Shown one piece after another: positions 1 through 64,000 of a stretch of 64,000 bases of DNA. The stretch is from the IMG/VR virus record IMGVR_UViG_3300008117_008405; one strand, 5' to 3'. The position numbers were made by a program, and so were the translations under genes. Below the pieces are notes generated by a model. That model saw only the letters and a list, made by a program, of their open reading frames with translations, searched no databases and had not been told where the DNA came from. Within the stretch, counting starts at the first letter, position 1; each line of letters starts with the position of its first letter. Source of the stretch: an uncultured virus (IMG/VR IMGVR_UViG_3300008117_008405) (taxonomy: Duplodnaviria; Heunggongvirae; Uroviricota; Caudoviricetes).

Positions 1-225
1 ACTACATGGGAAAATTGTGTCCTTTCTTGTACGCTTTGTAACTCAATTAAAGGTAATCGTTCACTTCATGAGGTGACTCACGCACGATTTCCACATGGAA
101 TGGCACTCAATAAAACGCCAATCAAGCCGAGGTTGAGAGATTTAAGGATGAATATTTATTATGAATCTTGGAAACAATGGCTAGATTCAGCTTACTGGAA
201 TGTTGAATTAGAGAATCAAAATTAA
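1..225 (+). CDS. HNH endonuclease (McrA-like), 5'-truncated by window edge
   Basis: Frame 1 reads TTWENCVLSCTLCNSIKGNR...SWKQWLDSAYWNVELENQN*; W-x-N-x3-C-x2-C-N-x2-K is the C-terminal half of an HNH motif. Not in the ORF track. Confidence 0.8.
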   Translation, partial: TTWENCVLSCTLCNSIKGNRSLHEVTHARFPHGMALNKTPIKPRLRDLRMNIYYESWKQWLDSAYWNVELENQN

Positions 226-226
226 T

Positions 227-637
227 ATGCACGATCACATGATTGAAGAAATTGTTCCAAAAAATTTTATTTTGGCATGTTTTGCTTACAATAAAATTAA
301 ATTGAAGGATGCAGTTGACTTCAGTCAAAGTTTTAAAAAGTTATTTCCCCAGCCAAATTTTGTTTTGATTGATACCGAAGAAATTAAGGAAGTAAAGTTA
401 GAAGGCATAACAAGGTCTTTGACGAATTCAAGATTTGATTTCGATCCAGCTAAATTCTTTCCGCAGTTAAGAATTAAGACAAAGACTCTAATAGACTGCC
501 CCAAAATTTTATTATTTTACGCATTATCCGAAAAAGATAAGAAGCAATTTGGTGACCTTGGATATTATCTGTGTGATATGAACTCACCGAACTGGAAAGG
601 CAACTTGGAAATTTATGCAAGACAATTTGAAGGGTAA
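227..637 (+). CDS. hypothetical protein
   Basis: 136 aa ORF starting 1 nt after the HNH stop and overlapping the next gene. Confidence 0.6.
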   Translation: MHDHMIEEIVPKNFILACFAYNKIKLKDAVDFSQSFKKLFPQPNFVLIDTEEIKEVKLEGITRSLTNSRFDFDPAKFFPQLRIKTKTLIDCPKILLFYALSEKDKKQFGDLGYYLCDMNSPNWKGNLEIYARQFEG

Positions 638-1391
638 AACATTTAAGTATCAGGCTAGGTTTAGTGTTACAGATTTTTTTGTTGATATTATCATTCCATT
701 TCGTGACGAGAATTCAAGAGTTATTGAATTGTTGCAATCTATTTTTGAAAAAGTAAAAAAACCTAGATGCGAAATATACCTTGTAGATGATGCCTCCAAA
801 AACAAATCATTTATTACGAACTTTACAAAAACTACAGGTGTCCATTTAATTCAGTTTGACAGACCTGTTGGATTTGGGGCAGCAGTTAACGAAGGAATAC
901 GCCAATCCAAATCAAGTGTAGCTTGTGTGATGCATAGCGATACCAAAGTTGTTGAGCCTAATTTTCTTTGGAATTTGTGCAATGATTTTTATAAATTAAG
1001 AAATGAAAACATAGCAACTATCTGTAGTGTAACAAATAATCCTATGAATTCTAGATTGAAATTCTTACAGAAAAACCAATCAGCTGAATTACCTCCAGAA
1101 AAATTTACCGATACCAACTCGCCTTTCATTTGTACTTTAATAAACAAGCAAATTTTTAACATATTAGGCGGTCTCCCGGAATATCCACTTTGTTGGTACG
1201 AACATGAGTTATTTGGAGACAAATGTAGAAAAGCTGGGTTTCCACAATTTTACAGCAACTCTAGCTTTGTATATCATGAGGGCGGGTCAACTATTACTAA
1301 GCTGGTCAATGAAAATAACTCTTACATGGAGTTGCTAAAAAATAACTTGAAGGTTTATGAACAGGACCGTAAAAAATTCTTGGTGAGTTGA
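615..1391 (+). CDS. glycosyltransferase family 2
   Basis: DIIIP, LVDDAS, GFGAAVNEG, HSDT (DxD-like), VYHEGGST motifs of the GT-A fold. Confidence 0.85.
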   Translation: MQDNLKGKTFKYQARFSVTDFFVDIIIPFRDENSRVIELLQSIFEKVKKPRCEIYLVDDASKNKSFITNFTKTTGVHLIQFDRPVGFGAAVNEGIRQSKSSVACVMHSDTKVVEPNFLWNLCNDFYKLRNENIATICSVTNNPMNSRLKFLQKNQSAELPPEKFTDTNSPFICTLINKQIFNILGGLPEYPLCWYEHELFGDKCRKAGFPQFYSNSSFVYHEGGSTITKLVNENNSYMELLKNNLKVYEQDRKKFLVS

Positions 1392-1448
1392 CTATTTTTT
1401 TTGGTCCGGTATTTTAAAACGGGGTTTTAATTCATCAAGGAGGACACA

Positions 1449-2675
1449 ATGATGGACGGAGCTTTGAAGTTAGCTGATAATTTTTATAAAGTTGATATCA
1501 ACAATATAATCATAGAAAAAACTTCCGATGAAATGGACGCAGAGGGACATGCGTCAGATTTGACATTCATCAATCCTCGTTCTTTTACAGAAACATTTGA
1601 GTACTCAGCCAACGGCTGTTCTGTTGAGGAAATAAACGCTCTGAAGAAGTCAATTCAAGAGCGGGGGTTGCTGACGGCGCTCATAGGCAGAATCAAGAAC
1701 AACAAGATTCACCTGATTAATGGTCATAGAAGGTTGCTTGCAATCAAAGAACTGATTGCTGAACAGGCCGATTGTTATGATCAGGCTATTGGGTCCAAGG
1801 TACCTGCCGATGAACTTTACTCCCAAGTGTTTATCCGTTTATATGAAGATATTGATGAGCTTGACTGTTATGTCATGGCATTTGAAGAAGATAAAACCAA
1901 GGTGAAGTTTGGTGCTGGTACTGAATACAAATTTGTTCAATATTGTCGAGAGAAAGAAATTCCCGACAACAAAATCCTTGAAATGACTGGAAATAACCAA
2001 CAATGGCTTGATAATGTCAGGTCTTTACTTGATAAGTTAGCAGAAGATTTTGATATTTTAGATGCTTTGTTTAGCAACAGAATGAATATTTCTGCTGCCA
2101 AGAAGCTGTCTATGTTCGAAACAAGAGCCGAGCGATTAGCTGCTTTCAAAGAAGCTTATACCAAAGCTGAACAAGAAAGCCTAGTTAAAAAGCAAAAACA
2201 AGCTCGAAGTATTATTTCCACAAAAAAGAAGATCGAGAATGCCTTGGCTGAAAAAGCGCAGGCAAGCCATAGTGGAGATGAATCGGCAGAGGAAGCTGCT
2301 GATGCTTTGATCGAAAACTATCGACAGCAAGAGGAAAAGCAGAAAGAAGCAATTAATCATATTGAAACTAGGGTGTCTGGTAGAAATGTTGTTCCTCCTC
2401 CAGCTAAAAGCAACATTGGCAAAAGGAACAGCAAACCTAGCAAATCTTCTGAGAAAGTATCAATTGATGAGCATGGTGTATCCTATACAGATATCGTATC
2501 TAAATGGATTCAGCCCATGGAGAAGATGCTTTTAGAAAAAAATTCAGTAGTCCAGCCAATAGTTTTAGACTTTGCTAAGGAACTGCTGAACGCTGTAATT
2601 GAAAACCAAGAAGATTGTGAGTCTTTCCTGAATAGATGGAATGGTGTCTTTGAGAACAAAGGCTTAGTCATATAA
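1449..2675 (+). CDS. ParB/Srx N-terminal domain protein with coiled-coil C-terminus
   Basis: NPR...LKKSIQERGLL...LINGHRRLLA (GxxR box); SD AGGAGG; upstream TTGACT-N16-TATTTT. Confidence 0.75.
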   Translation: MMDGALKLADNFYKVDINNIIIEKTSDEMDAEGHASDLTFINPRSFTETFEYSANGCSVEEINALKKSIQERGLLTALIGRIKNNKIHLINGHRRLLAIKELIAEQADCYDQAIGSKVPADELYSQVFIRLYEDIDELDCYVMAFEEDKTKVKFGAGTEYKFVQYCREKEIPDNKILEMTGNNQQWLDNVRSLLDKLAEDFDILDALFSNRMNISAAKKLSMFETRAERLAAFKEAYTKAEQESLVKKQKQARSIISTKKKIENALAEKAQASHSGDESAEEAADALIENYRQQEEKQKEAINHIETRVSGRNVVPPPAKSNIGKRNSKPSKSSEKVSIDEHGVSYTDIVSKWIQPMEKMLLEKNSVVQPIVLDFAKELLNAVIENQEDCESFLNRWNGVFENKGLVI

Positions 2676-2686
2676 TTGGTTTTTTT

Positions 2687-2727
2687 GGCAAACAAATGTG
2701 CAGATTTTTTCTGCACATTTGTTTGCC
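2687..2727. repeat. perfect 18-bp inverted repeat
   Basis: GGCAAACAAATGTGCAGA-TTTTT-TCTGCACATTTGTTTGCC just after the ParB-like stop. Confidence 0.9.
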
Positions 2728-2731
2728 GTTG

Positions 2732-2739
2732 TATAAATA
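2732..2739 (+). promoter_or_regulatory. T4-type late promoter box TATAAATA
   Basis: Exact gp55-type consensus a few nt before the next start codon. Confidence 0.55.
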
Positions 2740-2742
2740 ATT

Positions 2743-3030
2743 TTGATGATATCATACTGTCCATTTTGTGCAGATATTTTACCTGAAAGACTTATAGATG
2801 GGTTTATATTGTGCCCAAAATGTAATAAAATAATAGAAAGTTCAAGAAAAAATATACTTTTAGCTGCTTATAAAATCTTGAAAAAAAAGCAATACACCAA
2901 CCTAAAGCAATTCAAATTTGAAATGCAACTTGATGATGCAGACTTTGAAATAATATTAGAAGCGTATGAAATTGATTGCTTAACTTTGCAAGAATTTGAA
3001 AAAAAAATAAAAACCCTTGTCGTTGCCTAA
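2743..3030 (+). CDS. small zinc-ribbon protein
   Basis: CPFC...CPKC pairs. Confidence 0.65.
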   Translation: MMISYCPFCADILPERLIDGFILCPKCNKIIESSRKNILLAAYKILKKKQYTNLKQFKFEMQLDDADFEIILEAYEIDCLTLQEFEKKIKTLVVA

Positions 3031-3045
3031 CAAGGGTTTTTATTT
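3008..3045. terminator. bidirectional intrinsic terminator
   Basis: ATAAAAACCCTTGT...ACAAGGGTTTTTAT hairpin between convergent genes. Confidence 0.65.
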
Positions 3046-3051
3046 TGCTAG

Positions 3052-3258
3052 CTATTCGTATTTTTTGAAGAATTCTGTTTCTGTCTGATTAGACCTTTTT
3101 ATGAGTTCGGTCCTAGTAATTTTATATCGATTGTCTGCATCGATACCTATTCTGACTTTTCTGTTATCATCTATCCTACAAATTGTTATGTTGATAAATG
3201 AGCCATCTGGGCAGCGAATAGTAATTTTTTCATCTTCTTTTCTGGTCAACACAAGCAT
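3052..3258 (-). CDS. csrA: carbon storage regulator CsrA/RsmA
   Basis: MLVLTRKEDEKITI...KVRIGIDA...ITRTEL is the classic CsrA signature; SD GGGAGG. Confidence 0.9.
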   Translation of the reverse strand: MLVLTRKEDEKITIRCPDGSFINITICRIDDNRKVRIGIDADNRYKITRTELIKRSNQTETEFFKKYE

Positions 3259-3380
3259 TGTCAATCCTCCCTTGATTAACCATTTTATTCAAATATTTGA
3301 GCAAGACAAGTTTTTTCTTCAAGTTGCCATTTCGTTGGTGATTTAGTAAATTATTCTAGCAAGTCAAAGGAGGTGTAAAC

Positions 3381-4172
3381 ATGGATGTTGACTATATCAA
3401 GCTGGCAGAAGCAAACAGGCTTATTGCTGCATGTACAGAGAAAATTAAGAGGATCAGGAAAGACAAAAAGAATAAGTTGTTACTCAACGAGCATAATGTT
3501 GGATATCGTTATGGATTCTTCTATTTTGTCAAATTTTTGACAGAAAAACAAAAACTAGCACAAAAGTTTTTAGGTAAATTTTATACAGAAAATAGGGACA
3601 AGATGCTTTATCCGGCATCTGTTGAATCATTTTTAATTAGACAATATGTACCTGCAATATATCATGAGATAGGTAAAAAGAAAGGCAAGATCGATAGTAT
3701 GGCTGAGTTAAAGCAATTCTGCATGGAAGGGTTGCGAAATAGCGTGTGGAAATATACAAGAGAAGATATAAAATTCACAACTTTTGCTATCAATGGAATC
3801 AGAAATAATATTACTATTTATAAAAAACGAGTTTCTAGAGAAAAGAAGGATAGCAAGTGGAGTAAAATCTCCTTATTTAGCGACTGCAATTCTTCTGGTT
3901 CTAGCGGGTCGCTGTTCAAGGATTCTTTTGAAAATTCTATCATAGACCCAAGAATGAATGAGGTAACGATAAGCATTGTTGATTTTTTGCAAACAATTGC
4001 TCCGCAAGCAAAAATTACGGAAAAGCAGATGTTTGAAATTAACAACTTTGTTGCAATAAAGAAAAGCAGGCCTACGGATTTCAGAACTCTCAACATGGCT
4101 AAAAAGAAGATCAAACAGTTCATAGTGGATAATCCGCAAGCAATTCCAGAATTTGCTAGGATAGTAGGATAA
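3381..4172 (+). CDS. sigma-70 region-2-like protein
   Basis: EGLRNSVWKYTREDIKFTTFAINGIRN resembles sigma region 2 (GL..A..+F....FSTYA...I); paralogue of 9703..10560; SD AGGAGG. Confidence 0.55.
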   Translation: MDVDYIKLAEANRLIAACTEKIKRIRKDKKNKLLLNEHNVGYRYGFFYFVKFLTEKQKLAQKFLGKFYTENRDKMLYPASVESFLIRQYVPAIYHEIGKKKGKIDSMAELKQFCMEGLRNSVWKYTREDIKFTTFAINGIRNNITIYKKRVSREKKDSKWSKISLFSDCNSSGSSGSLFKDSFENSIIDPRMNEVTISIVDFLQTIAPQAKITEKQMFEINNFVAIKKSRPTDFRTLNMAKKKIKQFIVDNPQAIPEFARIVG

Positions 4173-4176
4173 AAAA

Positions 4177-4551
4177 ATGAAGCAGATAGGGTTATCCTTT
4201 TCTTACTTGATGAATAAGAAGAATCAGCTGGAGAGCGAGTTGGCAACAATTCATTCTCTTATTGATACTTTCTATCCATGCACAGTTGAGGTGAATACAA
4301 GAAAAGGTCCGGGTCGTCCGAAAGGAGCAAAGAACCCAGACAGCCTTGATAGCACAATTTTAAATGCATTAAAAAGTTCACCTGATGGTTTAACTTTTTC
4401 ATCGATTATGTTGTTTGTTTTAAACTCTGGATATAAGTCGATGGCATCGCAAAAAGTTTTTCGTAGCATGTTGAAATCCAGATTGAGTTGTTTGAAAACA
4501 CAAGGGCTCATCGTAAAGGAAGACAATGATTTAACTTTCAAATTGCGATGA
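4177..4551 (+). CDS. AT-hook plus winged-helix-like DNA-binding protein
   Basis: RKGPGRPKG AT-hook followed by a helical domain ending L..LK..GLI. Confidence 0.55.
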   Translation: MKQIGLSFSYLMNKKNQLESELATIHSLIDTFYPCTVEVNTRKGPGRPKGAKNPDSLDSTILNALKSSPDGLTFSSIMLFVLNSGYKSMASQKVFRSMLKSRLSCLKTQGLIVKEDNDLTFKLR

Positions 4552-4596
4552 ATAAATTTAGTTGCATATGTCAAAGTTACGAATTAAATTTGATTT

Positions 4597-5847
4597 ATGC
4601 AAAAGAGAAAAACAATCAAGAAAGCACCCCCTCGTTGTGCTTTTTGTGGCAAAACAACCAAAGAAGTTGGCTTTCTAATTGAAGGAAATGCTTTAGGCAA
4701 TTCCGTTTGTATATGTTCTGTTTGCCATAATACATGTGAGCATATTTTTACTTACAAATTTGATCGAGAGAAAAAGTCTTTTTCTTCACAGTCTGTTACC
4801 AAGAAATTATCACAAATTGTACCACGGCAGATAAAAGAACATTTAGACCAACATGTAATTGGTCAAAACAATGCGAAGTGTGCGCTAGCTATATCTGTCG
4901 CAAACCATTATAAAAGAATATTTTCCCCTAAAAGCGACAAGTTGTGCCCATTCAAAGATGTAAAGATTGAAAAAAGCAATGTTCTTTTGGTTGGGCCAAC
5001 AGGATCAGGAAAGACTTTACTCATCAAAAAACTAGCAGAATTTCTTGATGTGCCCTTGGCAATAGGAGATGCAACATCATTAACAGAAGCAGGTTATGTC
5101 GGAGAGGATGTTGAAAGCCTTATTACATCACTTTACAGAAACTCAGAATATGATATAAAAAAGACCGAAAAAGGTATAATTTACATCGATGAAATTGATA
5201 AGATAGCAAAAAGTAGGAATAATGTTTCAATAACCAAGGATGTTAGTGGAGAGGGTGTGCAGCAGGGTCTGCTTAAAATCATAGAAGGAACAGTATGTAA
5301 TGTGATGCCTCAAGGGGGCCGTAAACATCCAGAACAAAAGTTTTTGCAGATTGATACATCAAATATACTTTTTATAGTGGGTGGAACATTCGTTGGCTTA
5401 GAAGATATTGTACAAAGAAGAAATGGCCAAAGAATGGGGTTTGGTACGGTTCATAAGGCCGATGAAGAATTGGAAGTCTTGCCAGAAGATTTGGTGTACT
5501 TCGGCATGATTCCAGAGTTCGTGGGTAGATTCCCATTAATTCAGAAGCTAGAAAAGTTGCAAGTTGATGATTTATTGCATGTATTGTTGGAGCCAAAAAA
5601 TTCGTTAGTCAACCAATATAAAAAGTCCTACAAGTATGATGATGTAGATTTGGATTTTGATCGTCTGGCATTAGAAAAGATTGCAAAAATTGCATATGGG
5701 TTCGAAACAGGAGCAAGAGGATTAAAGCAAGTCATCGAAAAAGTTTTGTTTGACTTTAGTTTCAATATAGACAAGTACAAAGGACAGAATTTGAAAATAA
5801 CAGAACAAGATGTTGAAAGAAGTTGGAAAAAAATACTAAAATCATAA
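4597..5847 (+). CDS. clpX: ATP-dependent Clp protease ATP-binding subunit ClpX
   Basis: CAFCGK C4 zinc finger, [50 protein letters not shown]. Confidence 0.95.
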
Positions 5848-5930
5848 ATTTTAGTTGACGCAAATACATCTAAGATAAATAATAATTTTAATATTCAAAC
5901 ATTTGTTTTGAATTTATCTTAGAGGAAAAC

Positions 5931-6842
5931 ATGAGCATATCTGAAATCCAACAAGAGATAAATAAGAAAAATTACAAGTTTTGGCATCTTGACATTTTTG
6001 ATGACAATACGATGATAGATGAAATTACTGGAGAAATGCCAAGCATTCAAGACTTCGATAAAAAGAAAGATCAAATTGACAAGCAAATACAAAAAGTCAC
6101 ACCAGAGCTTAGACAGTTTTATTGTGAGCCTCTGCTTAGCAAAGAACAAGAGTTTTTCATTTTCAGGAAATTCAATTATTTCAAGTACATGTCTTTTAAA
6201 CATTACAAAGCATATGAGTTAGATCAAACATCTGAAAACGAACAAAAAACATTATATTATCATCAAAAATCTATATCATTAAGAAACTTCTTAGTGCGTT
6301 GTAATACACGCTTGGCTGCTAAAGTCTTGAAAAAAAGAAAAGACTACTATGGTGATAATATAAACGATCTTATAAGTGATTGTTTTATCAATATTATTAA
6401 AGCTGTTGATGGCTTTGATTTCAGAAGGGGTTTTAAATTTTCCACCTACTGCATTTGGGTGTTAATGAACAATACTCTCAGAGAGCATGCTTCGGATAAA
6501 AAGTTTTATGAATCTTTCTCAACAAATTTAGATAGTGGTTTTTTCGGTGAAAAAATAGATGAAAATGATTTTAACGCTTCAGTTTCATTTGAAAATGCTG
6601 AAGGAGTTAATACGGACATAAAGAAAATTTTGCAAATCATCAAGGAAAAGGATGAGCGTGAATATTTTGTTCTAGTAAATTGTTTTGGTTTGCTTGGGCA
6701 GAGTAAGAGGACTTTGAAAGAAATAAGTAAAGATTTAAAATTGACCAAGGAGAGAGTAAGGCAAATACGAGAAAATTCAATTAAGTATTTAAAGGCAGAA
6801 ATTATAGGTGGCAAATTAAGTCTATCCGTTGGCAATATATAA
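5931..6842 (+). CDS. RNA polymerase sigma-70 family factor
   Basis: PLLSKEQE, NTRLA, KAVDGFDFRRGFKFSTY (region 2), TLKEISKDLKLTKERVRQI (region 4). Confidence 0.9.
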   Translation: MSISEIQQEINKKNYKFWHLDIFDDNTMIDEITGEMPSIQDFDKKKDQIDKQIQKVTPELRQFYCEPLLSKEQEFFIFRKFNYFKYMSFKHYKAYELDQTSENEQKTLYYHQKSISLRNFLVRCNTRLAAKVLKKRKDYYGDNINDLISDCFINIIKAVDGFDFRRGFKFSTYCIWVLMNNTLREHASDKKFYESFSTNLDSGFFGEKIDENDFNASVSFENAEGVNTDIKKILQIIKEKDEREYFVLVNCFGLLGQSKRTLKEISKDLKLTKERVRQIRENSIKYLKAEIIGGKLSLSVGNI

Positions 6843-6845
6843 GTC

Positions 6846-7604
6846 ATGGATGAAGAAATATTTTTGTCTAAATCTTTTGATGATGGCATCGATACGAAAG
6901 AGTTTCGAAGCTATCTGCTGGATGAATTCAAAAAGGCACAGGAAAATATTCCGTGCGGGCATTTTTTGCCCGATGCTTTGTATATGGCAGACTATATACT
7001 TAGGTATAAAAATACAGACGGAGCGATGGTTGAATTTGGGTGTTATGCTGGTGGCATGACAGCAAAGCTTTCTCATTTGGCTCATCATTTAAATAAAAAA
7101 TATTATGTTTTTGATTCGTTTTGTGGTCTTCTGGAGTCTGCTGAATATGAAACTTATGATCAAAAATATAGTCATCTAGGGAAGTTTCAAAAAGGTCAGT
7201 TTGCATCCACGCTAGAAAACACAAAGTCATATGTCAGTAAGTACGGCAAGATTGATAGTTGCATTTTCGTGCCGGGGATAATTGAGGTAAATATTGAAAA
7301 GTTTGAAGAGAATATTATGTTTGGTTTTATAGATGTTGATTTGATTCCAACTGCAAAACAGATTATAAAAAAAATATGGAATCAAGTTGTCAGTATGGGA
7401 TTATTCACTCATGAGGCATGTATCAAGGATTATATGAAGGAGATTTTGAATTCAAATTTCTGGATGCAGAATTTCAAATGTAAACCACCAGCTTGTTTGA
7501 GTGACTTTGTTAAAAAGCCAAAAAGAATGCATGGTCTTTCTATGGCTGGATGTCTTGATTTTTTGATTAAACAGAATGATGTTACAACTAAGGGGGACTT
7601 ATGA
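6846..7604 (+). CDS. TylF/MycF-type O-methyltransferase
   Basis: GAMVEFGCYAG, VFDSFCGL, FIDVDL motifs. Confidence 0.8.
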   Translation: MDEEIFLSKSFDDGIDTKEFRSYLLDEFKKAQENIPCGHFLPDALYMADYILRYKNTDGAMVEFGCYAGGMTAKLSHLAHHLNKKYYVFDSFCGLLESAEYETYDQKYSHLGKFQKGQFASTLENTKSYVSKYGKIDSCIFVPGIIEVNIEKFEENIMFGFIDVDLIPTAKQIIKKIWNQVVSMGLFTHEACIKDYMKEILNSNFWMQNFKCKPPACLSDFVKKPKRMHGLSMAGCLDFLIKQNDVTTKGDL

Positions 7605-7942
7605 ATTTTTCAGAAGCTACAAATAATAAGCAATCAGAAGATGTTATGGTTTTTTTAAAGAATAGAAAAGCTGGTGCGAAAGAATCAGCATCTAAGGCTA
7701 AGGAGAAAGGTGGAGATGCAATCGTTTCTTACTACCACTTTGCTGCAAAGGATCAGCCATATGCCGAGGTAATTAATACTCTTAAGGAGGAAGGCCTTCA
7801 GCAGGCAAAAAAACTTTGCAAAACTAAGTATAAAGAATTGATGAAAGCAGTTGACTTGGACATGACTCAAAAAGAATATCAGGCAATAGTTGGTAAAATA
7901 GAAGTTTATGGGGAGTGCTATATTAGATTCTTAAGTGAATAA
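7601..7942 (+). CDS. hypothetical protein
   Basis: 113 aa ORF, ATGA overlap with upstream gene, followed by terminator. Confidence 0.65.
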   Translation: MNFSEATNNKQSEDVMVFLKNRKAGAKESASKAKEKGGDAIVSYYHFAAKDQPYAEVINTLKEEGLQQAKKLCKTKYKELMKAVDLDMTQKEYQAIVGKIEVYGECYIRFLSE

Positions 7943-7980
7943 AAAAAATAAGACCCTCATAGTGAGGGTCTTATTTTTTA
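7941..7980. terminator. bidirectional intrinsic terminator
   Basis: AAAAAATAAGACCCTCA-TAG-TGAGGGTCTTATTTTTT between convergent genes. Confidence 0.85.
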
Positions 7981-7998
7981 AATTTTAAAATATTTTTT

Positions 7999-8310
7999 TT
8001 ATTTACACTTACATCCCTTGCAAGAGCAGTTTTTGCAATCACATAATTTGCAATCTGTTTTGCAACCGGAGCATTTGCACTCACACATATTTTTACCCTC
8101 TCTTAATAGAACGAACTCACCGAACGACAAAAATCCTTCCCCGAATCTCTCAGGGAGCTTTTTGTGTTTTGTCTTAGCAAAATCTTTAACAGCTTTTTTA
8201 CTCATAGATTTTGCTACTTGTTTTATTTTTTTGCTCAGGCAAACGCCTGTGTCTTGGCATTTTTTTACAGCCCCGAAAAATCTTTGTTGTGATTTGGATA
8301 CGCTTGGCAT
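7999..8310 (-). CDS. small basic protein (DUF3008-like N-terminus) with metallothionein-like Cys-rich tail
   Basis: MPSVSKSQQRFFG...DFAKTKHKKLPE, then CECKCSGCKTDCKLCDCKNCSCKGCKCK; TAAATA 4 nt before ATG. Confidence 0.7.
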   Translation of the reverse strand: MPSVSKSQQRFFGAVKKCQDTGVCLSKKIKQVAKSMSKKAVKDFAKTKHKKLPERFGEGFLSFGEFVLLREGKNMCECKCSGCKTDCKLCDCKNCSCKGCKCK

Positions 8311-8396
8311 ACTTTATTTATTGTAACTATGTGGTTTTTTCTTGACTTTTTTATCATGGATGATAATATTTTGACTATGATTCATGGAGGATTGTC

Positions 8397-8657
8397 ATGC
8401 CTAAATCAATCAACGCTAAGTTTGGTAGAACAGAAATTTCTGAGCTTTTCCTAATCAAAAAATGTGACGGAAGTATTGCTGGCTTTGGGGATACTGTTTG
8501 GAAAATTTTAAATGTCAATACTTTAAAACTAGTTTGTTACATCAACGAACATAGAAATCTCTATTTTACTTGTCCAATTCATTATGATACTATGGCAACA
8601 CTTTTAAATTTTATTGAGGAATACAACTTAGGAAATGTGTCTTCAAAAGTTGTGTAA
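8397..8657 (+). CDS. hypothetical protein
   Basis: SD GGGAGG; TTGACT -35 element upstream. Confidence 0.6.
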   Translation: MPKSINAKFGRTEISELFLIKKCDGSIAGFGDTVWKILNVNTLKLVCYINEHRNLYFTCPIHYDTMATLLNFIEEYNLGNVSSKVV

Positions 8658-8658
8658 T

Positions 8659-9408
8659 TCAAACCTTTTTGTAAAACACATGTGATGGCCTTACCCATGT
8701 TTTATAGTTCACCATGTTTTTAAAAGCATCAGCCATATATTCGGCGGTTAAAAGGCTAATAGTTTCATCTTCTCTAAGTTCTTTTATAATTTCCATTTGA
8801 AAAGAATGTATCTTTATATCTGGGTAGTGTCTGACCCAAAGTTGGTTCATGTTGTTATGGCCAAATCCAGAATACATGCTACCCGGAGCGCTGTCGTAGC
8901 ATTTCATACCATTTTGGTGAAGCATATAAATGACATATTCTTTTAAAGAAAGCGGGCAACTAAAGCTGTTATAATTTTTGCCTGCGCCATTTCCAAAAAT
9001 CATGTCTAGATTCTTTTCGTTCGTAATCTGTCTGATCTGGTTAGCAATCCCATGTATCCAGACTACAATACAAATTCCATTTCTTTTTGCTATCGTGTTT
9101 GCAGTTCTTAAGACGGGGTATAGAAATTCGTCTGCCACAACATCTCTCATGTGTGAAACATTGTTGCAATTAGCTTTGTCTTTATCGATGTCTAAGCGTT
9201 CTGATTTTTGCCATCCATGATTAATAATGGCGTTGCAATTTAGTACGCTGGCTATTCTTTCTGTTATGATATCAGTATTGTAATCGTCTCCATGGTATCC
9301 ATGAGGTGCGATCAATAAATATGGTTTGGAACCATACTGGATTGTGACTCTTGACTTTTCCATATGATATTTTAGTCTTGTTGAGGCACTATTATATAGA
9401 ATTTCCAA
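8659..9408 (-). CDS. Zn-dependent hydrolase, N-formylglutamate amidohydrolase/exopeptidase-like fold
   Basis: LLIAPHG...D..T, ANCN, VWIHG, FQMEI pattern; start uncertain. Confidence 0.5.
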   Translation of the reverse strand: MEILYNSASTRLKYHMEKSRVTIQYGSKPYLLIAPHGYHGDDYNTDIITERIASVLNCNAIINHGWQKSERLDIDKDKANCNNVSHMRDVVADEFLYPVLRTANTIAKRNGICIVVWIHGIANQIRQITNEKNLDMIFGNGAGKNYNSFSCPLSLKEYVIYMLHQNGMKCYDSAPGSMYSGFGHNNMNQLWVRHYPDIKIHSFQMEIIKELREDETISLLTAEYMADAFKNMVNYKTWVRPSHVFYKKV

Positions 9409-9459
9409 GATATTTCTTTGCGTAGAGCGTAAATAGCAAATTGGAGGTAATACTTTTAT

Positions 9460-9594
9460 ATGAAATCAAAGTCTTCTAGAATCAAAACTATCGATCTTCG
9501 CAAGGCCAAGCCAGCGGAGGTATTCAACATTCTTCGTGCTATTATGGATTTAAGGCATGAAAAAATTAAAGTCAAAGTTCGTAAAGTACAGTAG
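9460..9594 (+). CDS. 44-aa basic protein
   Basis: MKSKSSRIKTIDLRKAK...; SD GGAGG and TAAATA (9430-9435) upstream; below ORF-track cutoff. Confidence 0.55.
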   Translation: MKSKSSRIKTIDLRKAKPAEVFNILRAIMDLRHEKIKVKVRKVQ

Positions 9595-9634
9595 CCAATC
9601 CGGCGAAACCATTCTTAGCTGCTATTAACATAGG

Positions 9635-9663
9635 TTGACATAGGCCTTAACAGGCTCTATGGT
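9635..9663 (+). promoter_or_regulatory. sigma-70-type promoter
   Basis: TTGACA-N17-TATGGT. Confidence 0.55.
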
Positions 9664-9702
9664 AATTCGGTGTTATCAATAGTAATTATGGAGGATATAT
9701 TA

Positions 9703-10560
9703 GTGAGTACTGTAGTTAATCTTTATGACATTGCTGACAAAAGTGATTTTCAAGTGATAGCTCAAGCTAATAATTTGAGTAAACAATGGTTCAAGGCTCT
9801 GAATCAAAAAAAGGGCACATTCATCAGTTTTGTTGGAAAGTTGTCCAAAGACCCAGAGTCGCTATTAAATGAAGTTTCGGAAGATATTAAGTTGCAATTC
9901 TATAATGATCTACCTAGCATGTTGATTCCGCTTGTTATGGAAGAGGAATTAATTAAAAATTCCAACCGAATTATTTACAATTTGATTCATAAACTGAAGA
10001 TTGAAGAAAAGAATCAAGAAGATGCATATGCGATTGGATTGATGGCATTCAGGAATGCAATCTGGTACTACACCAAGCCAGATGTTTTGTTCACTACCTA
10101 TGCCTATATTGCTGTTAAGTCAAAACTGCAAGAATTCAAAAGGGTACTTCGTATGCAGCAAAAGCAAAAGAATACCGTTTGTGAATATAGTTCTCTGCCA
10201 ATTGATGAGTCATTTGCAAATGATAATAACCGTAACAGCTTGGAAAGTTTGGATGCCAAATCCAAAAAAAATAATAAGCAGTTTAGTCTTTTGGGCAGTC
10301 TAGAAAAAAATGTTAGCTTTGAGTATCTTATTAATAATGCATGCTATGATGAAACAGATCGAAAAATCATTCGGTGTTATCTTCAAAATCGTAAAAAATG
10401 GGTAGAAAAGTTTATCGATGACAATCCAAGTCCTCGTACTGGAAAGAAGTATTGCCGATGGGCAATTCACAAACGATTTAACAAGATTATTGAAAGGCTC
10501 AAAGATATTGTAGCTAGTGAAGACATTCAGCAATATCAAATTATTGTCAAGAATGCATGA
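9703..10560 (+). CDS. sigma-70 region-2-like protein
   Basis: QEDAYAIGLMAFRNAIWYYTKPDVLFTTYAYIAVKSKL; GTG start after GGAGGA; paralogue of 3381..4172. Confidence 0.6.
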   Translation: MSTVVNLYDIADKSDFQVIAQANNLSKQWFKALNQKKGTFISFVGKLSKDPESLLNEVSEDIKLQFYNDLPSMLIPLVMEEELIKNSNRIIYNLIHKLKIEEKNQEDAYAIGLMAFRNAIWYYTKPDVLFTTYAYIAVKSKLQEFKRVLRMQQKQKNTVCEYSSLPIDESFANDNNRNSLESLDAKSKKNNKQFSLLGSLEKNVSFEYLINNACYDETDRKIIRCYLQNRKKWVEKFIDDNPSPRTGKKYCRWAIHKRFNKIIERLKDIVASEDIQQYQIIVKNA

Positions 10561-10621
10561 TGGCGAATCTTTTTCTGATCATGCCTAATTGCAGATTTAC
10601 TTACTAATGGAGGATTCTGAA

Positions 10622-12659
10622 ATGGCTATTGTTAACAAATTCGAAAAGAACTGCTCGGCTTGCCAGAAAACTGTTTTTGCTGGTGAGGGAGTTGCCGTTA
10701 ACTATAGCGATGAATGGTACACCTATCACAATGATTGTGTGCCTGCTGAATTTCAGAATCAATCAGTAAAAAAAGATGTCAACCGTCCTTCTGAAATTAC
10801 GGAGGATGGTTGCATCTTCATTCCTTTCAACGCTGGACATGTAGAACTTATTAAAACGATTCCCAATCGTTCTTGGGACAAGCAGCAGGGATGCTGGAAA
10901 TTTCCTTTGACTAAAGCTTCGATTCAACGAGCAGTCGAAGTTGGGAAAATATTGAACATCAAAATTGCGGAGTCGCTTCTTTCGGAGTTTGTTGAGCAGC
11001 CTAAATGTAGAAACTTCAACAAACTTTTTGACTATCAAAAAGAAGGGGCCAATTTTCTTGCCAGCCACAGCGCAGCTTTGCTTGGTGATGAAATGGGTAC
11101 TGGCAAGACAATTCAAACCCTTTGCGCCTTGCCGATGGAGGCGAGGGTTTTGATTGTTTGCCCATCAAGCTTGAAGTTTAACTGGGTAAAGGAATCAAAC
11201 AAATGGAGGCCTGACTACAAGGTTTCTGTACTTAACAGCACCAAAGCTGTTTCGGAGTACGAGGTTGAAGTTCTAGTTGGCAAAGACAAATTCCGTCTGC
11301 CTAATAAGAACGAGATTCTAATTGTTAACAGGGAGGTTTTGCCTGATTTTCTTCTGCCGAAAAAAACAGAAGATAGCCAATGTCCTCAATGAGACTTATC
11401 TTATCGTTGACGAAGCTCACCAGTATAAAGGTACAAAAACCAGCGGTCACAAAAAGCTGCGTACTCTTTCTAGAAACACCAAGAGCACTTGGGCTCTTAC
11501 TGGTACTCCATTGTTGAGTCGGCCCGAAGACTTGTGGGGTGTCTTTGCTGCTTGCAATCTTGAAAAGATTGTATTCAACAAATATGGCACAAGGCCTTAT
11601 GATTATTTCTTCGAATTATTTAATGGTCGTAAGGCTCGTTTTGGAGTTGAGTGGGGAACACCTTCCCCAGAATTGCCAGATTTGATTTCAAGAGTAAGGC
11701 TTGCAAGAAAGCGCAAAGATGTTTTGCCTCAACTGCCAGACAAGATTTACACAAACATTCTTGTCTCTCTTGACTCATCTTCTGGAGAGGTCATCAAGAA
11801 GACACTCGATAATCTGGAAAAGGAGTATGCCTCTATCTTAAGCCGGGGCTCTTTGCCTCCACTTCATGCTTTTAGCAGTATTCGCACAGAGATTGCGAAA
11901 AGCCGTATTCCAGCGATGATGGAATATGTAAATGAATGTGAAGAGCAAGAGGTTCCTCTGGTTATTTTCTCTGCACACAGGGCACCCCTTGATGCTCTGC
12001 GTTTGCAGAAGGGATGGGGCATTATTGATAAGGACACCAAACCTCATGAGAGGCAGATGATTATTGATGATTTTGATAGTGGAAAAATCAAAGGAATCGC
12101 ATCCACCATTTATTCTGGTGGCACAGGTTTCAATATGACCCGTGCTTGGAAAGTGCTGTTCGTTGATTTGGATTGGGTGCCTGCTCTCAACAAGCAGTCA
12201 GAGGATCGTGTGTGCCGGTTTGGTCAGAAGAGCAATAAAGTAGAAATTATCCGATTTATTTCAGATCATCCTCTTGATCGTCGGCTGTTTGAACTTCTGG
12301 ATCAGAAAGAAACTTTGATTGCCCAGACTTTTGAGAAAGAGGCACATCAAGCTGTAGAGCCAGAAAAGGTTCCAGTCAAGAATGGTAGGAATTATGTTGA
12401 AGTCATTTGTGAATACGAATCTGCGAGGTCAAATGGTGTAATCCCCACATTCACAGAAAATGAAGCTGTTGAAAAAGCACAGTTAATCATTAATGCAAAA
12501 CCTGAAGATACGGCTTATCCTTTGATATCTCGAACCGATGTAAAGGCTTTGAAAAATTTGATTGAAAAGTATTCTACAGACTCCTTGTATTTGAAAGCAC
12601 TTTGCCTTATTGTTGGAAGGTACGAGGTTCTTTTCAACAGGATCAAATCCAATGATTGA
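10622..12659 (+). CDS. SNF2/SWI2 family helicase with N-terminal Zn-binding module, split by a +1 frameshift near 11360-11366
   Basis: First frame: CSAC...HNDC, LFDYQKEG, GDEMGTGKT. Second frame: IVDEAH, LTGTP, RRKDVLPQLP-like motif, GTGFNMT, QSEDRVCRFGQ. Frames join at an A7 run. Confidence 0.85.
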
Positions 12660-12849
12660 TCAAAATGAGTGGTTTTACAGGATTTTGGAAATCAGAAAAT
12701 TTCCACAAACTGTGACTCAAGAAGAAGTTCTCAAAATGGCAGATGATTTAGTGTTGTCATTTTTTGGAGAGTCTTCCTTACACAAGAAATTAGTCAACTT
12801 TGGGCTGAATAAAGCTGCCGAAGTTACTCTAAATAATACTGATGATTGA
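12652..12849 (+). CDS. hypothetical protein
   Basis: MIDQNEWF..., overlaps the stop of the upstream gene and the start of the downstream gene. Confidence 0.5.
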   Translation: MIDQNEWFYRILEIRKFPQTVTQEEVLKMADDLVLSFFGESSLHKKLVNFGLNKAAEVTLNNTDD

Positions 12850-13441
12850 TGTTGTTGCTATTAATGGTATATCTGAATATATTCTTAGAAACTTTGTAGG
12901 TAAGAAAAAAACTTCGAAGTCTAAAAAAAATACATACATAGATAAAATTGATATATTCAATATTTTTAGGTTGCTTACAAACTACAAGCTTTCCTCATAT
13001 TTTGACATATCATTTATTTCAGGAAAAGAACAGGAAATAAAAGAGCTTATTGATGAGGGAGAGATTGATTCTTTCATTAAAGAGATAAATCCATTTTTTA
13101 AAAAGCCATATAATCAAAACAAATATGACTTCTATGTAAAATATTATTTCATTTCTAAACTTGTTGTCGAACAGGTTGCTTTGCTTCTTGAAAGAAGACA
13201 GCTACCAAAATATTTTAAAATAGTTGATATTACTAACAATAAAGAGCTTGACAACGCAAGCTTAGATATTCCTAAAGATAAAAAATCAATTGTATATTTT
13301 ACTTCTATAGAGGAAGCTAAAAAGAGCATGGAATACTACGCTGCGCCGTATTATACTTTAGGCATGAAAATTGAAATGCGTATTGATACACTCAACGAAA
13401 TTAACGAGACATTAGCCTCTGAGACATTCCTATTTGAATAA
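12842..13441 (+). CDS. hypothetical protein
   Basis: 199 aa ORF in operon context. Confidence 0.6.
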   Translation: MIDVVAINGISEYILRNFVGKKKTSKSKKNTYIDKIDIFNIFRLLTNYKLSSYFDISFISGKEQEIKELIDEGEIDSFIKEINPFFKKPYNQNKYDFYVKYYFISKLVVEQVALLLERRQLPKYFKIVDITNNKELDNASLDIPKDKKSIVYFTSIEEAKKSMEYYAAPYYTLGMKIEMRIDTLNEINETLASETFLFE

Positions 13442-13479
13442 AAAATACCTATAATTGCATGGAGAGATTTGGAGGCAAC

Positions 13480-14547
13480 ATGCAAATTGAAAATGATATC
13501 AAGCTTGATTTTAGTGATGTTCTCATCAAGCCAAAAAGAAGTCAAGCTGTTAGTCGAGCCGATGTTGATCTTAACAGAAGTTTTCGTTTTTTAAATTGCG
13601 ATACGAATCCGAAAGATGCTGTTGCCGTTGATGTTGGTGTCCCGATAATTGCTGCCAACATGGACACAATTGGCACTATGGAAATGGCTAAGGCTTTGGC
13701 CAAGTATAACTGCCATACTGCTCTTCATAAGTTCTATTCTTTATCTGAACTTGAAAAATTTTATAAAGATGAAGACCCTAATGTTGTAGATAAAGTATTT
13801 TATACGATTGGAACGAGCGATGCAGATTATGAGAAGCTTAGGATTCTGCAAAATCGACAGGTTCGATTTCCCAAGATTTGTATTGATGTTGCGAATGGAT
13901 ACACACAGTCATTTGTTGAAAAATGTAAAGAAGTGCGGGATTGGTTTCCCAGCAGCATTATTATGGCCGGAAATGTTTGTACACCAGAGCAGACGCTTGA
14001 ATTGCTGTTAGTAGGCAAAGTGAGCATAGTTAAGGTTGGAATTGGCGGTGGGAAATCTTGTACGACTCGTTTGGTAACAGGTGTTGGGATGCCCCAACTA
14101 TCAGCGATTATTGAGTGTGCTGATGCTGCCCATGGAGTCGGTGGCCATATCTGTTCAGATGGTGGTGTTCGTATGCCGGGAGACATTTCTAAAGCAATTG
14201 GTGCTGGAGCAGACTTTGTTATGCTTGGTGGATATCTTGCAGGGCATGATGAGTGCGGTGGCAAATTTGTGTGTGATGCAAACGGTAAAAAACAAAAAAT
14301 GGTTTTCTATGGCATGAGCAGTAGCATGGCTATGGAAAAACACTACGGTGGTAAAGCACAATACAGAGCGAGTGAAGGCCGTGTGATTGAAGTTCCTTAC
14401 AAGGGTCTAGTATCTGAAACTATGGAGCAAATACTAGGAGGTCTAAGAAGCACTTGCACCTATGTTGGTACGACAAAGCTAAAAGACCTCTCTAAATGTA
14501 CAACTTTCATAAGAGTGAACAGAGTTCACGATAATTCTCAGATATAG
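13480..14547 (+). CDS. guaC: GMP reductase
   Basis: MQIENDIKLDFSDVLIKPKRS, AANMDT, IDVANGY, KVGIGGGKSCTTR, SDGG, FYGMSS, YRASEG, GGLRSTCTYVG. Confidence 0.95.
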   Translation: MQIENDIKLDFSDVLIKPKRSQAVSRADVDLNRSFRFLNCDTNPKDAVAVDVGVPIIAANMDTIGTMEMAKALAKYNCHTALHKFYSLSELEKFYKDEDPNVVDKVFYTIGTSDADYEKLRILQNRQVRFPKICIDVANGYTQSFVEKCKEVRDWFPSSIIMAGNVCTPEQTLELLLVGKVSIVKVGIGGGKSCTTRLVTGVGMPQLSAIIECADAAHGVGGHICSDGGVRMPGDISKAIGAGADFVMLGGYLAGHDECGGKFVCDANGKKQKMVFYGMSSSMAMEKHYGGKAQYRASEGRVIEVPYKGLVSETMEQILGGLRSTCTYVGTTKLKDLSKCTTFIRVNRVHDNSQI

Positions 14548-14548
14548 A

Positions 14549-15217
14549 TTAGGCTATTACTGATTGTGCTGCAAATGGATTATATTGAGGCTGTGCAGCT
14601 TGTTGCTGGCCTGCTTTGATATCAGTTGTAGCTACTGATTGTGTAGCTAATGGATTGTATTGTGGCTGACCAGAAGCAGGTTTGGCTGGGGTTCCAGCTG
14701 GTGCGGGTGCGCCTTGAGGTTTTCCAGCTGGTGGTTTAGCAGAAGACTGGGCCATTTTTGCTGCCATAGGATCAACAGCTGGCTTTCCTCCTACGCCAAA
14801 CTTCTTTTGTAGTACTTGATTAGTGAAGCTATTAACAGTTCCAATCATCTTTTTCATTTGTTCTTGTACGCTTGGACCGCCACCTAGCTTGAATATACTT
14901 GCGAAGTAATTTCTTATTGCAGTTTGTAATTGTGTGCTTTTAGCAGCAAATGCTTGCTGTTCCTTGCTGGCTGCTGCTGGAGAAGCTGGCGCTGTTGCTG
15001 GCGCTTGTTCTTCATTAATTCTTTGTGCGACAAGATTTTCAAGCATTCCGAATACGCTATTATATTGGTTGCGATTGGTTTCAACTAATCTTTGACCTTT
15101 TACTCGCAAAGTGTTTATATCACCAACTGTTATTCCAGCTTCTGTCAAACCGTTGGAAAGAGCATTTAAAGCTACATCGTATTGCAATTCGAGTCTTGTC
15201 TTCATGTTGTTCTCCAA
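14549..15217 (-). CDS. hypothetical Ala/Pro/Gln-rich protein, probable virion internal protein
   Basis: Low-complexity C-terminus with repeated QPQYNP(L/F)A.QS; directly downstream of the large SNF2 gene. Confidence 0.6.
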   Translation of the reverse strand: MENNMKTRLELQYDVALNALSNGLTEAGITVGDINTLRVKGQRLVETNRNQYNSVFGMLENLVAQRINEEQAPATAPASPAAASKEQQAFAAKSTQLQTAIRNYFASIFKLGGGPSVQEQMKKMIGTVNSFTNQVLQKKFGVGGKPAVDPMAAKMAQSSAKPPAGKPQGAPAPAGTPAKPASGQPQYNPLATQSVATTDIKAGQQQAAQPQYNPFAAQSVIA

Positions 15218-15227
15218 TTAATATAAC

Positions 15228-18200
15228 TTATATATCACTAAAATGAATAAAATCACGGAAACGCAAGCTGATGTTGTAATTATCAAAAACCTTAACTTCT
15301 TTGCAGATGTTATCTATTTGATCAACTATACTAGCCTCTAAGTTTTTTTCCATATTTTGCGATTCTTGTTCAGCGGATTTAATTTTTTCCAGATTTGAAA
15401 CATCATTATTTTTGATATAGTCTTCTTGTGATCTTTGTATTATGCTTGCAAGTTTTCTTCTTTCTCTCAGCGTTTCAAAAATGTTTTTATCAATTTCCAA
15501 GTTTTTCGCTACAGGATAATAAACTTCTGGACTAGTTAAGGTGTTTATTCTGTAAATCCTACCTTCGGCTTGATCCGCAGATTCAGGGGTATAAAAAACA
15601 TCGTTGATAATCATGTTTCTAGCGATATTTGGGAAGTCTATTCCCGTTCCTCCCTTTTGCATAGTCATGACAATGACACGCACTTTAGGATCGGTCTTAA
15701 ACCTGTATTTATTTGTTTCAAGTTGCTTATCGGTTATATCTCCATAGTATCCTAAAACTTCAAGGCCACATTTTGGCATTTTATTTTGTTTGCAAAATTC
15801 ATTTAAGGCATCTTGTGTTTTCTTGATGATTTCTCTGGCTACTGGTTTAAAATTTGTAAATATGACAATTTTTGTATCTTTTTGCATTTTATCATCGGCA
15901 ACAGAAATCTTTTGAGATTCTTCTTTTATTTGCTTGGCATTATTTTTCAGAAGTTGCTTAACTTTGTTTATTGTGATTGGAACCTTGGACATAGCTATTA
16001 GTCTTCTAATAGTGGTTATATTAGTTTTTTGTTTTTCGGCAGCGGTTAATGGCTTGGCGCTACTCTTGCCAAAAAGGTATGCAAAAAAGATTCCATAATC
16101 ATCAGCATTATTAATTCCAAACTTGGCTAAAATATTTTTTGCGTTTTGATCTGTGGTTTGATTATATTCTTGTGATGCCATCACATTCTGGCTTATTGTT
16201 GATTTGTTAGCCAAAAAATTACTAATCATAACATCTTTAGTGGATGGCATAGTAATGTTGTTGAGCCAGCCTGTTACAGACTCTAAGTTCAGATTTTTCT
16301 GAATAGGAAGTTTATCAAAAAGTATTTTTTGCCTACTGATATTCCTGACTTGCTGGCAGAATTTTTCTTGATTGATTTTCATGCCAACAATTTTCTTCTG
16401 AAGTTTTGGCAGCTTTTTATTAATTTGATTTTTTGTTTTCTTATCGTAAACCCCAGTAACATGCAAAAGCCTATTCATTTCTTGTGCTTTATTAAACTTA
16501 TCGTTTGCCAAAAACTTATCTCTGTCTGCTAACATTAATGTCATGGGATCAGTAGTATCATCGTACATAAAAAGAGTGGTTCCCTCTTGGGATGCAGCAA
16601 GTAGTTTCAGAGCATCTTCATAAGCAACTGGTTGAGGTGCGAGTTTGTTTTTATTTCCATCTATTATTGATACTTTTTTATTGTATAAATTATATTTTTT
16701 ATTGAATGCAGGTGTGTTTGCAATTAGTGCCGTATGTTCGATGAAATTATGAGTAAAATCTTCATCAGACATTTTGCCGAATTGATGCCCAACTACTTGT
16801 AATTGATTTTTAATATCGATTGGTTTGTTAGCTGATAGTGTTGCTGTCATGTTGTATTTTACTGGGATGAATTTAGATATTTTAGCTATTACAATACTTC
16901 TTATCGATTGTGCTATTTTTACCTTGTGTGCTTCATCTAAAACCATGACCTCGTAATTTCCAACAATATTTTTTTGAATAAAATCATCAATTTTCTTGTC
17001 ATCGGGAACGCCAGCACGAATCATGAATTTCGGTGATTGGAATGTTTCGTAATTGACAATAGTCCAGTTCTTTGGTTTTTCTATATCAAAACTAACTTGG
17101 GATGCTTCTTGTGATCCAAATAATTCTTCGATACTCTGAAGAAGCTGTGTTTTTAGGTCAGATAATGTTACTACTAAGCATTTTTTGCCTGAGTCGATCA
17201 TTCTAAGTTTAGATGCAACTAAAAACTGAATGGTTTTACCAACGCCAGTCTCGTCACCATTGATTGCGTTGCTGCGTGAATATAAATGTGCTATTCCTTC
17301 CCATTGCTTGGGGAATAACTTTAGCCCTTTTGGCAGATTTGATTTTTTCAGTTCTTCAAGTTGTTTCAAGTACGGGATTTTAGCAAAAACCATTTTTTTG
17401 AATTGTGATAAGGCAACGCTTTTTTCTTGTCCACTTTTGGCGTTTTTGATACTTCCATAAATCTCTGGATTATCTTTCGATTCTAAGAAAACATCAGAAA
17501 CTTTACTTTCGTATACATCTTCTAACTGTTTGGTATTGAATCCTAGCTTCTTGAGTTCTTGTATTATATTAAAGTACTGTACTCTGTTGCCATAAACAGA
17601 GATAGTACCATCTCCAGAGAACACAGGTGGTTTATATTCAATTCCATCTTTTACTTCAGGATGGTTATAAAAAAGCCATTTAATTTCTTTTTTTGCTTGA
17701 TCGGTTTTTTCTTTGTTCAACAAATAAGGAAGTTTTATTACTGCTGAAGCTCCAAGACCATTTTCTACCCATAAGGGAAGTTGTCCAGAAAATGGTTTTG
17801 ATGGATTGGGAATTAAAGTAGCCAAAGCCTTTTGATCATTTACTACATGTAAAAACTTTTCGTAATTTACTTTTGCCGAATTTAGAGTTCGTATGATTTC
17901 AATAAAGTTATCAATAATTGTTGGGTCAGAATTATTCAGTTTGAAAACAAAAGTTCTCTCTTGTTCATTTGATTTTTCAAGTAATTTTGGAAATCTTTGT
18001 GTGAGGGCTTTGAAAGGTATTTCCGCATCTTTAGGAACAATTACCTCAAAAATCGACATGTGCTTAGATGGCTTTTCTGTTTTTCCGATGGTAACTTCTG
18101 TAACTTCGGCAGCTGAAGCTAGCTTTTTTGGCTGCTCTGGTTCTGACAGGCTGACGGGTCCAAATATTCTGGTTTTTCTTTTAAATGGTTGTAAAGTGAA

Positions 18201-18509
18201 AGTAGGATTGATTACAGGGCTTCCCAGTCTTCTTTTAATGGCTAGATAAGCATTGTTAGTTTTAGCTTGAGGTTTATATTTTTCAATTATACCTAATAGT
18301 TTGCTGATTTCTAGTCCTACAAGATCGCTCGGAGATTTTATTTTACCATCTTTTAGAATTGTTTCTTCAACATAAGTTTTTTCGTTATCTGGAATAGCAG
18401 TCCTTGTTAATATATCATATGCTAGTTTCAAAAGCATTTCAATATCAGAACTTTTTTGATCTTGTTCAGATTCGATTAAATTTCTTTTCCAGCTTATAAA
18501 ATCAATCAT
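15228..18509 (-). CDS. large SNF2-family helicase/ATPase
   Basis: LFPKQWEG, GDETGVGKT, VLDEAHK, TAT, GGTGIDF, QAEGRIYRI. Confidence 0.85.
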   Translation of the reverse strand: MIDFISWKRNLIESEQDQKSSDIEMLLKLAYDILTRTAIPDNEKTYVEETILKDGKIKSPSDLVGLEISKLLGIIEKYKPQAKTNNAYLAIKRRLGSPVINPTFTLQPFKRKTRIFGPVSLSEPEQPKKLASAAEVTEVTIGKTEKPSKHMSIFEVIVPKDAEIPFKALTQRFPKLLEKSNEQERTFVFKLNNSDPTIIDNFIEIIRTLNSAKVNYEKFLHVVNDQKALATLIPNPSKPFSGQLPLWVENGLGASAVIKLPYLLNKEKTDQAKKEIKWLFYNHPEVKDGIEYKPPVFSGDGTISVYGNRVQYFNIIQELKKLGFNTKQLEDVYESKVSDVFLESKDNPEIYGSIKNAKSGQEKSVALSQFKKMVFAKIPYLKQLEELKKSNLPKGLKLFPKQWEGIAHLYSRSNAINGDETGVGKTIQFLVASKLRMIDSGKKCLVVTLSDLKTQLLQSIEELFGSQEASQVSFDIEKPKNWTIVNYETFQSPKFMIRAGVPDDKKIDDFIQKNIVGNYEVMVLDEAHKVKIAQSIRSIVIAKISKFIPVKYNMTATLSANKPIDIKNQLQVVGHQFGKMSDEDFTHNFIEHTALIANTPAFNKKYNLYNKKVSIIDGNKNKLAPQPVAYEDALKLLAASQEGTTLFMYDDTTDPMTLMLADRDKFLANDKFNKAQEMNRLLHVTGVYDKKTKNQINKKLPKLQKKIVGMKINQEKFCQQVRNISRQKILFDKLPIQKNLNLESVTGWLNNITMPSTKDVMISNFLANKSTISQNVMASQEYNQTTDQNAKNILAKFGINNADDYGIFFAYLFGKSSAKPLTAAEKQKTNITTIRRLIAMSKVPITINKVKQLLKNNAKQIKEESQKISVADDKMQKDTKIVIFTNFKPVAREIIKKTQDALNEFCKQNKMPKCGLEVLGYYGDITDKQLETNKYRFKTDPKVRVIVMTMQKGGTGIDFPNIARNMIINDVFYTPESADQAEGRIYRINTLTSPEVYYPVAKNLEIDKNIFETLRERRKLASIIQRSQEDYIKNNDVSNLEKIKSAEQESQNMEKNLEASIVDQIDNICKEVKVFDNYNISLRFRDFIHFSDI

Positions 18510-18565
18510 TTCTTTTTATGTTTCCACTAAATACTAATATATTATTTAGAATTCGAGGTTCAAAA

Positions 18566-18955
18566 ATGATTAGTCTGAATGAATTTAAAAATGCATCAAA
18601 TGTTAGCAATGTTTTTTCCAAGTTATTTCATATGAGAGATACTGCTCATTACGCACATTTGAGAACGAAATCCTATGCCCAACATAAGGCCCTAGGTTCT
18701 TTTTATGATGATGTTTTAGGTTTAGCAGATCAATTTATTGAAACTTACCAAGGACAGTATGGATTACAAAAGTTTGAAATTCAGGGTGTAGACTCCTCTG
18801 ATATTGATATTGTCAAATATTTAGAAGATTCTGCTAAATTTATCTTGGAATCTCACAGCGCACTAGAGAAGAAAGATACCCATTTGCATAACATTATAGA
18901 TGAAATTGCTGGATTGTTATATCAAACATTATATAAACTTAAAAACTTGAAATAA
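18566..18955 (+). CDS. ferritin-like DUF5856-type phage protein
   Basis: H..H..TKSYAQHKALGSFYD...D.FIETYQGQYG...LHNIIDEI...TLYKL. Confidence 0.7.
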   Translation: MISLNEFKNASNVSNVFSKLFHMRDTAHYAHLRTKSYAQHKALGSFYDDVLGLADQFIETYQGQYGLQKFEIQGVDSSDIDIVKYLEDSAKFILESHSALEKKDTHLHNIIDEIAGLLYQTLYKLKNLK

Positions 18956-18963
18956 GGTGTTTT

Positions 18964-19326
18964 ATGGCTAAAAATACAAATAGATATCATGCAGAAGTGC
19001 TAAGAGTTATTGACGGAGATACTTTTGAAATGATGATCGATCTTGGATTTGGCGTTACACAAAAGTTTCATGTAAGACTGGATGGCATTGATACTCCTGA
19101 AATTTCAACTGTAAAAGGCCGACAAGTCAAAGAATTTGTGAAGGATTTGATTGAAGGAAAATCAGTCATGGTGACTGATGAAGGAGCGGAAAAGTACGGC
19201 AGAGCAAGGGCCGGGATAGAGTTGTCTAATGGAAAAGATTTAACTGAGTATTTAATTGAAAGCAATATTGGAGTAGAATATCACGGTGGTAAAAAACAAG
19301 GACTTGTGGCTTTAAGTATGATTTAG
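18964..19326 (+). CDS. thermonuclease (SNase-like)
   Basis: RVIDGDT...IDLGF...VRLDGIDTPE...KYGR. Confidence 0.9.
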   Translation: MAKNTNRYHAEVLRVIDGDTFEMMIDLGFGVTQKFHVRLDGIDTPEISTVKGRQVKEFVKDLIEGKSVMVTDEGAEKYGRARAGIELSNGKDLTEYLIESNIGVEYHGGKKQGLVALSMI

Positions 19327-19408
19327 TTTTGTAGAGTTTACAAAAAATAGAAAAATTTTCATGTAGTTTTTCCCCTAATGCTTCTATAATTAACTTGTTG
19401 CCAAGGGA

Positions 19409-19437
19409 TTGACTTTCTACTTGGCTTTTGGCATACT
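19409..19437 (+). promoter_or_regulatory. sigma-70-type promoter
   Basis: TTGACT-N17-CATACT upstream of the secreted-protein gene. Confidence 0.5.
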
Positions 19438-19490
19438 CTAAGCATGAGATGCAATTCAGCATTTCTGTATTCACGAAAGGAAGATGAGTT

Positions 19491-19829
19491 ATGAAGAGTT
19501 TCGTTATGGCTGCTGTGGCAGGTTTGGTTCTTGTTGCTTCTTCGAGCGCAGGCGAGAAGTCTGCTCCCGCACAAGCTCCTGTCAAGCCTGTTGCTAAGGC
19601 TGAACCCAAGACTGTTCTCGTTCCCACCACGGTCTACAAGAAGGAAACCGTCATGGTTCCCAAGACTGTTGTGAAGAAGGAGACTGTTTTGGTCCCTGTG
19701 AAGGTTGCCGAGTGCTGCACCAGCTGTGATTGCGCTGTTGCTGCTCGCCGTCCTCTGTTTGATGGTCGCCTTCGTGGCCGTGTTCGTGGCGCAACCGCAA
19801 GCGTTGTTGATTGCGTTTCTTGCAAGTAA
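19491..19829 (+). CDS. small secreted Cys-rich protein, planctomycete-like
   Basis: Signal peptide MKSFVMAAVAGLVLVASSSA; VP.TV.KKET repeats; CCTSCDC...RRPLF...CVSCK; GC-richer codon use than neighbours. Confidence 0.75.
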   Translation: MKSFVMAAVAGLVLVASSSAGEKSAPAQAPVKPVAKAEPKTVLVPTTVYKKETVMVPKTVVKKETVLVPVKVAECCTSCDCAVAARRPLFDGRLRGRVRGATASVVDCVSCK

Positions 19830-19846
19830 TTTAATTTCTTGCATTC

Positions 19847-19888
19847 AAAGGGGCAAGCTCTTATTATGAGCTTGCCCCTTTTTCTTTT
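19847..19888 (+). terminator. intrinsic terminator
   Basis: AAAGGGGCAAGCTC-TTATTAT-GAGCTTGCCCCTTTTTCTTTT. Confidence 0.85.
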
Positions 19889-19901
19889 ATAGGAGAACAC
19901 C

Positions 19902-20342
19902 ATGTTATTTTGTTTGTTCTTACTAATGGCGCAGACTAAACCAACAGAATTGTCTTTGCCTTTCATAAAGGCTGATGCCGTTTGTTCAAACAAACAAAAT
20001 CCAACCGACAGAACTTTGTTTACCTATACCTGTTTAAAACGGATGGCAGCTAATTATAAGCCAGTAAAGGTATATTACGCTACATATGATTCAGATAATA
20101 AGGAACAACTTACTCCGTGCGGAGAAGCTTCTTGCATATATTTGAGTAAAGAACAAATTGTAGCTAGATTAGAACTTGATACAAAGCTACCACAAGACAT
20201 TCAGAAATATGTTTTGAACGCAAAAACATATTCTGCAAAAGGAGATTTTTACATCAATACAAGTTGTATTGTTGAAATCTCAAATGCAGAAATTAAAAGT
20301 TTTGTTTTGCGTCCAAAAGAAAAAGCTATTGTTTTTGAGTAG
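19902..20342 (+). CDS. hypothetical exported protein
   Basis: SD AGGAG; hydrophobic N-terminus. Confidence 0.6.
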   Translation: MLFCLFLLMAQTKPTELSLPFIKADAVCSNKQNPTDRTLFTYTCLKRMAANYKPVKVYYATYDSDNKEQLTPCGEASCIYLSKEQIVARLELDTKLPQDIQKYVLNAKTYSAKGDFYINTSCIVEISNAEIKSFVLRPKEKAIVFE

Positions 20343-20841
20343 AGCCTAATTTTTTGATGAGCTTTTTCAATTGTAAAATGGTTTTGTTTGTGCGGGTATG
20401 GAGGATTCCATGCCCGCCATTTTTATTGAATTGACTGATGTTTCGTTTATAGTCATCAATCAATATTGATTTCGGACTTGCATATTTTTGTTTTTCTGTA
20501 CTGCTCTTACTACAGAAAACTCTATCACTACTGAGTCCTAGATTCTTTTTGCACCACAATTTTTTCCCTAAGCAGCTTGCTTCATTGTTAGCGGATGCGG
20601 TCAATATGAGTGGTTGAAAATTTGTAACAAATTTCCATAATTTGTCACAATCTTTGGTTTTTGGTAATTTAGACCAGAAGTCAACTAATTGTTTGGTATC
20701 AAGGTTTTTTAGATAGTTTTTGAGGATCGGCTCGAACTCATCCCTAGTGTGATTATTCAGGTCAATTTGTAAGATTGAGCCAAGACCGCCTTGCAGATCA
20801 ACTAGAACACCATCTAAATCAACAAATATGATAGGTTGCAT
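20326..20841 (-). CDS. HAD-family 5'(3')-deoxyribonucleotidase-like protein
   Basis: FVDLDGVL, ILTA, GKKLW, ILIDD...N. Confidence 0.85.
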   Translation of the reverse strand: MQPIIFVDLDGVLVDLQGGLGSILQIDLNNHTRDEFEPILKNYLKNLDTKQLVDFWSKLPKTKDCDKLWKFVTNFQPLILTASANNEASCLGKKLWCKKNLGLSSDRVFCSKSSTEKQKYASPKSILIDDYKRNISQFNKNGGHGILHTRTNKTILQLKKLIKKLGSTQKQ

Positions 20842-20919
20842 ATTTTATCTATGAAAATGCTAGTCCAAATACATCTAAGAATTTTAAGGAATCAAAGTGG
20901 CTATAATAAATAAATTACT

Positions 20920-21663
20920 ATGAAAACTCTAGAGCAATACCTGTTAGAATTCCAAACTACTTTGCAGTATCATGACGAATTAAATCCAAAGTTTTGGAAC
21001 AACGATAAGATTAAAGCCGATGTGAGGAAAAGGCTTGTTGAAATTGGAAAATTTTGGGCAGAATTTGCACTTATCCCGGCAAAAGCAATAAAAGATATTT
21101 TATTGACAGGTGGAAATGCGAATTATAACTATACTGATTTCTCAGACCTAGATGTTCATATTCTAGTTGATAAAAAGAAAATAGCTGATTGCGACATTGA
21201 AATATTGGATGATTTTTTAAAAGATAAAAAAGCATTATGGACTTTAACACATGACATAAAGATTTTCGGTGTACCTGTAGAGCTTTATGCACAGGATATC
21301 AATGAAAAAACATCGCCAAACCAAGGTGTCTTTTCCTTACTTAAAAATAAATGGAATAAAAAACCTATTAAAGAAAAAGTAAATTTTGATGATCCTCTAT
21401 TGCAAAAGAAGACAAAAAATTTAATTGATAAAATCGATTCTCTTGTAAAAGACAAGTCAGACAGCCTCGAATTGCTAAATGCTTTGAAGAAAAAACTTCG
21501 TGATATGCGTTCGGCTGGTGTAAGTAAGGGAGGAGAATATTCCTTAGAAAATCTTGTATTTAAAGAATTAAGAAACAAAGGTTACTTAGATAAATTGTCG
21601 AAGTACATTCTGAAAATAGAAGATGAATCGATGAGCATGACGATGAAAAGGAAGAAAAAATGA
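20920..21663 (+). CDS. Pol-beta-superfamily nucleotidyltransferase
   Basis: LTGGNANYNY..FSDLDVHI, PVELY, GEYSLENLVFKELR; N-terminal MKTLEQYLLE. Confidence 0.75.
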   Translation: MKTLEQYLLEFQTTLQYHDELNPKFWNNDKIKADVRKRLVEIGKFWAEFALIPAKAIKDILLTGGNANYNYTDFSDLDVHILVDKKKIADCDIEILDDFLKDKKALWTLTHDIKIFGVPVELYAQDINEKTSPNQGVFSLLKNKWNKKPIKEKVNFDDPLLQKKTKNLIDKIDSLVKDKSDSLELLNALKKKLRDMRSAGVSKGGEYSLENLVFKELRNKGYLDKLSKYILKIEDESMSMTMKRKKK

Positions 21664-21950
21664 CTGAACAAGACATTGAAAGAATTGTTAAGGACAAAGT
21701 CCAAAAGGGTTATGGGTTTGATCCTCTAACAATTATTGCTATTGTATCTGCTGCAATACAAATTTATAAACTGATAAAAGCATGTCGTCAATCTGAATCA
21801 TTACTCAAAGCTTCCGCAAAAAGAAAAGGATTGGCTTATCGGATTTTTGTTAGAAATAACTTTCTTAATAAAGTCAAGGAACTCAATGTGCCTGAAGAGG
21901 TCGCAGAAGAGATTCTTGAGGAGCTAAGGCTAGAATTTATTAAGGAATAA
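21660..21950 (+). CDS. hypothetical protein
   Basis: ATGA overlap; GFDPLTIIAIV hydrophobic helix. Confidence 0.6.
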   Translation: MTEQDIERIVKDKVQKGYGFDPLTIIAIVSAAIQIYKLIKACRQSESLLKASAKRKGLAYRIFVRNNFLNKVKELNVPEEVAEEILEELRLEFIKE

Positions 21951-21951
21951 A

Positions 21952-23037
21952 ATGGCATTTAATAACTCTGGTGATCCAAGAAGGCAAGAAGCTTTGCATA
22001 AACATTTTGGTAAACCGCAGCCTTTGAAGAATGAATCTTTGAATGCAGTTCCCAGAAGAAATAACATTTATGCTCTTAACAACAAAAGACCGAATCATTC
22101 TAACAAAGTAAAAAAGCCTGAAGTAACGCCTCATTATAGCAATCAACCAAGACCAGATAAAAGCTTACTTACGAAAATTGCTGGTGAAGTTCACTCATTA
22201 AATTTACCGGAAAAGGGATCGTTTAACGCAGGTCTTGCTCCATATGGTGATGATAAATATGTGATGGTATACAGGCCAGATGAAATGTCATTTGTTGGTT
22301 GTTTGCTTGATAGAAAATTCAAATTGATACCGAGCTATTTTCATAAATTTCCGATGCGTAATGTGGCTGATCCAAGAATTTTATGGATCAATGAGAAAAA
22401 GCTTTTAATGACTTATTCGGCTGTAGATAACTTTAAGGAATTCATAGGTGGCTCCGTCATCATGGACTTGGATAAGTCACCTGTATTTGTTGACAGCATG
22501 CAGTTTCGGATCAGCCCTAGTGATATCGAAGGGCGACAGAAAAACTGGATGCCTTTTGTGCATGAAGAAAAGGTTTATCTAATTGCTTCAGTTTGTCCAC
22601 ATATAATTTATGAACTTAGTTTCTATCCCAAGGTAACTTGCAAAAAGGTCTATGAAACGCCTTGGACTTGTCCATGGCCAATTCAGATGGGATTGCGTGG
22701 AAATACCAATGCGATATTGCTTGATGATGGTAATTACTTAGCAACATTTCATACCTCGCAATACAACGGTAATGTGTGCCACTACGACAATGGTTGCTAC
22801 ATTTTCGAGGGCAAGCCTCCTTTCAAAGTTTTGAAATGTTCAAATCGCACTTACCTTCCAGCAGACGCAGCTGTACAGCCTTATTTTAGAAAAGCCGGAA
22901 TCATTAAATGCGTTTTTCCTGTTGGATTAGTAAAGGAGGGGAAAAGAATAATAATCAGTTATGGAGACAACGATTCAATTGTGAAAATACTGGATACAAA
23001 CCTCAATGAACTAACTAATTTAATGATCGAGGTTTAG
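21952..23037 (+). CDS. five-bladed beta-propeller glycosidase/phosphorylase-like protein (GH130/GH43 clan-like)
   Basis: FNAGL, ADPR, QKNWMPF, LRG.T, VFPVGL, ISYGDND. Confidence 0.65.
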   Translation: MAFNNSGDPRRQEALHKHFGKPQPLKNESLNAVPRRNNIYALNNKRPNHSNKVKKPEVTPHYSNQPRPDKSLLTKIAGEVHSLNLPEKGSFNAGLAPYGDDKYVMVYRPDEMSFVGCLLDRKFKLIPSYFHKFPMRNVADPRILWINEKKLLMTYSAVDNFKEFIGGSVIMDLDKSPVFVDSMQFRISPSDIEGRQKNWMPFVHEEKVYLIASVCPHIIYELSFYPKVTCKKVYETPWTCPWPIQMGLRGNTNAILLDDGNYLATFHTSQYNGNVCHYDNGCYIFEGKPPFKVLKCSNRTYLPADAAVQPYFRKAGIIKCVFPVGLVKEGKRIIISYGDNDSIVKILDTNLNELTNLMIEV

Positions 23038-23039
23038 CG

Positions 23040-24155
23040 ATGCATTTTGTTCATAAAATTTCATTCATGATTCATACAGCATCTTGTGATTTCTTTTTAG
23101 AAAATCAGGGAATAAAAAGCTATTTTGAAAATCTTCTGAGGAATTTATCAAGACAAACAATCAAAGAATTTGAATTTATATTTGTTGATACATTTTATGA
23201 AGAAAATAAAGAAAAATTTGACAGGTTGATGCCGGGACTTCCTTTTATTGTAAAACATGTGCCCGTTCATAAAAACCACCGTTATTGGTACGATAAAGGC
23301 CACACTTATATTTCAGCTGCTAAAAATACGGGTATTTTGCATGCAGATGGAGAATTATTAATTACTTGCGATGATGCTGAATTTTTCCCGGATGATTTAC
23401 TTGAAAGATATTGGAACCATTATAAGTCTGGGCATTACATGATTGCTATGCACAATAGGCTTAAAAATATTAGAACTGAAGATGGATTTGTTGTGTTTCC
23501 AATTGCTGGAGAGGTTTACATAAATGACCATAGATTTTTACAAATGAAACAGGAAGTACAGAAGCACTCACATGGTAGTTGGGCATTTGCAGGAACCAGT
23601 TTTAGCTTACAAGATGCGTTGACTTTAAATGGATTCAATGAAAGAATGGATGGTTGCAAATCTCTTGAAGATTGTGATTTTGGCAACAGACTGACTATGC
23701 TCGGAAGAAAATTTATTTTAGATAAAAAGGGTGTCATTTTTATTTTAGATCATCAATGTTACACTAATAATAATGTTCCTGTAAACTGGGAACCAAATCC
23801 TGATGACCAGTTGAATCAAGTCCCTTCCACCAAGATAGCAAGAAAGAATATTGAAAGCCTTATTGCTGTTGAAAATTATGGGATGTATATGTGTGGTGTT
23901 GAGCTTAAAGAGATTGTTGCAAACAAAAATGCATTAACACCCAAGCACATGGAAATCATCAAAAGAGAAACATTAAAGTATCGTAAGTTTGATCCTTTTG
24001 CAGGAAGCAATAGTGAAAATCTAAATATTTGGATGAATGTTCCATACGACAAATGCTCAGACATGTCTAGAAATAGGTGTTTTTGGTGGTTCTTCATTGT
24101 TCCCGCAAGCTTTGGCTATGAAAGACAAAGGGTCAGGTATTGTCATAGGAATTGA
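23040..24155 (+). CDS. glycosyltransferase family 2 (3' end probably aberrant)
   Basis: FEFIFVD, AKNTGI..ADGELL...DD, NGFNE, EDCDFG; the last ~35 codons overlap the next gene in another frame. Confidence 0.75.
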   Translation: MHFVHKISFMIHTASCDFFLENQGIKSYFENLLRNLSRQTIKEFEFIFVDTFYEENKEKFDRLMPGLPFIVKHVPVHKNHRYWYDKGHTYISAAKNTGILHADGELLITCDDAEFFPDDLLERYWNHYKSGHYMIAMHNRLKNIRTEDGFVVFPIAGEVYINDHRFLQMKQEVQKHSHGSWAFAGTSFSLQDALTLNGFNERMDGCKSLEDCDFGNRLTMLGRKFILDKKGVIFILDHQCYTNNNVPVNWEPNPDDQLNQVPSTKIARKNIESLIAVENYGMYMCGVELKEIVANKNALTPKHMEIIKRETLKYRKFDPFAGSNSENLNIWMNVPYDKCSDMSRNRCFWWFFIVPASFGYERQRVRYCHRN

Positions 24156-24573
24156 TCCATGGACAAGGGATTCTGCCTTAGAGGACATGGTGAACAAAGC
24201 CAATAAAGATTGGTGGGGCAGTTTAGACTTACAAAACATATATGAAATGTTTTTACAGAACATTCAGAATTATCAACTAGAGCAATTTGTTAATGTTGTT
24301 AGAAAGAAATCGTCAGAAGTTGTTGAACAGTTTGGGGAAAGTACAATTGACATTCTTCATATTGACGGAAATCATTGCGAGAGATTAGCATACGAAGATT
24401 GCGTAAACTTTTTGCCAAAAGTTAAATCTGGTGGTTATGTGTTTTTTGACGATACCACATGGGTTGAGCAGGGAAATGTAGCATCTACTCAAAAAGGTTA
24501 TTCATATCTGAAGGAATATTGCGATGAAATTTGCATAGTCAGCAAAGACTGTGCTGTTCTACAGAAGCGTTAA
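24037..24573 (+). CDS. class I SAM-dependent methyltransferase (Methyltransf_24-like), possibly N-truncated
   Basis: LEIGVFGGSS, GIDPW, ILHIDGNH, GGYVFFDD. Confidence 0.8.
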   Translation: MFHTTNAQTCLEIGVFGGSSLFPQALAMKDKGSGIVIGIDPWTRDSALEDMVNKANKDWWGSLDLQNIYEMFLQNIQNYQLEQFVNVVRKKSSEVVEQFGESTIDILHIDGNHCERLAYEDCVNFLPKVKSGGYVFFDDTTWVEQGNVASTQKGYSYLKEYCDEICIVSKDCAVLQKR

Positions 24574-25154
24574 TCGATCAATTTTTCAATAATTTTTTTA
24601 ATTAAATGTTTCTTCCTCACATTTTTGTTGGGGTCTTGAATAAACATTTGTATTAATTTATATGTATTTTTAGTTGATGCGTCTATTTTTTCCATTTCCT
24701 CTGACATATTTTTTACTATCTCTTCTGCGCTATATTTTAGTTTGTTAAAGAAAAAGTCAAGCAAGCTTAGCTTTTGTTTCTCAAGTGGTATCATTTTAAT
24801 AAATACAATCTTTTTTTGATAAGATATTGGAAGCGTAAATAAATCTGAGGTTATTTTATAAATTTCTTCTAGTATGTTGGTTTTCTTGGCTGTTCTTAAC
24901 ATATCAGAACACATGGCTAGAAATAGGTGATTGTCTAGATCGATATTCTGTCCTATTTTTTTCTCTAGGAACTTTGACTTGTTAGCATGATAGTAAGAAG
25001 AAATTAATCCGTATGGCATGTTCTGATAATTATCTGAAAAATTGAACTCAAAAATATCATTCAGTTCGTGAATATTCTTTATGTGAGGAATGGTGTTGTT
25101 TAATAACAACAAATAATCAGGTTTTAATTCATCAAGCTTGGTAGACTTTTTCAT
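24570..25154 (-). CDS. hypothetical protein
   Basis: 194 aa ORF. Confidence 0.6.
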   Translation of the reverse strand: MKKSTKLDELKPDYLLLLNNTIPHIKNIHELNDIFEFNFSDNYQNMPYGLISSYYHANKSKFLEKKIGQNIDLDNHLFLAMCSDMLRTAKKTNILEEIYKITSDLFTLPISYQKKIVFIKMIPLEKQKLSLLDFFFNKLKYSAEEIVKNMSEEMEKIDASTKNTYKLIQMFIQDPNKNVRKKHLIKKIIEKLID

Positions 25155-25180
25155 TCCTGTATTTTAAAAAAAATTTTCGA

Positions 25181-25369
25181 TTATGCAAGTTGATTTGCGT
25201 CTGAATTTAACAGCAGCCCGAATGCGCTTTCTTGCTTATTCAACTTAAAATTATTAGAACAAAAACTTCCAATATTAAATGGAAAATGAAAAGATTTTTG
25301 AGATAAAAAGCTATAATTTATTTCATGATTCCAATGAAGTGAATACGCAATCGATTGTTTGAAAATCAT
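25181..25369 (-). CDS. micro-ORF family member (array A)
   Basis: MIFKQSIAYSLHW...; S/F-rich, 62 aa. Confidence 0.55.
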   Translation of the reverse strand: MIFKQSIAYSLHWNHEINYSFLSQKSFHFPFNIGSFCSNNFKLNKQESAFGLLLNSDANQLA

Positions 25370-25374
25370 TTTGT

Positions 25375-25554
25375 TTACCAAGGCCATCTATAAATGCTGC
25401 CTTGACTTCCACAAAAACTGCTGGACCAATAAACATGTACATGAAAAAGTGGAGAAAAATAGCTTTGCCTTGCAAAAATAGGGCTCATACCTCTTCCACT
25501 AAACCAGCTAGATCGATGTGGTTTTGTACATCTACAATTAATTTTATGTATCAT
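25375..25554 (-). CDS. micro-ORF family member (array A)
   Basis: MIHKINCRC...RWPW; ATGA overlap with upstream ORF. Confidence 0.55.
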   Translation of the reverse strand: MIHKINCRCTKPHRSSWFSGRGMSPIFARQSYFSPLFHVHVYWSSSFCGSQGSIYRWPW

Positions 25555-25742
25555 AGGTTTTTGCTCCAGCATCTTCCTCTAAAATTGTTTAGAGAAAAAA
25601 CAGTATTCATCTGTTTTGATTGTTGGAAATGTTTAGTCCAATGATATGAAAAATCCATATCTCCTACATGTGCAAAGCTGAACATAAAGCCTTGTTCAAA
25701 TAAGTAAATGGATGACCATGATGTGTTTCTGAAAATCATCAA
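25551..25742 (-). CDS. micro-ORF family member (array A)
   Basis: MMIFRNTSWS...RCWSKNL; overlapping stop/start at both ends. Confidence 0.6.
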   Translation of the reverse strand: MMIFRNTSWSSIYLFEQGFMFSFAHVGDMDFSYHWTKHFQQSKQMNTVFSLNNFRGRCWSKNL

Positions 25743-25921
25743 ATTCCATCACTCCAATTTCTGCTGTCGTAATTAGCTCTGCTAAAGGCGTTTGATCTTT
25801 CTCTGCTTTCTTGTGCTGGAATTTTCCAAGAAAAACTATAACTCATATCAAAAAAAGATGCAGCAACAAATCTATTGCCGAACAAATTGGTAGCAGACCA
25901 AGAAATGTATTTCAAAATCAT
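25739..25921 (-). CDS. micro-ORF family member (array A)
   Basis: MILKYISWS...SRNWSDGI. Confidence 0.6.
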   Translation of the reverse strand: MILKYISWSATNLFGNRFVAASFFDMSYSFSWKIPAQESRERSNAFSRANYDSRNWSDGI

Positions 25922-25930
25922 GATTGTATT

Positions 25931-26239
25931 TCAATTGGTGTCGTTAAACCACATGAATCCTATCACAGAAATTGCTTCAATCCAAGGCCAAAGCCCAAAA
26001 CCAACGGCTAAGATAGGCATTTTAAAGTGATTTAAAACTGGTGGCAAAATTCCACATATGAAGCAGACTACAGGAAATGTTAGAAAGATATAACACATGG
26101 CGATTGCCAAAGGGTTGTTTTGTGCTTGTGGGCTATCTGCTCCCATAGCAGCACCCATGATACAAGGGAAGATACTTATCAAAGCAAGAAAAACATTTAA
26201 AACACAGAAAATGTAAGCTAGAATACCCATCGAATTCAC
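25931..26239 (-). CDS. small membrane protein (about 3 TM segments)
   Basis: Three hydrophobic stretches, M..DSP loop. Confidence 0.65.
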   Translation of the reverse strand: MNSMGILAYIFCVLNVFLALISIFPCIMGAAMGADSPQAQNNPLAIAMCYIFLTFPVVCFICGILPPVLNHFKMPILAVGFGLWPWIEAISVIGFMWFNDTN

Positions 26240-26366
26240 CTATTAGCAAAGATATTAAAAATTTTTTCTGGCTGCATTAATGCCTATATTGACGATACAT
26301 CACCAAAATTTATATATAAATTATGTTTTCTATTAATAATATATAAAATTAACCAACGGAGGTATT

Positions 26367-26537
26367 ATGGAAATTCCAGCTAGTGTAACAAATTTATTGA
26401 ATAGTGAGATCGATCCCCTTTTAACCGAAGGTATGAGTGAGAAGGAAAAAGTTAATGTAGCAGAAGAAAAAGGGGATTTACTTGTTATTTGTTTGAAAAT
26501 TGCATTAGAACAAAAACTCAAGTCTTTACAATCATAA
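26367..26537 (+). CDS. 56-aa hypothetical protein
   Basis: MEIPASVTNLLNSEIDPLL...; SD GGAGG; ends before terminator; below ORF-track cutoff. Confidence 0.6.
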   Translation: MEIPASVTNLLNSEIDPLLTEGMSEKEKVNVAEEKGDLLVICLKIALEQKLKSLQS

Positions 26538-26540
26538 ACT

Positions 26541-26583
26541 AAAACCGCCCCTTACAAAAATCGTAAGGGGCGGTTTCGTTTTT
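26541..26583. terminator. bidirectional intrinsic terminator
   Basis: AAACCGCCCCTTAC...GTAAGGGGCGGTTT. Confidence 0.85.
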
Positions 26584-27901
26584 AGTTTTCTACTATGAAG
26601 TAGTGGCCATTGTTTTGGAGATCAGTAAGCTTCTCTGGTTCATTAGTGATTGTGTCTCCATCCATAGCTTCATTTACTTTTCTAATTTGAATCCCGTCAG
26701 TAGTTTCTATGTAACCACTTCTTTGTATTGATTTTCCACCTACAATCCAATAATCCATGTAGCCTTCTGTGCCCTCGTTTCTGTTTGGTGGTGTAAGTTT
26801 TATTTGATAATTATTATATGCGCTTCCCAATGCAGTAGTACCATGATATCCAGTTGAAACAAATGTCCAGCCATTGCCACCAGCTACAGTCTGGACTGGA
26901 GAAGAAATATCAATAGTGCTTTCGTTTCCTGCCTGTCCATCACCGTTTCTTCCCCAAACCCACAAGCTGCCGTCTGTCTTGAGTGCTGCTGTGAAGTCAT
27001 AACCGCATGATACCTGTGCCCAGTTGTTTCCTCCACAAATAGTCTGCACAGGGGATGAATAATCCTGTGTGTCTCCTGTTCCAAGTGCGCCATAACTATT
27101 TCCTCCCCACATCCAGAGGGTGCCATCCGTCTTGATTGCACCTGTAAAGTATCTTCCAACAGATACCTGCGCCCAATTATTTCCTCCACAAATGGTTTGC
27201 ACAGGAGATGAAACATTGACAGTATTTTCTGCCCCTAGCTGGCCCTCTGAATTACGCCCCCACAACCAGAGAGTCCCATCATTTTTTATAGCAGCGGTAT
27301 TTCTTCTGCTACAAGATACTTGTGCCCAGTCGTTTCCACCAGCAATAGTTTGAACTGGAGAGGACTTTTGATCAATAGAATCATCACCAAGTTCCCCATA
27401 AGTGTTTCTTCCAAACATCCACAATGTGCCATCAGTTTTTATAGCGCCAGTATGGTTTGCAGAACAAGAGACGGATGCCCAGTCATTTCCTCCAGCAACC
27501 GTTTGAACTGGAGATGATTTATCATCAGAAGTATCATCTCCTAAATTTCCATAATTGTTGTAACCCCACAGCCAGAGCGACCCATCATTCTTAATTCCCG
27601 CACATATGCCCCAGTACCAGTTTGAAGCATTTATAAACGCCCAGTCAGTATCAGTCCCTATTTGTGTAGGAGAAGAAAGGTCAACATTCTCTGTATTTTG
27701 TCCCAAGGCCCCATGGCTGTCAAACCCCCAAGACCAGACTGTTCCATCATTTTTTAAGGCAAGTGTCATGTCGTAGCCACCGGCTACCGCAACCCAATCA
27801 CTACCTCCAGCTATTGTTTGTATTGGAGATGACTTGTCATCTGTAGTATTGTCTCCAAGCTGTCCATAGTTATTTTGTCCCCATAACCATAATTGTGCCA
27901 T
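26582..27901 (-). CDS. RCC1/BLIP-II repeat beta-propeller with distinct ~75-aa C-terminal domain
   Basis: Seven ~51-aa repeats LW.WG.N.YGQLGD.....SSPVQT.AGG..W..VS.G...T.AIK.DG. Confidence 0.9.
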   Translation of the reverse strand: MAQLWLWGQNNYGQLGDNTTDDKSSPIQTIAGGSDWVAVAGGYDMTLALKNDGTVWSWGFDSHGALGQNTENVDLSSPTQIGTDTDWAFINASNWYWGICAGIKNDGSLWLWGYNNYGNLGDDTSDDKSSPVQTVAGGNDWASVSCSANHTGAIKTDGTLWMFGRNTYGELGDDSIDQKSSPVQTIAGGNDWAQVSCSRRNTAAIKNDGTLWLWGRNSEGQLGAENTVNVSSPVQTICGGNNWAQVSVGRYFTGAIKTDGTLWMWGGNSYGALGTGDTQDYSSPVQTICGGNNWAQVSCGYDFTAALKTDGSLWVWGRNGDGQAGNESTIDISSPVQTVAGGNGWTFVSTGYHGTTALGSAYNNYQIKLTPPNRNEGTEGYMDYWIVGGKSIQRSGYIETTDGIQIRKVNEAMDGDTITNEPEKLTDLQNNGHYFIVEN

Positions 27902-27960
27902 AATATAACTCCTAAATACAAATATTTATCTTACATAACTCATTAAATATATAGTTTATT

Positions 27961-28179
27961 ATGGAAAGTCTTGCTAGATTGGTTATTTTGATATTTTTAT
28001 CAATTTATTTCCTACTTCTAGGAATAGAATTGATTGCGTTGGTATTTGCAATTAAATATATTTTTCCTCAATACGGAGATTGGTGGTATTGTGCTTGGGT
28101 TCCTATTTTAATAGGAGCAAACTGGTGTCTGACTGTTTTGATATTAATTATCATGAGCAAAATTGGCTCCAAGAGCTAA
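27961..28179 (+). CDS. small membrane protein
   Basis: Two hydrophobic segments. Confidence 0.55.
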   Translation: MESLARLVILIFLSIYFLLLGIELIALVFAIKYIFPQYGDWWYCAWVPILIGANWCLTVLILIIMSKIGSKS

Positions 28180-28320
28180 TCTGGCATAAATTCTTCTGAG
28201 TCTTGACTCAAAAAAACCGAATTCTGAAGACCTGTATTTTTCTCTTTGAAATTGAACTGAGTAATTACGATCTGAACCGAAAACTGAATTCTTACTTGAC
28301 AAACTATAGATCAATATCAT
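28144..28320 (-). CDS. micro-ORF family member (array B)
   Basis: Hand-translated MILIYSLSSKNSVFGS...ANFAHDN*, 58 aa, ATGA overlap. Confidence 0.5.
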   Translation of the reverse strand: MILIYSLSSKNSVFGSDRNYSVQFQREKYRSSEFGFFESRLRRIYARLALGANFAHDN

Positions 28321-28487
28321 TTCGCAACCTTTTTATTTTTTAGAATCTCTAATTGTTTTTGTAATTTGGCAACTATTACATCATGTCTTTTCCAATATTG
28401 CTCTTTATTTCCATAATAATAACCCTCGTCCTTCATGGACTGTAAAGCGCCTAGTAAATGACTGATTTCAGACGATGTGAGTGTCAT
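28317..28487 (-). CDS. small helical passenger protein inside array B
   Basis: MTLTSSEISHLLGAL...YYGNKEQYWKRH; ordinary composition, coupled at both ends. Confidence 0.6.
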   Translation of the reverse strand: MTLTSSEISHLLGALQSMKDEGYYYGNKEQYWKRHDVIVAKLQKQLEILKNKKVAK

Positions 28488-28633
28488 CAATCCCCCCAAA
28501 TTTCGCATCTAGTCTTATCTAGTACGAATGCCCCTGAGTAGTATGTTATGCCAATAAAACATGATTTTGGATACATTCTGATGAAGCTACTGATGCCACG
28601 CCAATGGCTGAAAACTTTGATGCGATTTTCCAT
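28487..28633 (-). CDS. micro-ORF family member (array B)
   Basis: Hand-translated MENRIKVFSHW...RCEIWGD*, 48 aa. Confidence 0.5.
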   Translation of the reverse strand: MENRIKVFSHWRGISSFIRMYPKSCFIGITYYSGAFVLDKTRCEIWGD

Positions 28634-28812
28634 TACCACCTTCCAAAAAGTTTGCTGTAATTCCAACAGTCATGGTTATTACCAGCAAAGACTTCTGATC
28701 TTCCCATGCCATTTATCCGACAGCTTCCCCAAGCTGTATTCAACCAAGACATTTGTGACTGTGTTGCAAACACAGTTGATCTGCCTTTCAGAAATGGAAT
28801 ATTAAGAGTCAA
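28633..28812 (-). CDS. micro-ORF family member (array B)
   Basis: Hand-translated from TTG: MTLNIPF...SWLNTAWGSC...CWNYSKLFGRW*, 59 aa. Confidence 0.5.
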   Translation of the reverse strand: MTLNIPFLKGRSTVFATQSQMSWLNTAWGSCRINGMGRSEVFAGNNHDCWNYSKLFGRW

Positions 28813-28994
28813 CTCCAGAATCCAAAATTAGATTGAGTCGATCCTTTAAAAACTCTGCTTACTGTAGGTCTGGAAAATGGATTTAAAAATATTACGAAAC
28901 TGTTGCTATACGCTTCATCACCTGAAAAATTACCAGAAAAATGGCAATCATTCAAATCACTCAAAACATACTTGTGAAAATTGAATATGTGCAT
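28809..28994 (-). CDS. micro-ORF family member (array B)
   Basis: MHIFNF...SNFGFWS. Confidence 0.55.
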   Translation of the reverse strand: MHIFNFHKYVLSDLNDCHFSGNFSGDEAYSNSFVIFLNPFSRPTVSRVFKGSTQSNFGFWS

Positions 28995-29010
28995 AGAAAC
29001 CTGTTTTAAT

Positions 29011-29769
29011 TTAGCTTCGTGCTAGCTGTTTCTTAGCGTGATATGCAGCAATTACTTTTTTGTTATGTTCTGCTCTTTTTTTGTCAAACTCTTCAGGGGG
29101 TAGCCAAACCTCGTTGCCTAAAGCTGAGTATGTCCAGAATTTCCATTTGGTCAATGGATTGACATCTCCTCTGCTGAATTTTAAGTGTGGATTTTCCTTG
29201 CGTTGTTTTTGTTTTTCATGCCTAATTTGTTTGTATTTTTCAACAATTTCTTTTCCCTTCTTTTGCCTACGAATAGTTGAAAGTAATTTAATTCTTTCTC
29301 TACGCTTTTGCAGTTTTTCTACTGGTCCATACTTAACTTTATGGTTTTTGATTTCAACTACTACTAAATCTGGAATAGACGGATGCTTATCGCCTAAACA
29401 AACATTTGGTGGGGGAATTTTACTTTTCCTTTTTTCATAGGCAATTCTTTGTTGTTCTCGTCTTTTTAGTTTGTATGCTTCGAGTTCTGCAAGAGTGCCA
29501 AATTTAGGCGTTCCACTTGCATGCAAACAAATGAAGTACAAGCCAGTTTCTGGATTGTACTTGCCTTTAAAATTTCTTTGTTCAATTGGTAATTTTTCTT
29601 GATTTTTTTTATATTTTTCAATTCTTCTTTTATAACTTGTGATTCTGGCTGATTCGTACTGGTCGAACTTTTCTTTAGTCAACCAGACTTGGTATTTCTT
29701 TTTATTTTTACTTGATTTATAGGACCAAAAAATCTTGCCATCATCTCGCACGAATCCTTTGCGAAACAT
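29011..29769 (-). CDS. basic four-repeat putative nucleic-acid-binding protein
   Basis: Repeats F.KG...DGKIFWSY...VWL, FKGKYNPETGLYF, CLGDKHP, FSRGDVNP...FWTY...VWL separated by K/R helices; SD GGAGG. Confidence 0.6.
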   Translation of the reverse strand: MFRKGFVRDDGKIFWSYKSSKNKKKYQVWLTKEKFDQYESARITSYKRRIEKYKKNQEKLPIEQRNFKGKYNPETGLYFICLHASGTPKFGTLAELEAYKLKRREQQRIAYEKRKSKIPPPNVCLGDKHPSIPDLVVVEIKNHKVKYGPVEKLQKRRERIKLLSTIRRQKKGKEIVEKYKQIRHEKQKQRKENPHLKFSRGDVNPLTKWKFWTYSALGNEVWLPPEEFDKKRAEHNKKVIAAYHAKKQLARS

Positions 29770-29798
29770 ACCGCCTCCAGCTTTATGTGGACTACATA

Positions 29799-29942
29799 TT
29801 AATTGTTTTTGGAACCTTTGACAAATTTTTTCATGAGAAATTCTTTCTCATTTTTGTCTTTAGGAATCTTTACTACTTTTTTAGTGCAGGTTACAATTTC
29901 AACTTTTTTCTCAACCAGTAGCCATTCTTTAAATGTTTTCAT
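29799..29942 (-). CDS. 47-aa protein with capsid-targeting-like N-terminus
   Basis: Hand-translated MKTFKEWLLVEKKVEIV...; exact TATAAATA 4 nt upstream. Confidence 0.7.
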   Translation of the reverse strand: MKTFKEWLLVEKKVEIVTCTKKVVKIPKDKNEKEFLMKKFVKGSKNN

Positions 29943-29946
29943 ATGA

Positions 29947-29954
29947 TATTTATA
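29947..29954 (-). promoter_or_regulatory. T4-type late promoter box TATAAATA
   Basis: Exact consensus on the minus strand, 4 nt before ATG at 29942, no SD. Confidence 0.65.
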
Positions 29955-29962
29955 CATTTTAT

Positions 29963-30184
29963 TCAAAATTCACCGATATAGACAGATATTGGTTCATATG
30001 TTTCTTCTCCAATTTTAATTTGACCAATAGCTTTGCCACCAGTCTCAAATGCCATACTGGAGTAAACACTAAGTCTTTGGTTTGAATTTACTTTTATTAG
30101 TTGGCTTTTGTCGAGGTCAGATAGAATCTCAATTAGTTTTCCAACTGAGATGTATTCTTCTTCTGGATATTCTGATGTAAACAT
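29963..30184 (-). CDS. hypothetical protein
   Basis: SD GGGAGG; 73 aa. Confidence 0.6.
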   Translation of the reverse strand: MFTSEYPEEEYISVGKLIEILSDLDKSQLIKVNSNQRLSVYSSMAFETGGKAIGQIKIGEETYEPISVYIGEF

Positions 30185-30206
30185 GATTCCTCCATAAATA
30201 AATGAG

Positions 30207-30389
30207 TTAATTGTTTAAATCCTCGAACTTCCAACAATTACTGTTGTACCAATGTCCAAATCCTAACGCTTGGTGTATCCTAAACGCTGTGCTTTGAGGA
30301 CATAGGAATCCAAAAACTCTTCTCTTGAAAAAGAATGTTCCATTTGGGAATGCATTACCTTCAGGGATTGCTGCGTGTTTCAGGATCAT
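30207..30389 (-). CDS. micro-ORF family member (singleton)
   Basis: MILKHAA...NSNCWKF. Confidence 0.5.
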   Translation of the reverse strand: MILKHAAIPEGNAFPNGTFFFKRRVFGFLCPQSTAFRIHQALGFGHWYNSNCWKFEDLNN

Positions 30390-30467
30390 TTTTTCTTTCA
30401 CAATTTCTTCAATATATATTCATATAACTTTAACATACTTTGCAACGCCAGCATGGTTAAATAAAGT

Positions 30468-31139
30468 ATGCTTGATGCGATTATTATCTCTGACATTCAT
30501 CTAGGCTCCGATGTGTGCCAAGCAGAAGCCTTAGACAAATTCCTCAAGAAAATTGATAAACTACAGCCACAAAGACTCATAGTCAATGGCGATCTGTTCG
30601 ATTGCCTCAATTTCAACAAACTCCCAAAACACCATTGGCACATTCTCAAAGACCTCAGAAAATTATCTAAACACACAGAAGTTATCTGGATTAACGGTAA
30701 TCATGACGGACATTATGAATATGTTAGTAACCTCCTAGGACTTGAATTTTTCCAAGAATACACTTTTGAAAGTGATAATAAAAAAATAATTTGCCTGCAC
30801 GGAGATAGATTCGATAGCTTTATTCAAAAGTATCCCATGTTCACCAAATGTGCCGATGCAATTTATTGGCTTATGCAAAAATTAGATAAAAGCCATTCCC
30901 TAGCCGTCTATGCCAAAAAGAACAGCAAGACATTCCTCAGAAATAGTGAAAGAATAAAGACTGAAGCGGTGAAATATGCGAAAGAAAACGGAGCAGATAT
31001 TGTCCTGTGTGGTCATACTCATTTCCCAGAAACAACTTTAGTAAAAGGAATATGGTACGGCAATTCCGGTTGCTGGACTGACAAACAATGCTCCTACTTA
31101 ACCGTTTACCAAGGAGCAGTTACCCTGAATTATATATGA
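30468..31139 (+). CDS. calcineurin-like metallophosphoesterase, PlcP/LpxH-like phospholipase C
   Basis: ISDIHLG, NGDLFD, GNHD, HGDRFD, CGHTH, NSGCW. Confidence 0.8.
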   Translation: MLDAIIISDIHLGSDVCQAEALDKFLKKIDKLQPQRLIVNGDLFDCLNFNKLPKHHWHILKDLRKLSKHTEVIWINGNHDGHYEYVSNLLGLEFFQEYTFESDNKKIICLHGDRFDSFIQKYPMFTKCADAIYWLMQKLDKSHSLAVYAKKNSKTFLRNSERIKTEAVKYAKENGADIVLCGHTHFPETTLVKGIWYGNSGCWTDKQCSYLTVYQGAVTLNYI

Positions 31140-32137
31140 ACATACTAATAGCCACAGACGCTTGGGAACCACAAGTAAACGGCGTTGTCAAAACACTAAA
31201 AAATACTATTCAAAAACTTGAAGAAATGGGACATATAGTAAAATTAATAACACCATCGGATTACTGGTGCTTCAAAGTTCCATTCACAAAAGATATACTT
31301 ACTCCATATTGGGTCAGAACCAAAACAATCAAAGATAAAATTGAATGGGCTGATTATATCCATATAAGCACAGAAGGAACTATAGGACTAGCCGTAAGAA
31401 AATATTGCATCAAAAAGGGTTACCAATTCACCACAGCTTATCACACAGATATTCCCAACTTCTTCTATAAAACATTTGGTTTTGGCCTAAGATTATCCAA
31501 GAAATATCTAAGATGGTTTCATAACAAATCAGCCTGTGTCATGGCTACTACCGAACAGAATATACTTATTTTGAAGTCTTATGGGTTTACTGCACCAATA
31601 AAAATTTGGAGCAGAGGTGTCGATACTGATCTGTTTGTTCCTGTTGCAAAAGAAAAGTCAGATAGGATTCGTCTGGTCTATTGCGGCAGAGTTAGTCCAG
31701 AAAAAGGACTTAATGACTTCGTTCAACTGGATAACCTTTATGAAAAGACAATCATAGGCGATGGAATCTGTTTGGATTCTTATCAGTTTATTCATCCAGA
31801 GATTAGATTCACAGGATTCTTACATGGCAAGGAATTAGCAAATGAATTGGCTTCCCATGACATTTTTGTATTCCCAAGTAAATTTGATACATTTGGACTG
31901 GTTAATATTGAAGCCATGAGTTGTGGGCTACCAGTAGCTTGTTATGATTGCAAAGGTGCTGGTGAAATAGTATCTGGTGGTAAAAGAATAGGATATGCTT
32001 CTCATGATTTGAATTTCGCTATTAAAGAATGCCATGATCTTATTTATAACAATAATTGCAGAGAACATGTTTTAAAAAATTACACTTGGAATAACGCTAC
32101 TTCTCAATTCTTTGGAAATTTAGTTAGGAAAATATGA
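31136..32137 (+). CDS. GT4 glycosyltransferase, Agt-like diacylglycerol glycosyltransferase
   Basis: MNILIATDAWEPQVNGVV, HISTEG.IG, FTTAYHT, WSRGVD, GRVSPEK, VFPSKFDTFGLVNIEA; ATGA overlap with the phosphoesterase. Confidence 0.85.
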   Translation: MNILIATDAWEPQVNGVVKTLKNTIQKLEEMGHIVKLITPSDYWCFKVPFTKDILTPYWVRTKTIKDKIEWADYIHISTEGTIGLAVRKYCIKKGYQFTTAYHTDIPNFFYKTFGFGLRLSKKYLRWFHNKSACVMATTEQNILILKSYGFTAPIKIWSRGVDTDLFVPVAKEKSDRIRLVYCGRVSPEKGLNDFVQLDNLYEKTIIGDGICLDSYQFIHPEIRFTGFLHGKELANELASHDIFVFPSKFDTFGLVNIEAMSCGLPVACYDCKGAGEIVSGGKRIGYASHDLNFAIKECHDLIYNNNCREHVLKNYTWNNATSQFFGNLVRKI

Positions 32138-32379
32138 AATTTATAGATAGTATATTTGCGGGTTTGACCTGTATTATTTGTTCGTTTCTTGTAATGTCTC
32201 AAGAGAATAGTTTTCAAGATATGCTTGAACGATTTGATTGTAATTGCAATATGATGTTGGAGAAGCATGAATTACCAAAAAAGATATGGCATAAAGTTGG
32301 TAGTAGAGATTGGGACAAGAATGGATTGGTAGATAGAAAAGAATATGAAGGAATTATTGGTTGGTTCGGGAGGGAATGA
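32134..32379 (+). CDS. hypothetical protein
   Basis: ATGA overlap; EF-hand-like DWDKNGLVDRKE. Confidence 0.45.
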   Translation: MKFIDSIFAGLTCIICSFLVMSQENSFQDMLERFDCNCNMMLEKHELPKKIWHKVGSRDWDKNGLVDRKEYEGIIGWFGRE

Positions 32380-32536
32380 TCTCTAGGATTTTCTGCCCCA
32401 ACCTTTTGTACCCGTCTTTTACATCCTTGATTGCATCTTTAAGAGTGCCTCCAACTACCGTAGCAGTTCCCCATCTCTCTTCTTTAACCTTACCAATTTT
32501 GAAAATGAATCGGACTTTGAAATTGTGTTCGGTCAT
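32354..32536 (-). CDS. hypothetical protein
   Basis: MTEHNFKVRF..., 60 aa. Confidence 0.45.
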   Translation of the reverse strand: MTEHNFKVRFIFKIGKVKEERWGTATVVGGTLKDAIKDVKDGYKRLGQKILEIIPSRTNQ

Positions 32537-32588
32537 ATTATATACCTTTATGTTTGAAACTAGATTTATTTTATTATAAGGTTGATTT

Positions 32589-33341
32589 ATGAATTTTAAA
32601 TTTTGGTTAGTTGAAGAAGAGTCTTCCAATAGGGAATATTGGGGTCCAATTAGTTATGCTACTAAAGAGGGTGATTATCTTAAAATTACAGCTGACATGC
32701 TTGATAAGCCACTTTATATTCCTTACAGCGATGAAGTTGCGTATGTCAACCAATATCCTAAAAATAAAACTTTAAATCCACCTTGGAATAAGTATTTCCG
32801 TTATTCTGTTGCCCCAGATGGAAAATATGTTGTAAATTATGTTGAGAACAGGGCTGTTGACTGCCTTTGCTATTCACCAAAATACAATGCTGTCTATTTG
32901 ATTGATAGGAAAGCACCTCCTTTCGGCATAGCCATTCCCGGCGGTTTTTTCGATACGCATGACGGTATTAATGTGAACAATCCATCTGATCCACAGACTA
33001 TTGGTGCGGTTACAGCTGCTAGAGAATTAGAGGAAGAAACTGGTGCAAAGGTAAGTGCTAGTGATCTTTCGTATATTGGTCGCTTCAGGACAGATGCGTC
33101 TGATACAAGAGAAAAGAATTTTTATATCTGGGCTTACTTTTACATCGTTCCAGATGATATGATTCATGATTTCAAGTTTGGTGATGATGCTGGTCAGGCA
33201 CCCGGAAGCCCATCTTTACAGCGAGAAGGATTAAATGGTTGGTATGAGGTTGATAATATTCCAAATTTAGTTTTCCCACATCATTATGATATTATAAAAA
33301 CAGCAATGAATAATTTAGTCAATCAAAGGGAAAGTAAATGA
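32589..33341 (+). CDS. Nudix hydrolase
   Basis: AIPGGF...AARELEEETG Nudix box, GDDA, LVFPHH; N-terminal MNFKFWLVEEE. Confidence 0.85.
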   Translation: MNFKFWLVEEESSNREYWGPISYATKEGDYLKITADMLDKPLYIPYSDEVAYVNQYPKNKTLNPPWNKYFRYSVAPDGKYVVNYVENRAVDCLCYSPKYNAVYLIDRKAPPFGIAIPGGFFDTHDGINVNNPSDPQTIGAVTAARELEEETGAKVSASDLSYIGRFRTDASDTREKNFYIWAYFYIVPDDMIHDFKFGDDAGQAPGSPSLQREGLNGWYEVDNIPNLVFPHHYDIIKTAMNNLVNQRESK

Positions 33342-33371
33342 TGCTGGTTTTCAAATTGTAAAAATCTATTA

Positions 33372-33488
33372 TCAAATCCCAATTGTATAAAAGGCTGCAA
33401 AGAAATCGTTGCTGTACTTCCAATACAGGAAAGCCAAAGTTCCAGCCACAATGATTGCTGCAATAATCAATTTATTTTTTGTTTTCAT
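33372..33488 (-). CDS. 38-aa single-TM passenger protein
   Basis: Hand-translated MKTKNKLIIAAIIVAGTLAFLYW...; ATGA overlap. Confidence 0.5.
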   Translation of the reverse strand: MKTKNKLIIAAIIVAGTLAFLYWKYSNDFFAAFYTIGI

Positions 33489-33658
33489 ATACTTCCCCCA
33501 AAATTATAACTGCAAGTAAAGTTGGAATTAAAAACCTGAGTGCGCCAACCTCTAGCTGTCCATTCTATATAGAGTGTCCTATTTTGCATCCAGTTATAAC
33601 TCCTGTAATGACTAAAACGCCAAACTTCTACCATGCTGGGATTTGGAGATCGGAACAT
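33485..33658 (-). CDS. micro-ORF family member (array C)
   Basis: Hand-translated MFRSPNPS...CSYNFGGSI*, 57 aa. Confidence 0.5.
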   Translation of the reverse strand: MFRSPNPSMVEVWRFSHYRSYNWMQNRTLYIEWTARGWRTQVFNSNFTCSYNFGGSI

Positions 33659-33810
33659 CAAAATTTTCTCTCAACAAAATTAAATGAATAAGCTAATCCA
33701 ACTGTAAAAGTCATACTGTATGAAATGCCTCTAAACATATCAGAATTGCTTCTAAAATGCTTCCAAATTAAAATATGACTAGGGGCAGTTTGTTTGTGGA
33801 AGGTTCTCAT
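33658..33810 (-). CDS. micro-ORF family member (array C)
   Basis: Hand-translated MRTFHKQ...FVERKF*, 50 aa. Confidence 0.45.
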   Translation of the reverse strand: MRTFHKQTAPSHILIWKHFRSNSDMFRGISYSMTFTVGLAYSFNFVERKF

Positions 33811-33974
33811 ATGTTGTGTTCCCAGCATCTGCTTTTATAGTCTGGTGATACAAACAACCACGAAATACTTGTTTTATAAACAAGAGCTTCACCCCAATGT
33901 CTGCTGTAGCCTAGTGTATAAAATTTTGAATACTGACGATCTGTATTCCATGAATTGCTGGATGGGTGGGTCAT
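33807..33974 (-). CDS. micro-ORF family member (array C)
   Basis: MTHPSSNSW...SRCWEHNI. Confidence 0.55.
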   Translation of the reverse strand: MTHPSSNSWNTDRQYSKFYTLGYSRHWGEALVYKTSISWLFVSPDYKSRCWEHNI

Positions 33975-34153
33975 CCTCTGAAACCCCAACAAATAGAATT
34001 GAAATATAAATCCCTTGCTCTGTTATGCCAATGCCTAGACCTCCCGCATCCATTCAAATAGGCTAAAGAGCTTTGATATATAAATCTAGAAAATGGGCTT
34101 GATGTACCGAACAGAGTTATTTTCATGCCTTCGACTGTGTGGACTGAAATCAT
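33971..34153 (-). CDS. micro-ORF family member (array C)
   Basis: MISVH...SICWGFRG. Confidence 0.55.
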   Translation of the reverse strand: MISVHTVEGMKITLFGTSSPFSRFIYQSSLAYLNGCGRSRHWHNRARDLYFNSICWGFRG

Positions 34154-34154
34154 C

Positions 34155-34496
34155 TCAATCCCCCTTATGCCCACCCACCAAAATTACAACCCAATACGAC
34201 TTTTTCTCCGATTCAATTTCCCTATTATATGCTTTAGCTCTTGTTACGAAATGCTCAAGATGTGGTTCTAAACTTTCTGTTAGTCTGAAACTGAAAGGCT
34301 TGCCAGACTTGAGTATAATTTCAAATAAACCAGCATAAAATCCAAATTGGAAATCTGTATCAGTAGATTTGTTGCCCCATTTGAATATATCTGCAAATTC
34401 CCAAAAGGGTGATCCAGTATCAAAAAATTCTCCACTAGGAACTGGTTCAAAACTGTCATCATTAGTGGGCAAGAGATCGTCTAAGGGTATCATCAT
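34155..34496 (-). CDS. acidic passenger protein inside array C
   Basis: 113 aa, coupled to micro-ORFs on both sides. Confidence 0.6.
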   Translation of the reverse strand: MMIPLDDLLPTNDDSFEPVPSGEFFDTGSPFWEFADIFKWGNKSTDTDFQFGFYAGLFEIILKSGKPFSFRLTESLEPHLEHFVTRAKAYNREIESEKKSYWVVILVGGHKGD

Positions 34497-34654
34497 TCAA
34501 TCTCCGAAACATAATACGGCAAAGTGTCCCACGCTGACATGGTTCTCAACCCCACAAAATTCCAACTGTTATGAATTCCCCAGCTTAAAAAGGAAGTTTT
34601 ATAATCCCGATCCCAACCCCGACTTCTAGCACAATAGCTTATTTTGAAAATCAT
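34493..34654 (-). CDS. micro-ORF family member (array C)
   Basis: Hand-translated MIFKISYCARSRGW...SWGIHNSW...*, 53 aa. Confidence 0.55.
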   Translation of the reverse strand: MIFKISYCARSRGWDRDYKTSFLSWGIHNSWNFVGLRTMSAWDTLPYYVSEIE

Positions 34655-34728
34655 AAAACAATATCCAAAAAGAAAAAGCGCACAAGTTTTAGCCTGTGCG
34701 CCTTAATATATCAAGTTTTATTGGAAAG

Positions 34729-35070
34729 TCAAGCGTTATTTTGCTGAGAATCCCACAATGCAACAACGCCAATTGCTGCATTCAAAGCAGCATTAACAAC
34801 CTCTTCAGGAACATCTCTATGGCGAATATGTTTGATTTTTTCATCAACATCGGGAAGTACTGCGCCTACTTGCAAATCTGCCTTATTATCCCTGAATGAA
34901 AGATATAACTTGTATCCATACTTCGCACTTTCACCATTAGGGCTGGCTGCTAGCACAACGCCAGCAGATGGATCAGTATAAGCGCAAACTTCACTTGTCC
35001 ACATTCCTTTGTATTTCTTTCCTTCAGAATCTTCCGTAATTCCTAAATGCTTAATATTTTCTTCAGACAT
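34729..35070 (-). CDS. hypothetical protein
   Basis: SD AAGGAG before MSEENIK; hairpin at 34675-34705 downstream. Confidence 0.65.
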   Translation of the reverse strand: MSEENIKHLGITEDSEGKKYKGMWTSEVCAYTDPSAGVVLAASPNGESAKYGYKLYLSFRDNKADLQVGAVLPDVDEKIKHIRHRDVPEEVVNAALNAAIGVVALWDSQQNNA

Positions 35071-35117
35071 GACTTCTCCTTTAAATAAACTACTACTAAT
35101 TATATAGTATTGAAAAT

Positions 35118-35303
35118 TTATTCCCCAGTCCAATTGTGTTTTCTTTCCAATTCTTCAATTCTATTCGCTAAAGAATGAAAGGTGTCAACAACAATATCTT
35201 GCATTCTGCCATGATGTTCTTTATGAATTTTAAACATTTGCCAAGTGAACCAAGCGTTCAGTATGAGTGAGGCGATAAAAAGTCCTATAATTATAGGGAG
35301 CAT
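35118..35303 (-). CDS. single-TM small protein
   Basis: MLPIIIGLFIASLILNAWF; coupled to array D. Confidence 0.55.
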   Translation of the reverse strand: MLPIIIGLFIASLILNAWFTWQMFKIHKEHHGRMQDIVVDTFHSLANRIEELERKHNWTGE

Positions 35304-35506
35304 CACCGCCTCACATTGAATCTGTTGAAAGTAAAACAATGTTCCCTACCGCCAAAACCCAATCCATGAGCAATACTGATCCAGAAGCTTTTGCGAACAT
35401 ATTGCCCATATGATGAAAGTCCAAACAAACCTGTCATGTTATAACGAAATAACCCAAATGGGCTACAGTCCATATAGAATACTGCTTGTGGTTTAGGAAA
35501 TTTCAT
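35303..35506 (-). CDS. micro-ORF family member (array D)
   Basis: MKFPK...; F/G/S-rich, ATGA overlap. Confidence 0.5.
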   Translation of the reverse strand: MKFPKPQAVFYMDCSPFGLFRYNMTGLFGLSSYGQYVRKSFWISIAHGLGFGGREHCFTFNRFNVRR

Positions 35507-35566
35507 ATCCTATTCCCCCAGCACCTGCTATTTTGGCTCATAGTCCAGTATCTGCCTTCAGAAAAA
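35503..35566. repeat. 64-bp direct repeat, copy 1 (61/64 identical to 36154-36217)
   Basis: TCATATCCTATTCCCCCAGCA.CT.CTATTTTGGCTCATAGTCCAGTATCTGCCTT.AGAAAAA. Confidence 0.95.
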
Positions 35567-35584
35567 CCGGAGGAAAAGAAATCG

Positions 35585-36157
35585 TCAGCTCCAATCATAA
35601 TCATCATCATCATCTTCTTCTTCATAAATGGGGCCACAAAAGAATTCATTATCGAAATGCCGACAATCCTGAAATGGGAGTCCCCATACTATTCCACCGG
35701 GCCAGCCACCAAAGTTTTCATTCCATGTTATCTTCCAATAATGACCTCTAAAATAAGCAAAATCATGCCAGTTTTTATTTGTAGCCCAAGATTCATGAAA
35801 AATCGTAGAAGAGGTTGAAAACAACCTAATTCTTTCTCCCCAAGGATTTTCATGCCCACTTTCAACAAGCATCCTCAATGTTGGATTTTCATGCGGAGAA
35901 TTTTTTATTTTATAAATATCAAATATTACAGACCAATCCTCGCAAACATAAAAAAGTTCAATTTCATCATATCCACCTATATGTGGACTGAATCCAGCAG
36001 GTATATCATATAAGCTTTTTCTTGGATAAGAAAGTTCTATGTCCAACCTTAGATGTTTATCTAAAGGTTGAACTGGATATTTTTCAAAATTATTTAAACG
36101 AATATTTATCCATTCATCATAGCTAATTTCAGAAATTCCATTGCATTTAAGTATCAT
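35585..36157 (-). CDS. 190-aa passenger protein flanked by direct repeats
   Basis: Acidic C-terminal tail; starts inside repeat copy 2 and stops beside copy 1. Confidence 0.65.
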   Translation of the reverse strand: MILKCNGISEISYDEWINIRLNNFEKYPVQPLDKHLRLDIELSYPRKSLYDIPAGFSPHIGGYDEIELFYVCEDWSVIFDIYKIKNSPHENPTLRMLVESGHENPWGERIRLFSTSSTIFHESWATNKNWHDFAYFRGHYWKITWNENFGGWPGGIVWGLPFQDCRHFDNEFFCGPIYEEEDDDDDYDWS

Positions 36158-36217
36158 ATCCTATTCCCCCAGCATCTACTATTTTGGCTCATAGTCCAGT
36201 ATCTGCCTTGAGAAAAA
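36154..36217. repeat. 64-bp direct repeat, copy 2
   Basis: Encodes FSQGRYWTMSQNSRCWGNRI* on the minus strand. Confidence 0.95.
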
Positions 36218-36351
36218 GTATAGGAAAAAAAGTCATAATGTTTGAATGTACTGAGAGAAAGCTCGACAAGAGTAGTGCCCCATGAAGTAGATGAGTTATG
36301 CCCTCTGCTGAACAGGCGCATGGAGGATAGGCTGTGGATGCGAAATATCAT
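36154..36351 (-). CDS. micro-ORF family member (array D)
   Basis: MIFRIHS...SRCWGNRI. Confidence 0.65.
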   Translation of the reverse strand: MIFRIHSLSSMRLFSRGHNSSTSWGTTLVELSLSTFKHYDFFSYTFSQGRYWTMSQNSRCWGNRI

Positions 36352-36518
36352 CTCCTTATCTCAATCCCTCTAGACAAAAAGAACACCTCATAGTCCACAT
36401 GATAGTAGATATTTCTAGTGAAGCAACTGCAATAAAATTTTCTTTGGAAAAAAGACCTAGATCTGCTATCCGACCAGCAATGTGCTAAATCTGTTGTTTT
36501 ATACGATGGAATGAACAT
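36348..36518 (-). CDS. micro-ORF family member (array D)
   Basis: MFIPSY...CWSDSRSRS...; TAATG overlap. Confidence 0.55.
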   Translation of the reverse strand: MFIPSYKTTDLAHCWSDSRSRSFFQRKFYCSCFTRNIYYHVDYEVFFLSRGIEIRR

Positions 36519-36709
36519 TAAATTTTGCCTTTCCAGCATTCACTACGGTTGCTTACAGCACTCTGAATAAATCCAAATGCTTGACAGTAATCCCATTCCC
36601 TACGACCAATCCAACTTGTCGGAAAATTAAATGGGAATATTTTGGAGCCAATAAATGATTCGTCCCAGAAGGGTTCGCAGTAGTTCCAGCTATGGATGCG
36701 CTGGATCAT
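36518..36709 (-). CDS. micro-ORF family member (array D)
   Basis: MIQRIHSW...SECWKGKI. Confidence 0.65.
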   Translation of the reverse strand: MIQRIHSWNYCEPFWDESFIGSKIFPFNFPTSWIGRREWDYCQAFGFIQSAVSNRSECWKGKI

Positions 36710-36864
36710 ATATCCCTATTCCAATTAAAAGAAAAAGTTGAACAGCGGTGAAAGCACTTGGATTGCTGCTTTCTAGCTACACACTCTGACCCGACTGACA
36801 TTTTTGAGGTTCATCTGAATAGCTCCTTGAATAGCTTTTTGCCTTAAAAACAAGCGAAATTCAA
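36706..36864 (-). pseudogene. decayed micro-ORF slot
   Basis: Unit-length gap ending ...FSFNWNRDI*, with SYSRSYS in another frame; no continuous ORF. Confidence 0.45.
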
Positions 36865-37040
36865 AAAATCCAATAGTTTTGTGAATAGCCTTGTGAATAC
36901 CCATAACTCCATATTGCCTTGACACCAAATGCCCTGCGCTTTGACAATGTACTATATTTTGTGCCAATAAAGCAATAGCTTGTATCGCTGGCATCATTCC
37001 AGCACCAACATTCTTTGTAGGAGTTAATCAGATGGATCAT
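36861..37040 (-). CDS. micro-ORF family member (array D)
   Basis: MIHLINSYKECWCW...WSYGYSQGYSQNYWIF. Confidence 0.6.
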   Translation of the reverse strand: MIHLINSYKECWCWNDASDTSYCFIGTKYSTLSKRRAFGVKAIWSYGYSQGYSQNYWIF

Positions 37041-37243
37041 ATCCCGCTCCCCCAGCAACTCGACCAAAATCCATAGCGCAATTTCGATCTGCATTGCCTT
37101 TCAAATATCACACTCCAAAAACCCATGCTTCTGCCTACTGTATTCCTCAGAGTGCAATATTGGAAGCGTGGAAAGCAATGGCTAATGCTGTTATCGCCAC
37201 TCCAGCATCCATTGTTTGAAATAGTGTTAATTCGGATAATCAA
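37037..37243 (-). CDS. micro-ORF family member (array D)
   Basis: MIIRIN...CWS...FWS...FWSSCWGSGI. Confidence 0.65.
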   Translation of the reverse strand: MIIRINTISNNGCWSGDNSISHCFPRFQYCTLRNTVGRSMGFWSVIFERQCRSKLRYGFWSSCWGSGI

Positions 37244-37380
37244 AGGCTCCTCACTCGCTCTCTGCTGAACATATAACTATAATATCCACCGTTTAAACGA
37301 CTGCTTACAACATCATAAAAAATGAATTGATAATTGCCTTCTGACCAACATTTGCTGCTTCTCATACGGCAGAACATCAT
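37240..37380 (-). CDS. micro-ORF family member (array D)
   Basis: MMFCRMRSSKCWS...; start uncertain. Confidence 0.5.
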   Translation of the reverse strand: MMFCRMRSSKCWSEGNYQFIFYDVVSSRLNGGYYSYMFSRERVRSL

Positions 37381-37391
37381 TGGAAAGTCTC

Positions 37392-37598
37392 CTAAATTTG
37401 TGTCCTTAAAGCAAATGGTCTTCCGCATGTCATCTGTCCATCGTGAAATGCATTAGACATAAATGAATTTCCTTCAAAACAAAGTGCTGACCCATATTTT
37501 CCATGAAAAGAAACTGAAGTTCCAAAAGAATCAAACAGATAAGAAAATCTTCGTAGATGTAATGTATTCATGCCATTACAGTTTCTAGTGAATATCAT
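37392..37598 (-). CDS. micro-ORF family member (array D)
   Basis: MIFTRNC... Confidence 0.55.
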   Translation of the reverse strand: MIFTRNCNGMNTLHLRRFSYLFDSFGTSVSFHGKYGSALCFEGNSFMSNAFHDGQMTCGRPFALRTQI

Positions 37599-37599
37599 G

Positions 37600-37788
37600 C
37601 TAATCTCTCCACCCCCAGCACTTACTGTAGTACGACCATCTGCTTGTTAATTGGGAGGTCTTACTCAACAATATGGAATACCGATCCCTTTTGCCCACAA
37701 AATTATCTCCCCATATTACGCCTCTGGTGCCATGATGCGACCAGATTTGCCAATGAAATGATCTGGAACTGCCGAACTTATAGAACAT
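37600..37788 (-). CDS. micro-ORF family member (array D)
   Basis: MFYKFGS...SKCWGWRD. Confidence 0.6.
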   Translation of the reverse strand: MFYKFGSSRSFHWQIWSHHGTRGVIWGDNFVGKRDRYSILLSKTSQLTSRWSYYSKCWGWRD

Positions 37789-37982
37789 TAGTCTATCCCC
37801 CACAAAAAAGAATCATTCTTTTGGGAGCAAGTTATATTTTTAGACCAACAATGGGAAAATGACAATGCTGCTCTGGCTGTCATAGCTCTAGTGTCACATA
37901 GACACCAATTATTTCTCCAATTGTGACTGCCAGAATATATTTGGCTGAAGATGGCGCAGTCATGCCCGTTGATGAAAAGCAT
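37788..37982 (-). CDS. micro-ORF family member (array D)
   Basis: MLFING...CWS...FLWGID. Confidence 0.6.
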   Translation of the reverse strand: MLFINGHDCAIFSQIYSGSHNWRNNWCLCDTRAMTARAALSFSHCWSKNITCSQKNDSFLWGID

Positions 37983-38087
37983 CTTGCCTTCTTTTTTTAT
38001 TTTTTATGATAAATTTTCATTATATAATCAAAGTTCGAAAATACAATAAAATTTTGCCATAGTAGTTGGTATGTCGTAAGGAATAAT

Positions 38088-38732
38088 ATGAATGAAATAA
38101 ACCAAAAAATATATGAAAATTTAGAGTTGTGGCCTGAAGATACAGATGGCTGGGGAGGAAATGATTCTATTTTTGAAGAAATGATATCTATGTCTTTGCC
38201 TTCAGTTGTAGTAGAAATAGGTTCTTGGAAAGGCCAATCAACTATTAACATGGGCAAAATTTTAAAAAAACTAGGATTGAAACATACCAAGATATATGCC
38301 ATTGACACATGGTTAGGAGCGACAGAATTTTGGACAACACACAAGGATACTCCAGAAAGAAATCTCCATCTTAAAAATGGTTATCCTCAAATATATTATC
38401 AGTTCTTGAGTAATGTTGTTCACAATAATTTACAAGATACGATTATTCCAATAACAAATACATCAATTACAGGCTTAAAAATATTGAAACACCATGCGAT
38501 AAAGCCAGAGCTTGTTTACATAGATGCATCTCATGAAGAGGAAGATGTTTACGCAGACTTGAAGTACTCATTTGATATGGTAGAAAAAGGAATTGTTTTT
38601 GGTCATGATTATGATTGGTGTGCAGGTGTAAAAAGTGCCGTAGACAGATTTGCAAATGAGAACAGACTAAGGCTTGAATCTAAAGCAGCTTTTTGGTTTA
38701 TAAAAAAGTTGAAATATCCACAAAAAAAATAA
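38088..38732 (+). CDS. class I SAM-dependent methyltransferase (Methyltransf_24-like)
   Basis: GW, VEIGSWKGQS, IDTWLG, YIDASH, GHDY. Confidence 0.85.
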   Translation: MNEINQKIYENLELWPEDTDGWGGNDSIFEEMISMSLPSVVVEIGSWKGQSTINMGKILKKLGLKHTKIYAIDTWLGATEFWTTHKDTPERNLHLKNGYPQIYYQFLSNVVHNNLQDTIIPITNTSITGLKILKHHAIKPELVYIDASHEEEDVYADLKYSFDMVEKGIVFGHDYDWCAGVKSAVDRFANENRLRLESKAAFWFIKKLKYPQKK

Positions 38733-39243
38733 TTTTTTTATGATCTAAAAATTTGTAGACTTATCGTGGTTATTTCTGGAGAGCATTTTTATGTTTCCTT
38801 TTCTCTCTATACTGTCTAATTTTGTCTTGATTATTTGCTTCCCATATTTTTCTTTGTTCACGAAGTTTTTCTTTATTCTTAATTCGCCATGCTAACCTTG
38901 CTTCTTCTCTTCTGATTCTACTTTTATATGGCATTACTTCTCCCTTCTTTTAATTTTTCCACAACTAATGTCACAACACAAGAAATAAAGCTGTGACATA
39001 ACAAATGTCACAGCTACACCTGTCCAAAATCCATCCCAATAACTAGACATTACGGTCACTCACAGGATTGCATGCAATACTATTAAATATATTTTTCATT
39101 TCTGTTGTCATAGAATCATACCCTAAATTAGATAGATGCCGGTTTGAATGCAGGTGTTTTATAATGTCTTCCATAATTTTTTCTTCTAATGACTTGTCCA
39201 TGTTCTACTCCAAATGCGAAAAAAACTATGAATCCAATTCGAA

Positions 39244-39435
39244 TTAAAGGTCGGAAGGCTTGCCAATTCCAGAAAAGTTGCTCATTCTTTTTGCAACTTC
39301 CGTAGCAATTGCATATTGGGGATGAGATTGTTCTTTTGTTTGGCAGGTGCCACAAATATAGTCTGAATTAAATTTGCTCATACAGCAGTCAGACATAGAT
39401 TGACGACAACGGTCACATTTCGTTGGATACGGCAT
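39244..39435 (-). CDS. small Zn-finger protein
   Basis: CDRC...MSKFN...IC..C...E..HP.Y...F.GIG.P; SD AAGGAG. Confidence 0.65.
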   Translation of the reverse strand: MPYPTKCDRCRQSMSDCCMSKFNSDYICGTCQTKEQSHPQYAIATEVAKRMSNFSGIGKPSDL

Positions 39436-39487
39436 AGAAACTCCTTTTAAAAAACACTTAGGCATAATACTATAAAAAATTACTGAA

Positions 39488-39673
39488 TCAAACCCAATCG
39501 CTGGAATAAAATCCAAAATTTTTAGATTGTTGAAGTCGTAGATTAGTATTTCTGGCTGAAAAACTTTTCCAAAGATATGAATACGGCATAAAATGATGGA
39601 AGAAACAAGCTATATTGGAACTTGCTTTTTGATGCAATATCCAGCAGCATGATTCTGCATGTAACAACCTCAT
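39488..39673 (-). CDS. micro-ORF family member (array E)
   Basis: MRLLHAESCCW...YSSDWV. Confidence 0.55.
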   Translation of the reverse strand: MRLLHAESCCWILHQKASSNIACFFHHFMPYSYLWKSFSARNTNLRLQQSKNFGFYSSDWV

Positions 39674-39900
39674 ACCCAATCGCTCCAACTGTGCTGTTCT
39701 TCAAATGAAAATTCTTTCCATACTGTAGATTCGCAAGCACCAAACACTTCACTCCAAGCTTGCCCTGTATTTCTACTAACTCTATTGAATCTACTTCCAA
39801 AAGCCAAACAACAATATTCATTAGGTCTGAATGTCACACCGAATCTTTGATTTCGGGCGAATACAGAATAAGTGTGTCTGCATGTGTAATTGAAAATCAC
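39670..39900 (-). CDS. micro-ORF family member (array E)
   Basis: GTG start overlapping the upstream TGA: MIFNYTC...HSWSDWV, 76 aa. Confidence 0.55.
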   Translation of the reverse strand: MIFNYTCRHTYSVFARNQRFGVTFRPNEYCCLAFGSRFNRVSRNTGQAWSEVFGACESTVWKEFSFEEQHSWSDWV

Positions 39901-40082
39901 GGGCTTCTCCACAACATATTGAAGCAATGACTGTCATAAATAAACGGATGACTGAATAATTGGCTTTGAGTTCTGCCGTCAAAGCTAAGTGCTCTATAAA
40001 GTTCACTATTATTTATGTCTTTGAATGAGCAAGCGTTACCTGCTGAAAAAACATCACAATTAAAATTTAAAACCTTTAACAT
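39897..40082 (-). CDS. micro-ORF family member (array E)
   Basis: MLKVLN...SHCFNMLWRSP. Confidence 0.5.
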   Translation of the reverse strand: MLKVLNFNCDVFSAGNACSFKDINNSELYRALSFDGRTQSQLFSHPFIYDSHCFNMLWRSP

Positions 40083-40389
40083 GACTTTCGTTGAAAACCT
40101 TTGATTCAGTTATGCCTGAAGGCCACCATGATCTCGGTTCGGTTGTCCAGTTCAAACTTCTTTTGACTCTTTTATCACCATACTTTGACCAATAGTAAAG
40201 TATAGTGGATCGATCAGCGTTTGGAAACCTTTCTCTTTGTCTCCATGGTGATGAATACAGAGAAGTAATAAAAACATAACTTTTGTGACTTAGATCAACA
40301 GTTCTTTTTTGTTCATTCCAACTTGTATTTAATACTGGAGGCTTGTTAGTTGTAAAACCATATACTGAAAATGGAATTTCTGACATCAC
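40060..40389 (-). CDS. passenger protein inside array E
   Basis: 109 aa ORF. Confidence 0.45.
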   Translation of the reverse strand: MMSEIPFSVYGFTTNKPPVLNTSWNEQKRTVDLSHKSYVFITSLYSSPWRQRERFPNADRSTILYYWSKYGDKRVKRSLNWTTEPRSWWPSGITESKVFNESHVKGFKF

Positions 40390-40478
40390 TCTCTCACTTT
40401 CTCTGCAACTATATATATCATACCCACTAGTACAGATACAGCGACGAGAAAAGAAAGAGTATTAATCATGGTGATCTC

Positions 40479-40682
40479 CTAAATGTTGCCAGACCAATGT
40501 CCCCAGCTGCTATTTAAATTGAACTCATCTCCCCAAGTAAAATGTCTGCTGAAAAAGTATTTGTTAGAAAAACACTCTGATTCTAATATAAAATCTCTTT
40601 CTGTCCAACAATCAGACCGATTCCAATTATTTTGGAATTGGCAAACATCACTTCGTTGGCCAACTTTAAACAACATTTTCAA
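40479..40682 (-). CDS. micro-ORF family member (array E)
   Basis: MLFKV...SDCW...SSWGHWSGNI. Confidence 0.6.
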   Translation of the reverse strand: MKMLFKVGQRSDVCQFQNNWNRSDCWTERDFILESECFSNKYFFSRHFTWGDEFNLNSSWGHWSGNI

Positions 40683-40861
40683 TTTCCAAAAGCAAAAGAA
40701 CGAGAATTAAACTGTGAGAATAGGACGCTGCCAGTTCTTTCAAAAAAAGCTATTGAAAAACTACTATGGAATTTAAAACCATATGAGTATTTATATCTTG
40801 CTAACCGTGTGCCAGAATATCTTCTTTCAAATCTGAATGATTTGCTTTCTGGGAAGAACAT
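40679..40861 (-). CDS. micro-ORF family member (array E)
   Basis: MFFPESKSF...SRSFAFGN. Confidence 0.55.
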   Translation of the reverse strand: MFFPESKSFRFERRYSGTRLARYKYSYGFKFHSSFSIAFFERTGSVLFSQFNSRSFAFGN

Positions 40862-41067
40862 AGGCTCATGAACCTCTGGTATGGAATAAACTTCTGTTCA
40901 ACGCCATGCCAAATTTCAATTTTGTCGAAGTTTTCTGCTCGGATATTTTCTTTGCTGTCAATCCAGACTTGATTTGGACAGCAGCAGCCTTTGGTCACTC
41001 TACTTTTTACACCAATCCATGCATGAAATACAGAGTATGAGTTGCATTCTAAACATTTAACTACCAT
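40801..41067 (-). CDS. small Zn-binding protein
   Basis: VKCLEC...CCCPNQVWID. Confidence 0.55.
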   Translation of the reverse strand: MVVKCLECNSYSVFHAWIGVKSRVTKGCCCPNQVWIDSKENIRAENFDKIEIWHGVEQKFIPYQRFMSLCSSQKANHSDLKEDILAHG

Positions 41068-41144
41068 CACCCAATCTCTGCTGCCCAAAATATTTCAAGA
41101 CACATTAGGAAATGTGTTTACGAAAGTCAAATAATTACATGACT

Positions 41145-41351
41145 TTATTTGGGTTTTGAATTTTCTTTTTGCCAAGCTTCAAAGGCAGCAGAAAGAGCAA
41201 GGGCTTCGTCATCAATTTTTTTCATCTGGAGTTTGTGATCCTCCAAAAGTTTTTTGAGTTCTGCGCTGGCTTTTTTCTTAGCCTCATGAAGTTGTGAAAT
41301 TTTTTGGGAAAATTCAACAAACTTGTCAGATAGTAAAAGTTCTGGGTTCAT
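41145..41351 (-). CDS. coiled-coil small protein
   Basis: MNPELLLSDKFVEFS... heptad-rich. Confidence 0.65.
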   Translation of the reverse strand: MNPELLLSDKFVEFSQKISQLHEAKKKASAELKKLLEDHKLQMKKIDDEALALSAAFEAWQKENSKPK

Positions 41352-41355
41352 AATT

Positions 41356-41883
41356 TTAAATGAGTAAAGGTTGATATTTTTCTTTAAATTGAGAAAAATC
41401 GAGGAGATCACTATAAAGCATATTCCAGCAATCTGCTTTTACTACGAAATTATTGCTGCCATCAACTTGTCCCTTTTTCAAGAATCTCGCTTCTTTCATA
41501 TATTCTTTTTTGTCGTAGTATCCCATAATATAAACAGAAATAGGAAGCAACATATCTTGTGGCCAAAGTACTCTTGTAAAAACATAATATTTACAATTTT
41601 GTTTAGTATTGAAATTGGCAATACTTGCTTCATGGTATGACTGTGGAATGACAGATGTTTTCTTGGCTTTTACATCTAAAGATATACTATTGTATGTTAT
41701 GTCATAGTTGTATGTGTTATTTCTTTGAGATTCGATTTTGAGATACGATTTTACTGCCTCTTCTCCAACAAAGCCTGTAAAGTTGCCTTTACCTCTTAGG
41801 ATAGAGTTTTTGCATTCTCCCAAAGATATGGAATCCTTGTAGGCACGAAGAACCATATCCTTGGTAAGCTTAATATTTATCAT
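41356..41883 (-). CDS. PD-(D/E)XK-like nuclease-fold phage protein
   Basis: GFVGE...YDI.....DVKAK...YVF. Confidence 0.55.
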   Translation of the reverse strand: MINIKLTKDMVLRAYKDSISLGECKNSILRGKGNFTGFVGEEAVKSYLKIESQRNNTYNYDITYNSISLDVKAKKTSVIPQSYHEASIANFNTKQNCKYYVFTRVLWPQDMLLPISVYIMGYYDKKEYMKEARFLKKGQVDGSNNFVVKADCWNMLYSDLLDFSQFKEKYQPLLI

Positions 41884-42006
41884 ATTTTTCCTCTTTGTTA
41901 CATTTTAACGGTAAAACCATTTGTAGCAAATTTATGGTTGTCGTTTTTTATTGTGTCCCGTATAAGATAAGGATGTAAATGGAGGATTGTACAAGGAGGA
42001 ATCACC

Positions 42007-43215
42007 ATGAATCGCAACAAAATTCAAAAAAAGAAAGAAAGAGAAGAAAGGCTTCGTAAACAAAAGCACTTTGAATCAGTTAGAGGTTTATATCCTCAAT
42101 TTTCATTTGTAAACGAACATATCTGTGATAGAGACTATGTAGATATTGTTAAAAAAGCTGTAAAAGATATCAACTTTCAGACCTTCAAATTCCATGATGC
42201 ACATGATGACATATATCACGAATTCTTGAAGAATATTGTCAAGTTTGGGTTCAAGCCAGCTTTTTTCATGGCAGCTGGGATAGAGGAATTTGCTCATAAA
42301 ATTTCCCGAATGGATGTAAAAAAGGGCACTCAATTCTTAATGAGTGAGGAGCCTGAAGTTGTTGAATTCAATAAAAGGGCATCCAATTTCGCAAGCCAGC
42401 ATGAAAAGTTGCTACTTGCTATTGGAGATAATATACTTTTTTCTAAAGGCAAGGATGGTCTTTTCAAGTATTGGCCAAATCAAGGTTTCAGACTGTGCTT
42501 TGTTGACAATAAAATTTGTTTTGTATTTCAAAGGATTAATAAAATAGAGTCTGATGGTAGTACATGCTATCAGTATATGATACCCAATAAAATCAAATGG
42601 CACAGTAAAGAGTACGATATGGTTTTCACTCATCATGCCATGAGCCGGATTATTCAAAGATTTTCGAATAGGGGTAAAAGTTCATATTGTAGTTTCATCT
42701 TACTTTATGAATTCTTTAATAATTTGAAATACAATCTAGCATTTCATGCTGGAGGTCGGAGATTCATTCAATTTTATTTCCCAGTATTTAGCAAACTTTT
42801 ACCAGTTGTGAAAAATATTGTAGAGAAAGAGCCTGAGTTGAAGTCGATTCATGGCAATGTTATTCCTAATACCGAAAAACGAGATGTGTATGTGAAATGC
42901 TTCTCTTCACCCATGGACTTCAAAGATAATATTGCAACCATCATCACAGCATTATTGCCGGGATATCACCCCACTCCTGAATCTTACATGTATTCGTCTC
43001 CGGGCATCAAAAACATGAAGGAAAAAGACAGGTTTAGGCACCTCTATTTTTCAGAGGTTGATATTACATCTGATGATTATGTTGATGCTTTTCAGTTTTT
43101 CCACAATAATGGAATTCAACAAGTATTCGTTGAGAAATCAGTAAAAGAAACCAACCCGTTCAGAATTCGTAATTATTTCGATAACGAAAATATGATTTAC
43201 GACAAATTAAATTAA
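42007..43215 (+). CDS. hypothetical protein
   Basis: 402 aa, SD AGGAGG; contains FTHHAMSR. Confidence 0.7.
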   Translation: MNRNKIQKKKEREERLRKQKHFESVRGLYPQFSFVNEHICDRDYVDIVKKAVKDINFQTFKFHDAHDDIYHEFLKNIVKFGFKPAFFMAAGIEEFAHKISRMDVKKGTQFLMSEEPEVVEFNKRASNFASQHEKLLLAIGDNILFSKGKDGLFKYWPNQGFRLCFVDNKICFVFQRINKIESDGSTCYQYMIPNKIKWHSKEYDMVFTHHAMSRIIQRFSNRGKSSYCSFILLYEFFNNLKYNLAFHAGGRRFIQFYFPVFSKLLPVVKNIVEKEPELKSIHGNVIPNTEKRDVYVKCFSSPMDFKDNIATIITALLPGYHPTPESYMYSSPGIKNMKEKDRFRHLYFSEVDITSDDYVDAFQFFHNNGIQQVFVEKSVKETNPFRIRNYFDNENMIYDKLN

Positions 43216-43275
43216 TTTTTTTGTTGTAAATATTGATTTTTCTTTTATGATTGCTTTCCCAACTGGAGGCAATAC

Positions 43276-43488
43276 ATGAATAATTCCAAAAATGGTCATG
43301 AAAAACTTTTCAAAGTTATCATGAATAGAAAAGTAATTTCAAAGTTTAATTATCAAGAACTCGAAGAGTTGAACTTTGCGTTAAGTGACAGAATATCTAA
43401 AGTCACAAAAAAATCAGATGATGTCAGATATGTCAAATTCATAAATAAGCTTTTGAGTAAAATACGCAAAAAGATTGAGTCGTATTAA
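43276..43488 (+). CDS. hypothetical protein
   Basis: SD GGAGG, 70 aa. Confidence 0.6.
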   Translation: MNNSKNGHEKLFKVIMNRKVISKFNYQELEELNFALSDRISKVTKKSDDVRYVKFINKLLSKIRKKIESY

Positions 43489-43489
43489 T

Positions 43490-43526
43490 AAAAAAAGGGG
43501 AAGGACAGTAGTCCTTCCCCTTTTTT
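43490..43526. terminator. bidirectional intrinsic terminator
   Basis: AAAAAAGGGGAAGGAC-AGTA-GTCCTTCCCCTTTTTT. Confidence 0.9.
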
Positions 43527-43544
43527 AGATTGTGCCCTTAGCAA

Positions 43545-43790
43545 TCAGGGGGTTACGATGAATACACCACCTGCACCATTTGAAATGTCGGTGAGTGTTT
43601 GGAAATCATCGTTGAAAGTTGCGCCGTCATTGAGTTCCCAAACCATGCGTTGTTGTAGGTCAGAAGTATTTACAACTTCGATATAACCTGTGCGCTGAGC
43701 GGAAACACCGTTGCTGACGCTTGTGTCTAGTGAGCCCTCTGTTCCTAGGTTGACTAGGCTAGGGGTCAATTTTAGTAAATAATTAGCCAT
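43545..43790 (-). CDS. 81-aa protein homologous to the C-terminal domain of RCC1 protein 26582..27901
   Basis: NY..KLTP...N.GTEG..D......S.QR.GYIE...DG.T......LTD..N....FIV shared; SD AGGAG, TAAATA at 43835-43840. Confidence 0.75.
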   Translation of the reverse strand: MANYLLKLTPSLVNLGTEGSLDTSVSNGVSAQRTGYIEVVNTSDLQQRMVWELNDGATFNDDFQTLTDISNGAGGVFIVTP

Positions 43791-43859
43791 TAAATATCTC
43801 CTTGTATAAAGACATGCATGCCATTAGGCAACATTATTTATGCAGAAAACAATCATTTT

Positions 43860-44330
43860 TCAAAACTTACTAGTTAAAATAACAGTACAGTAATTGTTAA
43901 AAACCGCAACACCAATATAATAAAAGTTATCACTTAGTAGCGTATTCCTTCCAATCGTATCAGAAAGAATGTTTCGTATTAAGTTTTCAGTATTACATTC
44001 ATGATAAGAATGTGCTGGAATTAGGTACATATTCTTGCAAAAAATGTTGTTTTTATGCAGTCTATAACTCAACTGCAATCCTTTCATATCATACATGATA
44101 CGATTAGACTTGGCCATCTCAAAAGAATATTCAGTAGCAATTTTTTCAAGGCTGCTGTTGTGTATAAATGGTATTAAACTATTCTTATTTCTGAATATGT
44201 TTAGAGATTTCTCGATGTAAATGCTGCTTGATTTGTTATCTGGATTTGGTATTATTTCTTTAGATGGACTGATAGATTTTTTTATAGCATTTAAAAAGTT
44301 AAGTATTAACATTTTAATTTTTTCTATCAT
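43860..44330 (-). CDS. degenerate CAP/SCP-like domain protein
   Basis: LN.FR...L......L...A..YS.EMA...R..LL...F..IGVA. Confidence 0.5.
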   Translation of the reverse strand: MIEKIKMLILNFLNAIKKSISPSKEIIPNPDNKSSSIYIEKSLNIFRNKNSLIPFIHNSSLEKIATEYSFEMAKSNRIMYDMKGLQLSYRLHKNNIFCKNMYLIPAHSYHECNTENLIRNILSDTIGRNTLLSDNFYYIGVAVFNNYCTVILTSKF

Positions 44331-44425
44331 TTTTGCCCCCTAATTTTTTATTTAGTCCTCTGTAGTCGCAAATATTTTTTCCCGGTATATTGTCTCAGAG
44401 AACATTAAAAACTAGGAGGAACAAT

Positions 44426-44761
44426 ATGAGTGCAAGCAGCGCAATTTTTGATGAGTTGGAATTTGGTTCGAAACCCTACAAAGAGATGTCTCTTGACATA
44501 AAAAAATGTGACTATCTAGAAAAGGCAAAGCTGGAGGTTAAAGCTTTTAAGCAGCAATTGATAAGAACTTTTGGTCAAGTTGAAAACACAAAATTTGTCA
44601 TCAGAAAGTATAAAAAAAGTGGAGTAACATTTTATGGCGTATGTCTGGTCTATAGCGTCAATGATTGGGATGCTATGAATTTTGCTTTCGGAGTGGAAGA
44701 TAGAATTCCAGATTTTTGGGACGATGAATCTTTGAAGAATTTGAAACTTAATGATTTTTAG
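44426..44761 (+). CDS. hypothetical protein
   Basis: SD AGGAGG; P..WD C-terminal motif. Confidence 0.65.
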   Translation: MSASSAIFDELEFGSKPYKEMSLDIKKCDYLEKAKLEVKAFKQQLIRTFGQVENTKFVIRKYKKSGVTFYGVCLVYSVNDWDAMNFAFGVEDRIPDFWDDESLKNLKLNDF

Positions 44762-45357
44762 ATTTTTCTTACAAATTTGTTGTTGTCCCTGACATAGTGC
44801 AACACATTTTCGTAGGGAATTCTAACAAAATCTTCGATTGCACTACCTTTGTTGATACCAGAGCAGCAGAATTTTCTTACTCTGTGACAACCATGCTCTG
44901 GCATCACGAAGTTAGCACTTGCTGGTACGCTACGATGGCCCATGTATTCCTCACCACAAGATTCCATGGCCATTGAAGCGTATTTCATAGGAATCAATAA
45001 GAATTCGGATAAGTCTTCCTTCCCCATGAAGTAAAAGCCTTTACCGCTAGTGATCTTCGCATACTTATATTTTCTAGCTGGTACATCTATGCCTTCATAA
45101 ATGTAGTGCCAATGTTTATCGCTTTTTATTTCTGCTTCCACAAATACCGTCATATCTCTATCATAAAAATATACTCGCAAGTCTGGTTGCTGAAATAATC
45201 TTCTCCCCAACTCATCTAAATCATTGCACTCTACTTTAGCCCCTTGGCTGGAAAAATAAAGTGTTGCAAATCTTTTGCCTTTTTCATCAAAAACATCGTT
45301 TCTTTCACGATTGAATTTGCCTGAGATGATTCCATTCCTAAAATATGTTGTCACCAT
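44758..45357 (-). CDS. PD-(D/E)XK nuclease-fold protein
   Basis: QPDLRV...FVEAEIK...W....VPARK. Confidence 0.5.
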   Translation of the reverse strand: MVTTYFRNGIISGKFNRERNDVFDEKGKRFATLYFSSQGAKVECNDLDELGRRLFQQPDLRVYFYDRDMTVFVEAEIKSDKHWHYIYEGIDVPARKYKYAKITSGKGFYFMGKEDLSEFLLIPMKYASMAMESCGEEYMGHRSVPASANFVMPEHGCHRVRKFCCSGINKGSAIEDFVRIPYENVLHYVRDNNKFVRKI

Positions 45358-45421
45358 TAATTCTCCAGACGATTTACTATTTTATTTCTAGCAGGCTCAA
45401 AATTCAAGAAAGGGGCACAAA

Positions 45422-45667
45422 ATGGCGAAGGGATTGAAAGGTACGACAATCAAGGCTAAGAGAATTGCTGACATGCAATCAGTTGTAAATCAATTGAAGC
45501 ATCCAGCAGCAGCTGCAAAATATAATCATGTTCGTATTCAACTTGAAGATGGAAAGGAGGTCCACTTGCTGTTTACTGATTCAGAGGTAAAAAGGGCTGT
45601 GGACCGTGCCAAGAAAAACCCGGAAGACTGCCCCAAGGCATCTCTCTTCCGTGATATATTTGATTGA
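45422..45667 (+). CDS. hypothetical phage protein
   Basis: LLFTDSEVKRAVDRAKKNPED; followed by terminator. Confidence 0.7.
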   Translation: MAKGLKGTTIKAKRIADMQSVVNQLKHPAAAAKYNHVRIQLEDGKEVHLLFTDSEVKRAVDRAKKNPEDCPKASLFRDIFD

Positions 45668-45688
45668 CCGATAAGCAATTATTTGTAC

Positions 45689-45724
45689 AATAAAGCCGAA
45701 GGATGACTTCGGCTTTATTTTTTT
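45689..45724 (+). terminator. intrinsic terminator
   Basis: AATAAAGCCGAAG-GATGA-CTTCGGCTTTATTTTTTT. Confidence 0.85.
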
Positions 45725-45735
45725 ATGGAGGACAA

Positions 45736-46026
45736 ATGACACGGACTTTGAAAAGAGGGGATATTACAGTTGATGTTGATTTAGGTTCTGCTTGGAAATT
45801 ATACGACAACCACAATATCAATAAAAGTGTAGCTTTTTATTACGGGCCTATTTTCAAGACTAAGGAGCGAGTTTTTTGGATGGAAACAGATAAAGGCGGT
45901 TTTGTAATCGATCCGTCAGCTGATTTAAAATGTATTTCAGAGGCTACGGGACTTTCTGAATATTCATTGATAAACATTCTACAAGACCCTAAAGAGAAGT
46001 ATCATAGATTGAAAATACAGAACTAA
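45736..46026 (+). CDS. hypothetical protein
   Basis: SD GGAGG before MTRTLK. Confidence 0.6.
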   Translation: MTRTLKRGDITVDVDLGSAWKLYDNHNINKSVAFYYGPIFKTKERVFWMETDKGGFVIDPSADLKCISEATGLSEYSLINILQDPKEKYHRLKIQN

Positions 46027-46058
46027 TAGACACTATATATCATTAATTAATATGAGGT

Positions 46059-47450
46059 ATGCCAATGTCTGATAATGTCCGTCTCACAGATCATGACAAA
46101 GTTTTAGCTGCTGATGAAATAGGAAATGTAAAACATCTTAAGGTCAAACTCCAGTATGGTGGTGAAAATACTGCTGTTGATGTGAGTGAAAGTAACCCCC
46201 TGCCAGTCGGTACAACCGGAGGTAATAATCTTGCAATCACCCTTGGAGACTCTCCCGCAATAGATGCATTCGGCAGGCTTAGAGTTAGTAATCCTTCATA
46301 TGTTTTTGAGAACCAGAACCAATATGATGCACAGCCATTAGTTTATAATACTGTAACTACAGGAGGTGGTGGGTCATCTCATATAGCATTAGAATCAACT
46401 GTGCAGTTATCGGTAGGGGGTACGCTCAACGATAAAGCAATTAGACAAACAAAACAATATTTTAGATATCAGCCCGGAAAGTCACATCTCATACTAGTCA
46501 CAGGTGTATTAGGGGCATCTGCTTCAGGAGTTCGTAGAAGGATCGGCTATTTCGATGATGCTGGTGGTATGTTTTTTGAGCAAATCCCAGCATCTGGAGG
46601 AAATACTGGAGTTAAAGTTGTAATCAGAACTAATTCAAGCGATCAAGGAGTTGATCAATCTGCATGGAACATCGATAAGATGGATGGTTCTGGTGCGAGT
46701 GGGATCGATTTAGATTTTACCAAAGCACAAATATTTTTAATTGATTTAGAATGGCTTGGTGTTGGTAGGGTTAGGTACGGTTTTGTAGTCAACGGCTTAA
46801 TCTATTATTGCCATGAAGTCAATAATGCAAATGTTGTTACTGCTGCTTACACGACAACTGCCAATCTGCCTCTAAGATACGAGATAGAAAATACAGCGAA
46901 CGGTGCTGCTGCAACTATGAAATGCATTTGCGGTGCTGTTGTTTCTGAAGGGGGATATGATAAAGTCGGCTATCCATTTGCAGTTGGAAAAGGTTCGACT
47001 TTTACATCTGTACAAACAAGAAGGCCTGTTTTAAGCATTAAACCCAGAACCACATTTAATAGCATTACAAATAGGATGGAATTTGATATTACTGGTGTAG
47101 AAGTTACAAGTGGAACATATACTTCTTACTATGAAATTGTTTATAATGGAACTTTGACTAATGCTTCTTTTAACAATGTTAATACGACATATAGTGGAAT
47201 GAGTTATGATACAGCTGCAAATGCTATTACTGGAGGCATCGTTATCGCAGCTGGTTATGCGGTTGCTGGTGGTCCGGGCGCTAATGCGACTGGTGGCATA
47301 ACCCAGAGGGTTGTCAAAGTTCCCTTAACCGTCAATTACGCTGGGACAGATGCAGATGTAATTTCAGTTGTTGTTACAAGCTGCGATACTCAAGACCCTC
47401 CAAGAGCAGCTAGCGTTGGAGCCGTTATCAGCTGGCAAGAACTAAGATAA
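46059..47450 (+). CDS. probable virion structural/decoration protein (beta-rich)
   Basis: NPLPV motif, DAFGRLRVSNP, F.YQPGKS, DLEWLGVG.VR.G; G/T/V-rich. Confidence 0.65.
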   Translation: MPMSDNVRLTDHDKVLAADEIGNVKHLKVKLQYGGENTAVDVSESNPLPVGTTGGNNLAITLGDSPAIDAFGRLRVSNPSYVFENQNQYDAQPLVYNTVTTGGGGSSHIALESTVQLSVGGTLNDKAIRQTKQYFRYQPGKSHLILVTGVLGASASGVRRRIGYFDDAGGMFFEQIPASGGNTGVKVVIRTNSSDQGVDQSAWNIDKMDGSGASGIDLDFTKAQIFLIDLEWLGVGRVRYGFVVNGLIYYCHEVNNANVVTAAYTTTANLPLRYEIENTANGAAATMKCICGAVVSEGGYDKVGYPFAVGKGSTFTSVQTRRPVLSIKPRTTFNSITNRMEFDITGVEVTSGTYTSYYEIVYNGTLTNASFNNVNTTYSGMSYDTAANAITGGIVIAAGYAVAGGPGANATGGITQRVVKVPLTVNYAGTDADVISVVVTSCDTQDPPRAASVGAVISWQELR

Positions 47451-47452
47451 AA

Positions 47453-48973
47453 TTAATCTGGCAGCAACGGTTTTGATCTAATAAGACCAAGTTCCGCTGC
47501 TGCTTTACTTACTGGTGGAAGGCTTCCAAATTTTTTGAGCACGGCATCATTTGCTAAACGATCAGCATGGTTTGACACAAAATTTATTTTTTGACTTACT
47601 GGACTGTTATACACATCCTTATGTGTATCTATGTAAGCTTGTTTGAGGGCTGCATGGGTTTCGTGTGCTGACAAGTTGGGATCAGATAGTATCTGTTGTT
47701 TCATATTGATAAATTCTTTATCAGCTTGTTTCAACAAATCTAGATGATTAGTACCCATGTTGGCAGGTGTGCTTGCTGCGTTATTGGATAAGATTGCTTC
47801 ATTCTCTGCCTTAGCTCTTAAAATATCATAGTTTTTATAAATTCCAACATCCTTGTGCGTGTCCATAAATGCCTTTTGTATTTGAAGCTTCATTTCATAG
47901 GGTGACAAGTTTTTATTACTTAATATTTCTTGCTTCATTCTCAGGAATTCCTGATCGGCGTTTGCTGTAAGTGAGGTTGGTGCTGTGGTTGTACTTGCAG
48001 GCGTTTCGGTTGATTGGGCTTGTCCAGTAACAGCATGGTGTGCTGAATCTTGTACTTGCTGAATAACATGATTAGTAAGTTTTGTTACTCCGTGGCCGAT
48101 TGCAACACCAAGAGCCATGAGGAAAGCTGCCTTCATAATTCCTATACGATTATTTTTGGCAAAGTTTCCTAAAGCTTGGAGACTTCCTTCGACAACGGCT
48201 TCGATCTTATTCTGAATATTATCAAAGAATCCACTTACGAAACCAACCCCTTGGCCAATTTTTCTACCGATCCAATTTAGAATTTTGCCTTCATTTAGTA
48301 ATTCATAATTTGGATTTGAAATCCATTCTTTGAAAGAAATATTGTTGATGTAGCCAAGAGTTTTGATTTCTTTGTAGAGCAAGTAATTATTGTAATCAGA
48401 ACAGAAAACCCATTCTGTAGCCGTGACCAATTTTTTTTTCTTTTTCTTTTTTTTTCTTCGGATTATAGGAATGTCCTCTGCGGGCTTAATAGCATCTTTT
48501 GCTGCTTGTGCTGCTGCTTGTGCCTCTGCTTCTTTTTTGCGTCTGTCCTCATCTGTGCCAAATACTTTATCAAAGCCTTTTCCAGCTACACCCAAGACAG
48601 GGGTAACAAAGATTTTTCTGGTAAAGTACAAAAAAGCTGCCATCGGGATGGCTCCCGCCCCGCCAGTCACACCAGCTGCCAACAGAGCAGCAGCTAAAGG
48701 TGCAGAAACGCCAGTAACCTCTTGGGCCTTGTTGACGAATTGTTTTGTTTTTTCTATGGCTGGCATGACTGCGTTTTTAAATTTTTCCCATGTTGGGTTT
48801 TTACCGTCCGCTCTTAATGCTTTATCTTCTTCAGTCTCGGTTGGATTCCAGTATGTGTAGCCAGATTGATAACCACGCTTGGCGTGTTTCCACATGTCCT
48901 TAATAAATTGAATTTCATCAAGCCTATCTTGCTCACATAAATCAACGAATTTTGCAAAAGTTATGTCATTCAT
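47453..48973 (-). CDS. large hydrophobic-segment protein, paralogue of upstream gene; candidate internal/ejection protein
   Basis: CEQDRLDEIQF, TG.SAPLA TM hairpin, NPNYELL.EG shared with 48973..51117; two C-terminal AD.EF..MKQ.ILS..NLS...DTHKDV repeats. Confidence 0.7.
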   Translation of the reverse strand: MNDITFAKFVDLCEQDRLDEIQFIKDMWKHAKRGYQSGYTYWNPTETEEDKALRADGKNPTWEKFKNAVMPAIEKTKQFVNKAQEVTGVSAPLAAALLAAGVTGGAGAIPMAAFLYFTRKIFVTPVLGVAGKGFDKVFGTDEDRRKKEAEAQAAAQAAKDAIKPAEDIPIIRRKKKKKKKKLVTATEWVFCSDYNNYLLYKEIKTLGYINNISFKEWISNPNYELLNEGKILNWIGRKIGQGVGFVSGFFDNIQNKIEAVVEGSLQALGNFAKNNRIGIMKAAFLMALGVAIGHGVTKLTNHVIQQVQDSAHHAVTGQAQSTETPASTTTAPTSLTANADQEFLRMKQEILSNKNLSPYEMKLQIQKAFMDTHKDVGIYKNYDILRAKAENEAILSNNAASTPANMGTNHLDLLKQADKEFINMKQQILSDPNLSAHETHAALKQAYIDTHKDVYNSPVSQKINFVSNHADRLANDAVLKKFGSLPPVSKAAAELGLIRSKPLLPD

Positions 48974-51117
48974 TATCGTTTACCGCCTCGCATAAACTGT
49001 TCTAATTCAAATTTTCTGTCTCTGAGTCTGTCAGCTTGTTTCGAAAACAGTTCTCCAATCTTTTCTAAATTAGATTTGGGGCCAGCAATCCCTTCTCTTC
49101 CAACTTTTTCTAATACTTCATTCCAATAAGTTTTCAAAGTTTGATATTCAGGGGAATCAAATTTGACTTCTGTTCCTGTGTCCTTCAAAAAGTCTGCAAA
49201 AGATTCATCGACACCTTTGTTTTTGATGACATCTGGCAACCAACTTCTCAAATTAAGGCCTGTTTTATTGAGGGTTTTTTCAATATAAGAAAACATGTTG
49301 TGTTTGTTAAGTATTATGTTGTTGTAATTATCAATATTTGCCATAGAAGCATCAATATCTTTCATACTGGCAGAGCCGAGTTTTTGCCTGAGTAAGGACT
49401 CGGCATTTTTGTATAAAGCACTATTTTTAACTGTGTCTATTATAGATTTTACTTCTGCTTTGCTCTGTATCACATTTCCAAATTGATCAACAGCGGAGTC
49501 ATCTGGAGCCATCATACTTGGATCAATATCAGATGCTACCGCATCGCTTGCTGCTTGCCCAGCATCGGCCTTGCTTTGAACTATGTTGCCAAATTGGTCA
49601 ACAGCAGAATCGTCTGGTGCCATTGAAGATACATCAATGTCTGGTATTGGCTTGCCCGTCTTTTGTGAAAAGCGCTCTAAGGCATCCGTAAACCTTTTGA
49701 AGTAACTCGATCCTAGTGAGGATGCTTTTTCATAGGCTGCGCTGAATTCTGCCTTAGTACGAGCAGCATTCATGACAGCAACAGCATCTTTATCTGGATT
49801 TTGCATATCTCTCATGACATCGACTAATCTCTGTTTTATAATTCCCCACTTTGTTACAAGACTGTCTACAATGTCTTTGCCTTGCGCTAGGGCCTGCTTC
49901 GCATCAACGGCTCTTTGAGCAACGCCTACTGCATCTGTAGAATCAGGATTAGCCCAATTTTCAGGTGGCATTCCAGCATTGGGATCAGCAGCAACATCTT
50001 CGGGAGTAGAAGGTGCTTGACCACCATAAGATTTAGCAATTTGATTTAGTTCTGCTACTTCAGCTGGAGGTACTTTAGCGCCCATGCCTATAGCTGTTTT
50101 TACTGAAGAAACAGCATCGTTTACGATAGGTGCGGTCAGTTTGGTAATAGTCCCACCAACAAGCACACCGATTGCCATTAAAAAGAGGAATTTGCCGATA
50201 GGCACTTTCCATTTCCAAACCCATTGAAGAGCCGATGCAATACCGTTGTAAAGGAATTTTGCAGTCTTTTTCACAGCTGATGACACGAATCCGGCAACAT
50301 GACCAGCGCCTCTGCCGATAAGGTTCAGCAAGTAATCGCTAACTCTTCCTTCAGTTAGTAGTTCATAATTTGGATTTGCAAGCCACTCCTTGTAGCTCAC
50401 ATCAATATCACCTTCATTTTTAAGAAATTTATATAAGCTATAGTTTCTGAAGTCGTTGGTGAATGTCCACTCATTGATGAGTGAAAAGCTTTCTTTTTGA
50501 ACTTTAGGCCCTCTGATAACATTTCTTGCCGTATCAACAGCCGTATCATACACTTTCCCGGCAAAACCCAAGATTGGTGTCATCAATATTTTTCTGGTGA
50601 AATAAAGAATCACAGCTGCCGGAATTGCAGCCATGCCTCCGTACCAGCCAGCAAATATAATTGCTATGGCTAATGGTGCGCTTATGCCTGTCATGCGTGA
50701 AGCTGCAAGTATCACATCCTTCATCTTGACGGCAAAAGATTTTACCTTATCCCAAAGTCCTTGATATTTTTCTGTGACTGCGTCAGGGTTTGCATCTTTG
50801 GGTGGTGCTTCTAAATTTATTTTTGATATATCGGTAGTAGAAATACTTTGAGCAGCGAAAGGGTCGGTTGGTTTTTGTGCTCCTTGAGCCGGTTGTTGCT
50901 GTTCAGGTTCTTGTTTTTGATCCCAAGAACCGAAAGCTGATTTGAATCCACCTTTGAGCTTGTCCCAAGCGTTTTTCAGGAATTGGATTTCATCTAAACG
51001 ATCCTGTTCGCAAGTCTTTATAAATTCTTTGAAAGTTAAATATGGAAAATATTCCCCATTTTCAAGAATGAATGGATTTTGTTTAACAGAATTAGCTGAT
51101 TTAATAATATTTTCCAT
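48973..51117 (-). CDS. large hydrophobic-segment protein; candidate internal/ejection protein
   Basis: Same architecture as downstream paralogue; duplicated MAPDDSAVDQFGN..QSKA. Confidence 0.7.
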   Translation of the reverse strand: MENIIKSANSVKQNPFILENGEYFPYLTFKEFIKTCEQDRLDEIQFLKNAWDKLKGGFKSAFGSWDQKQEPEQQQPAQGAQKPTDPFAAQSISTTDISKINLEAPPKDANPDAVTEKYQGLWDKVKSFAVKMKDVILAASRMTGISAPLAIAIIFAGWYGGMAAIPAAVILYFTRKILMTPILGFAGKVYDTAVDTARNVIRGPKVQKESFSLINEWTFTNDFRNYSLYKFLKNEGDIDVSYKEWLANPNYELLTEGRVSDYLLNLIGRGAGHVAGFVSSAVKKTAKFLYNGIASALQWVWKWKVPIGKFLFLMAIGVLVGGTITKLTAPIVNDAVSSVKTAIGMGAKVPPAEVAELNQIAKSYGGQAPSTPEDVAADPNAGMPPENWANPDSTDAVGVAQRAVDAKQALAQGKDIVDSLVTKWGIIKQRLVDVMRDMQNPDKDAVAVMNAARTKAEFSAAYEKASSLGSSYFKRFTDALERFSQKTGKPIPDIDVSSMAPDDSAVDQFGNIVQSKADAGQAASDAVASDIDPSMMAPDDSAVDQFGNVIQSKAEVKSIIDTVKNSALYKNAESLLRQKLGSASMKDIDASMANIDNYNNIILNKHNMFSYIEKTLNKTGLNLRSWLPDVIKNKGVDESFADFLKDTGTEVKFDSPEYQTLKTYWNEVLEKVGREGIAGPKSNLEKIGELFSKQADRLRDRKFELEQFMRGGKR

Positions 51118-51140
51118 AATAATTATATACTTTTTAAGGT

Positions 51141-51344
51141 TTATTTATTCTTTTTCTTTTTGCCTTTATAAAGATCGCCTCCGGGCTTTAGTCTTTTGGC
51201 AAGTTTGTACTGTGGGCTACCCTCTGGGCACTTTTTGCTGCCCATGTCTGCACAACGACCGGGATGCTTAATTGCACCAGCAATCCATTGTTTTTCTTCT
51301 AATACATAACCTTTTTCTTCGCAGTACTCATGAAACGATTTCAT
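51141..51344 (-). CDS. small basic protein with capsid-targeting-like N-terminus
   Basis: MKSFHEYCEE...WIAGAIKHPG...LAKRLK. Confidence 0.65.
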   Translation of the reverse strand: MKSFHEYCEEKGYVLEEKQWIAGAIKHPGRCADMGSKKCPEGSPQYKLAKRLKPGGDLYKGKKKKNK

Positions 51345-51385
51345 ATTAACACCTTCTAAAAGATAGTTAATATATGTATGTTTTA

Positions 51386-52060
51386 TTAAAGGAATCTTAA
51401 GGTTGTATCAGTTGCTTTATCATACTCAAATATTCTGTATGTCAACTCGCTAGCCATCATACCTTTTTTCTCGTTGCCCACCACGCTGATGGGAATGTTT
51501 GTTGGCAGGGAAGAATTTGTCAAAAATTTAGTGAAATAGTTGCCAATTAATATGAATGGATAGAACCATTTCGGAACAATATCTTTTACTAAGTAAGCTC
51601 CACCCAAATCCAAACCACAGTTACCGTACATCATTTTAACGGCTTCGGTGCAGTAGAATGACATGGGATCGTTGAAGTTGAAATCATAGCTTGGATCAAG
51701 TTCTAAAAAACCTTTGATTTGATTTTCGATGCAATTTTCAATATCTTTAGTTTTATTCTGCAATCTGTAGACACAAAAATCTGTCATATACCAGTTGTCA
51801 AACCAGTCTATTACTCTGAGTTTTCTTGTTCCCCAATCTGACACATCTATTGCGTATGTTTCACCATTCTCTACAAGGATGAGAGTGGCGTGAGAGTATA
51901 ATGATTTGGTAAAAGTTTGGATCAGTTTGCCAAAAGGTATTCCTAATGGACCTGTGACATCAGATGCATTATAAACTATATCACCAGTCTCAAGGGGAAT
52001 TTGTTTTAGTTGTTGTACTATTTGTTTTCGTCTCTCGTATAATGGTCCCGGCTTGAACAT
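51386..52060 (-). CDS. permuted papain-like NlpC/P60 (YiiX/YebB-like) amidase
   Basis: LETGDIV, YSHATL (His) precedes YDFNF...FYCTE (Cys). Confidence 0.75.
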   Translation of the reverse strand: MFKPGPLYERRKQIVQQLKQIPLETGDIVYNASDVTGPLGIPFGKLIQTFTKSLYSHATLILVENGETYAIDVSDWGTRKLRVIDWFDNWYMTDFCVYRLQNKTKDIENCIENQIKGFLELDPSYDFNFNDPMSFYCTEAVKMMYGNCGLDLGGAYLVKDIVPKWFYPFILIGNYFTKFLTNSSLPTNIPISVVGNEKKGMMASELTYRIFEYDKATDTTLRFL

Positions 52061-52268
52061 GATGAATCCTATTTTTCGTATTATAAATATAAGAGTAGAG
52101 GGTTTGGATTACTGCGGAGAAGCTTGTGACTCGTTTTGAGGAAATGATTTTCAGCATTTTACTTATTTTATCTGTAGTGGTGTTTCCTCTACTATATTTT
52201 TGGGTTTGTAAGAAATTACTCGAAGACTAGAATTTGTTAATATAGAAACTTTACTCAAGGAAGCAAAA

Positions 52269-52730
52269 ATGAAAAAAATATGTGCCTTGCTTATTCCATG
52301 TGAAGGAGAAATAAAATTAATAGAGATAAATGATGATATAGAAGAAAAGCAAAAAATGGTAGGCGGGCCAATAAGCCATGTGTCTGTTGCCGAAGACAAT
52401 CCTTTTTTGATTGTTGTAAATAAAGACGCAAAGTCTAATAAACTTCCTTTGAATATTCGTGGAACTTGTATTGCAAATAGTTTTTGCAGAGTGACCAATC
52501 AGTTTTTTCGTGATATAGCTGTTTTCGGTGATGTTTTGGTAGAAGGATGTCGTGTTGACAATGAATTACAGGAATTTGAAAGTTGTTCTCTGCCAATACT
52601 CTATCTTGAGGAAATAATAGAATTCTGCAACAAAGCAGACATATGGTGGAACTCTATGGGTAAAAAGATTGCCAACTCAGCTTATATTAAATGGCTTACC
52701 AAACCACAAAATATTGAAGAAGAATTTTAG
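52269..52730 (+). CDS. DUF3846-like protein
   Basis: QKMVGGPI...VN.D.....LPLN.R...GDV. Confidence 0.6.
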   Translation: MKKICALLIPCEGEIKLIEINDDIEEKQKMVGGPISHVSVAEDNPFLIVVNKDAKSNKLPLNIRGTCIANSFCRVTNQFFRDIAVFGDVLVEGCRVDNELQEFESCSLPILYLEEIIEFCNKADIWWNSMGKKIANSAYIKWLTKPQNIEEEF

Positions 52731-52834
52731 TTGCATTTTTAAAATCTGTTGGTAGCATGCAGTTGTCCCGGCGCAGGGTTAATCAAGCGAGTCAGAGTGC
52801 GCCATCTGATTCGAATCACGGAGGAAGTACAATA

Positions 52835-53206
52835 ATGTTGCGTTTTGCTTTTGCTGCTCTGGCAATCATGTCTCTGGCCACCGAGTCTTTTGCAGGCCCT
52901 TTCGGGCTTTTCAAGAGAGGCAGCAGTAACAACTACAGCAACCAAAACACTAACAATTCAGGAGGAACAGTCTATTATGACAACGGTGAATTGTATTCAG
53001 CGCAAGGTGTTGCTAACCGAATGGCACGACTGCTTCGTATGGCCCACCTAGGCAACCCAACTGGTGGTTATGAGGGAGTGGGAATGGGCGGTTCACCCCA
53101 AGCAGCAATCCAAAATTGCTGTTATTATGGCAGAAGGCCTCTCCGTGATAGTGGTGTGGCACAAGGTGCTAACGGCATGTGGTATGCATGCTGCCGTTAC
53201 AACTAA
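52835..53206 (+). CDS. small secreted CAP-like Cys-containing protein, planctomycete-like
   Basis: Signal peptide; SAQGVA..MA....AH.G...GYEGVG...A..NCCYYG...GVAQG..G.WYAC.RY; SD GGAGG. Confidence 0.7.
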   Translation: MLRFAFAALAIMSLATESFAGPFGLFKRGSSNNYSNQNTNNSGGTVYYDNGELYSAQGVANRMARLLRMAHLGNPTGGYEGVGMGGSPQAAIQNCCYYGRRPLRDSGVAQGANGMWYACCRYN

Positions 53207-53226
53207 TTTATTTTAAAATTTGACAT

Positions 53227-53286
53227 AACGAGCAGTAACCTCACGAAGGCGGGCCACATAGTGTGGGAGGTTGCTGCTCGTTTTTT
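53227..53286 (+). terminator. terminator hairpin with enlarged structured loop
   Basis: AACGAGCAGTAACCTC...GAGGTTGCTGCTCGTTTTTTT enclosing CCACA-TAG-TGTGG. Confidence 0.7.
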
Positions 53287-53327
53287 CGTAATTATACTAA
53301 TAAATAATAATACAAGGAAAATACACT

Positions 53328-54515
53328 ATGCCATTTATTTCAAGACCTGACGGTGATGTTAAAAAAGTTTTTATTACTGACGCTTGGCTTCTCGACCAGT
53401 TTGTAGGAAGCACTCTTTGGTCTTGGGGAAGAAATTATCAAGGAGGACTGGGGGACAACTCCGTAACCAGCAGAAGCTCTCCTGTTCAGACTGTGTCTGC
53501 TGGCACAAACTGGAAAGAAATTCATCTTGGCTCATATCATTCATTGTCTATAAAAACTGACAATGCACTCTGGGTATGGGGCTATAACAATCACGGCCAA
53601 CTAGGTACTAACAATGTAACTAATTATTCCTCTCCCGTGACTACAGCTATATCTGGAACATTTTGGAAAACATGTGCTGCTGGATACTACCATAGTGCTG
53701 CTATAAAGACAGATGGAACGCTCTGGATGTGGGGATATAATGCAGATGGAGAGCTTGGAGATAATACAGTAACAAAAAGAAGCTCTGGTGTACAAACAGT
53801 AGCAGCTGGTACAAACTGGAACAAAATATCTTGCGGTGGATATCATACTGCTTGCATAAAAACAGACGGTACGCTTTGGCTATGGGGGTATAACAACCAA
53901 GGGCAGCTTGGAGATAATACTAGAACTCATCGTAGTTCTCCTGTCCAAACAGTAGCTGGTGGAACTAATTGGCTAAATGTTTCTTGCGGAGGATTTTCAA
54001 CGGCAGCAATTAAGACGGATGGAACTCTCTGGACTTGGGGAGGCAACAGCTTCGGTGGTTTAGGAGATAACACAATTGTTGATAAGTCATCTCCGATCCA
54101 AACAATAACAGGAGGGACAAGCTGGAAACAAGTTTCGATGGGTGGTGGCAACCACACGGGGGCAATCAAGAATGACGGAAGCCTCTGGATGTGGGGGTAT
54201 AACCTTACAGGATCATTAGGGGATAATACTATTACTAACCGCTCATCTCCCGTTCAAACTGTATCTGCCGGAACAAGTTGGAAACAGGTTGATTGTGGAG
54301 GGTTTGGACAATCAACAGGAGCCATAAAAAGTGATGGAAGTCTTTGGTGTTGGGGAAGAAATGTTATTTTTGGCACATCCACCATAACCGGCCAAATAGG
54401 AACCAATGCTGCCCTGCAATTTTATTCATCTCCAATTCAAACAGTTGCTGCTGGAACAACTTGGAAACAGGTTTCTGTTGGATACAACAGAACTGCTGCG
54501 GTAAAAAATGGTTAG
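53328..54515 (+). CDS. RCC1/BLIP-II repeat beta-propeller protein
   Basis: Seven repeats LW.WG.N..G.LGDNT...SSPVQT.A.GT.WKQVS.G. Confidence 0.9.
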   Translation: MPFISRPDGDVKKVFITDAWLLDQFVGSTLWSWGRNYQGGLGDNSVTSRSSPVQTVSAGTNWKEIHLGSYHSLSIKTDNALWVWGYNNHGQLGTNNVTNYSSPVTTAISGTFWKTCAAGYYHSAAIKTDGTLWMWGYNADGELGDNTVTKRSSGVQTVAAGTNWNKISCGGYHTACIKTDGTLWLWGYNNQGQLGDNTRTHRSSPVQTVAGGTNWLNVSCGGFSTAAIKTDGTLWTWGGNSFGGLGDNTIVDKSSPIQTITGGTSWKQVSMGGGNHTGAIKNDGSLWMWGYNLTGSLGDNTITNRSSPVQTVSAGTSWKQVDCGGFGQSTGAIKSDGSLWCWGRNVIFGTSTITGQIGTNAALQFYSSPIQTVAAGTTWKQVSVGYNRTAAVKNG

Positions 54516-54596
54516 TTTTTTATTTGATTAATATGGCGAAACTTGTTATGATAAGACTTGTTTAAAGAGTCTTTTCATTCAACAAGGAGAAGAGCA

Positions 54597-54800
54597 ATGG
54601 ACTGCATTCGAGTTAAGATTGAAAATGGTTCTTATCAACCTCTTTCTAATCAAGTGGAAGACTGGGAAGCAGTCCTTTCGTTTGCTGAAAAGACTGAACA
54701 TGTGTGCCATATAGAAGGCTATAACCCTTATACAGAATGTTACAAAGTTGTCGTTGGACAGGATGAATACTTGTATTTGGTAGAAATGTTTCAATGGTAA
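54597..54800 (+). CDS. hypothetical protein
   Basis: SD AGGAG before MDCIRV. Confidence 0.55.
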   Translation: MDCIRVKIENGSYQPLSNQVEDWEAVLSFAEKTEHVCHIEGYNPYTECYKVVVGQDEYLYLVEMFQW

Positions 54801-54809
54801 GGAGGCAAT

Positions 54810-55187
54810 ATGACAAATCTCAATAAATTGTTAGATAATAACGAATTTGATAAAATTTTAGAGTACGCTATCAAAAACGAAAATGATGAATTTGACATCA
54901 TTGGACAAAAAAAACTCATTCGGTATTGCACATCAAGAGGTGCGGATACAAAATGTATTGAAAAGACGATATCCGAATATCTGAAAACTGGTGAATACAA
55001 GAAGATTGAACCATTTATGGAATTTGCTAATGTGGACACTTTGCTCATTCGGTCAGTAGAATTGAATTGGCCTGATGGAATTAATTTTGCTATCAGGAGG
55101 GGAGCAAAAAACATAGACTTTGCAATATTCAAAGCAGTTCAAATGCAAAACTATGAATTAGCTGAATATTTGCAACGCAAAAAGTGA
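54810..55187 (+). CDS. ankyrin-like helical repeat protein
   Basis: FAIRRGA.N...AIFKAV....YELAEYL; SD AGGAGG. Confidence 0.5.
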   Translation: MTNLNKLLDNNEFDKILEYAIKNENDEFDIIGQKKLIRYCTSRGADTKCIEKTISEYLKTGEYKKIEPFMEFANVDTLLIRSVELNWPDGINFAIRRGAKNIDFAIFKAVQMQNYELAEYLQRKK

Positions 55188-55202
55188 CAGGAGGGCTGAA
55201 AT

Positions 55203-56150
55203 ATGTTTACTAATACTGAAATATCAAATTTGCTCGATACTGGGGATTATCGACAACTCATTTTCTCAATCATGAGAAATAAAGAATATGATATGAAAGA
55301 TAGAAAAGATATTTACAAGTATCTCAAAAGAATTCAAGCTTTTAACAGTATGGACAGAATAGATGAAAGTCAATTTCTTTGTACTTTAGGTGATAAAGAT
55401 ATCATTTCTACATTTCTTGCAGAGGACTTTTCCCTTTTGACAACGGGAGAGCAAGAACAAATTTTTTCAATTTTATTTGAGTGTTATGATTACAAGCAAA
55501 TGCAAGAAATTTTGCCTGATGAGATTTATTTTTGCAAAGATTTTTTCAATAAAATTCTTGATGGATTTGCAGATACACCAGACTATTTTCGAAGTTTTGT
55601 AATCAGCAAATTGGATATTCATAAAATGCGTCTCAACGCACACGGTGAGGCTATTTTGTTGGCAATTGTTAAAAGAAAGTACTTGCTTCATTATTTTGTG
55701 AAACTATTTGAGGATGCAAAGAAAATTCAAGAAACTGACAATTGGTTAAAGAATTTTCTGCATGCCAACATAGGTGTGCATACAAACTTCAAAGAAGAAG
55801 ATTTGGTTTTTATATCTAAGTATTATAATCTGAAAGATATTTTCAGACAAGATGTTTTGAAATATTACTTCAATAGTGTCTACAAATGGGGAAAGCCCAG
55901 TAAGCAGAAATTAGATTTGGCAAGTTCGATTGTCAAAACAGGATTCAGAGGTGTGACGAGCGTATTCACGGAAGCAGTCAAACGAAATGATATTGAAATG
56001 GTGAAGCTACTTCTCCCGTGTAAACCTCGTCTCGATAAAGCTATGGCTTGCATCAATTCTGTACAAGTGGGAGATTTACTCAATGTCGCAAGTCAAGAAA
56101 GGGTAAAGAGAAAGGGCAAGAATTCTCTTGATCAACCTGTGGATCAGTAA
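55203..56150 (+). CDS. helical protein with C-terminal ankyrin-like repeat
   Basis: FTEAVKRNDIEMVKLLL. Confidence 0.5.
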   Translation: MFTNTEISNLLDTGDYRQLIFSIMRNKEYDMKDRKDIYKYLKRIQAFNSMDRIDESQFLCTLGDKDIISTFLAEDFSLLTTGEQEQIFSILFECYDYKQMQEILPDEIYFCKDFFNKILDGFADTPDYFRSFVISKLDIHKMRLNAHGEAILLAIVKRKYLLHYFVKLFEDAKKIQETDNWLKNFLHANIGVHTNFKEEDLVFISKYYNLKDIFRQDVLKYYFNSVYKWGKPSKQKLDLASSIVKTGFRGVTSVFTEAVKRNDIEMVKLLLPCKPRLDKAMACINSVQVGDLLNVASQERVKRKGKNSLDQPVDQ

Positions 56151-56261
56151 GCATATTTTTATTTTGAGTTGTGTTTTTTTCGTGCGTTTGGTATCATGTT
56201 CACATAGGGAATGAATCACTTCGATTCTCCCGGTTTCTTTTACTTTTTTAAGGAGGATGCG

Positions 56262-56471
56262 ATGTCTGATAAGAAGCAAGCTACCGCAACTAACACCGAA
56301 GACCGCAAGAGCAATGGCAACAGCATTTTGCTGCGTATGAGTCCTGTTCTGGCCGATGCTCTTCGGACTATTTCCAAGCGTGAAGAGCGCACTTTGACTA
56401 CCATCATGTCCCGTGCGTTCAAGGACTACATCAAGACCAACCATCCTGATATTAAGTCCGATATTGAGTAA
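56262..56471 (+). CDS. ribbon-helix-helix DNA-binding protein
   Basis: SILLRMSPVLADALRTISKREERTLTTIMSRAFKDYI; SD AGGAGG. Confidence 0.7.
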   Translation: MSDKKQATATNTEDRKSNGNSILLRMSPVLADALRTISKREERTLTTIMSRAFKDYIKTNHPDIKSDIE

Positions 56472-56488
56472 TCAATATGCATGCTGTT

Positions 56489-56530
56489 TTCAAGTCCCTA
56501 GTCAATTTGTAAGTTGACTAGGGACATTGA
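56489..56530. repeat. long hairpin upstream of the tRNA
   Basis: GTCCCTAGTCAA...TTGACTAGGGAC. Confidence 0.8.
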
Positions 56531-56552
56531 AAACCTAGAATAGAAGAGATAG

Positions 56553-56821
56553 GCCCTCATAGCTCAATGGAAGAGCAACAGCCTTCAAAAGGAGCGTTAT
56601 AAGAGAAATCTTATAATGGATCGTGTCAAATTCGGTGAATCCTTAACTGGTAACGCCGAGCCAAGCCCGGAAACGGGAAGGTGTAGAGACTGAACGGCAC
56701 GGACCTGAACAGATAATGCTGAAGGTCAAGACACAGTCCAGACCACGAACCCACATGGGGCGGTGAAAACCGTAGTGGTATGCTAAGCTGTAGGTTACAG
56801 GTTCGAGTCCTGTTGAGGGTA
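56553..56821 (+). tRNA. tRNA-Arg(UCU), intron-containing (exons 56553-56585 and 56783-56821)
   Basis: Acceptor GCCCTCA/TGAGGGT, D arm GCTC-AATGGAA-GAGC, anticodon stem ACAGC/GCTGT with spliced loop CTT|CTAA, T arm ACAGG-TTCGAGT-CCTGT; no encoded CCA. Confidence 0.9.
56586..56782 (+). ncRNA. group I intron (IC3, Azoarcus-like), 197 nt, no ORF
   Basis: P1 CUU^C-AAAA-GGAG with U.G at the splice site; P2 with GAAA loop; core GTGTCAAATTCGGTGAA, AACGCCGAGCCAAG, GGTGTAGAGACT, AAGACACAGTCC; terminal G. Confidence 0.92.
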
Positions 56822-56826
56822 TTTCT

Positions 56827-56856
56827 GGCGAATCTTTTTTAACTAATGATTAGTAT
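56827..56856 (+). promoter_or_regulatory. recurrent GGCGAA-N18-TANNAT promoter-like motif
   Basis: GGCGAATCT...TAGTAT; same spacing at 58348-58377 and 9602-9631. Confidence 0.5.
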
Positions 56857-56891
56857 TGTTCCTTAACCAGTAATCACTAAAGGAGTATATA

Positions 56892-58343
56892 ATGCAGTAT
56901 CTGAAGATTGAAAATGTTGGCGTTTGTCCTACTGAAGGTTTCACCATTTTTGGTGCGTCTTCTAAATCTGAAAATACCGATCCGAATATTATTGGCACAT
57001 TTGGCTCTGGTGCAAAGCATGGCATTTCTCTTGCCTTGCGTCAGGGTTTGATGCCTGTTGTATATTGCGGTAAAGTTCGTCTGGCCTTTTACACTAAGCC
57101 TCTCAAGATTAAAGGTGTTTCTGGAGAAGCGGTTCACCAGCAACTGTGCGTTAAGATTTCTGGTCAAACTGAAGATAACAAGACGATCAATCAAGATCGT
57201 GAATTGGATCATACTCTTTCTTATGGCAATAAAGATTGGAATGAGCTTTCTTTGGCTCTGCGTGAGTTTGTTTCAAATGCAATCGATGCTTGCTACGAGC
57301 AGGGATTGTCCCCAGACTCCATGAGTGTTGAGTTGGTGGAAGAAAATCAAGTTCGTGCCAAGGGTGGTACAACTCGCATTTTTGTTCCAGCTACCATGGA
57401 TGTCATGCGTTTTCATCAAGAAATTGGCAAGTGGTTTCTTCACTTTAGTGAACCACAAAGCATGGAAAATAAGTTGCTTTTCAAAAAGAATCGAAATTGC
57501 GTTGATAGTTCAGGTAACAAAAAGTCTACTGCCGTAATCTACCGCCGTGGTGTGAGGGTGCGGGAGTTCACTTCTTCTGATATTCCCAGTCTTTTTGATT
57601 ATAACATCCCTGATTTGCCAATCGATGAATCCAGAACTATCGATGACTGGAAGGCTAAGTTTGAGTGTGGTCAAGCTTTGGCGCAAACGGAAGACCCAAC
57701 TGTTCCTACTTTGATGTTTCAAAAGCTTGTGAAGAATGAGAGTTGTTGGGAACTGGAGCAAGATGGATTTGCGTTGACTTACTGCATTTCTGATAAACAA
57801 AAGAAACAGCAGATATGGCAAAATGCTTTCTTTGCAGTTTGTGGTAAGAATGCAGTCATCACCACTAGTGCTCTTGCTGATCGTTGCAAGGAAAAAGGCT
57901 ACACACCTATCGTGCTATCAAACGCACAGAGTGGATTTCAGAAGTTTTTGAAAGAAATGAATATTCTTTCTGATGTGGATGTTTTGACTGCTAATGATTT
58001 GAATGGTCGCAAGATTTTTGCTCCTTCCTTGGCTGTTACCCAAGCCCTTAATTGGGTCTGGGAAAAGCTGGAGAGCATTGATATGACCTACAATCGGCCA
58101 AAACCTGAACTTCGTTGCTTTCGTCAGCTGACGGAAGCATCTTCCATGACATTTGGTTACTGGCTCGACGGAACGATTTACATCAATGAGGATATTTCGC
58201 AGAATAGTAATAACTCTTTGATGGATACCATGGTTGAGGAAGTAGCGCATCACATTACCAAGGCAACAGATGGTAGTCGTGATTTTGCCAACTTCCTGAT
58301 CCGCATGTCTGTTGAACTTGCGAAGTCTACCGACCCCAAGTAA
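56892..58343 (+). CDS. circularly permuted GHKL ATPase with C-terminal zincin-like motif
   Basis: KIENVG and IGTFGSGAK precede ALREFVSNAIDA; C-terminal GTIYIN...TMVEEVAHH. Confidence 0.7.
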   Translation: MQYLKIENVGVCPTEGFTIFGASSKSENTDPNIIGTFGSGAKHGISLALRQGLMPVVYCGKVRLAFYTKPLKIKGVSGEAVHQQLCVKISGQTEDNKTINQDRELDHTLSYGNKDWNELSLALREFVSNAIDACYEQGLSPDSMSVELVEENQVRAKGGTTRIFVPATMDVMRFHQEIGKWFLHFSEPQSMENKLLFKKNRNCVDSSGNKKSTAVIYRRGVRVREFTSSDIPSLFDYNIPDLPIDESRTIDDWKAKFECGQALAQTEDPTVPTLMFQKLVKNESCWELEQDGFALTYCISDKQKKQQIWQNAFFAVCGKNAVITTSALADRCKEKGYTPIVLSNAQSGFQKFLKEMNILSDVDVLTANDLNGRKIFAPSLAVTQALNWVWEKLESIDMTYNRPKPELRCFRQLTEASSMTFGYWLDGTIYINEDISQNSNNSLMDTMVEEVAHHITKATDGSRDFANFLIRMSVELAKSTDPK

Positions 58344-58347
58344 AACC

Positions 58348-58377
58348 GGCGAATCTATTTTTTCTCAATATTACAAT
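58348..58377 (+). promoter_or_regulatory. recurrent GGCGAA-N18-TANNAT promoter-like motif
   Basis: GGCGAATCT...TACAAT upstream of the MoxR gene. Confidence 0.5.
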
Positions 58378-58408
58378 CATCTTAGGTCCATTTTATAAAG
58401 GAGATAAT

Positions 58409-59500
58409 ATGTCTAGAAGGAAGTCACCAGAAGCTTTGTACATCGAATCCAAGCTTAAAAATGATCACAATCTACGATATGCCGATCTGGTAAAAATGCC
58501 AGACTACGCTTATGATATCGAAAATGCATATTTCAATACTGTCAAAAGTCGTTTTAGAAAGGTGACGGCTGAAAAAGCTTTTGCTGTGGTGCCACAAGTT
58601 GCAGAATTTGACTCAGAGGATGTAAGTGACTTTGAGCCAGAGTATGATGAGCAGGCATCCAAGTTGATTCCATCTCTTGACCCGTATTTTGCAATCACAG
58701 AAGAGGGCAATAATTTTATTGGGCTTGTGCAGTCAATGAGCAGGGTCAACAATTTAAATATTAGACTGGTTGGTCCAGCAGGTTGTGGCAAAACCAGCTT
58801 TGCAACACAATACGCTGCAAAAAATAACTATCCTTGTTTGATTATGGACTGTGCTAATGTTCGAGAGCCTAGAGATTGGTTCGGATATCGAACATTTGAT
58901 CCAGTTACTAAAGAAATTGTCTGGCATGAGAGTCTCTTTGTTAAGATGGTTGAAACTGCACATAGTGTTATTGTTCTCGATGAGCTTAACCGTGTGTCTC
59001 CGTTGGTGATCAATACGCTGATTCCTTTGCTTGACCATCGTCGCTCTACTTATCTTGAGGAAGCTGGCAAGAACATCAGTTGTGCTGAAGGTGTTACATT
59101 CTGGGCTCCAATCAACGAAGGCAGTCAGTTTACCGGAACGATTGCTCTTGATGAAGCAATCTCTGATAGATTTGGTCTTGTTATGGAGTGTAAATTTTTG
59201 CCATCAATTGAAGAAAAGCTGGTTTTGCATAAAAAGACTGGTTTGGAGGAATCAGTTTGTGAAAAACTTGTTGATATTGCAAATCAAGTAAGAATCAAAT
59301 CACAGATGGATTCAGTTGATAGTTACAGCAAGCCTATTTCTACACGAATGCTTGAGAATGCTGCAAGAGCTTTCAAAAAGCAGGGGGTGAAGTCTTTGCA
59401 ATTTACTCTTTTGAACCACTTCAGTTCGGCTGGTGGTGCTGCGAGTGAGAGGAATAATTTGAGAACCCTGCTTGTTGGCAAATTCGGACTACTTTCATAA
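58409..59500 (+). CDS. MoxR/CbbQ/CobS-like AAA+ ATPase
   Basis: GPAGCGKT, VLDELNR, LDEAISDRF, ISTR. Confidence 0.9.
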   Translation: MSRRKSPEALYIESKLKNDHNLRYADLVKMPDYAYDIENAYFNTVKSRFRKVTAEKAFAVVPQVAEFDSEDVSDFEPEYDEQASKLIPSLDPYFAITEEGNNFIGLVQSMSRVNNLNIRLVGPAGCGKTSFATQYAAKNNYPCLIMDCANVREPRDWFGYRTFDPVTKEIVWHESLFVKMVETAHSVIVLDELNRVSPLVINTLIPLLDHRRSTYLEEAGKNISCAEGVTFWAPINEGSQFTGTIALDEAISDRFGLVMECKFLPSIEEKLVLHKKTGLEESVCEKLVDIANQVRIKSQMDSVDSYSKPISTRMLENAARAFKKQGVKSLQFTLLNHFSSAGGAASERNNLRTLLVGKFGLLS

Positions 59501-59512
59501 TAAGGAGAATTT

Positions 59513-61417
59513 ATGAGCAGCAAAACTAATCTGTTTGATGACAGTTGGGAGTATGAAGATGATGATGCTTACTTCTACGGAAAGAACACGGAAGTAAGCC
59601 ATACACCATGGTCTGTTTATAACCCAATTAAATCAACTAGTGAATATTTAAGGCAAAGCTCTGGGTATGATGATAGGTATTTCAAAGACAGCCTTCATCA
59701 GACCGAAGAAGATTTGCATAAGACTTTGAAGGAACTAAACAAAACAATCAATTTGACTGCAAATAGTTCAGACGGATACGAGAAATGTCTATGCGTTAAA
59801 TATAGTAACGGCAAAGTTACAAATGATTTGTTGTCAGATGTTCTTTATGTCTCTCCAGATAGTTTGCTGGACGAGGATATGAAGTTAATTGACAAGGATC
59901 AGAAGTATTTTGATGTCCTAGACGGGTTGAATGGTCAGGCCTTGCTTTGTTCTTTTATTAAGAAGAGTATTCATGTTGATTCAGCATTGCAGTTCAAGAA
60001 TTCCGATTCTTGGGCTGTGCGTAATATTTTTATGACAGATTTGCAGTCTGGTGCAAGCAATGAAGTCTTTTCAAAATGGCCCGGTTTTTTGAGTTATGTA
60101 ACTCAACAAATGGTGGTGTTTGGACAACAAAAGAAAAAGATAGAGGAGAATTTAGTATCAAATATTGCTAAAGGATCAGTTGAGTTCGATGACATTGTAG
60201 AGTTACTTTGTTTCAATAGATTAAGTCCAGAAAAAATTGATTATTATATTTTTCCACAAGAATTTAGAGACAAGATCGATGAAGTTGATACACATTTTAA
60301 TGACAGATTAAATTCATTTGTTACAGACCAATATAAGTTTGATCGTGCGGTCAACTTGTATCAAGACATGCTCGAAATGTTAGAGCCTAGTGAAACTCAA
60401 AAATCGACTATCACATTGAATGATATTACGATAGAAACAAACAATTCTGCCAAAGATAGGCCTTTGACTGGTGGGGATGCTTATAACAACAATATTTCAA
60501 TTCCCGGAAATATTATTAGTAGCTCTCTCGATCACAACAAGAATCTTAGAGATAGGACAAAGTCTTTTGATGATCATTTGAAATCACCAGTCTACAACAA
60601 AGATAACTATTTGACACATTTGAGCTATAAGCTTGTTGTTCCAGCTGTAAATACAGAAACTATTGAAGCATACAAGAAGATTGTTCATGCACATAAGAAA
60701 TCTATTAAAGATTTAGAAACTTCTTTTATGTTTAGAAACAATGTTAACCAAACTTTTACTTACGGCACTAACTCTGGAGACCTTGACGATAATAGTTTTT
60801 ACAAAACTTTTCTTGGAGAGCATGACAAAATTTATTATCAAAAGGATTTAGTATCTAGAAAAAAATATCATGTAAGTATTGCTCTAGATCAAACTGGCTC
60901 GATGGCTGGCAGCATGAGAGAAGCAGCAACTTTGGCAATAATTATGGCTGAAGCTTTGAAGAAAATAAAAGATGTAGATTATTCAATTTATGGTTTTAAC
61001 ACGGGTACAGATGTAGAAACCCATGTGTATAAAGATCATAACTATAACAAGACAGAGGCTTTGTCAGAAATATTGGCATCTGGCAATACAGCTATGGGGT
61101 ATCACTTGTGTGCAATTGCAGATAAGATTATTACACAAAATCCGTTTGTTGAAAACAAGATATTGTTTATGATTACGGATGGTGAGCCAACACATGGATC
61201 GGTTGGTAAAAATCCCGTTGAATTAACCGCTTATGCAGTTGAAAAGGCAAGAAAAGCTGGGGTTAAGGTTTATGGTATCGGAGTTCACAACGCTTTTTCA
61301 GAGCAAACGGGCAAGGCGTTGTTTGGAGCAGGCAATTTCGCAGTTATTCAGGGTATAAAGGGTACCTTGCCATTATTAAGAAATAAATTGGCAACCTTCT
61401 TAAAAAGGGTTGCCTAA
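59513..61417 (+). CDS. von Willebrand factor A domain protein (CobT/NorD-like partner)
   Basis: SGDLD, MIDAS DQTGSM, GNT, ITDGEP, VYGIGV. Confidence 0.85.
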   Translation: MSSKTNLFDDSWEYEDDDAYFYGKNTEVSHTPWSVYNPIKSTSEYLRQSSGYDDRYFKDSLHQTEEDLHKTLKELNKTINLTANSSDGYEKCLCVKYSNGKVTNDLLSDVLYVSPDSLLDEDMKLIDKDQKYFDVLDGLNGQALLCSFIKKSIHVDSALQFKNSDSWAVRNIFMTDLQSGASNEVFSKWPGFLSYVTQQMVVFGQQKKKIEENLVSNIAKGSVEFDDIVELLCFNRLSPEKIDYYIFPQEFRDKIDEVDTHFNDRLNSFVTDQYKFDRAVNLYQDMLEMLEPSETQKSTITLNDITIETNNSAKDRPLTGGDAYNNNISIPGNIISSSLDHNKNLRDRTKSFDDHLKSPVYNKDNYLTHLSYKLVVPAVNTETIEAYKKIVHAHKKSIKDLETSFMFRNNVNQTFTYGTNSGDLDDNSFYKTFLGEHDKIYYQKDLVSRKKYHVSIALDQTGSMAGSMREAATLAIIMAEALKKIKDVDYSIYGFNTGTDVETHVYKDHNYNKTEALSEILASGNTAMGYHLCAIADKIITQNPFVENKILFMITDGEPTHGSVGKNPVELTAYAVEKARKAGVKVYGIGVHNAFSEQTGKALFGAGNFAVIQGIKGTLPLLRNKLATFLKRVA

Positions 61418-61418
61418 T

Positions 61419-62351
61419 TTATGATTCTTGTCTAAACCACTCTGCAAAATTCAAATGGCCTTCGGATTGTGATCTCCAAGCTGGATAAAGCAGACTAGTT
61501 GGCGCAGGCTTCTTGGATAACATGTAGAGTTCTTTCCCAGATGCTAGGTAAGGGTCCACTTTGATATTGCTCTTGGGCAAACATTGGTTTGGAATAAATC
61601 CAGTCAATTCTGGGTGTTTTTGCATGTCAGGGTGGCAAAGTATTGAAAGTGCAGCTTGATACATTTTAGATTCTGCTGGGCTGCTGTGAATTAATCCTCT
61701 TAGTTTAACCATATCTTCGGATTTTACTTTAATCCCATTTATAACATATTCAGGTTTGAGAGGTAGTTTAGCAATTTTTCTTGGCGCTTCTTCAGGTGCT
61801 GACTTGTCAGCAATTGGTGAAAAAAGATATGGTTCTCCTTTGAAGGGGACGATTGCCCATTCTTTTGCCATGCCTTTTCCGTATCTTTTAAAAATTTCAG
61901 AAGTGACTGCGGGATCATGCAAAAAGGTTTCAAACTTTGGATGTTCTTTGCCTTGCCAAAACGCTATGACAAGTTCTTTGTCTAGTACTGCAATTCTCCC
62001 CGCCAGAGCATCTCCAAAATTTAGGCATTTCCCTCGTATGCCAAAAGTAGACTTCCAATCTGATGGATTGATTCCCATTTCTTTGAGCTTGGCATCTAAA
62101 AATGGAAAATTTTCTTTAGTTTTATAGTTTAATAAATCTTCTATTTGAAAAGATGTCACAACGCCTTTGGCTTTTGGGAAAATATCATAAAATGTAGTTT
62201 TATTATTTGCTAAGTCATCATGTGCTTCGGGACAGTCTACATGATGAAAGGATTTATTATAAAAAAATGTTATGCAGGGGTATTCGGTATCATGTTTGCG
62301 TTCATCATACAAGAAGTCTGGGTCCACTTTTTTTAAGTAGCTTAGGTCCAT
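61419..62351 (-). CDS. hypothetical protein with C-terminal capsid-targeting-like motif
   Basis: Ends SEGHLNFAEWFRQES; TAAATA at 62374-62379. Confidence 0.65.
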   Translation of the reverse strand: MDLSYLKKVDPDFLYDERKHDTEYPCITFFYNKSFHHVDCPEAHDDLANNKTTFYDIFPKAKGVVTSFQIEDLLNYKTKENFPFLDAKLKEMGINPSDWKSTFGIRGKCLNFGDALAGRIAVLDKELVIAFWQGKEHPKFETFLHDPAVTSEIFKRYGKGMAKEWAIVPFKGEPYLFSPIADKSAPEEAPRKIAKLPLKPEYVINGIKVKSEDMVKLRGLIHSSPAESKMYQAALSILCHPDMQKHPELTGFIPNQCLPKSNIKVDPYLASGKELYMLSKKPAPTSLLYPAWRSQSEGHLNFAEWFRQES

Positions 62352-62452
62352 GGTCTCTCCATTTTATCTAGACTATTTATTATTTTTATTTTTATTTTAG
62401 TTGTCATTCGATTTTGTATCAGTAAAATAAAACTATTACTTGGAGGATTCCC

Positions 62453-63067
62453 ATGTCAAAGTATCTTGTAGTTGATTGTGAAACAACTGGTCTCGATCCA
62501 GAAATACATGGATTAATTACTTTAAGTGCAGTCGTATACGATGGAAAAAAGAAAGTTTCCCAATGGCATGGAGCTAACAAAGACTGGCAGCAGTTTACAA
62601 TAGATGCTTCTGCCCTCAAGGTTAATGGAATTAGTCTGTTTCAGACAGAGTATTTTTCTGTTCTTACAAAAGACATAATAGAGGGAACAACAGAAAAAGG
62701 TTATTATCTCATAGAAAATTATAGCACATTTGTGCGTTTCTTCGTCAGCTGGTTGCTTGAAAACGCAACTGATTGTGATTTTTTGTTAGGAATGAATGTT
62801 CAATTTGATTTGTCATTCATAAAGAAAGCTTGCAATACATTCAATATGAAGATTGATAGTTTGTTGCCCAGAAAACAAATTGATCCGTTAATTATTGCGT
62901 CTGCTGCTCTTGATAGCGGTAAGCTCAAATCTGATTTAAAGTATATAAACAGTCAATCGATGTACAATATGTACGAAATTAATTCTCAAGGTATACATCG
63001 ATCAGATGTTGATGTCGTTCTTGCATTTGAACTTTGGCAAAAAATGAAAAAAGACATTTTTGCTTAA
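62453..63067 (+). CDS. DEDDh 3'-5' exonuclease (DnaQ-like)
   Basis: VVDCETTGLDP, GMNVQFD, HRSDVD; SD GGAGG; TTGTCA-N16-TAAAAT. Confidence 0.85.
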   Translation: MSKYLVVDCETTGLDPEIHGLITLSAVVYDGKKKVSQWHGANKDWQQFTIDASALKVNGISLFQTEYFSVLTKDIIEGTTEKGYYLIENYSTFVRFFVSWLLENATDCDFLLGMNVQFDLSFIKKACNTFNMKIDSLLPRKQIDPLIIASAALDSGKLKSDLKYINSQSMYNMYEINSQGIHRSDVDVVLAFELWQKMKKDIFA

Positions 63068-63098
63068 TAATTTCAAAATGATTAACTAAAATAATTTT

Positions 63099-64000
63099 AT
63101 GAAAAAGTGTAAAGCAAAATTTGTTTTTAACACAATGGTTTCAAATGAGAGCCATTGCATCCTTAGAATGCTTGAATCGGTCTACAAATATGTAGATTAT
63201 TGGGTAATTCAAGACAACGGTTCTACGGATGGAACTCAAGATTTGATCAAAAACTTCTTCGCAGAGAAAGGCATTCCGGGATTTCTTTACGAAATTCCTT
63301 GGTCTGGCTGCATGGGTCAGAATCGAGATCACACAGTTCAAACATGTTTGAAAGCAGATCATGGTTGTGATTGGATTTTGCGGGTTGATGCAGATGAAGT
63401 GTTAGAGGTTGATGATGACTTCGACTGGTCAATTTTTGATGAAACCAGCATTCAAAGTTTTGATGTACCAGCTAAATCTGGTGTCGTAAATTACTACCGC
63501 TGTTGGCTTTGGAATGCCAAATTGCCATGGAAGTTCAAGCATGATAAGCGCCATGAATGTATCATGTTGGACAGGGATAATGTAGGAGAAAATTTCCAAA
63601 GAGTTCAACTGCCACCTAGTTTTCGTCACAAAGTGATTGCAGATGGGCAGACCTACTCAAATCCATTCAAGTATTACATCGATGCTCTTGAATTAGAAAA
63701 AGACATGATCGTGAAGAAGGAGATGCTGACCGACCAGTATCACTTGTGGTACTTGGGTAAAAGTTATCATGATAATGTGCCATCTGGTCATCTCCCATTT
63801 GGTGAATTGCATAATCATGAACTAGCTAGGCGAGGATTGTTTTATTTTGAGAGATTCCTTGAAGTAAGACACCAGTTTATGTCAGCTGGAACAATTAAAT
63901 ATGTTGATGAAATGGCATACACAGGATTTCTGTGTATGGCACATTTATACTCCGTGATGGGAGATTTAGAAAAAGAGATTTGGGCTCTTAAAACTGCTGA
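63099..64000 (+). CDS. glycosyltransferase family 2 (TPR-type C-terminus), runs off window end
   Basis: Hand-translated MKKCKAKFVFNTMVSNESHCILRMLESV...IQDNGSTDGT...NR...WILRVDADE; absent from the ORF track, consistent with no stop in the window. Confidence 0.85.
   Translation, partial: MKKCKAKFVFNTMVSNESHCILRMLESVYKYVDYWVIQDNGSTDGTQDLIKNFFAEKGIPGFLYEIPWSGCMGQNRDHTVQTCLKADHGCDWILRVDADEVLEVDDDFDWSIFDETSIQSFDVPAKSGVVNYYRCWLWNAKLPWKFKHDKRHECIMLDRDNVGENFQRVQLPPSFRHKVIADGQTYSNPFKYYIDALELEKDMIVKKEMLTDQYHLWYLGKSYHDNVPSGHLPFGELHNHELARRGLFYFERFLEVRHQFMSAGTIKYVDEMAYTGFLCMAHLYSVMGDLEKEIWALKTA

Follow-up and report, generated by a model that had tools for sequence, protein, structure and literature searches.

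A paralogous family of small, translationally coupled phage genes associated with an Sm-fold protein module

The 64,000-nucleotide stretch of DNA analysed here (the window) derives from a huge T4-like freshwater (lake) phage, the host of which is probably a member of the Planctomycetota. About 30 short open reading frames on its minus strand are real small genes under purifying selection, a conclusion we regard as nearly certain, and they form one ancient paralogous family. A conserved set of three genes accompanies the family and encodes an Sm-fold protein, a short DUF6745 protein and a histidine-motif protein of the phrog_27831 type. It is probable that the peptides are functionally tied to this Sm module; their co-location may, alternatively, be due only to their lying in a common accessory region.

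The five arrays and the singleton of the original prediction are all present on the minus strand at the positions it gave, and 30 members were delimited (46–76 aa, with one of 108 aa), with ordinary genes interspersed among the arrays:

25181..25921, minus strand: array A, members of 59–62 aa (A1 25739–25921, A2 25551–25739, A3 25375–25554, A4 25181–25369)
28144..28994, minus strand: array B (B1 28809–28994, B2 28633–28812, B3 28487–28633, B5 28144–28320)
28317–28490, minus strand: ordinary 57-aa gene, chained between B3 and B5
30207..30389, minus strand: singleton S1, 60 aa (orthologues at 87–88% identity, dN/dS 0.09)
33485..34654, minus strand: array C (C1 34493–34654, C2 33971–34153, C3 33807–33974, C4 33658–33810, C5 33485–33661)
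34155..34496, minus strand: anchor gene within array C, ordinary, 113 aa, no known family
35303..35506, minus strand: member D12, 67 aa
35503..35583, minus strand: remnant second copy of the D9 3′-end, 81 nt, 89% identical to 36154–36234
35585..36157, minus strand: 190-aa gene without known family, an insertion that separates D9 from the duplicated end of D9
36154..36709, minus strand: members D7 (36518–36709), D8 (36348–36518) and D9 (36154–36351)
36706..36814, minus strand: D6b, a broken 31st member; the window is without 59 nt between 36791 and 36792
36861..37982, minus strand: members D1 37788–37982, D2 37600–37788, D3 37392–37598, D4 37240–37380, D5 37037–37243, D6 36861–37040
39488..40861, minus strand: array E (E1 40679–40861, E2 40479–40682, E4 40060–40386, E5 39897–40082, E6 39670–39900, E7 39488–39673)

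The long member is E4 (108 aa), and a 27-aa hydrophobic ORF sits between E2 and E4. A1 and A2 can be recognised as duplicates of each other, and A2 is one of the most widely conserved members; D7, D8 and D9 each have 10–11 diverged orthologue matches. The 113-aa anchor gene is surrounded by such arrays in 18 of the 20 metagenome loci scanned.

The head-to-tail coupling that had been described is borne out, as 20 of the 30 members are joined to the gene that follows by a −4 or −1 stop/start overlap (one further overlap, with a downstream ORF of only 6 codons, was excluded). The shuffling control proposed alongside it gave a clear answer: ORFs of 44–80 aa in the arrays form 18 links, compared with a mean of 0.31 and a maximum of 3 in 1000 dinucleotide shuffles. 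When the minus strand from 25 to 41 kb was taken without selection, 20 links were counted (0.65 in shuffles, maximum 4, 200 shuffles); the plus strand of the same region has 2. Synonymous codon usage of the members is close to that of the long genes, and the other two same-strand frames contain 73 and 157 stops.

The extreme divergence of the members had been read as hypervariability under diversifying pressure, a reading that the orthologues contradict. For DNA-defined orthologues of 22 of the 30 members in related phages, dN/dS is 0.16 (bootstrap 0.12–0.19), with pN<pS in all 22; the remaining eight members are without a DNA-level orthologue under 99%. Only 2 in-frame stops occur in 3315 orthologous codons, where 81 would be expected, and none of 14 gapped orthologue pairs is frameshifted. 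Member values (0.16–0.19) resemble those of the neighbouring ordinary genes (0.12–0.27). Across the clade, 222 peptides fall into 71 groups, a count that leaves out L038, L046 and L047 (anchor gene, no array) and L045 (a duplicate of L044); L039, L041 and L059 were left unscanned, being the same as the window, L001 and L038. In each of the 30 testable groups pN<pS, the other 41 having no usable pair. Within groups, indels are few, and conservation is 95% for Trp and 89% for Phe, compared with around 60% for Val, Ala and Met; Cys (80%) and Ser (77%) are conserved less than Trp, Phe, Pro and Tyr.

Variation lies between paralogues, each of which has its own conserved sequence, and in the presence or absence of cassettes. 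Comparison of array content among related phages, as had been suggested, reveals that strains differ in which whole genes have been acquired, lost or reshuffled at coupled junctions, with strain breakpoints coinciding with gene junctions. D3–D6, for example, are missing as one block in other strains (joint 36861–37599). Only near-identical strains carry a copy of the 190-aa gene, which is absent in L043, where D9 adjoins D12; the duplicated D9 end restores a coupled junction ahead of D12 after insertion of this gene. Single members are scattered elsewhere in the nearest record (G001; 145 kb, 33% complete), which stood in for the whole genome, and in G002. A composition classifier trained on the members of the window makes 0–3 false calls per shuffled 16 kb.

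Paralogy is supported by 28 of 435 member pairs with z>3, and by A1 and A2, which are 35% identical over their full length (z=10). The middles had been called unalignable: paralogues do differ there, but the A1/A2 pair aligns throughout. The odd composition that had been noted holds, relative to 37 long genes, for Ser (13.7 vs 6.6%), Phe (10.5 vs 5.1%), Trp (4.5 vs 1.4%), Arg (7.7 vs 3.7%) and Cys (3.2 vs 1.4%), but Tyr (5.1 vs 4.1%) and Gly (6.3 vs 6.0%) are barely raised, and the frequencies of Cys, Arg and Tyr do not exceed random-sequence expectation. The conserved termini exist but are less universal than had been proposed: M[ILF][FHQL] begins 14 of the 30 members, and S-x-C-W lies within the final 25 residues of 8. 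A Trp at position −5 is found in 10 of the 30 (19 of 38 in the family) and does not feature among the residues that are common in 41 ordinary coupled genes; its codon doubles as the Shine-Dalgarno sequence of the following gene. Small residues alternate along the members (lag 2, z=4.1; lag 4, z=3.7), 27 of the 30 carry net positive charge, and no hydrophobic 19-mer in any of them exceeds 0.95. At least two Cys are present in 17 members and none in 5.

That the members match no named family is upheld by Pfam and PHROGs searches with all 30, in which nothing came near cut-off (best E=0.035 and E=0.062). A word-based homologue search with A2 gave zero candidates, and ESM Atlas matches to D7 scored at most 0.80 and were uninformative. 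A profile search of 1.84 billion representatives returned 9 matches: 8 are members of the family itself or their orthologues, and the ninth is a 740-aa repeat protein that is unrelated. A degenerate DNA pattern for the junctions, searched in viral contigs, found 7 loci, comprising a near-identical contig and six chance matches without arrays. The AlphaFold2 prediction for D7 (pLDDT 42) is not interpretable, for which a shallow alignment may be the cause. A sigma-70 scan was at chance level (67 vs 67.3), a late-promoter octamer scan showed no excess (7 vs 5.4), the sequencing runs listed for this sequence include no RNA dataset, and we found no paper describing this peptide class.

In G001, the gene for the Sm-fold protein sits beside genes for a DUF6745 protein (Pfam PF20530, 91 bits) and a phrog_27831 protein (E=5e-7). 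This operon lies outside the window, and the link to it does not feature in the original prediction. The Sm protein is predicted by AlphaFold2 (pLDDT 88) to consist of a helix and a bent five-stranded barrel. Foldseek matches it to Sm/LSm folds with probability 1.0 and top TM-scores, by target, of about 0.7–0.8. The predicted fold is like that of Sm/LSm/Hfq proteins, including peptide-binding LSm proteins (LSM14–4E-T, PDB 6f9w, is among the matches); the likeness is one of predicted fold only, with identity of 15–21%, and in the alignment the protein lacks the Arg-Gly of the canonical second Sm motif. The DUF6745 proteins of the module are about 200 aa long and lack an internal repeat tract, because only 33–37 residues precede the conserved core (10 of 10 aligned); no paper containing the term DUF6745 was found. 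The phrog_27831-type protein has invariant His residues, and sequence comparison reveals no relative of solved structure (best E=0.012).

Among 25 Sm loci, which include two that are this phage's own gene and several near-duplicates, a phrog_27831-type gene is present at 25, DUF6745 at 22 and at least one such peptide at 24, with a peptide within 300 nt behind the Sm gene at 12. Among close relatives, orthologues of E1, E2, E4–E7, D1, D2, D4 and D6–D9 lie at most 8.6 kb behind an Sm gene on the same strand in L094, and in L088 the E4 orthologue begins 105 nt downstream of such a gene; in these two loci the Sm copy that precedes the arrays has no His-motif neighbour, and the His-motif gene adjoins a second Sm copy. 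The single Sm gene of this phage itself lies on the strand opposite to the arrays, at a distance of 28.5 kb from the closest of them, and just one member is behind the Sm operon. No Sm match was found in G002, G003 and G005 (6–44% complete), nor any match to the Sm protein or the anchor gene among 50,697 deposited phages.

Other phages carry Sm-linked arrays of (X-Ser)n or Trp-Ser repeat peptides, and these are the closest likeness to the members: both consist of coupled, basic peptides of around 61 aa with an MI- start, Ser at −8, Trp at −5, alternating small and large residues and linkage to an orthologous Sm-fold gene. Against terminal profiles built from 115 Sm-linked peptides of other phages, the 30 members outscore every one of 1000 shuffles (N-terminal z about 6.7, C-terminal z about 5.8), which also holds without position 2, and the median lengths of the two sets are 61 and 60.5. 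Unlike the repeat arrays, the members have no Ser dipeptide repeat or hexamer periodicity (Ser lag-2 ratio 0.84 vs 1.75; DNA lag-6 z −0.1, where their own clade has 2.2 and the sister clade 12.5), and they are therefore a related, non-repetitive form rather than repeat members. They also differ in Phe (10.5 vs 3.6%) and Trp (4.5 vs 11.2%), in their dispersal over five arrays and in the remoteness of the Sm gene.

We tentatively propose that the peptides may be interchangeable, target-specific subunits of a system that is centred on Sm and serves host takeover or anti-defence. Members would have arisen as Trp/Arg-Ser hexamer stutters, a form that the sister clade still shows, and later have become fixed sequences free of repeats. 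The resulting peptides, which are basic, aromatic and not of the membrane type and have no confident fold on their own, would serve as interchangeable specificity subunits, docking to the common Sm-centred module through their shared ends or through an alternating small/large strand, whilst each distinct core would recognise a different host protein or RNA in the service of takeover or counter-defence. Translational coupling would lead to co-expression in similar amounts. A more speculative version is a germline-like repertoire of binder peptides, born by hexamer stutter between a fixed leader and tail, matured by point mutation into sequence-specific binders, fixed by selection and traded between strains as cassettes; a single Sm/DUF6745/phrog_27831 machine would send every one of them to its own target in host defence or regulation. 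Should the peptides be target-specific, a single phage clade would contain over 70 natural microprotein binders already proven by selection, along with an undescribed adaptor system, and could richly supply factors for anti-defence or host takeover. Whatever the function, the series from hexamer repeats (sister clade) through partly repetitive genes to the complex, purified genes of the window is a tractable natural case of new genes born from simple repeats, and three uncharacterised phage families are tied to one candidate pathway.

Several other readings share part of this evidence. The peptides could be independent accessory inhibitors for host takeover or anti-defence, derived from one repeat-born scaffold and each acting alone, with Sm as a historical neighbour. 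Purifying selection on each paralogue, cassette-like presence and absence, the distant, opposite-strand Sm gene and the scattered singletons of G001 and G002 fit this, but the frequency of peptides at Sm loci, often directly behind Sm, does not, and fixed length with shared ends across more than 70 groups suggests a common partner; we consider it possible, if doubtful. Alternatively, collective sticker-spacer peptides (Trp/Phe/Arg stickers; Ser/Gly/Asn spacers) might form, with an Sm ring, an RNA–protein condensate or mixed cross-beta assembly that protects or concentrates phage RNA, individual identity being secondary. Composition, charge, the preferential conservation of Trp and Phe, the period-2 alternation and the lack of a confident monomer fold are in keeping with such an assembly. 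However, dN/dS as low as in ordinary neighbours and the scarcity of indels within groups argue for sequence-specific roles, and the Sm protein is without the second-motif Arg-Gly; we consider this reading rather unlikely.

Modified-peptide precursors had also been raised; a RiPP-type library of leader, core and follower, matured by an enzyme not recognised as such, for example DUF6745 or the His-motif protein, looks quite unlikely. As in prochlorosin or cyanobactin libraries, around 30 precursor-sized genes have short common ends flanking distinct Ser/Cys-rich middles, many with two or more Cys, and the invariant His residues of the phrog_27831-type protein could suit an enzyme. Unlike those libraries, none of 222 peptides has a double-glycine (Nif11/NHLP-type) leader pattern; YcaO was found in 0 of 7 records and radical SAM in 0 of 4 (records 6–88% complete), LanC, LanB and LanM searches of incomplete records, run without a positive control, were blank, and purifying selection covers the whole peptide, with Cys and Ser less conserved than the aromatic residues and some members Cys-free. 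The T-even internal protein (IPI) locus is likewise an array of small basic genes that come and go as cassettes between strains, which the members resemble, also in having a common N-terminus, but T-even internal proteins carry an N-terminal capsid targeting sequence. A leader pattern of this kind occurs in none of the 30 members and none of the 222 clade peptides, compared with at least 4 other genes of the window; late-promoter octamers are not in excess, and the aromatic/Ser composition and far larger number of members are unlike the IPI locus. A capsid-internal or decoration role in the virion is very improbable. Least credible is an artefact of chance ORFs, off-frame shadows, recoded stops (TGA=Trp) or diversity-generating retroelements. 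Reading TGA as Trp does lift crude ORF coverage, some database entries are called through TGA, and Cys, Arg and Tyr frequencies resemble random sequence, but the chaining shuffles and selection in the member frame largely refute it. Alternative codes and hidden off-frame genes were rejected given in-frame selection and off-frame read-through: the D7 stop is TAA in the window and TGA in L040, and extensions obtained by reading through TGA are the next member read off frame. Reverse transcriptase was found in 0 of 5 incomplete records, strain differences are balanced transitions without adenine bias, and the only long repeat among members, the D9 end, has changes not confined to A.

The counterpart of D6b is an intact 55-aa member in L001, G001, L044 and L094, and sequencing runs X5 and X20 contain the bases missing from the window.

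The arrays are real and lie far from chance expectation. Thirty members, all small Ser/Phe/Trp-rich peptide genes, were delimited in the window, and in 20 of them the end overlaps the following gene (−4 or −1). Links between ORFs of 44–80 aa number 18 in the arrays, against a mean of 0.31 (maximum 3) in 1000 shuffles, and 20 in an unselected 16-kb region, against 0.65 (maximum 4; 200 shuffles); the head-to-tail chaining noted in the original prediction is thus above chance. The odd composition also described there stands for Ser, Phe and Trp, which exceed both long genes and random expectation, whilst Cys and Arg exceed long genes only; the members are poor in Asp, Glu, Lys, Leu, Val and Ala, and their synonymous codon usage is like that of long genes. 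The other two same-strand frames contain 73 and 157 stops. As anticipated, none of the 30 members reached the cut-off in Pfam or PHROG searches. Paralogy among the members is faint, yet real: A1 and A2 share 35% identity over their full length, and z exceeds 3 in 28 of 435 member–member pairs (mean z 1.0), such that the proposed paralogous family holds. Also chained into the arrays are small hydrophobic ORFs, each with one likely membrane segment (35118–35303, 33372–33488 and 40386–40470, minus strand). The sole tRNA-Ser(GCT) gene of the window (56749–56821, plus strand) has an anticodon that reads AGY serine codons; these account for 47% of the serine codons of members and 36% of those of long genes.

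Profile searches recovered orthologues of individual members at approximately 60–94% identity, and 23 metagenome loci were fetched by the anchor gene, an ordinary gene embedded in array C. Such peptides occur in 18 of the 20 metagenome loci scanned; the anchor gene lacks an array in the remaining two (L046 and L047) and in one viral locus (L038). Together, the window and the 20 loci yield 222 peptides in 71 groups (median 61 aa). For these protein-defined groups dN/dS is 0.19, with pN below pS in all 30 groups that could be tested; the corresponding range for the anchor gene is 0.19–0.27. DNA-defined orthologues, which avoid selection on protein identity and cover 22 of the 30 members, gave a dN/dS of 0.16 (0.12–0.19), with pN below pS in 22 of 22, compared with 0.12 for neighbouring genes (8 of 9). 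They contain two in-frame stops in 3315 codons, where 81 were expected, and no frameshift among 14 gapped pairs. On these grounds the family is not under diversifying selection at the gene-wide level, contradicting the diversifying pressure first supposed; nor do stops arise freely, as had been considered a sign against real genes. The highest values are those of D6 (0.59) and D4 (0.45), and Trp and Phe residues are 95% and 89% conserved.

Strain comparisons, which the original prediction had proposed, and contigs from public runs reveal that gene order and content vary, with alignment breakpoints at gene junctions. Other strains carry extra members between D1 and D2, between D7 and D8, and ahead of C2 and C3, or have D12 directly adjoined by D9 or D8; run contigs contain a joint omitting D3–D6 (X5, X19) and one omitting D9 plus a 190-aa gene (X19). 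In the window, this inserted gene is flanked by a second copy of the D9 end, 81 nt long, and a 31st member is broken, lacking 59 nt that are present in L001, G001 and runs X5 and X20. In the related locus L094, D6 and D9 match the window at 100% identity, E2 and E7 at only 56%, which indicates mosaic exchange among strains, presumably by recombination at short G-rich junctions. Array-internal block duplications occur in L052 and L053 (group n5 three times, D7 twice, interleaved with other members). Apparent stop-loss fusions include database protein P0029 (119 aa), a D6 orthologue read into the following member, and L051:596–1045 (150 aa), a D12-like peptide joined to an ordinary gene.

The record closest to the window, G001 (145 kb, completeness estimate 33%), has a single Sm-like gene approximately 5.5 kb past the window end. 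The relevant features are:
G001:C1:30126–31525 (L017:10126–11525), minus, operon of an Sm-fold gene, an overlapping DUF6745 gene without repeat tract, a phrog_27831 His-motif gene and one member-like Ser/Cys-rich peptide
L017:6963–7187, further member-like singleton
L017:4511–4687, further member-like singleton
L016:16091–16315, further member-like singleton
L016:17234–17455, further member-like singleton
The predicted model of the G001 protein (pLDDT 88) matches Sm/LSm structures, and 176 homologues were found. Among 25 viral Sm loci (two being the window phage's own gene, several near-duplicates), a phrog_27831-type gene is present in 25, DUF6745 in 22, at least one peptide in 24 and eight or more in 10; a peptide lies within 300 nt behind the Sm gene in 12. 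Most telling for the link to Sm are L094, in which 13 window members have orthologues on the same strand as an Sm gene and no more than 8.6 kb behind it, and L088, where an E4 orthologue starts 105 nt behind Sm.

N- and C-terminal profiles built from 115 Sm-linked peptides score the window members above all 1000 shuffles, and the lengths of the two sets agree. Serine alternates in the Sm-linked repeat peptides (lag-2 ratio 1.75), whereas the window members show no such alternation (0.84), a residual alternation involving small/large residues only. Hexamer periodicity declines across three sets, with z=12.5 in the sister clade, 2.2 in other members of the window's own clade and −0.1 in the window, and Trp-Ser runs persist in some members of relatives; we therefore read the members as born from stutters and then matured, a direction that we infer from an unrooted comparison. 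The tail Trp codon overlaps the Shine-Dalgarno of the following gene; W at −5 (19 of 38) and S at −8 (21 of 38) are family-specific relative to 41 ordinary coupled genes, and the Ser at −8 is encoded by AGY and TCN codons alike. Judged by sequence, the window arrays appear to be a matured form, free of repeats, of an unpublished class of phage microproteins that is linked to an Sm-fold module. Among described systems, none fits the arrays: in literature coverage without most subscription journals, we found no description of tandem Ser/Trp-rich small-protein arrays in phages, no link between a phage Sm-like protein and serine-repeat microproteins, and no paper naming DUF6745, and the main text of PMC7162821 lacks the terms 'Sm-like', 'small proteins' and 'planctomyc'.

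A common partner is suggested by the fixed length and the shared ends, and individual targets by the strict conservation of each paralogue; turnover of whole cassettes is what accessory genes under pressure from the host typically show. Because of these features we tentatively favour the members as putative interchangeable specificity peptides of the Sm/DUF6745/phrog_27831 module, with which they would be used as exchangeable subunits. Counting against the link to Sm, the Sm gene of the window phage lies 28.5 kb from E1 on the opposite strand, and none was found in three incomplete records. That the members are putative independent inhibitors, each acting alone, is a somewhat less probable reading.

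The members are basic, with a mean net charge of +3.5 and a positive value in 27 of 30; they are approximately 20% aromatic, lack membrane segments, and yielded no confident fold for the single member modelled. Alongside these properties, putative collective builders of condensates or cross-beta assemblies are a lesser possibility, set against the paralogue-specific conservation, and putative precursors of modified peptides are unlikely. It is more doubtful still that they are putative virion proteins, and an artefact is very improbable. From the specificity peptides onwards, the readings are listed in falling order of probability.

The window is AT-rich (GC approximately 36%, 64 kb) and was translated with code 11. 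The related record G002 (181 kb, 38% complete) has several window members in common, and its T4-type major capsid gene is 77% identical to the counterpart in the 595-kb uncultured phage LR756511.1. Sequencing runs that contain the window sequence bear one of three labels (lake water, freshwater or fungus metagenome) and amount to 20 rows in 16 studies. The host is probably a planctomycete, since another contig of this kind was binned in a Phycisphaerales MAG and a close relative carries a gene of a type that we take to be associated with planctomycetes, although a third contig was binned in an Acidimicrobiaceae MAG, which keeps this assignment provisional:
L094:7500–8576, plus, DUF1559 prepilin-type gene (156 bits), an insertion that separates the Sm gene from the peptide arrays, absent from the corresponding place in L088

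Further genes of the window are:
3052–3258, minus, CsrA-family RNA-binding regulator (55 bits)
4597–5847, ClpX-like ATPase
13459–14547, IMPDH/GMP-reductase
19491–19829, plus, small Cys-rich protein, signal-peptide-like by sequence
26582–27901, minus, first of two RCC1-repeat proteins, 153-nt repeat units
52757–53206, plus, small Cys-rich protein, signal-peptide-like by sequence
53328–54515, plus, RCC1-repeat protein, 153-nt repeat units, assigned by similarity to 26582–27901
58409–61417, MoxR-type AAA gene adjoining a vWA gene
The two Cys-rich products have no Pfam match and presumably resemble planctomycete secreted proteins. Additionally, an N-terminus that we take, from the T4 pattern, to be like a capsid targeting sequence is common to unrelated genes at 20920–21663 (plus), 29799–29942 (minus), 32589–33341 (plus) and 51141–51344 (minus), suggesting a candidate set of capsid-internal proteins; one of these genes is a NUDIX hydrolase.
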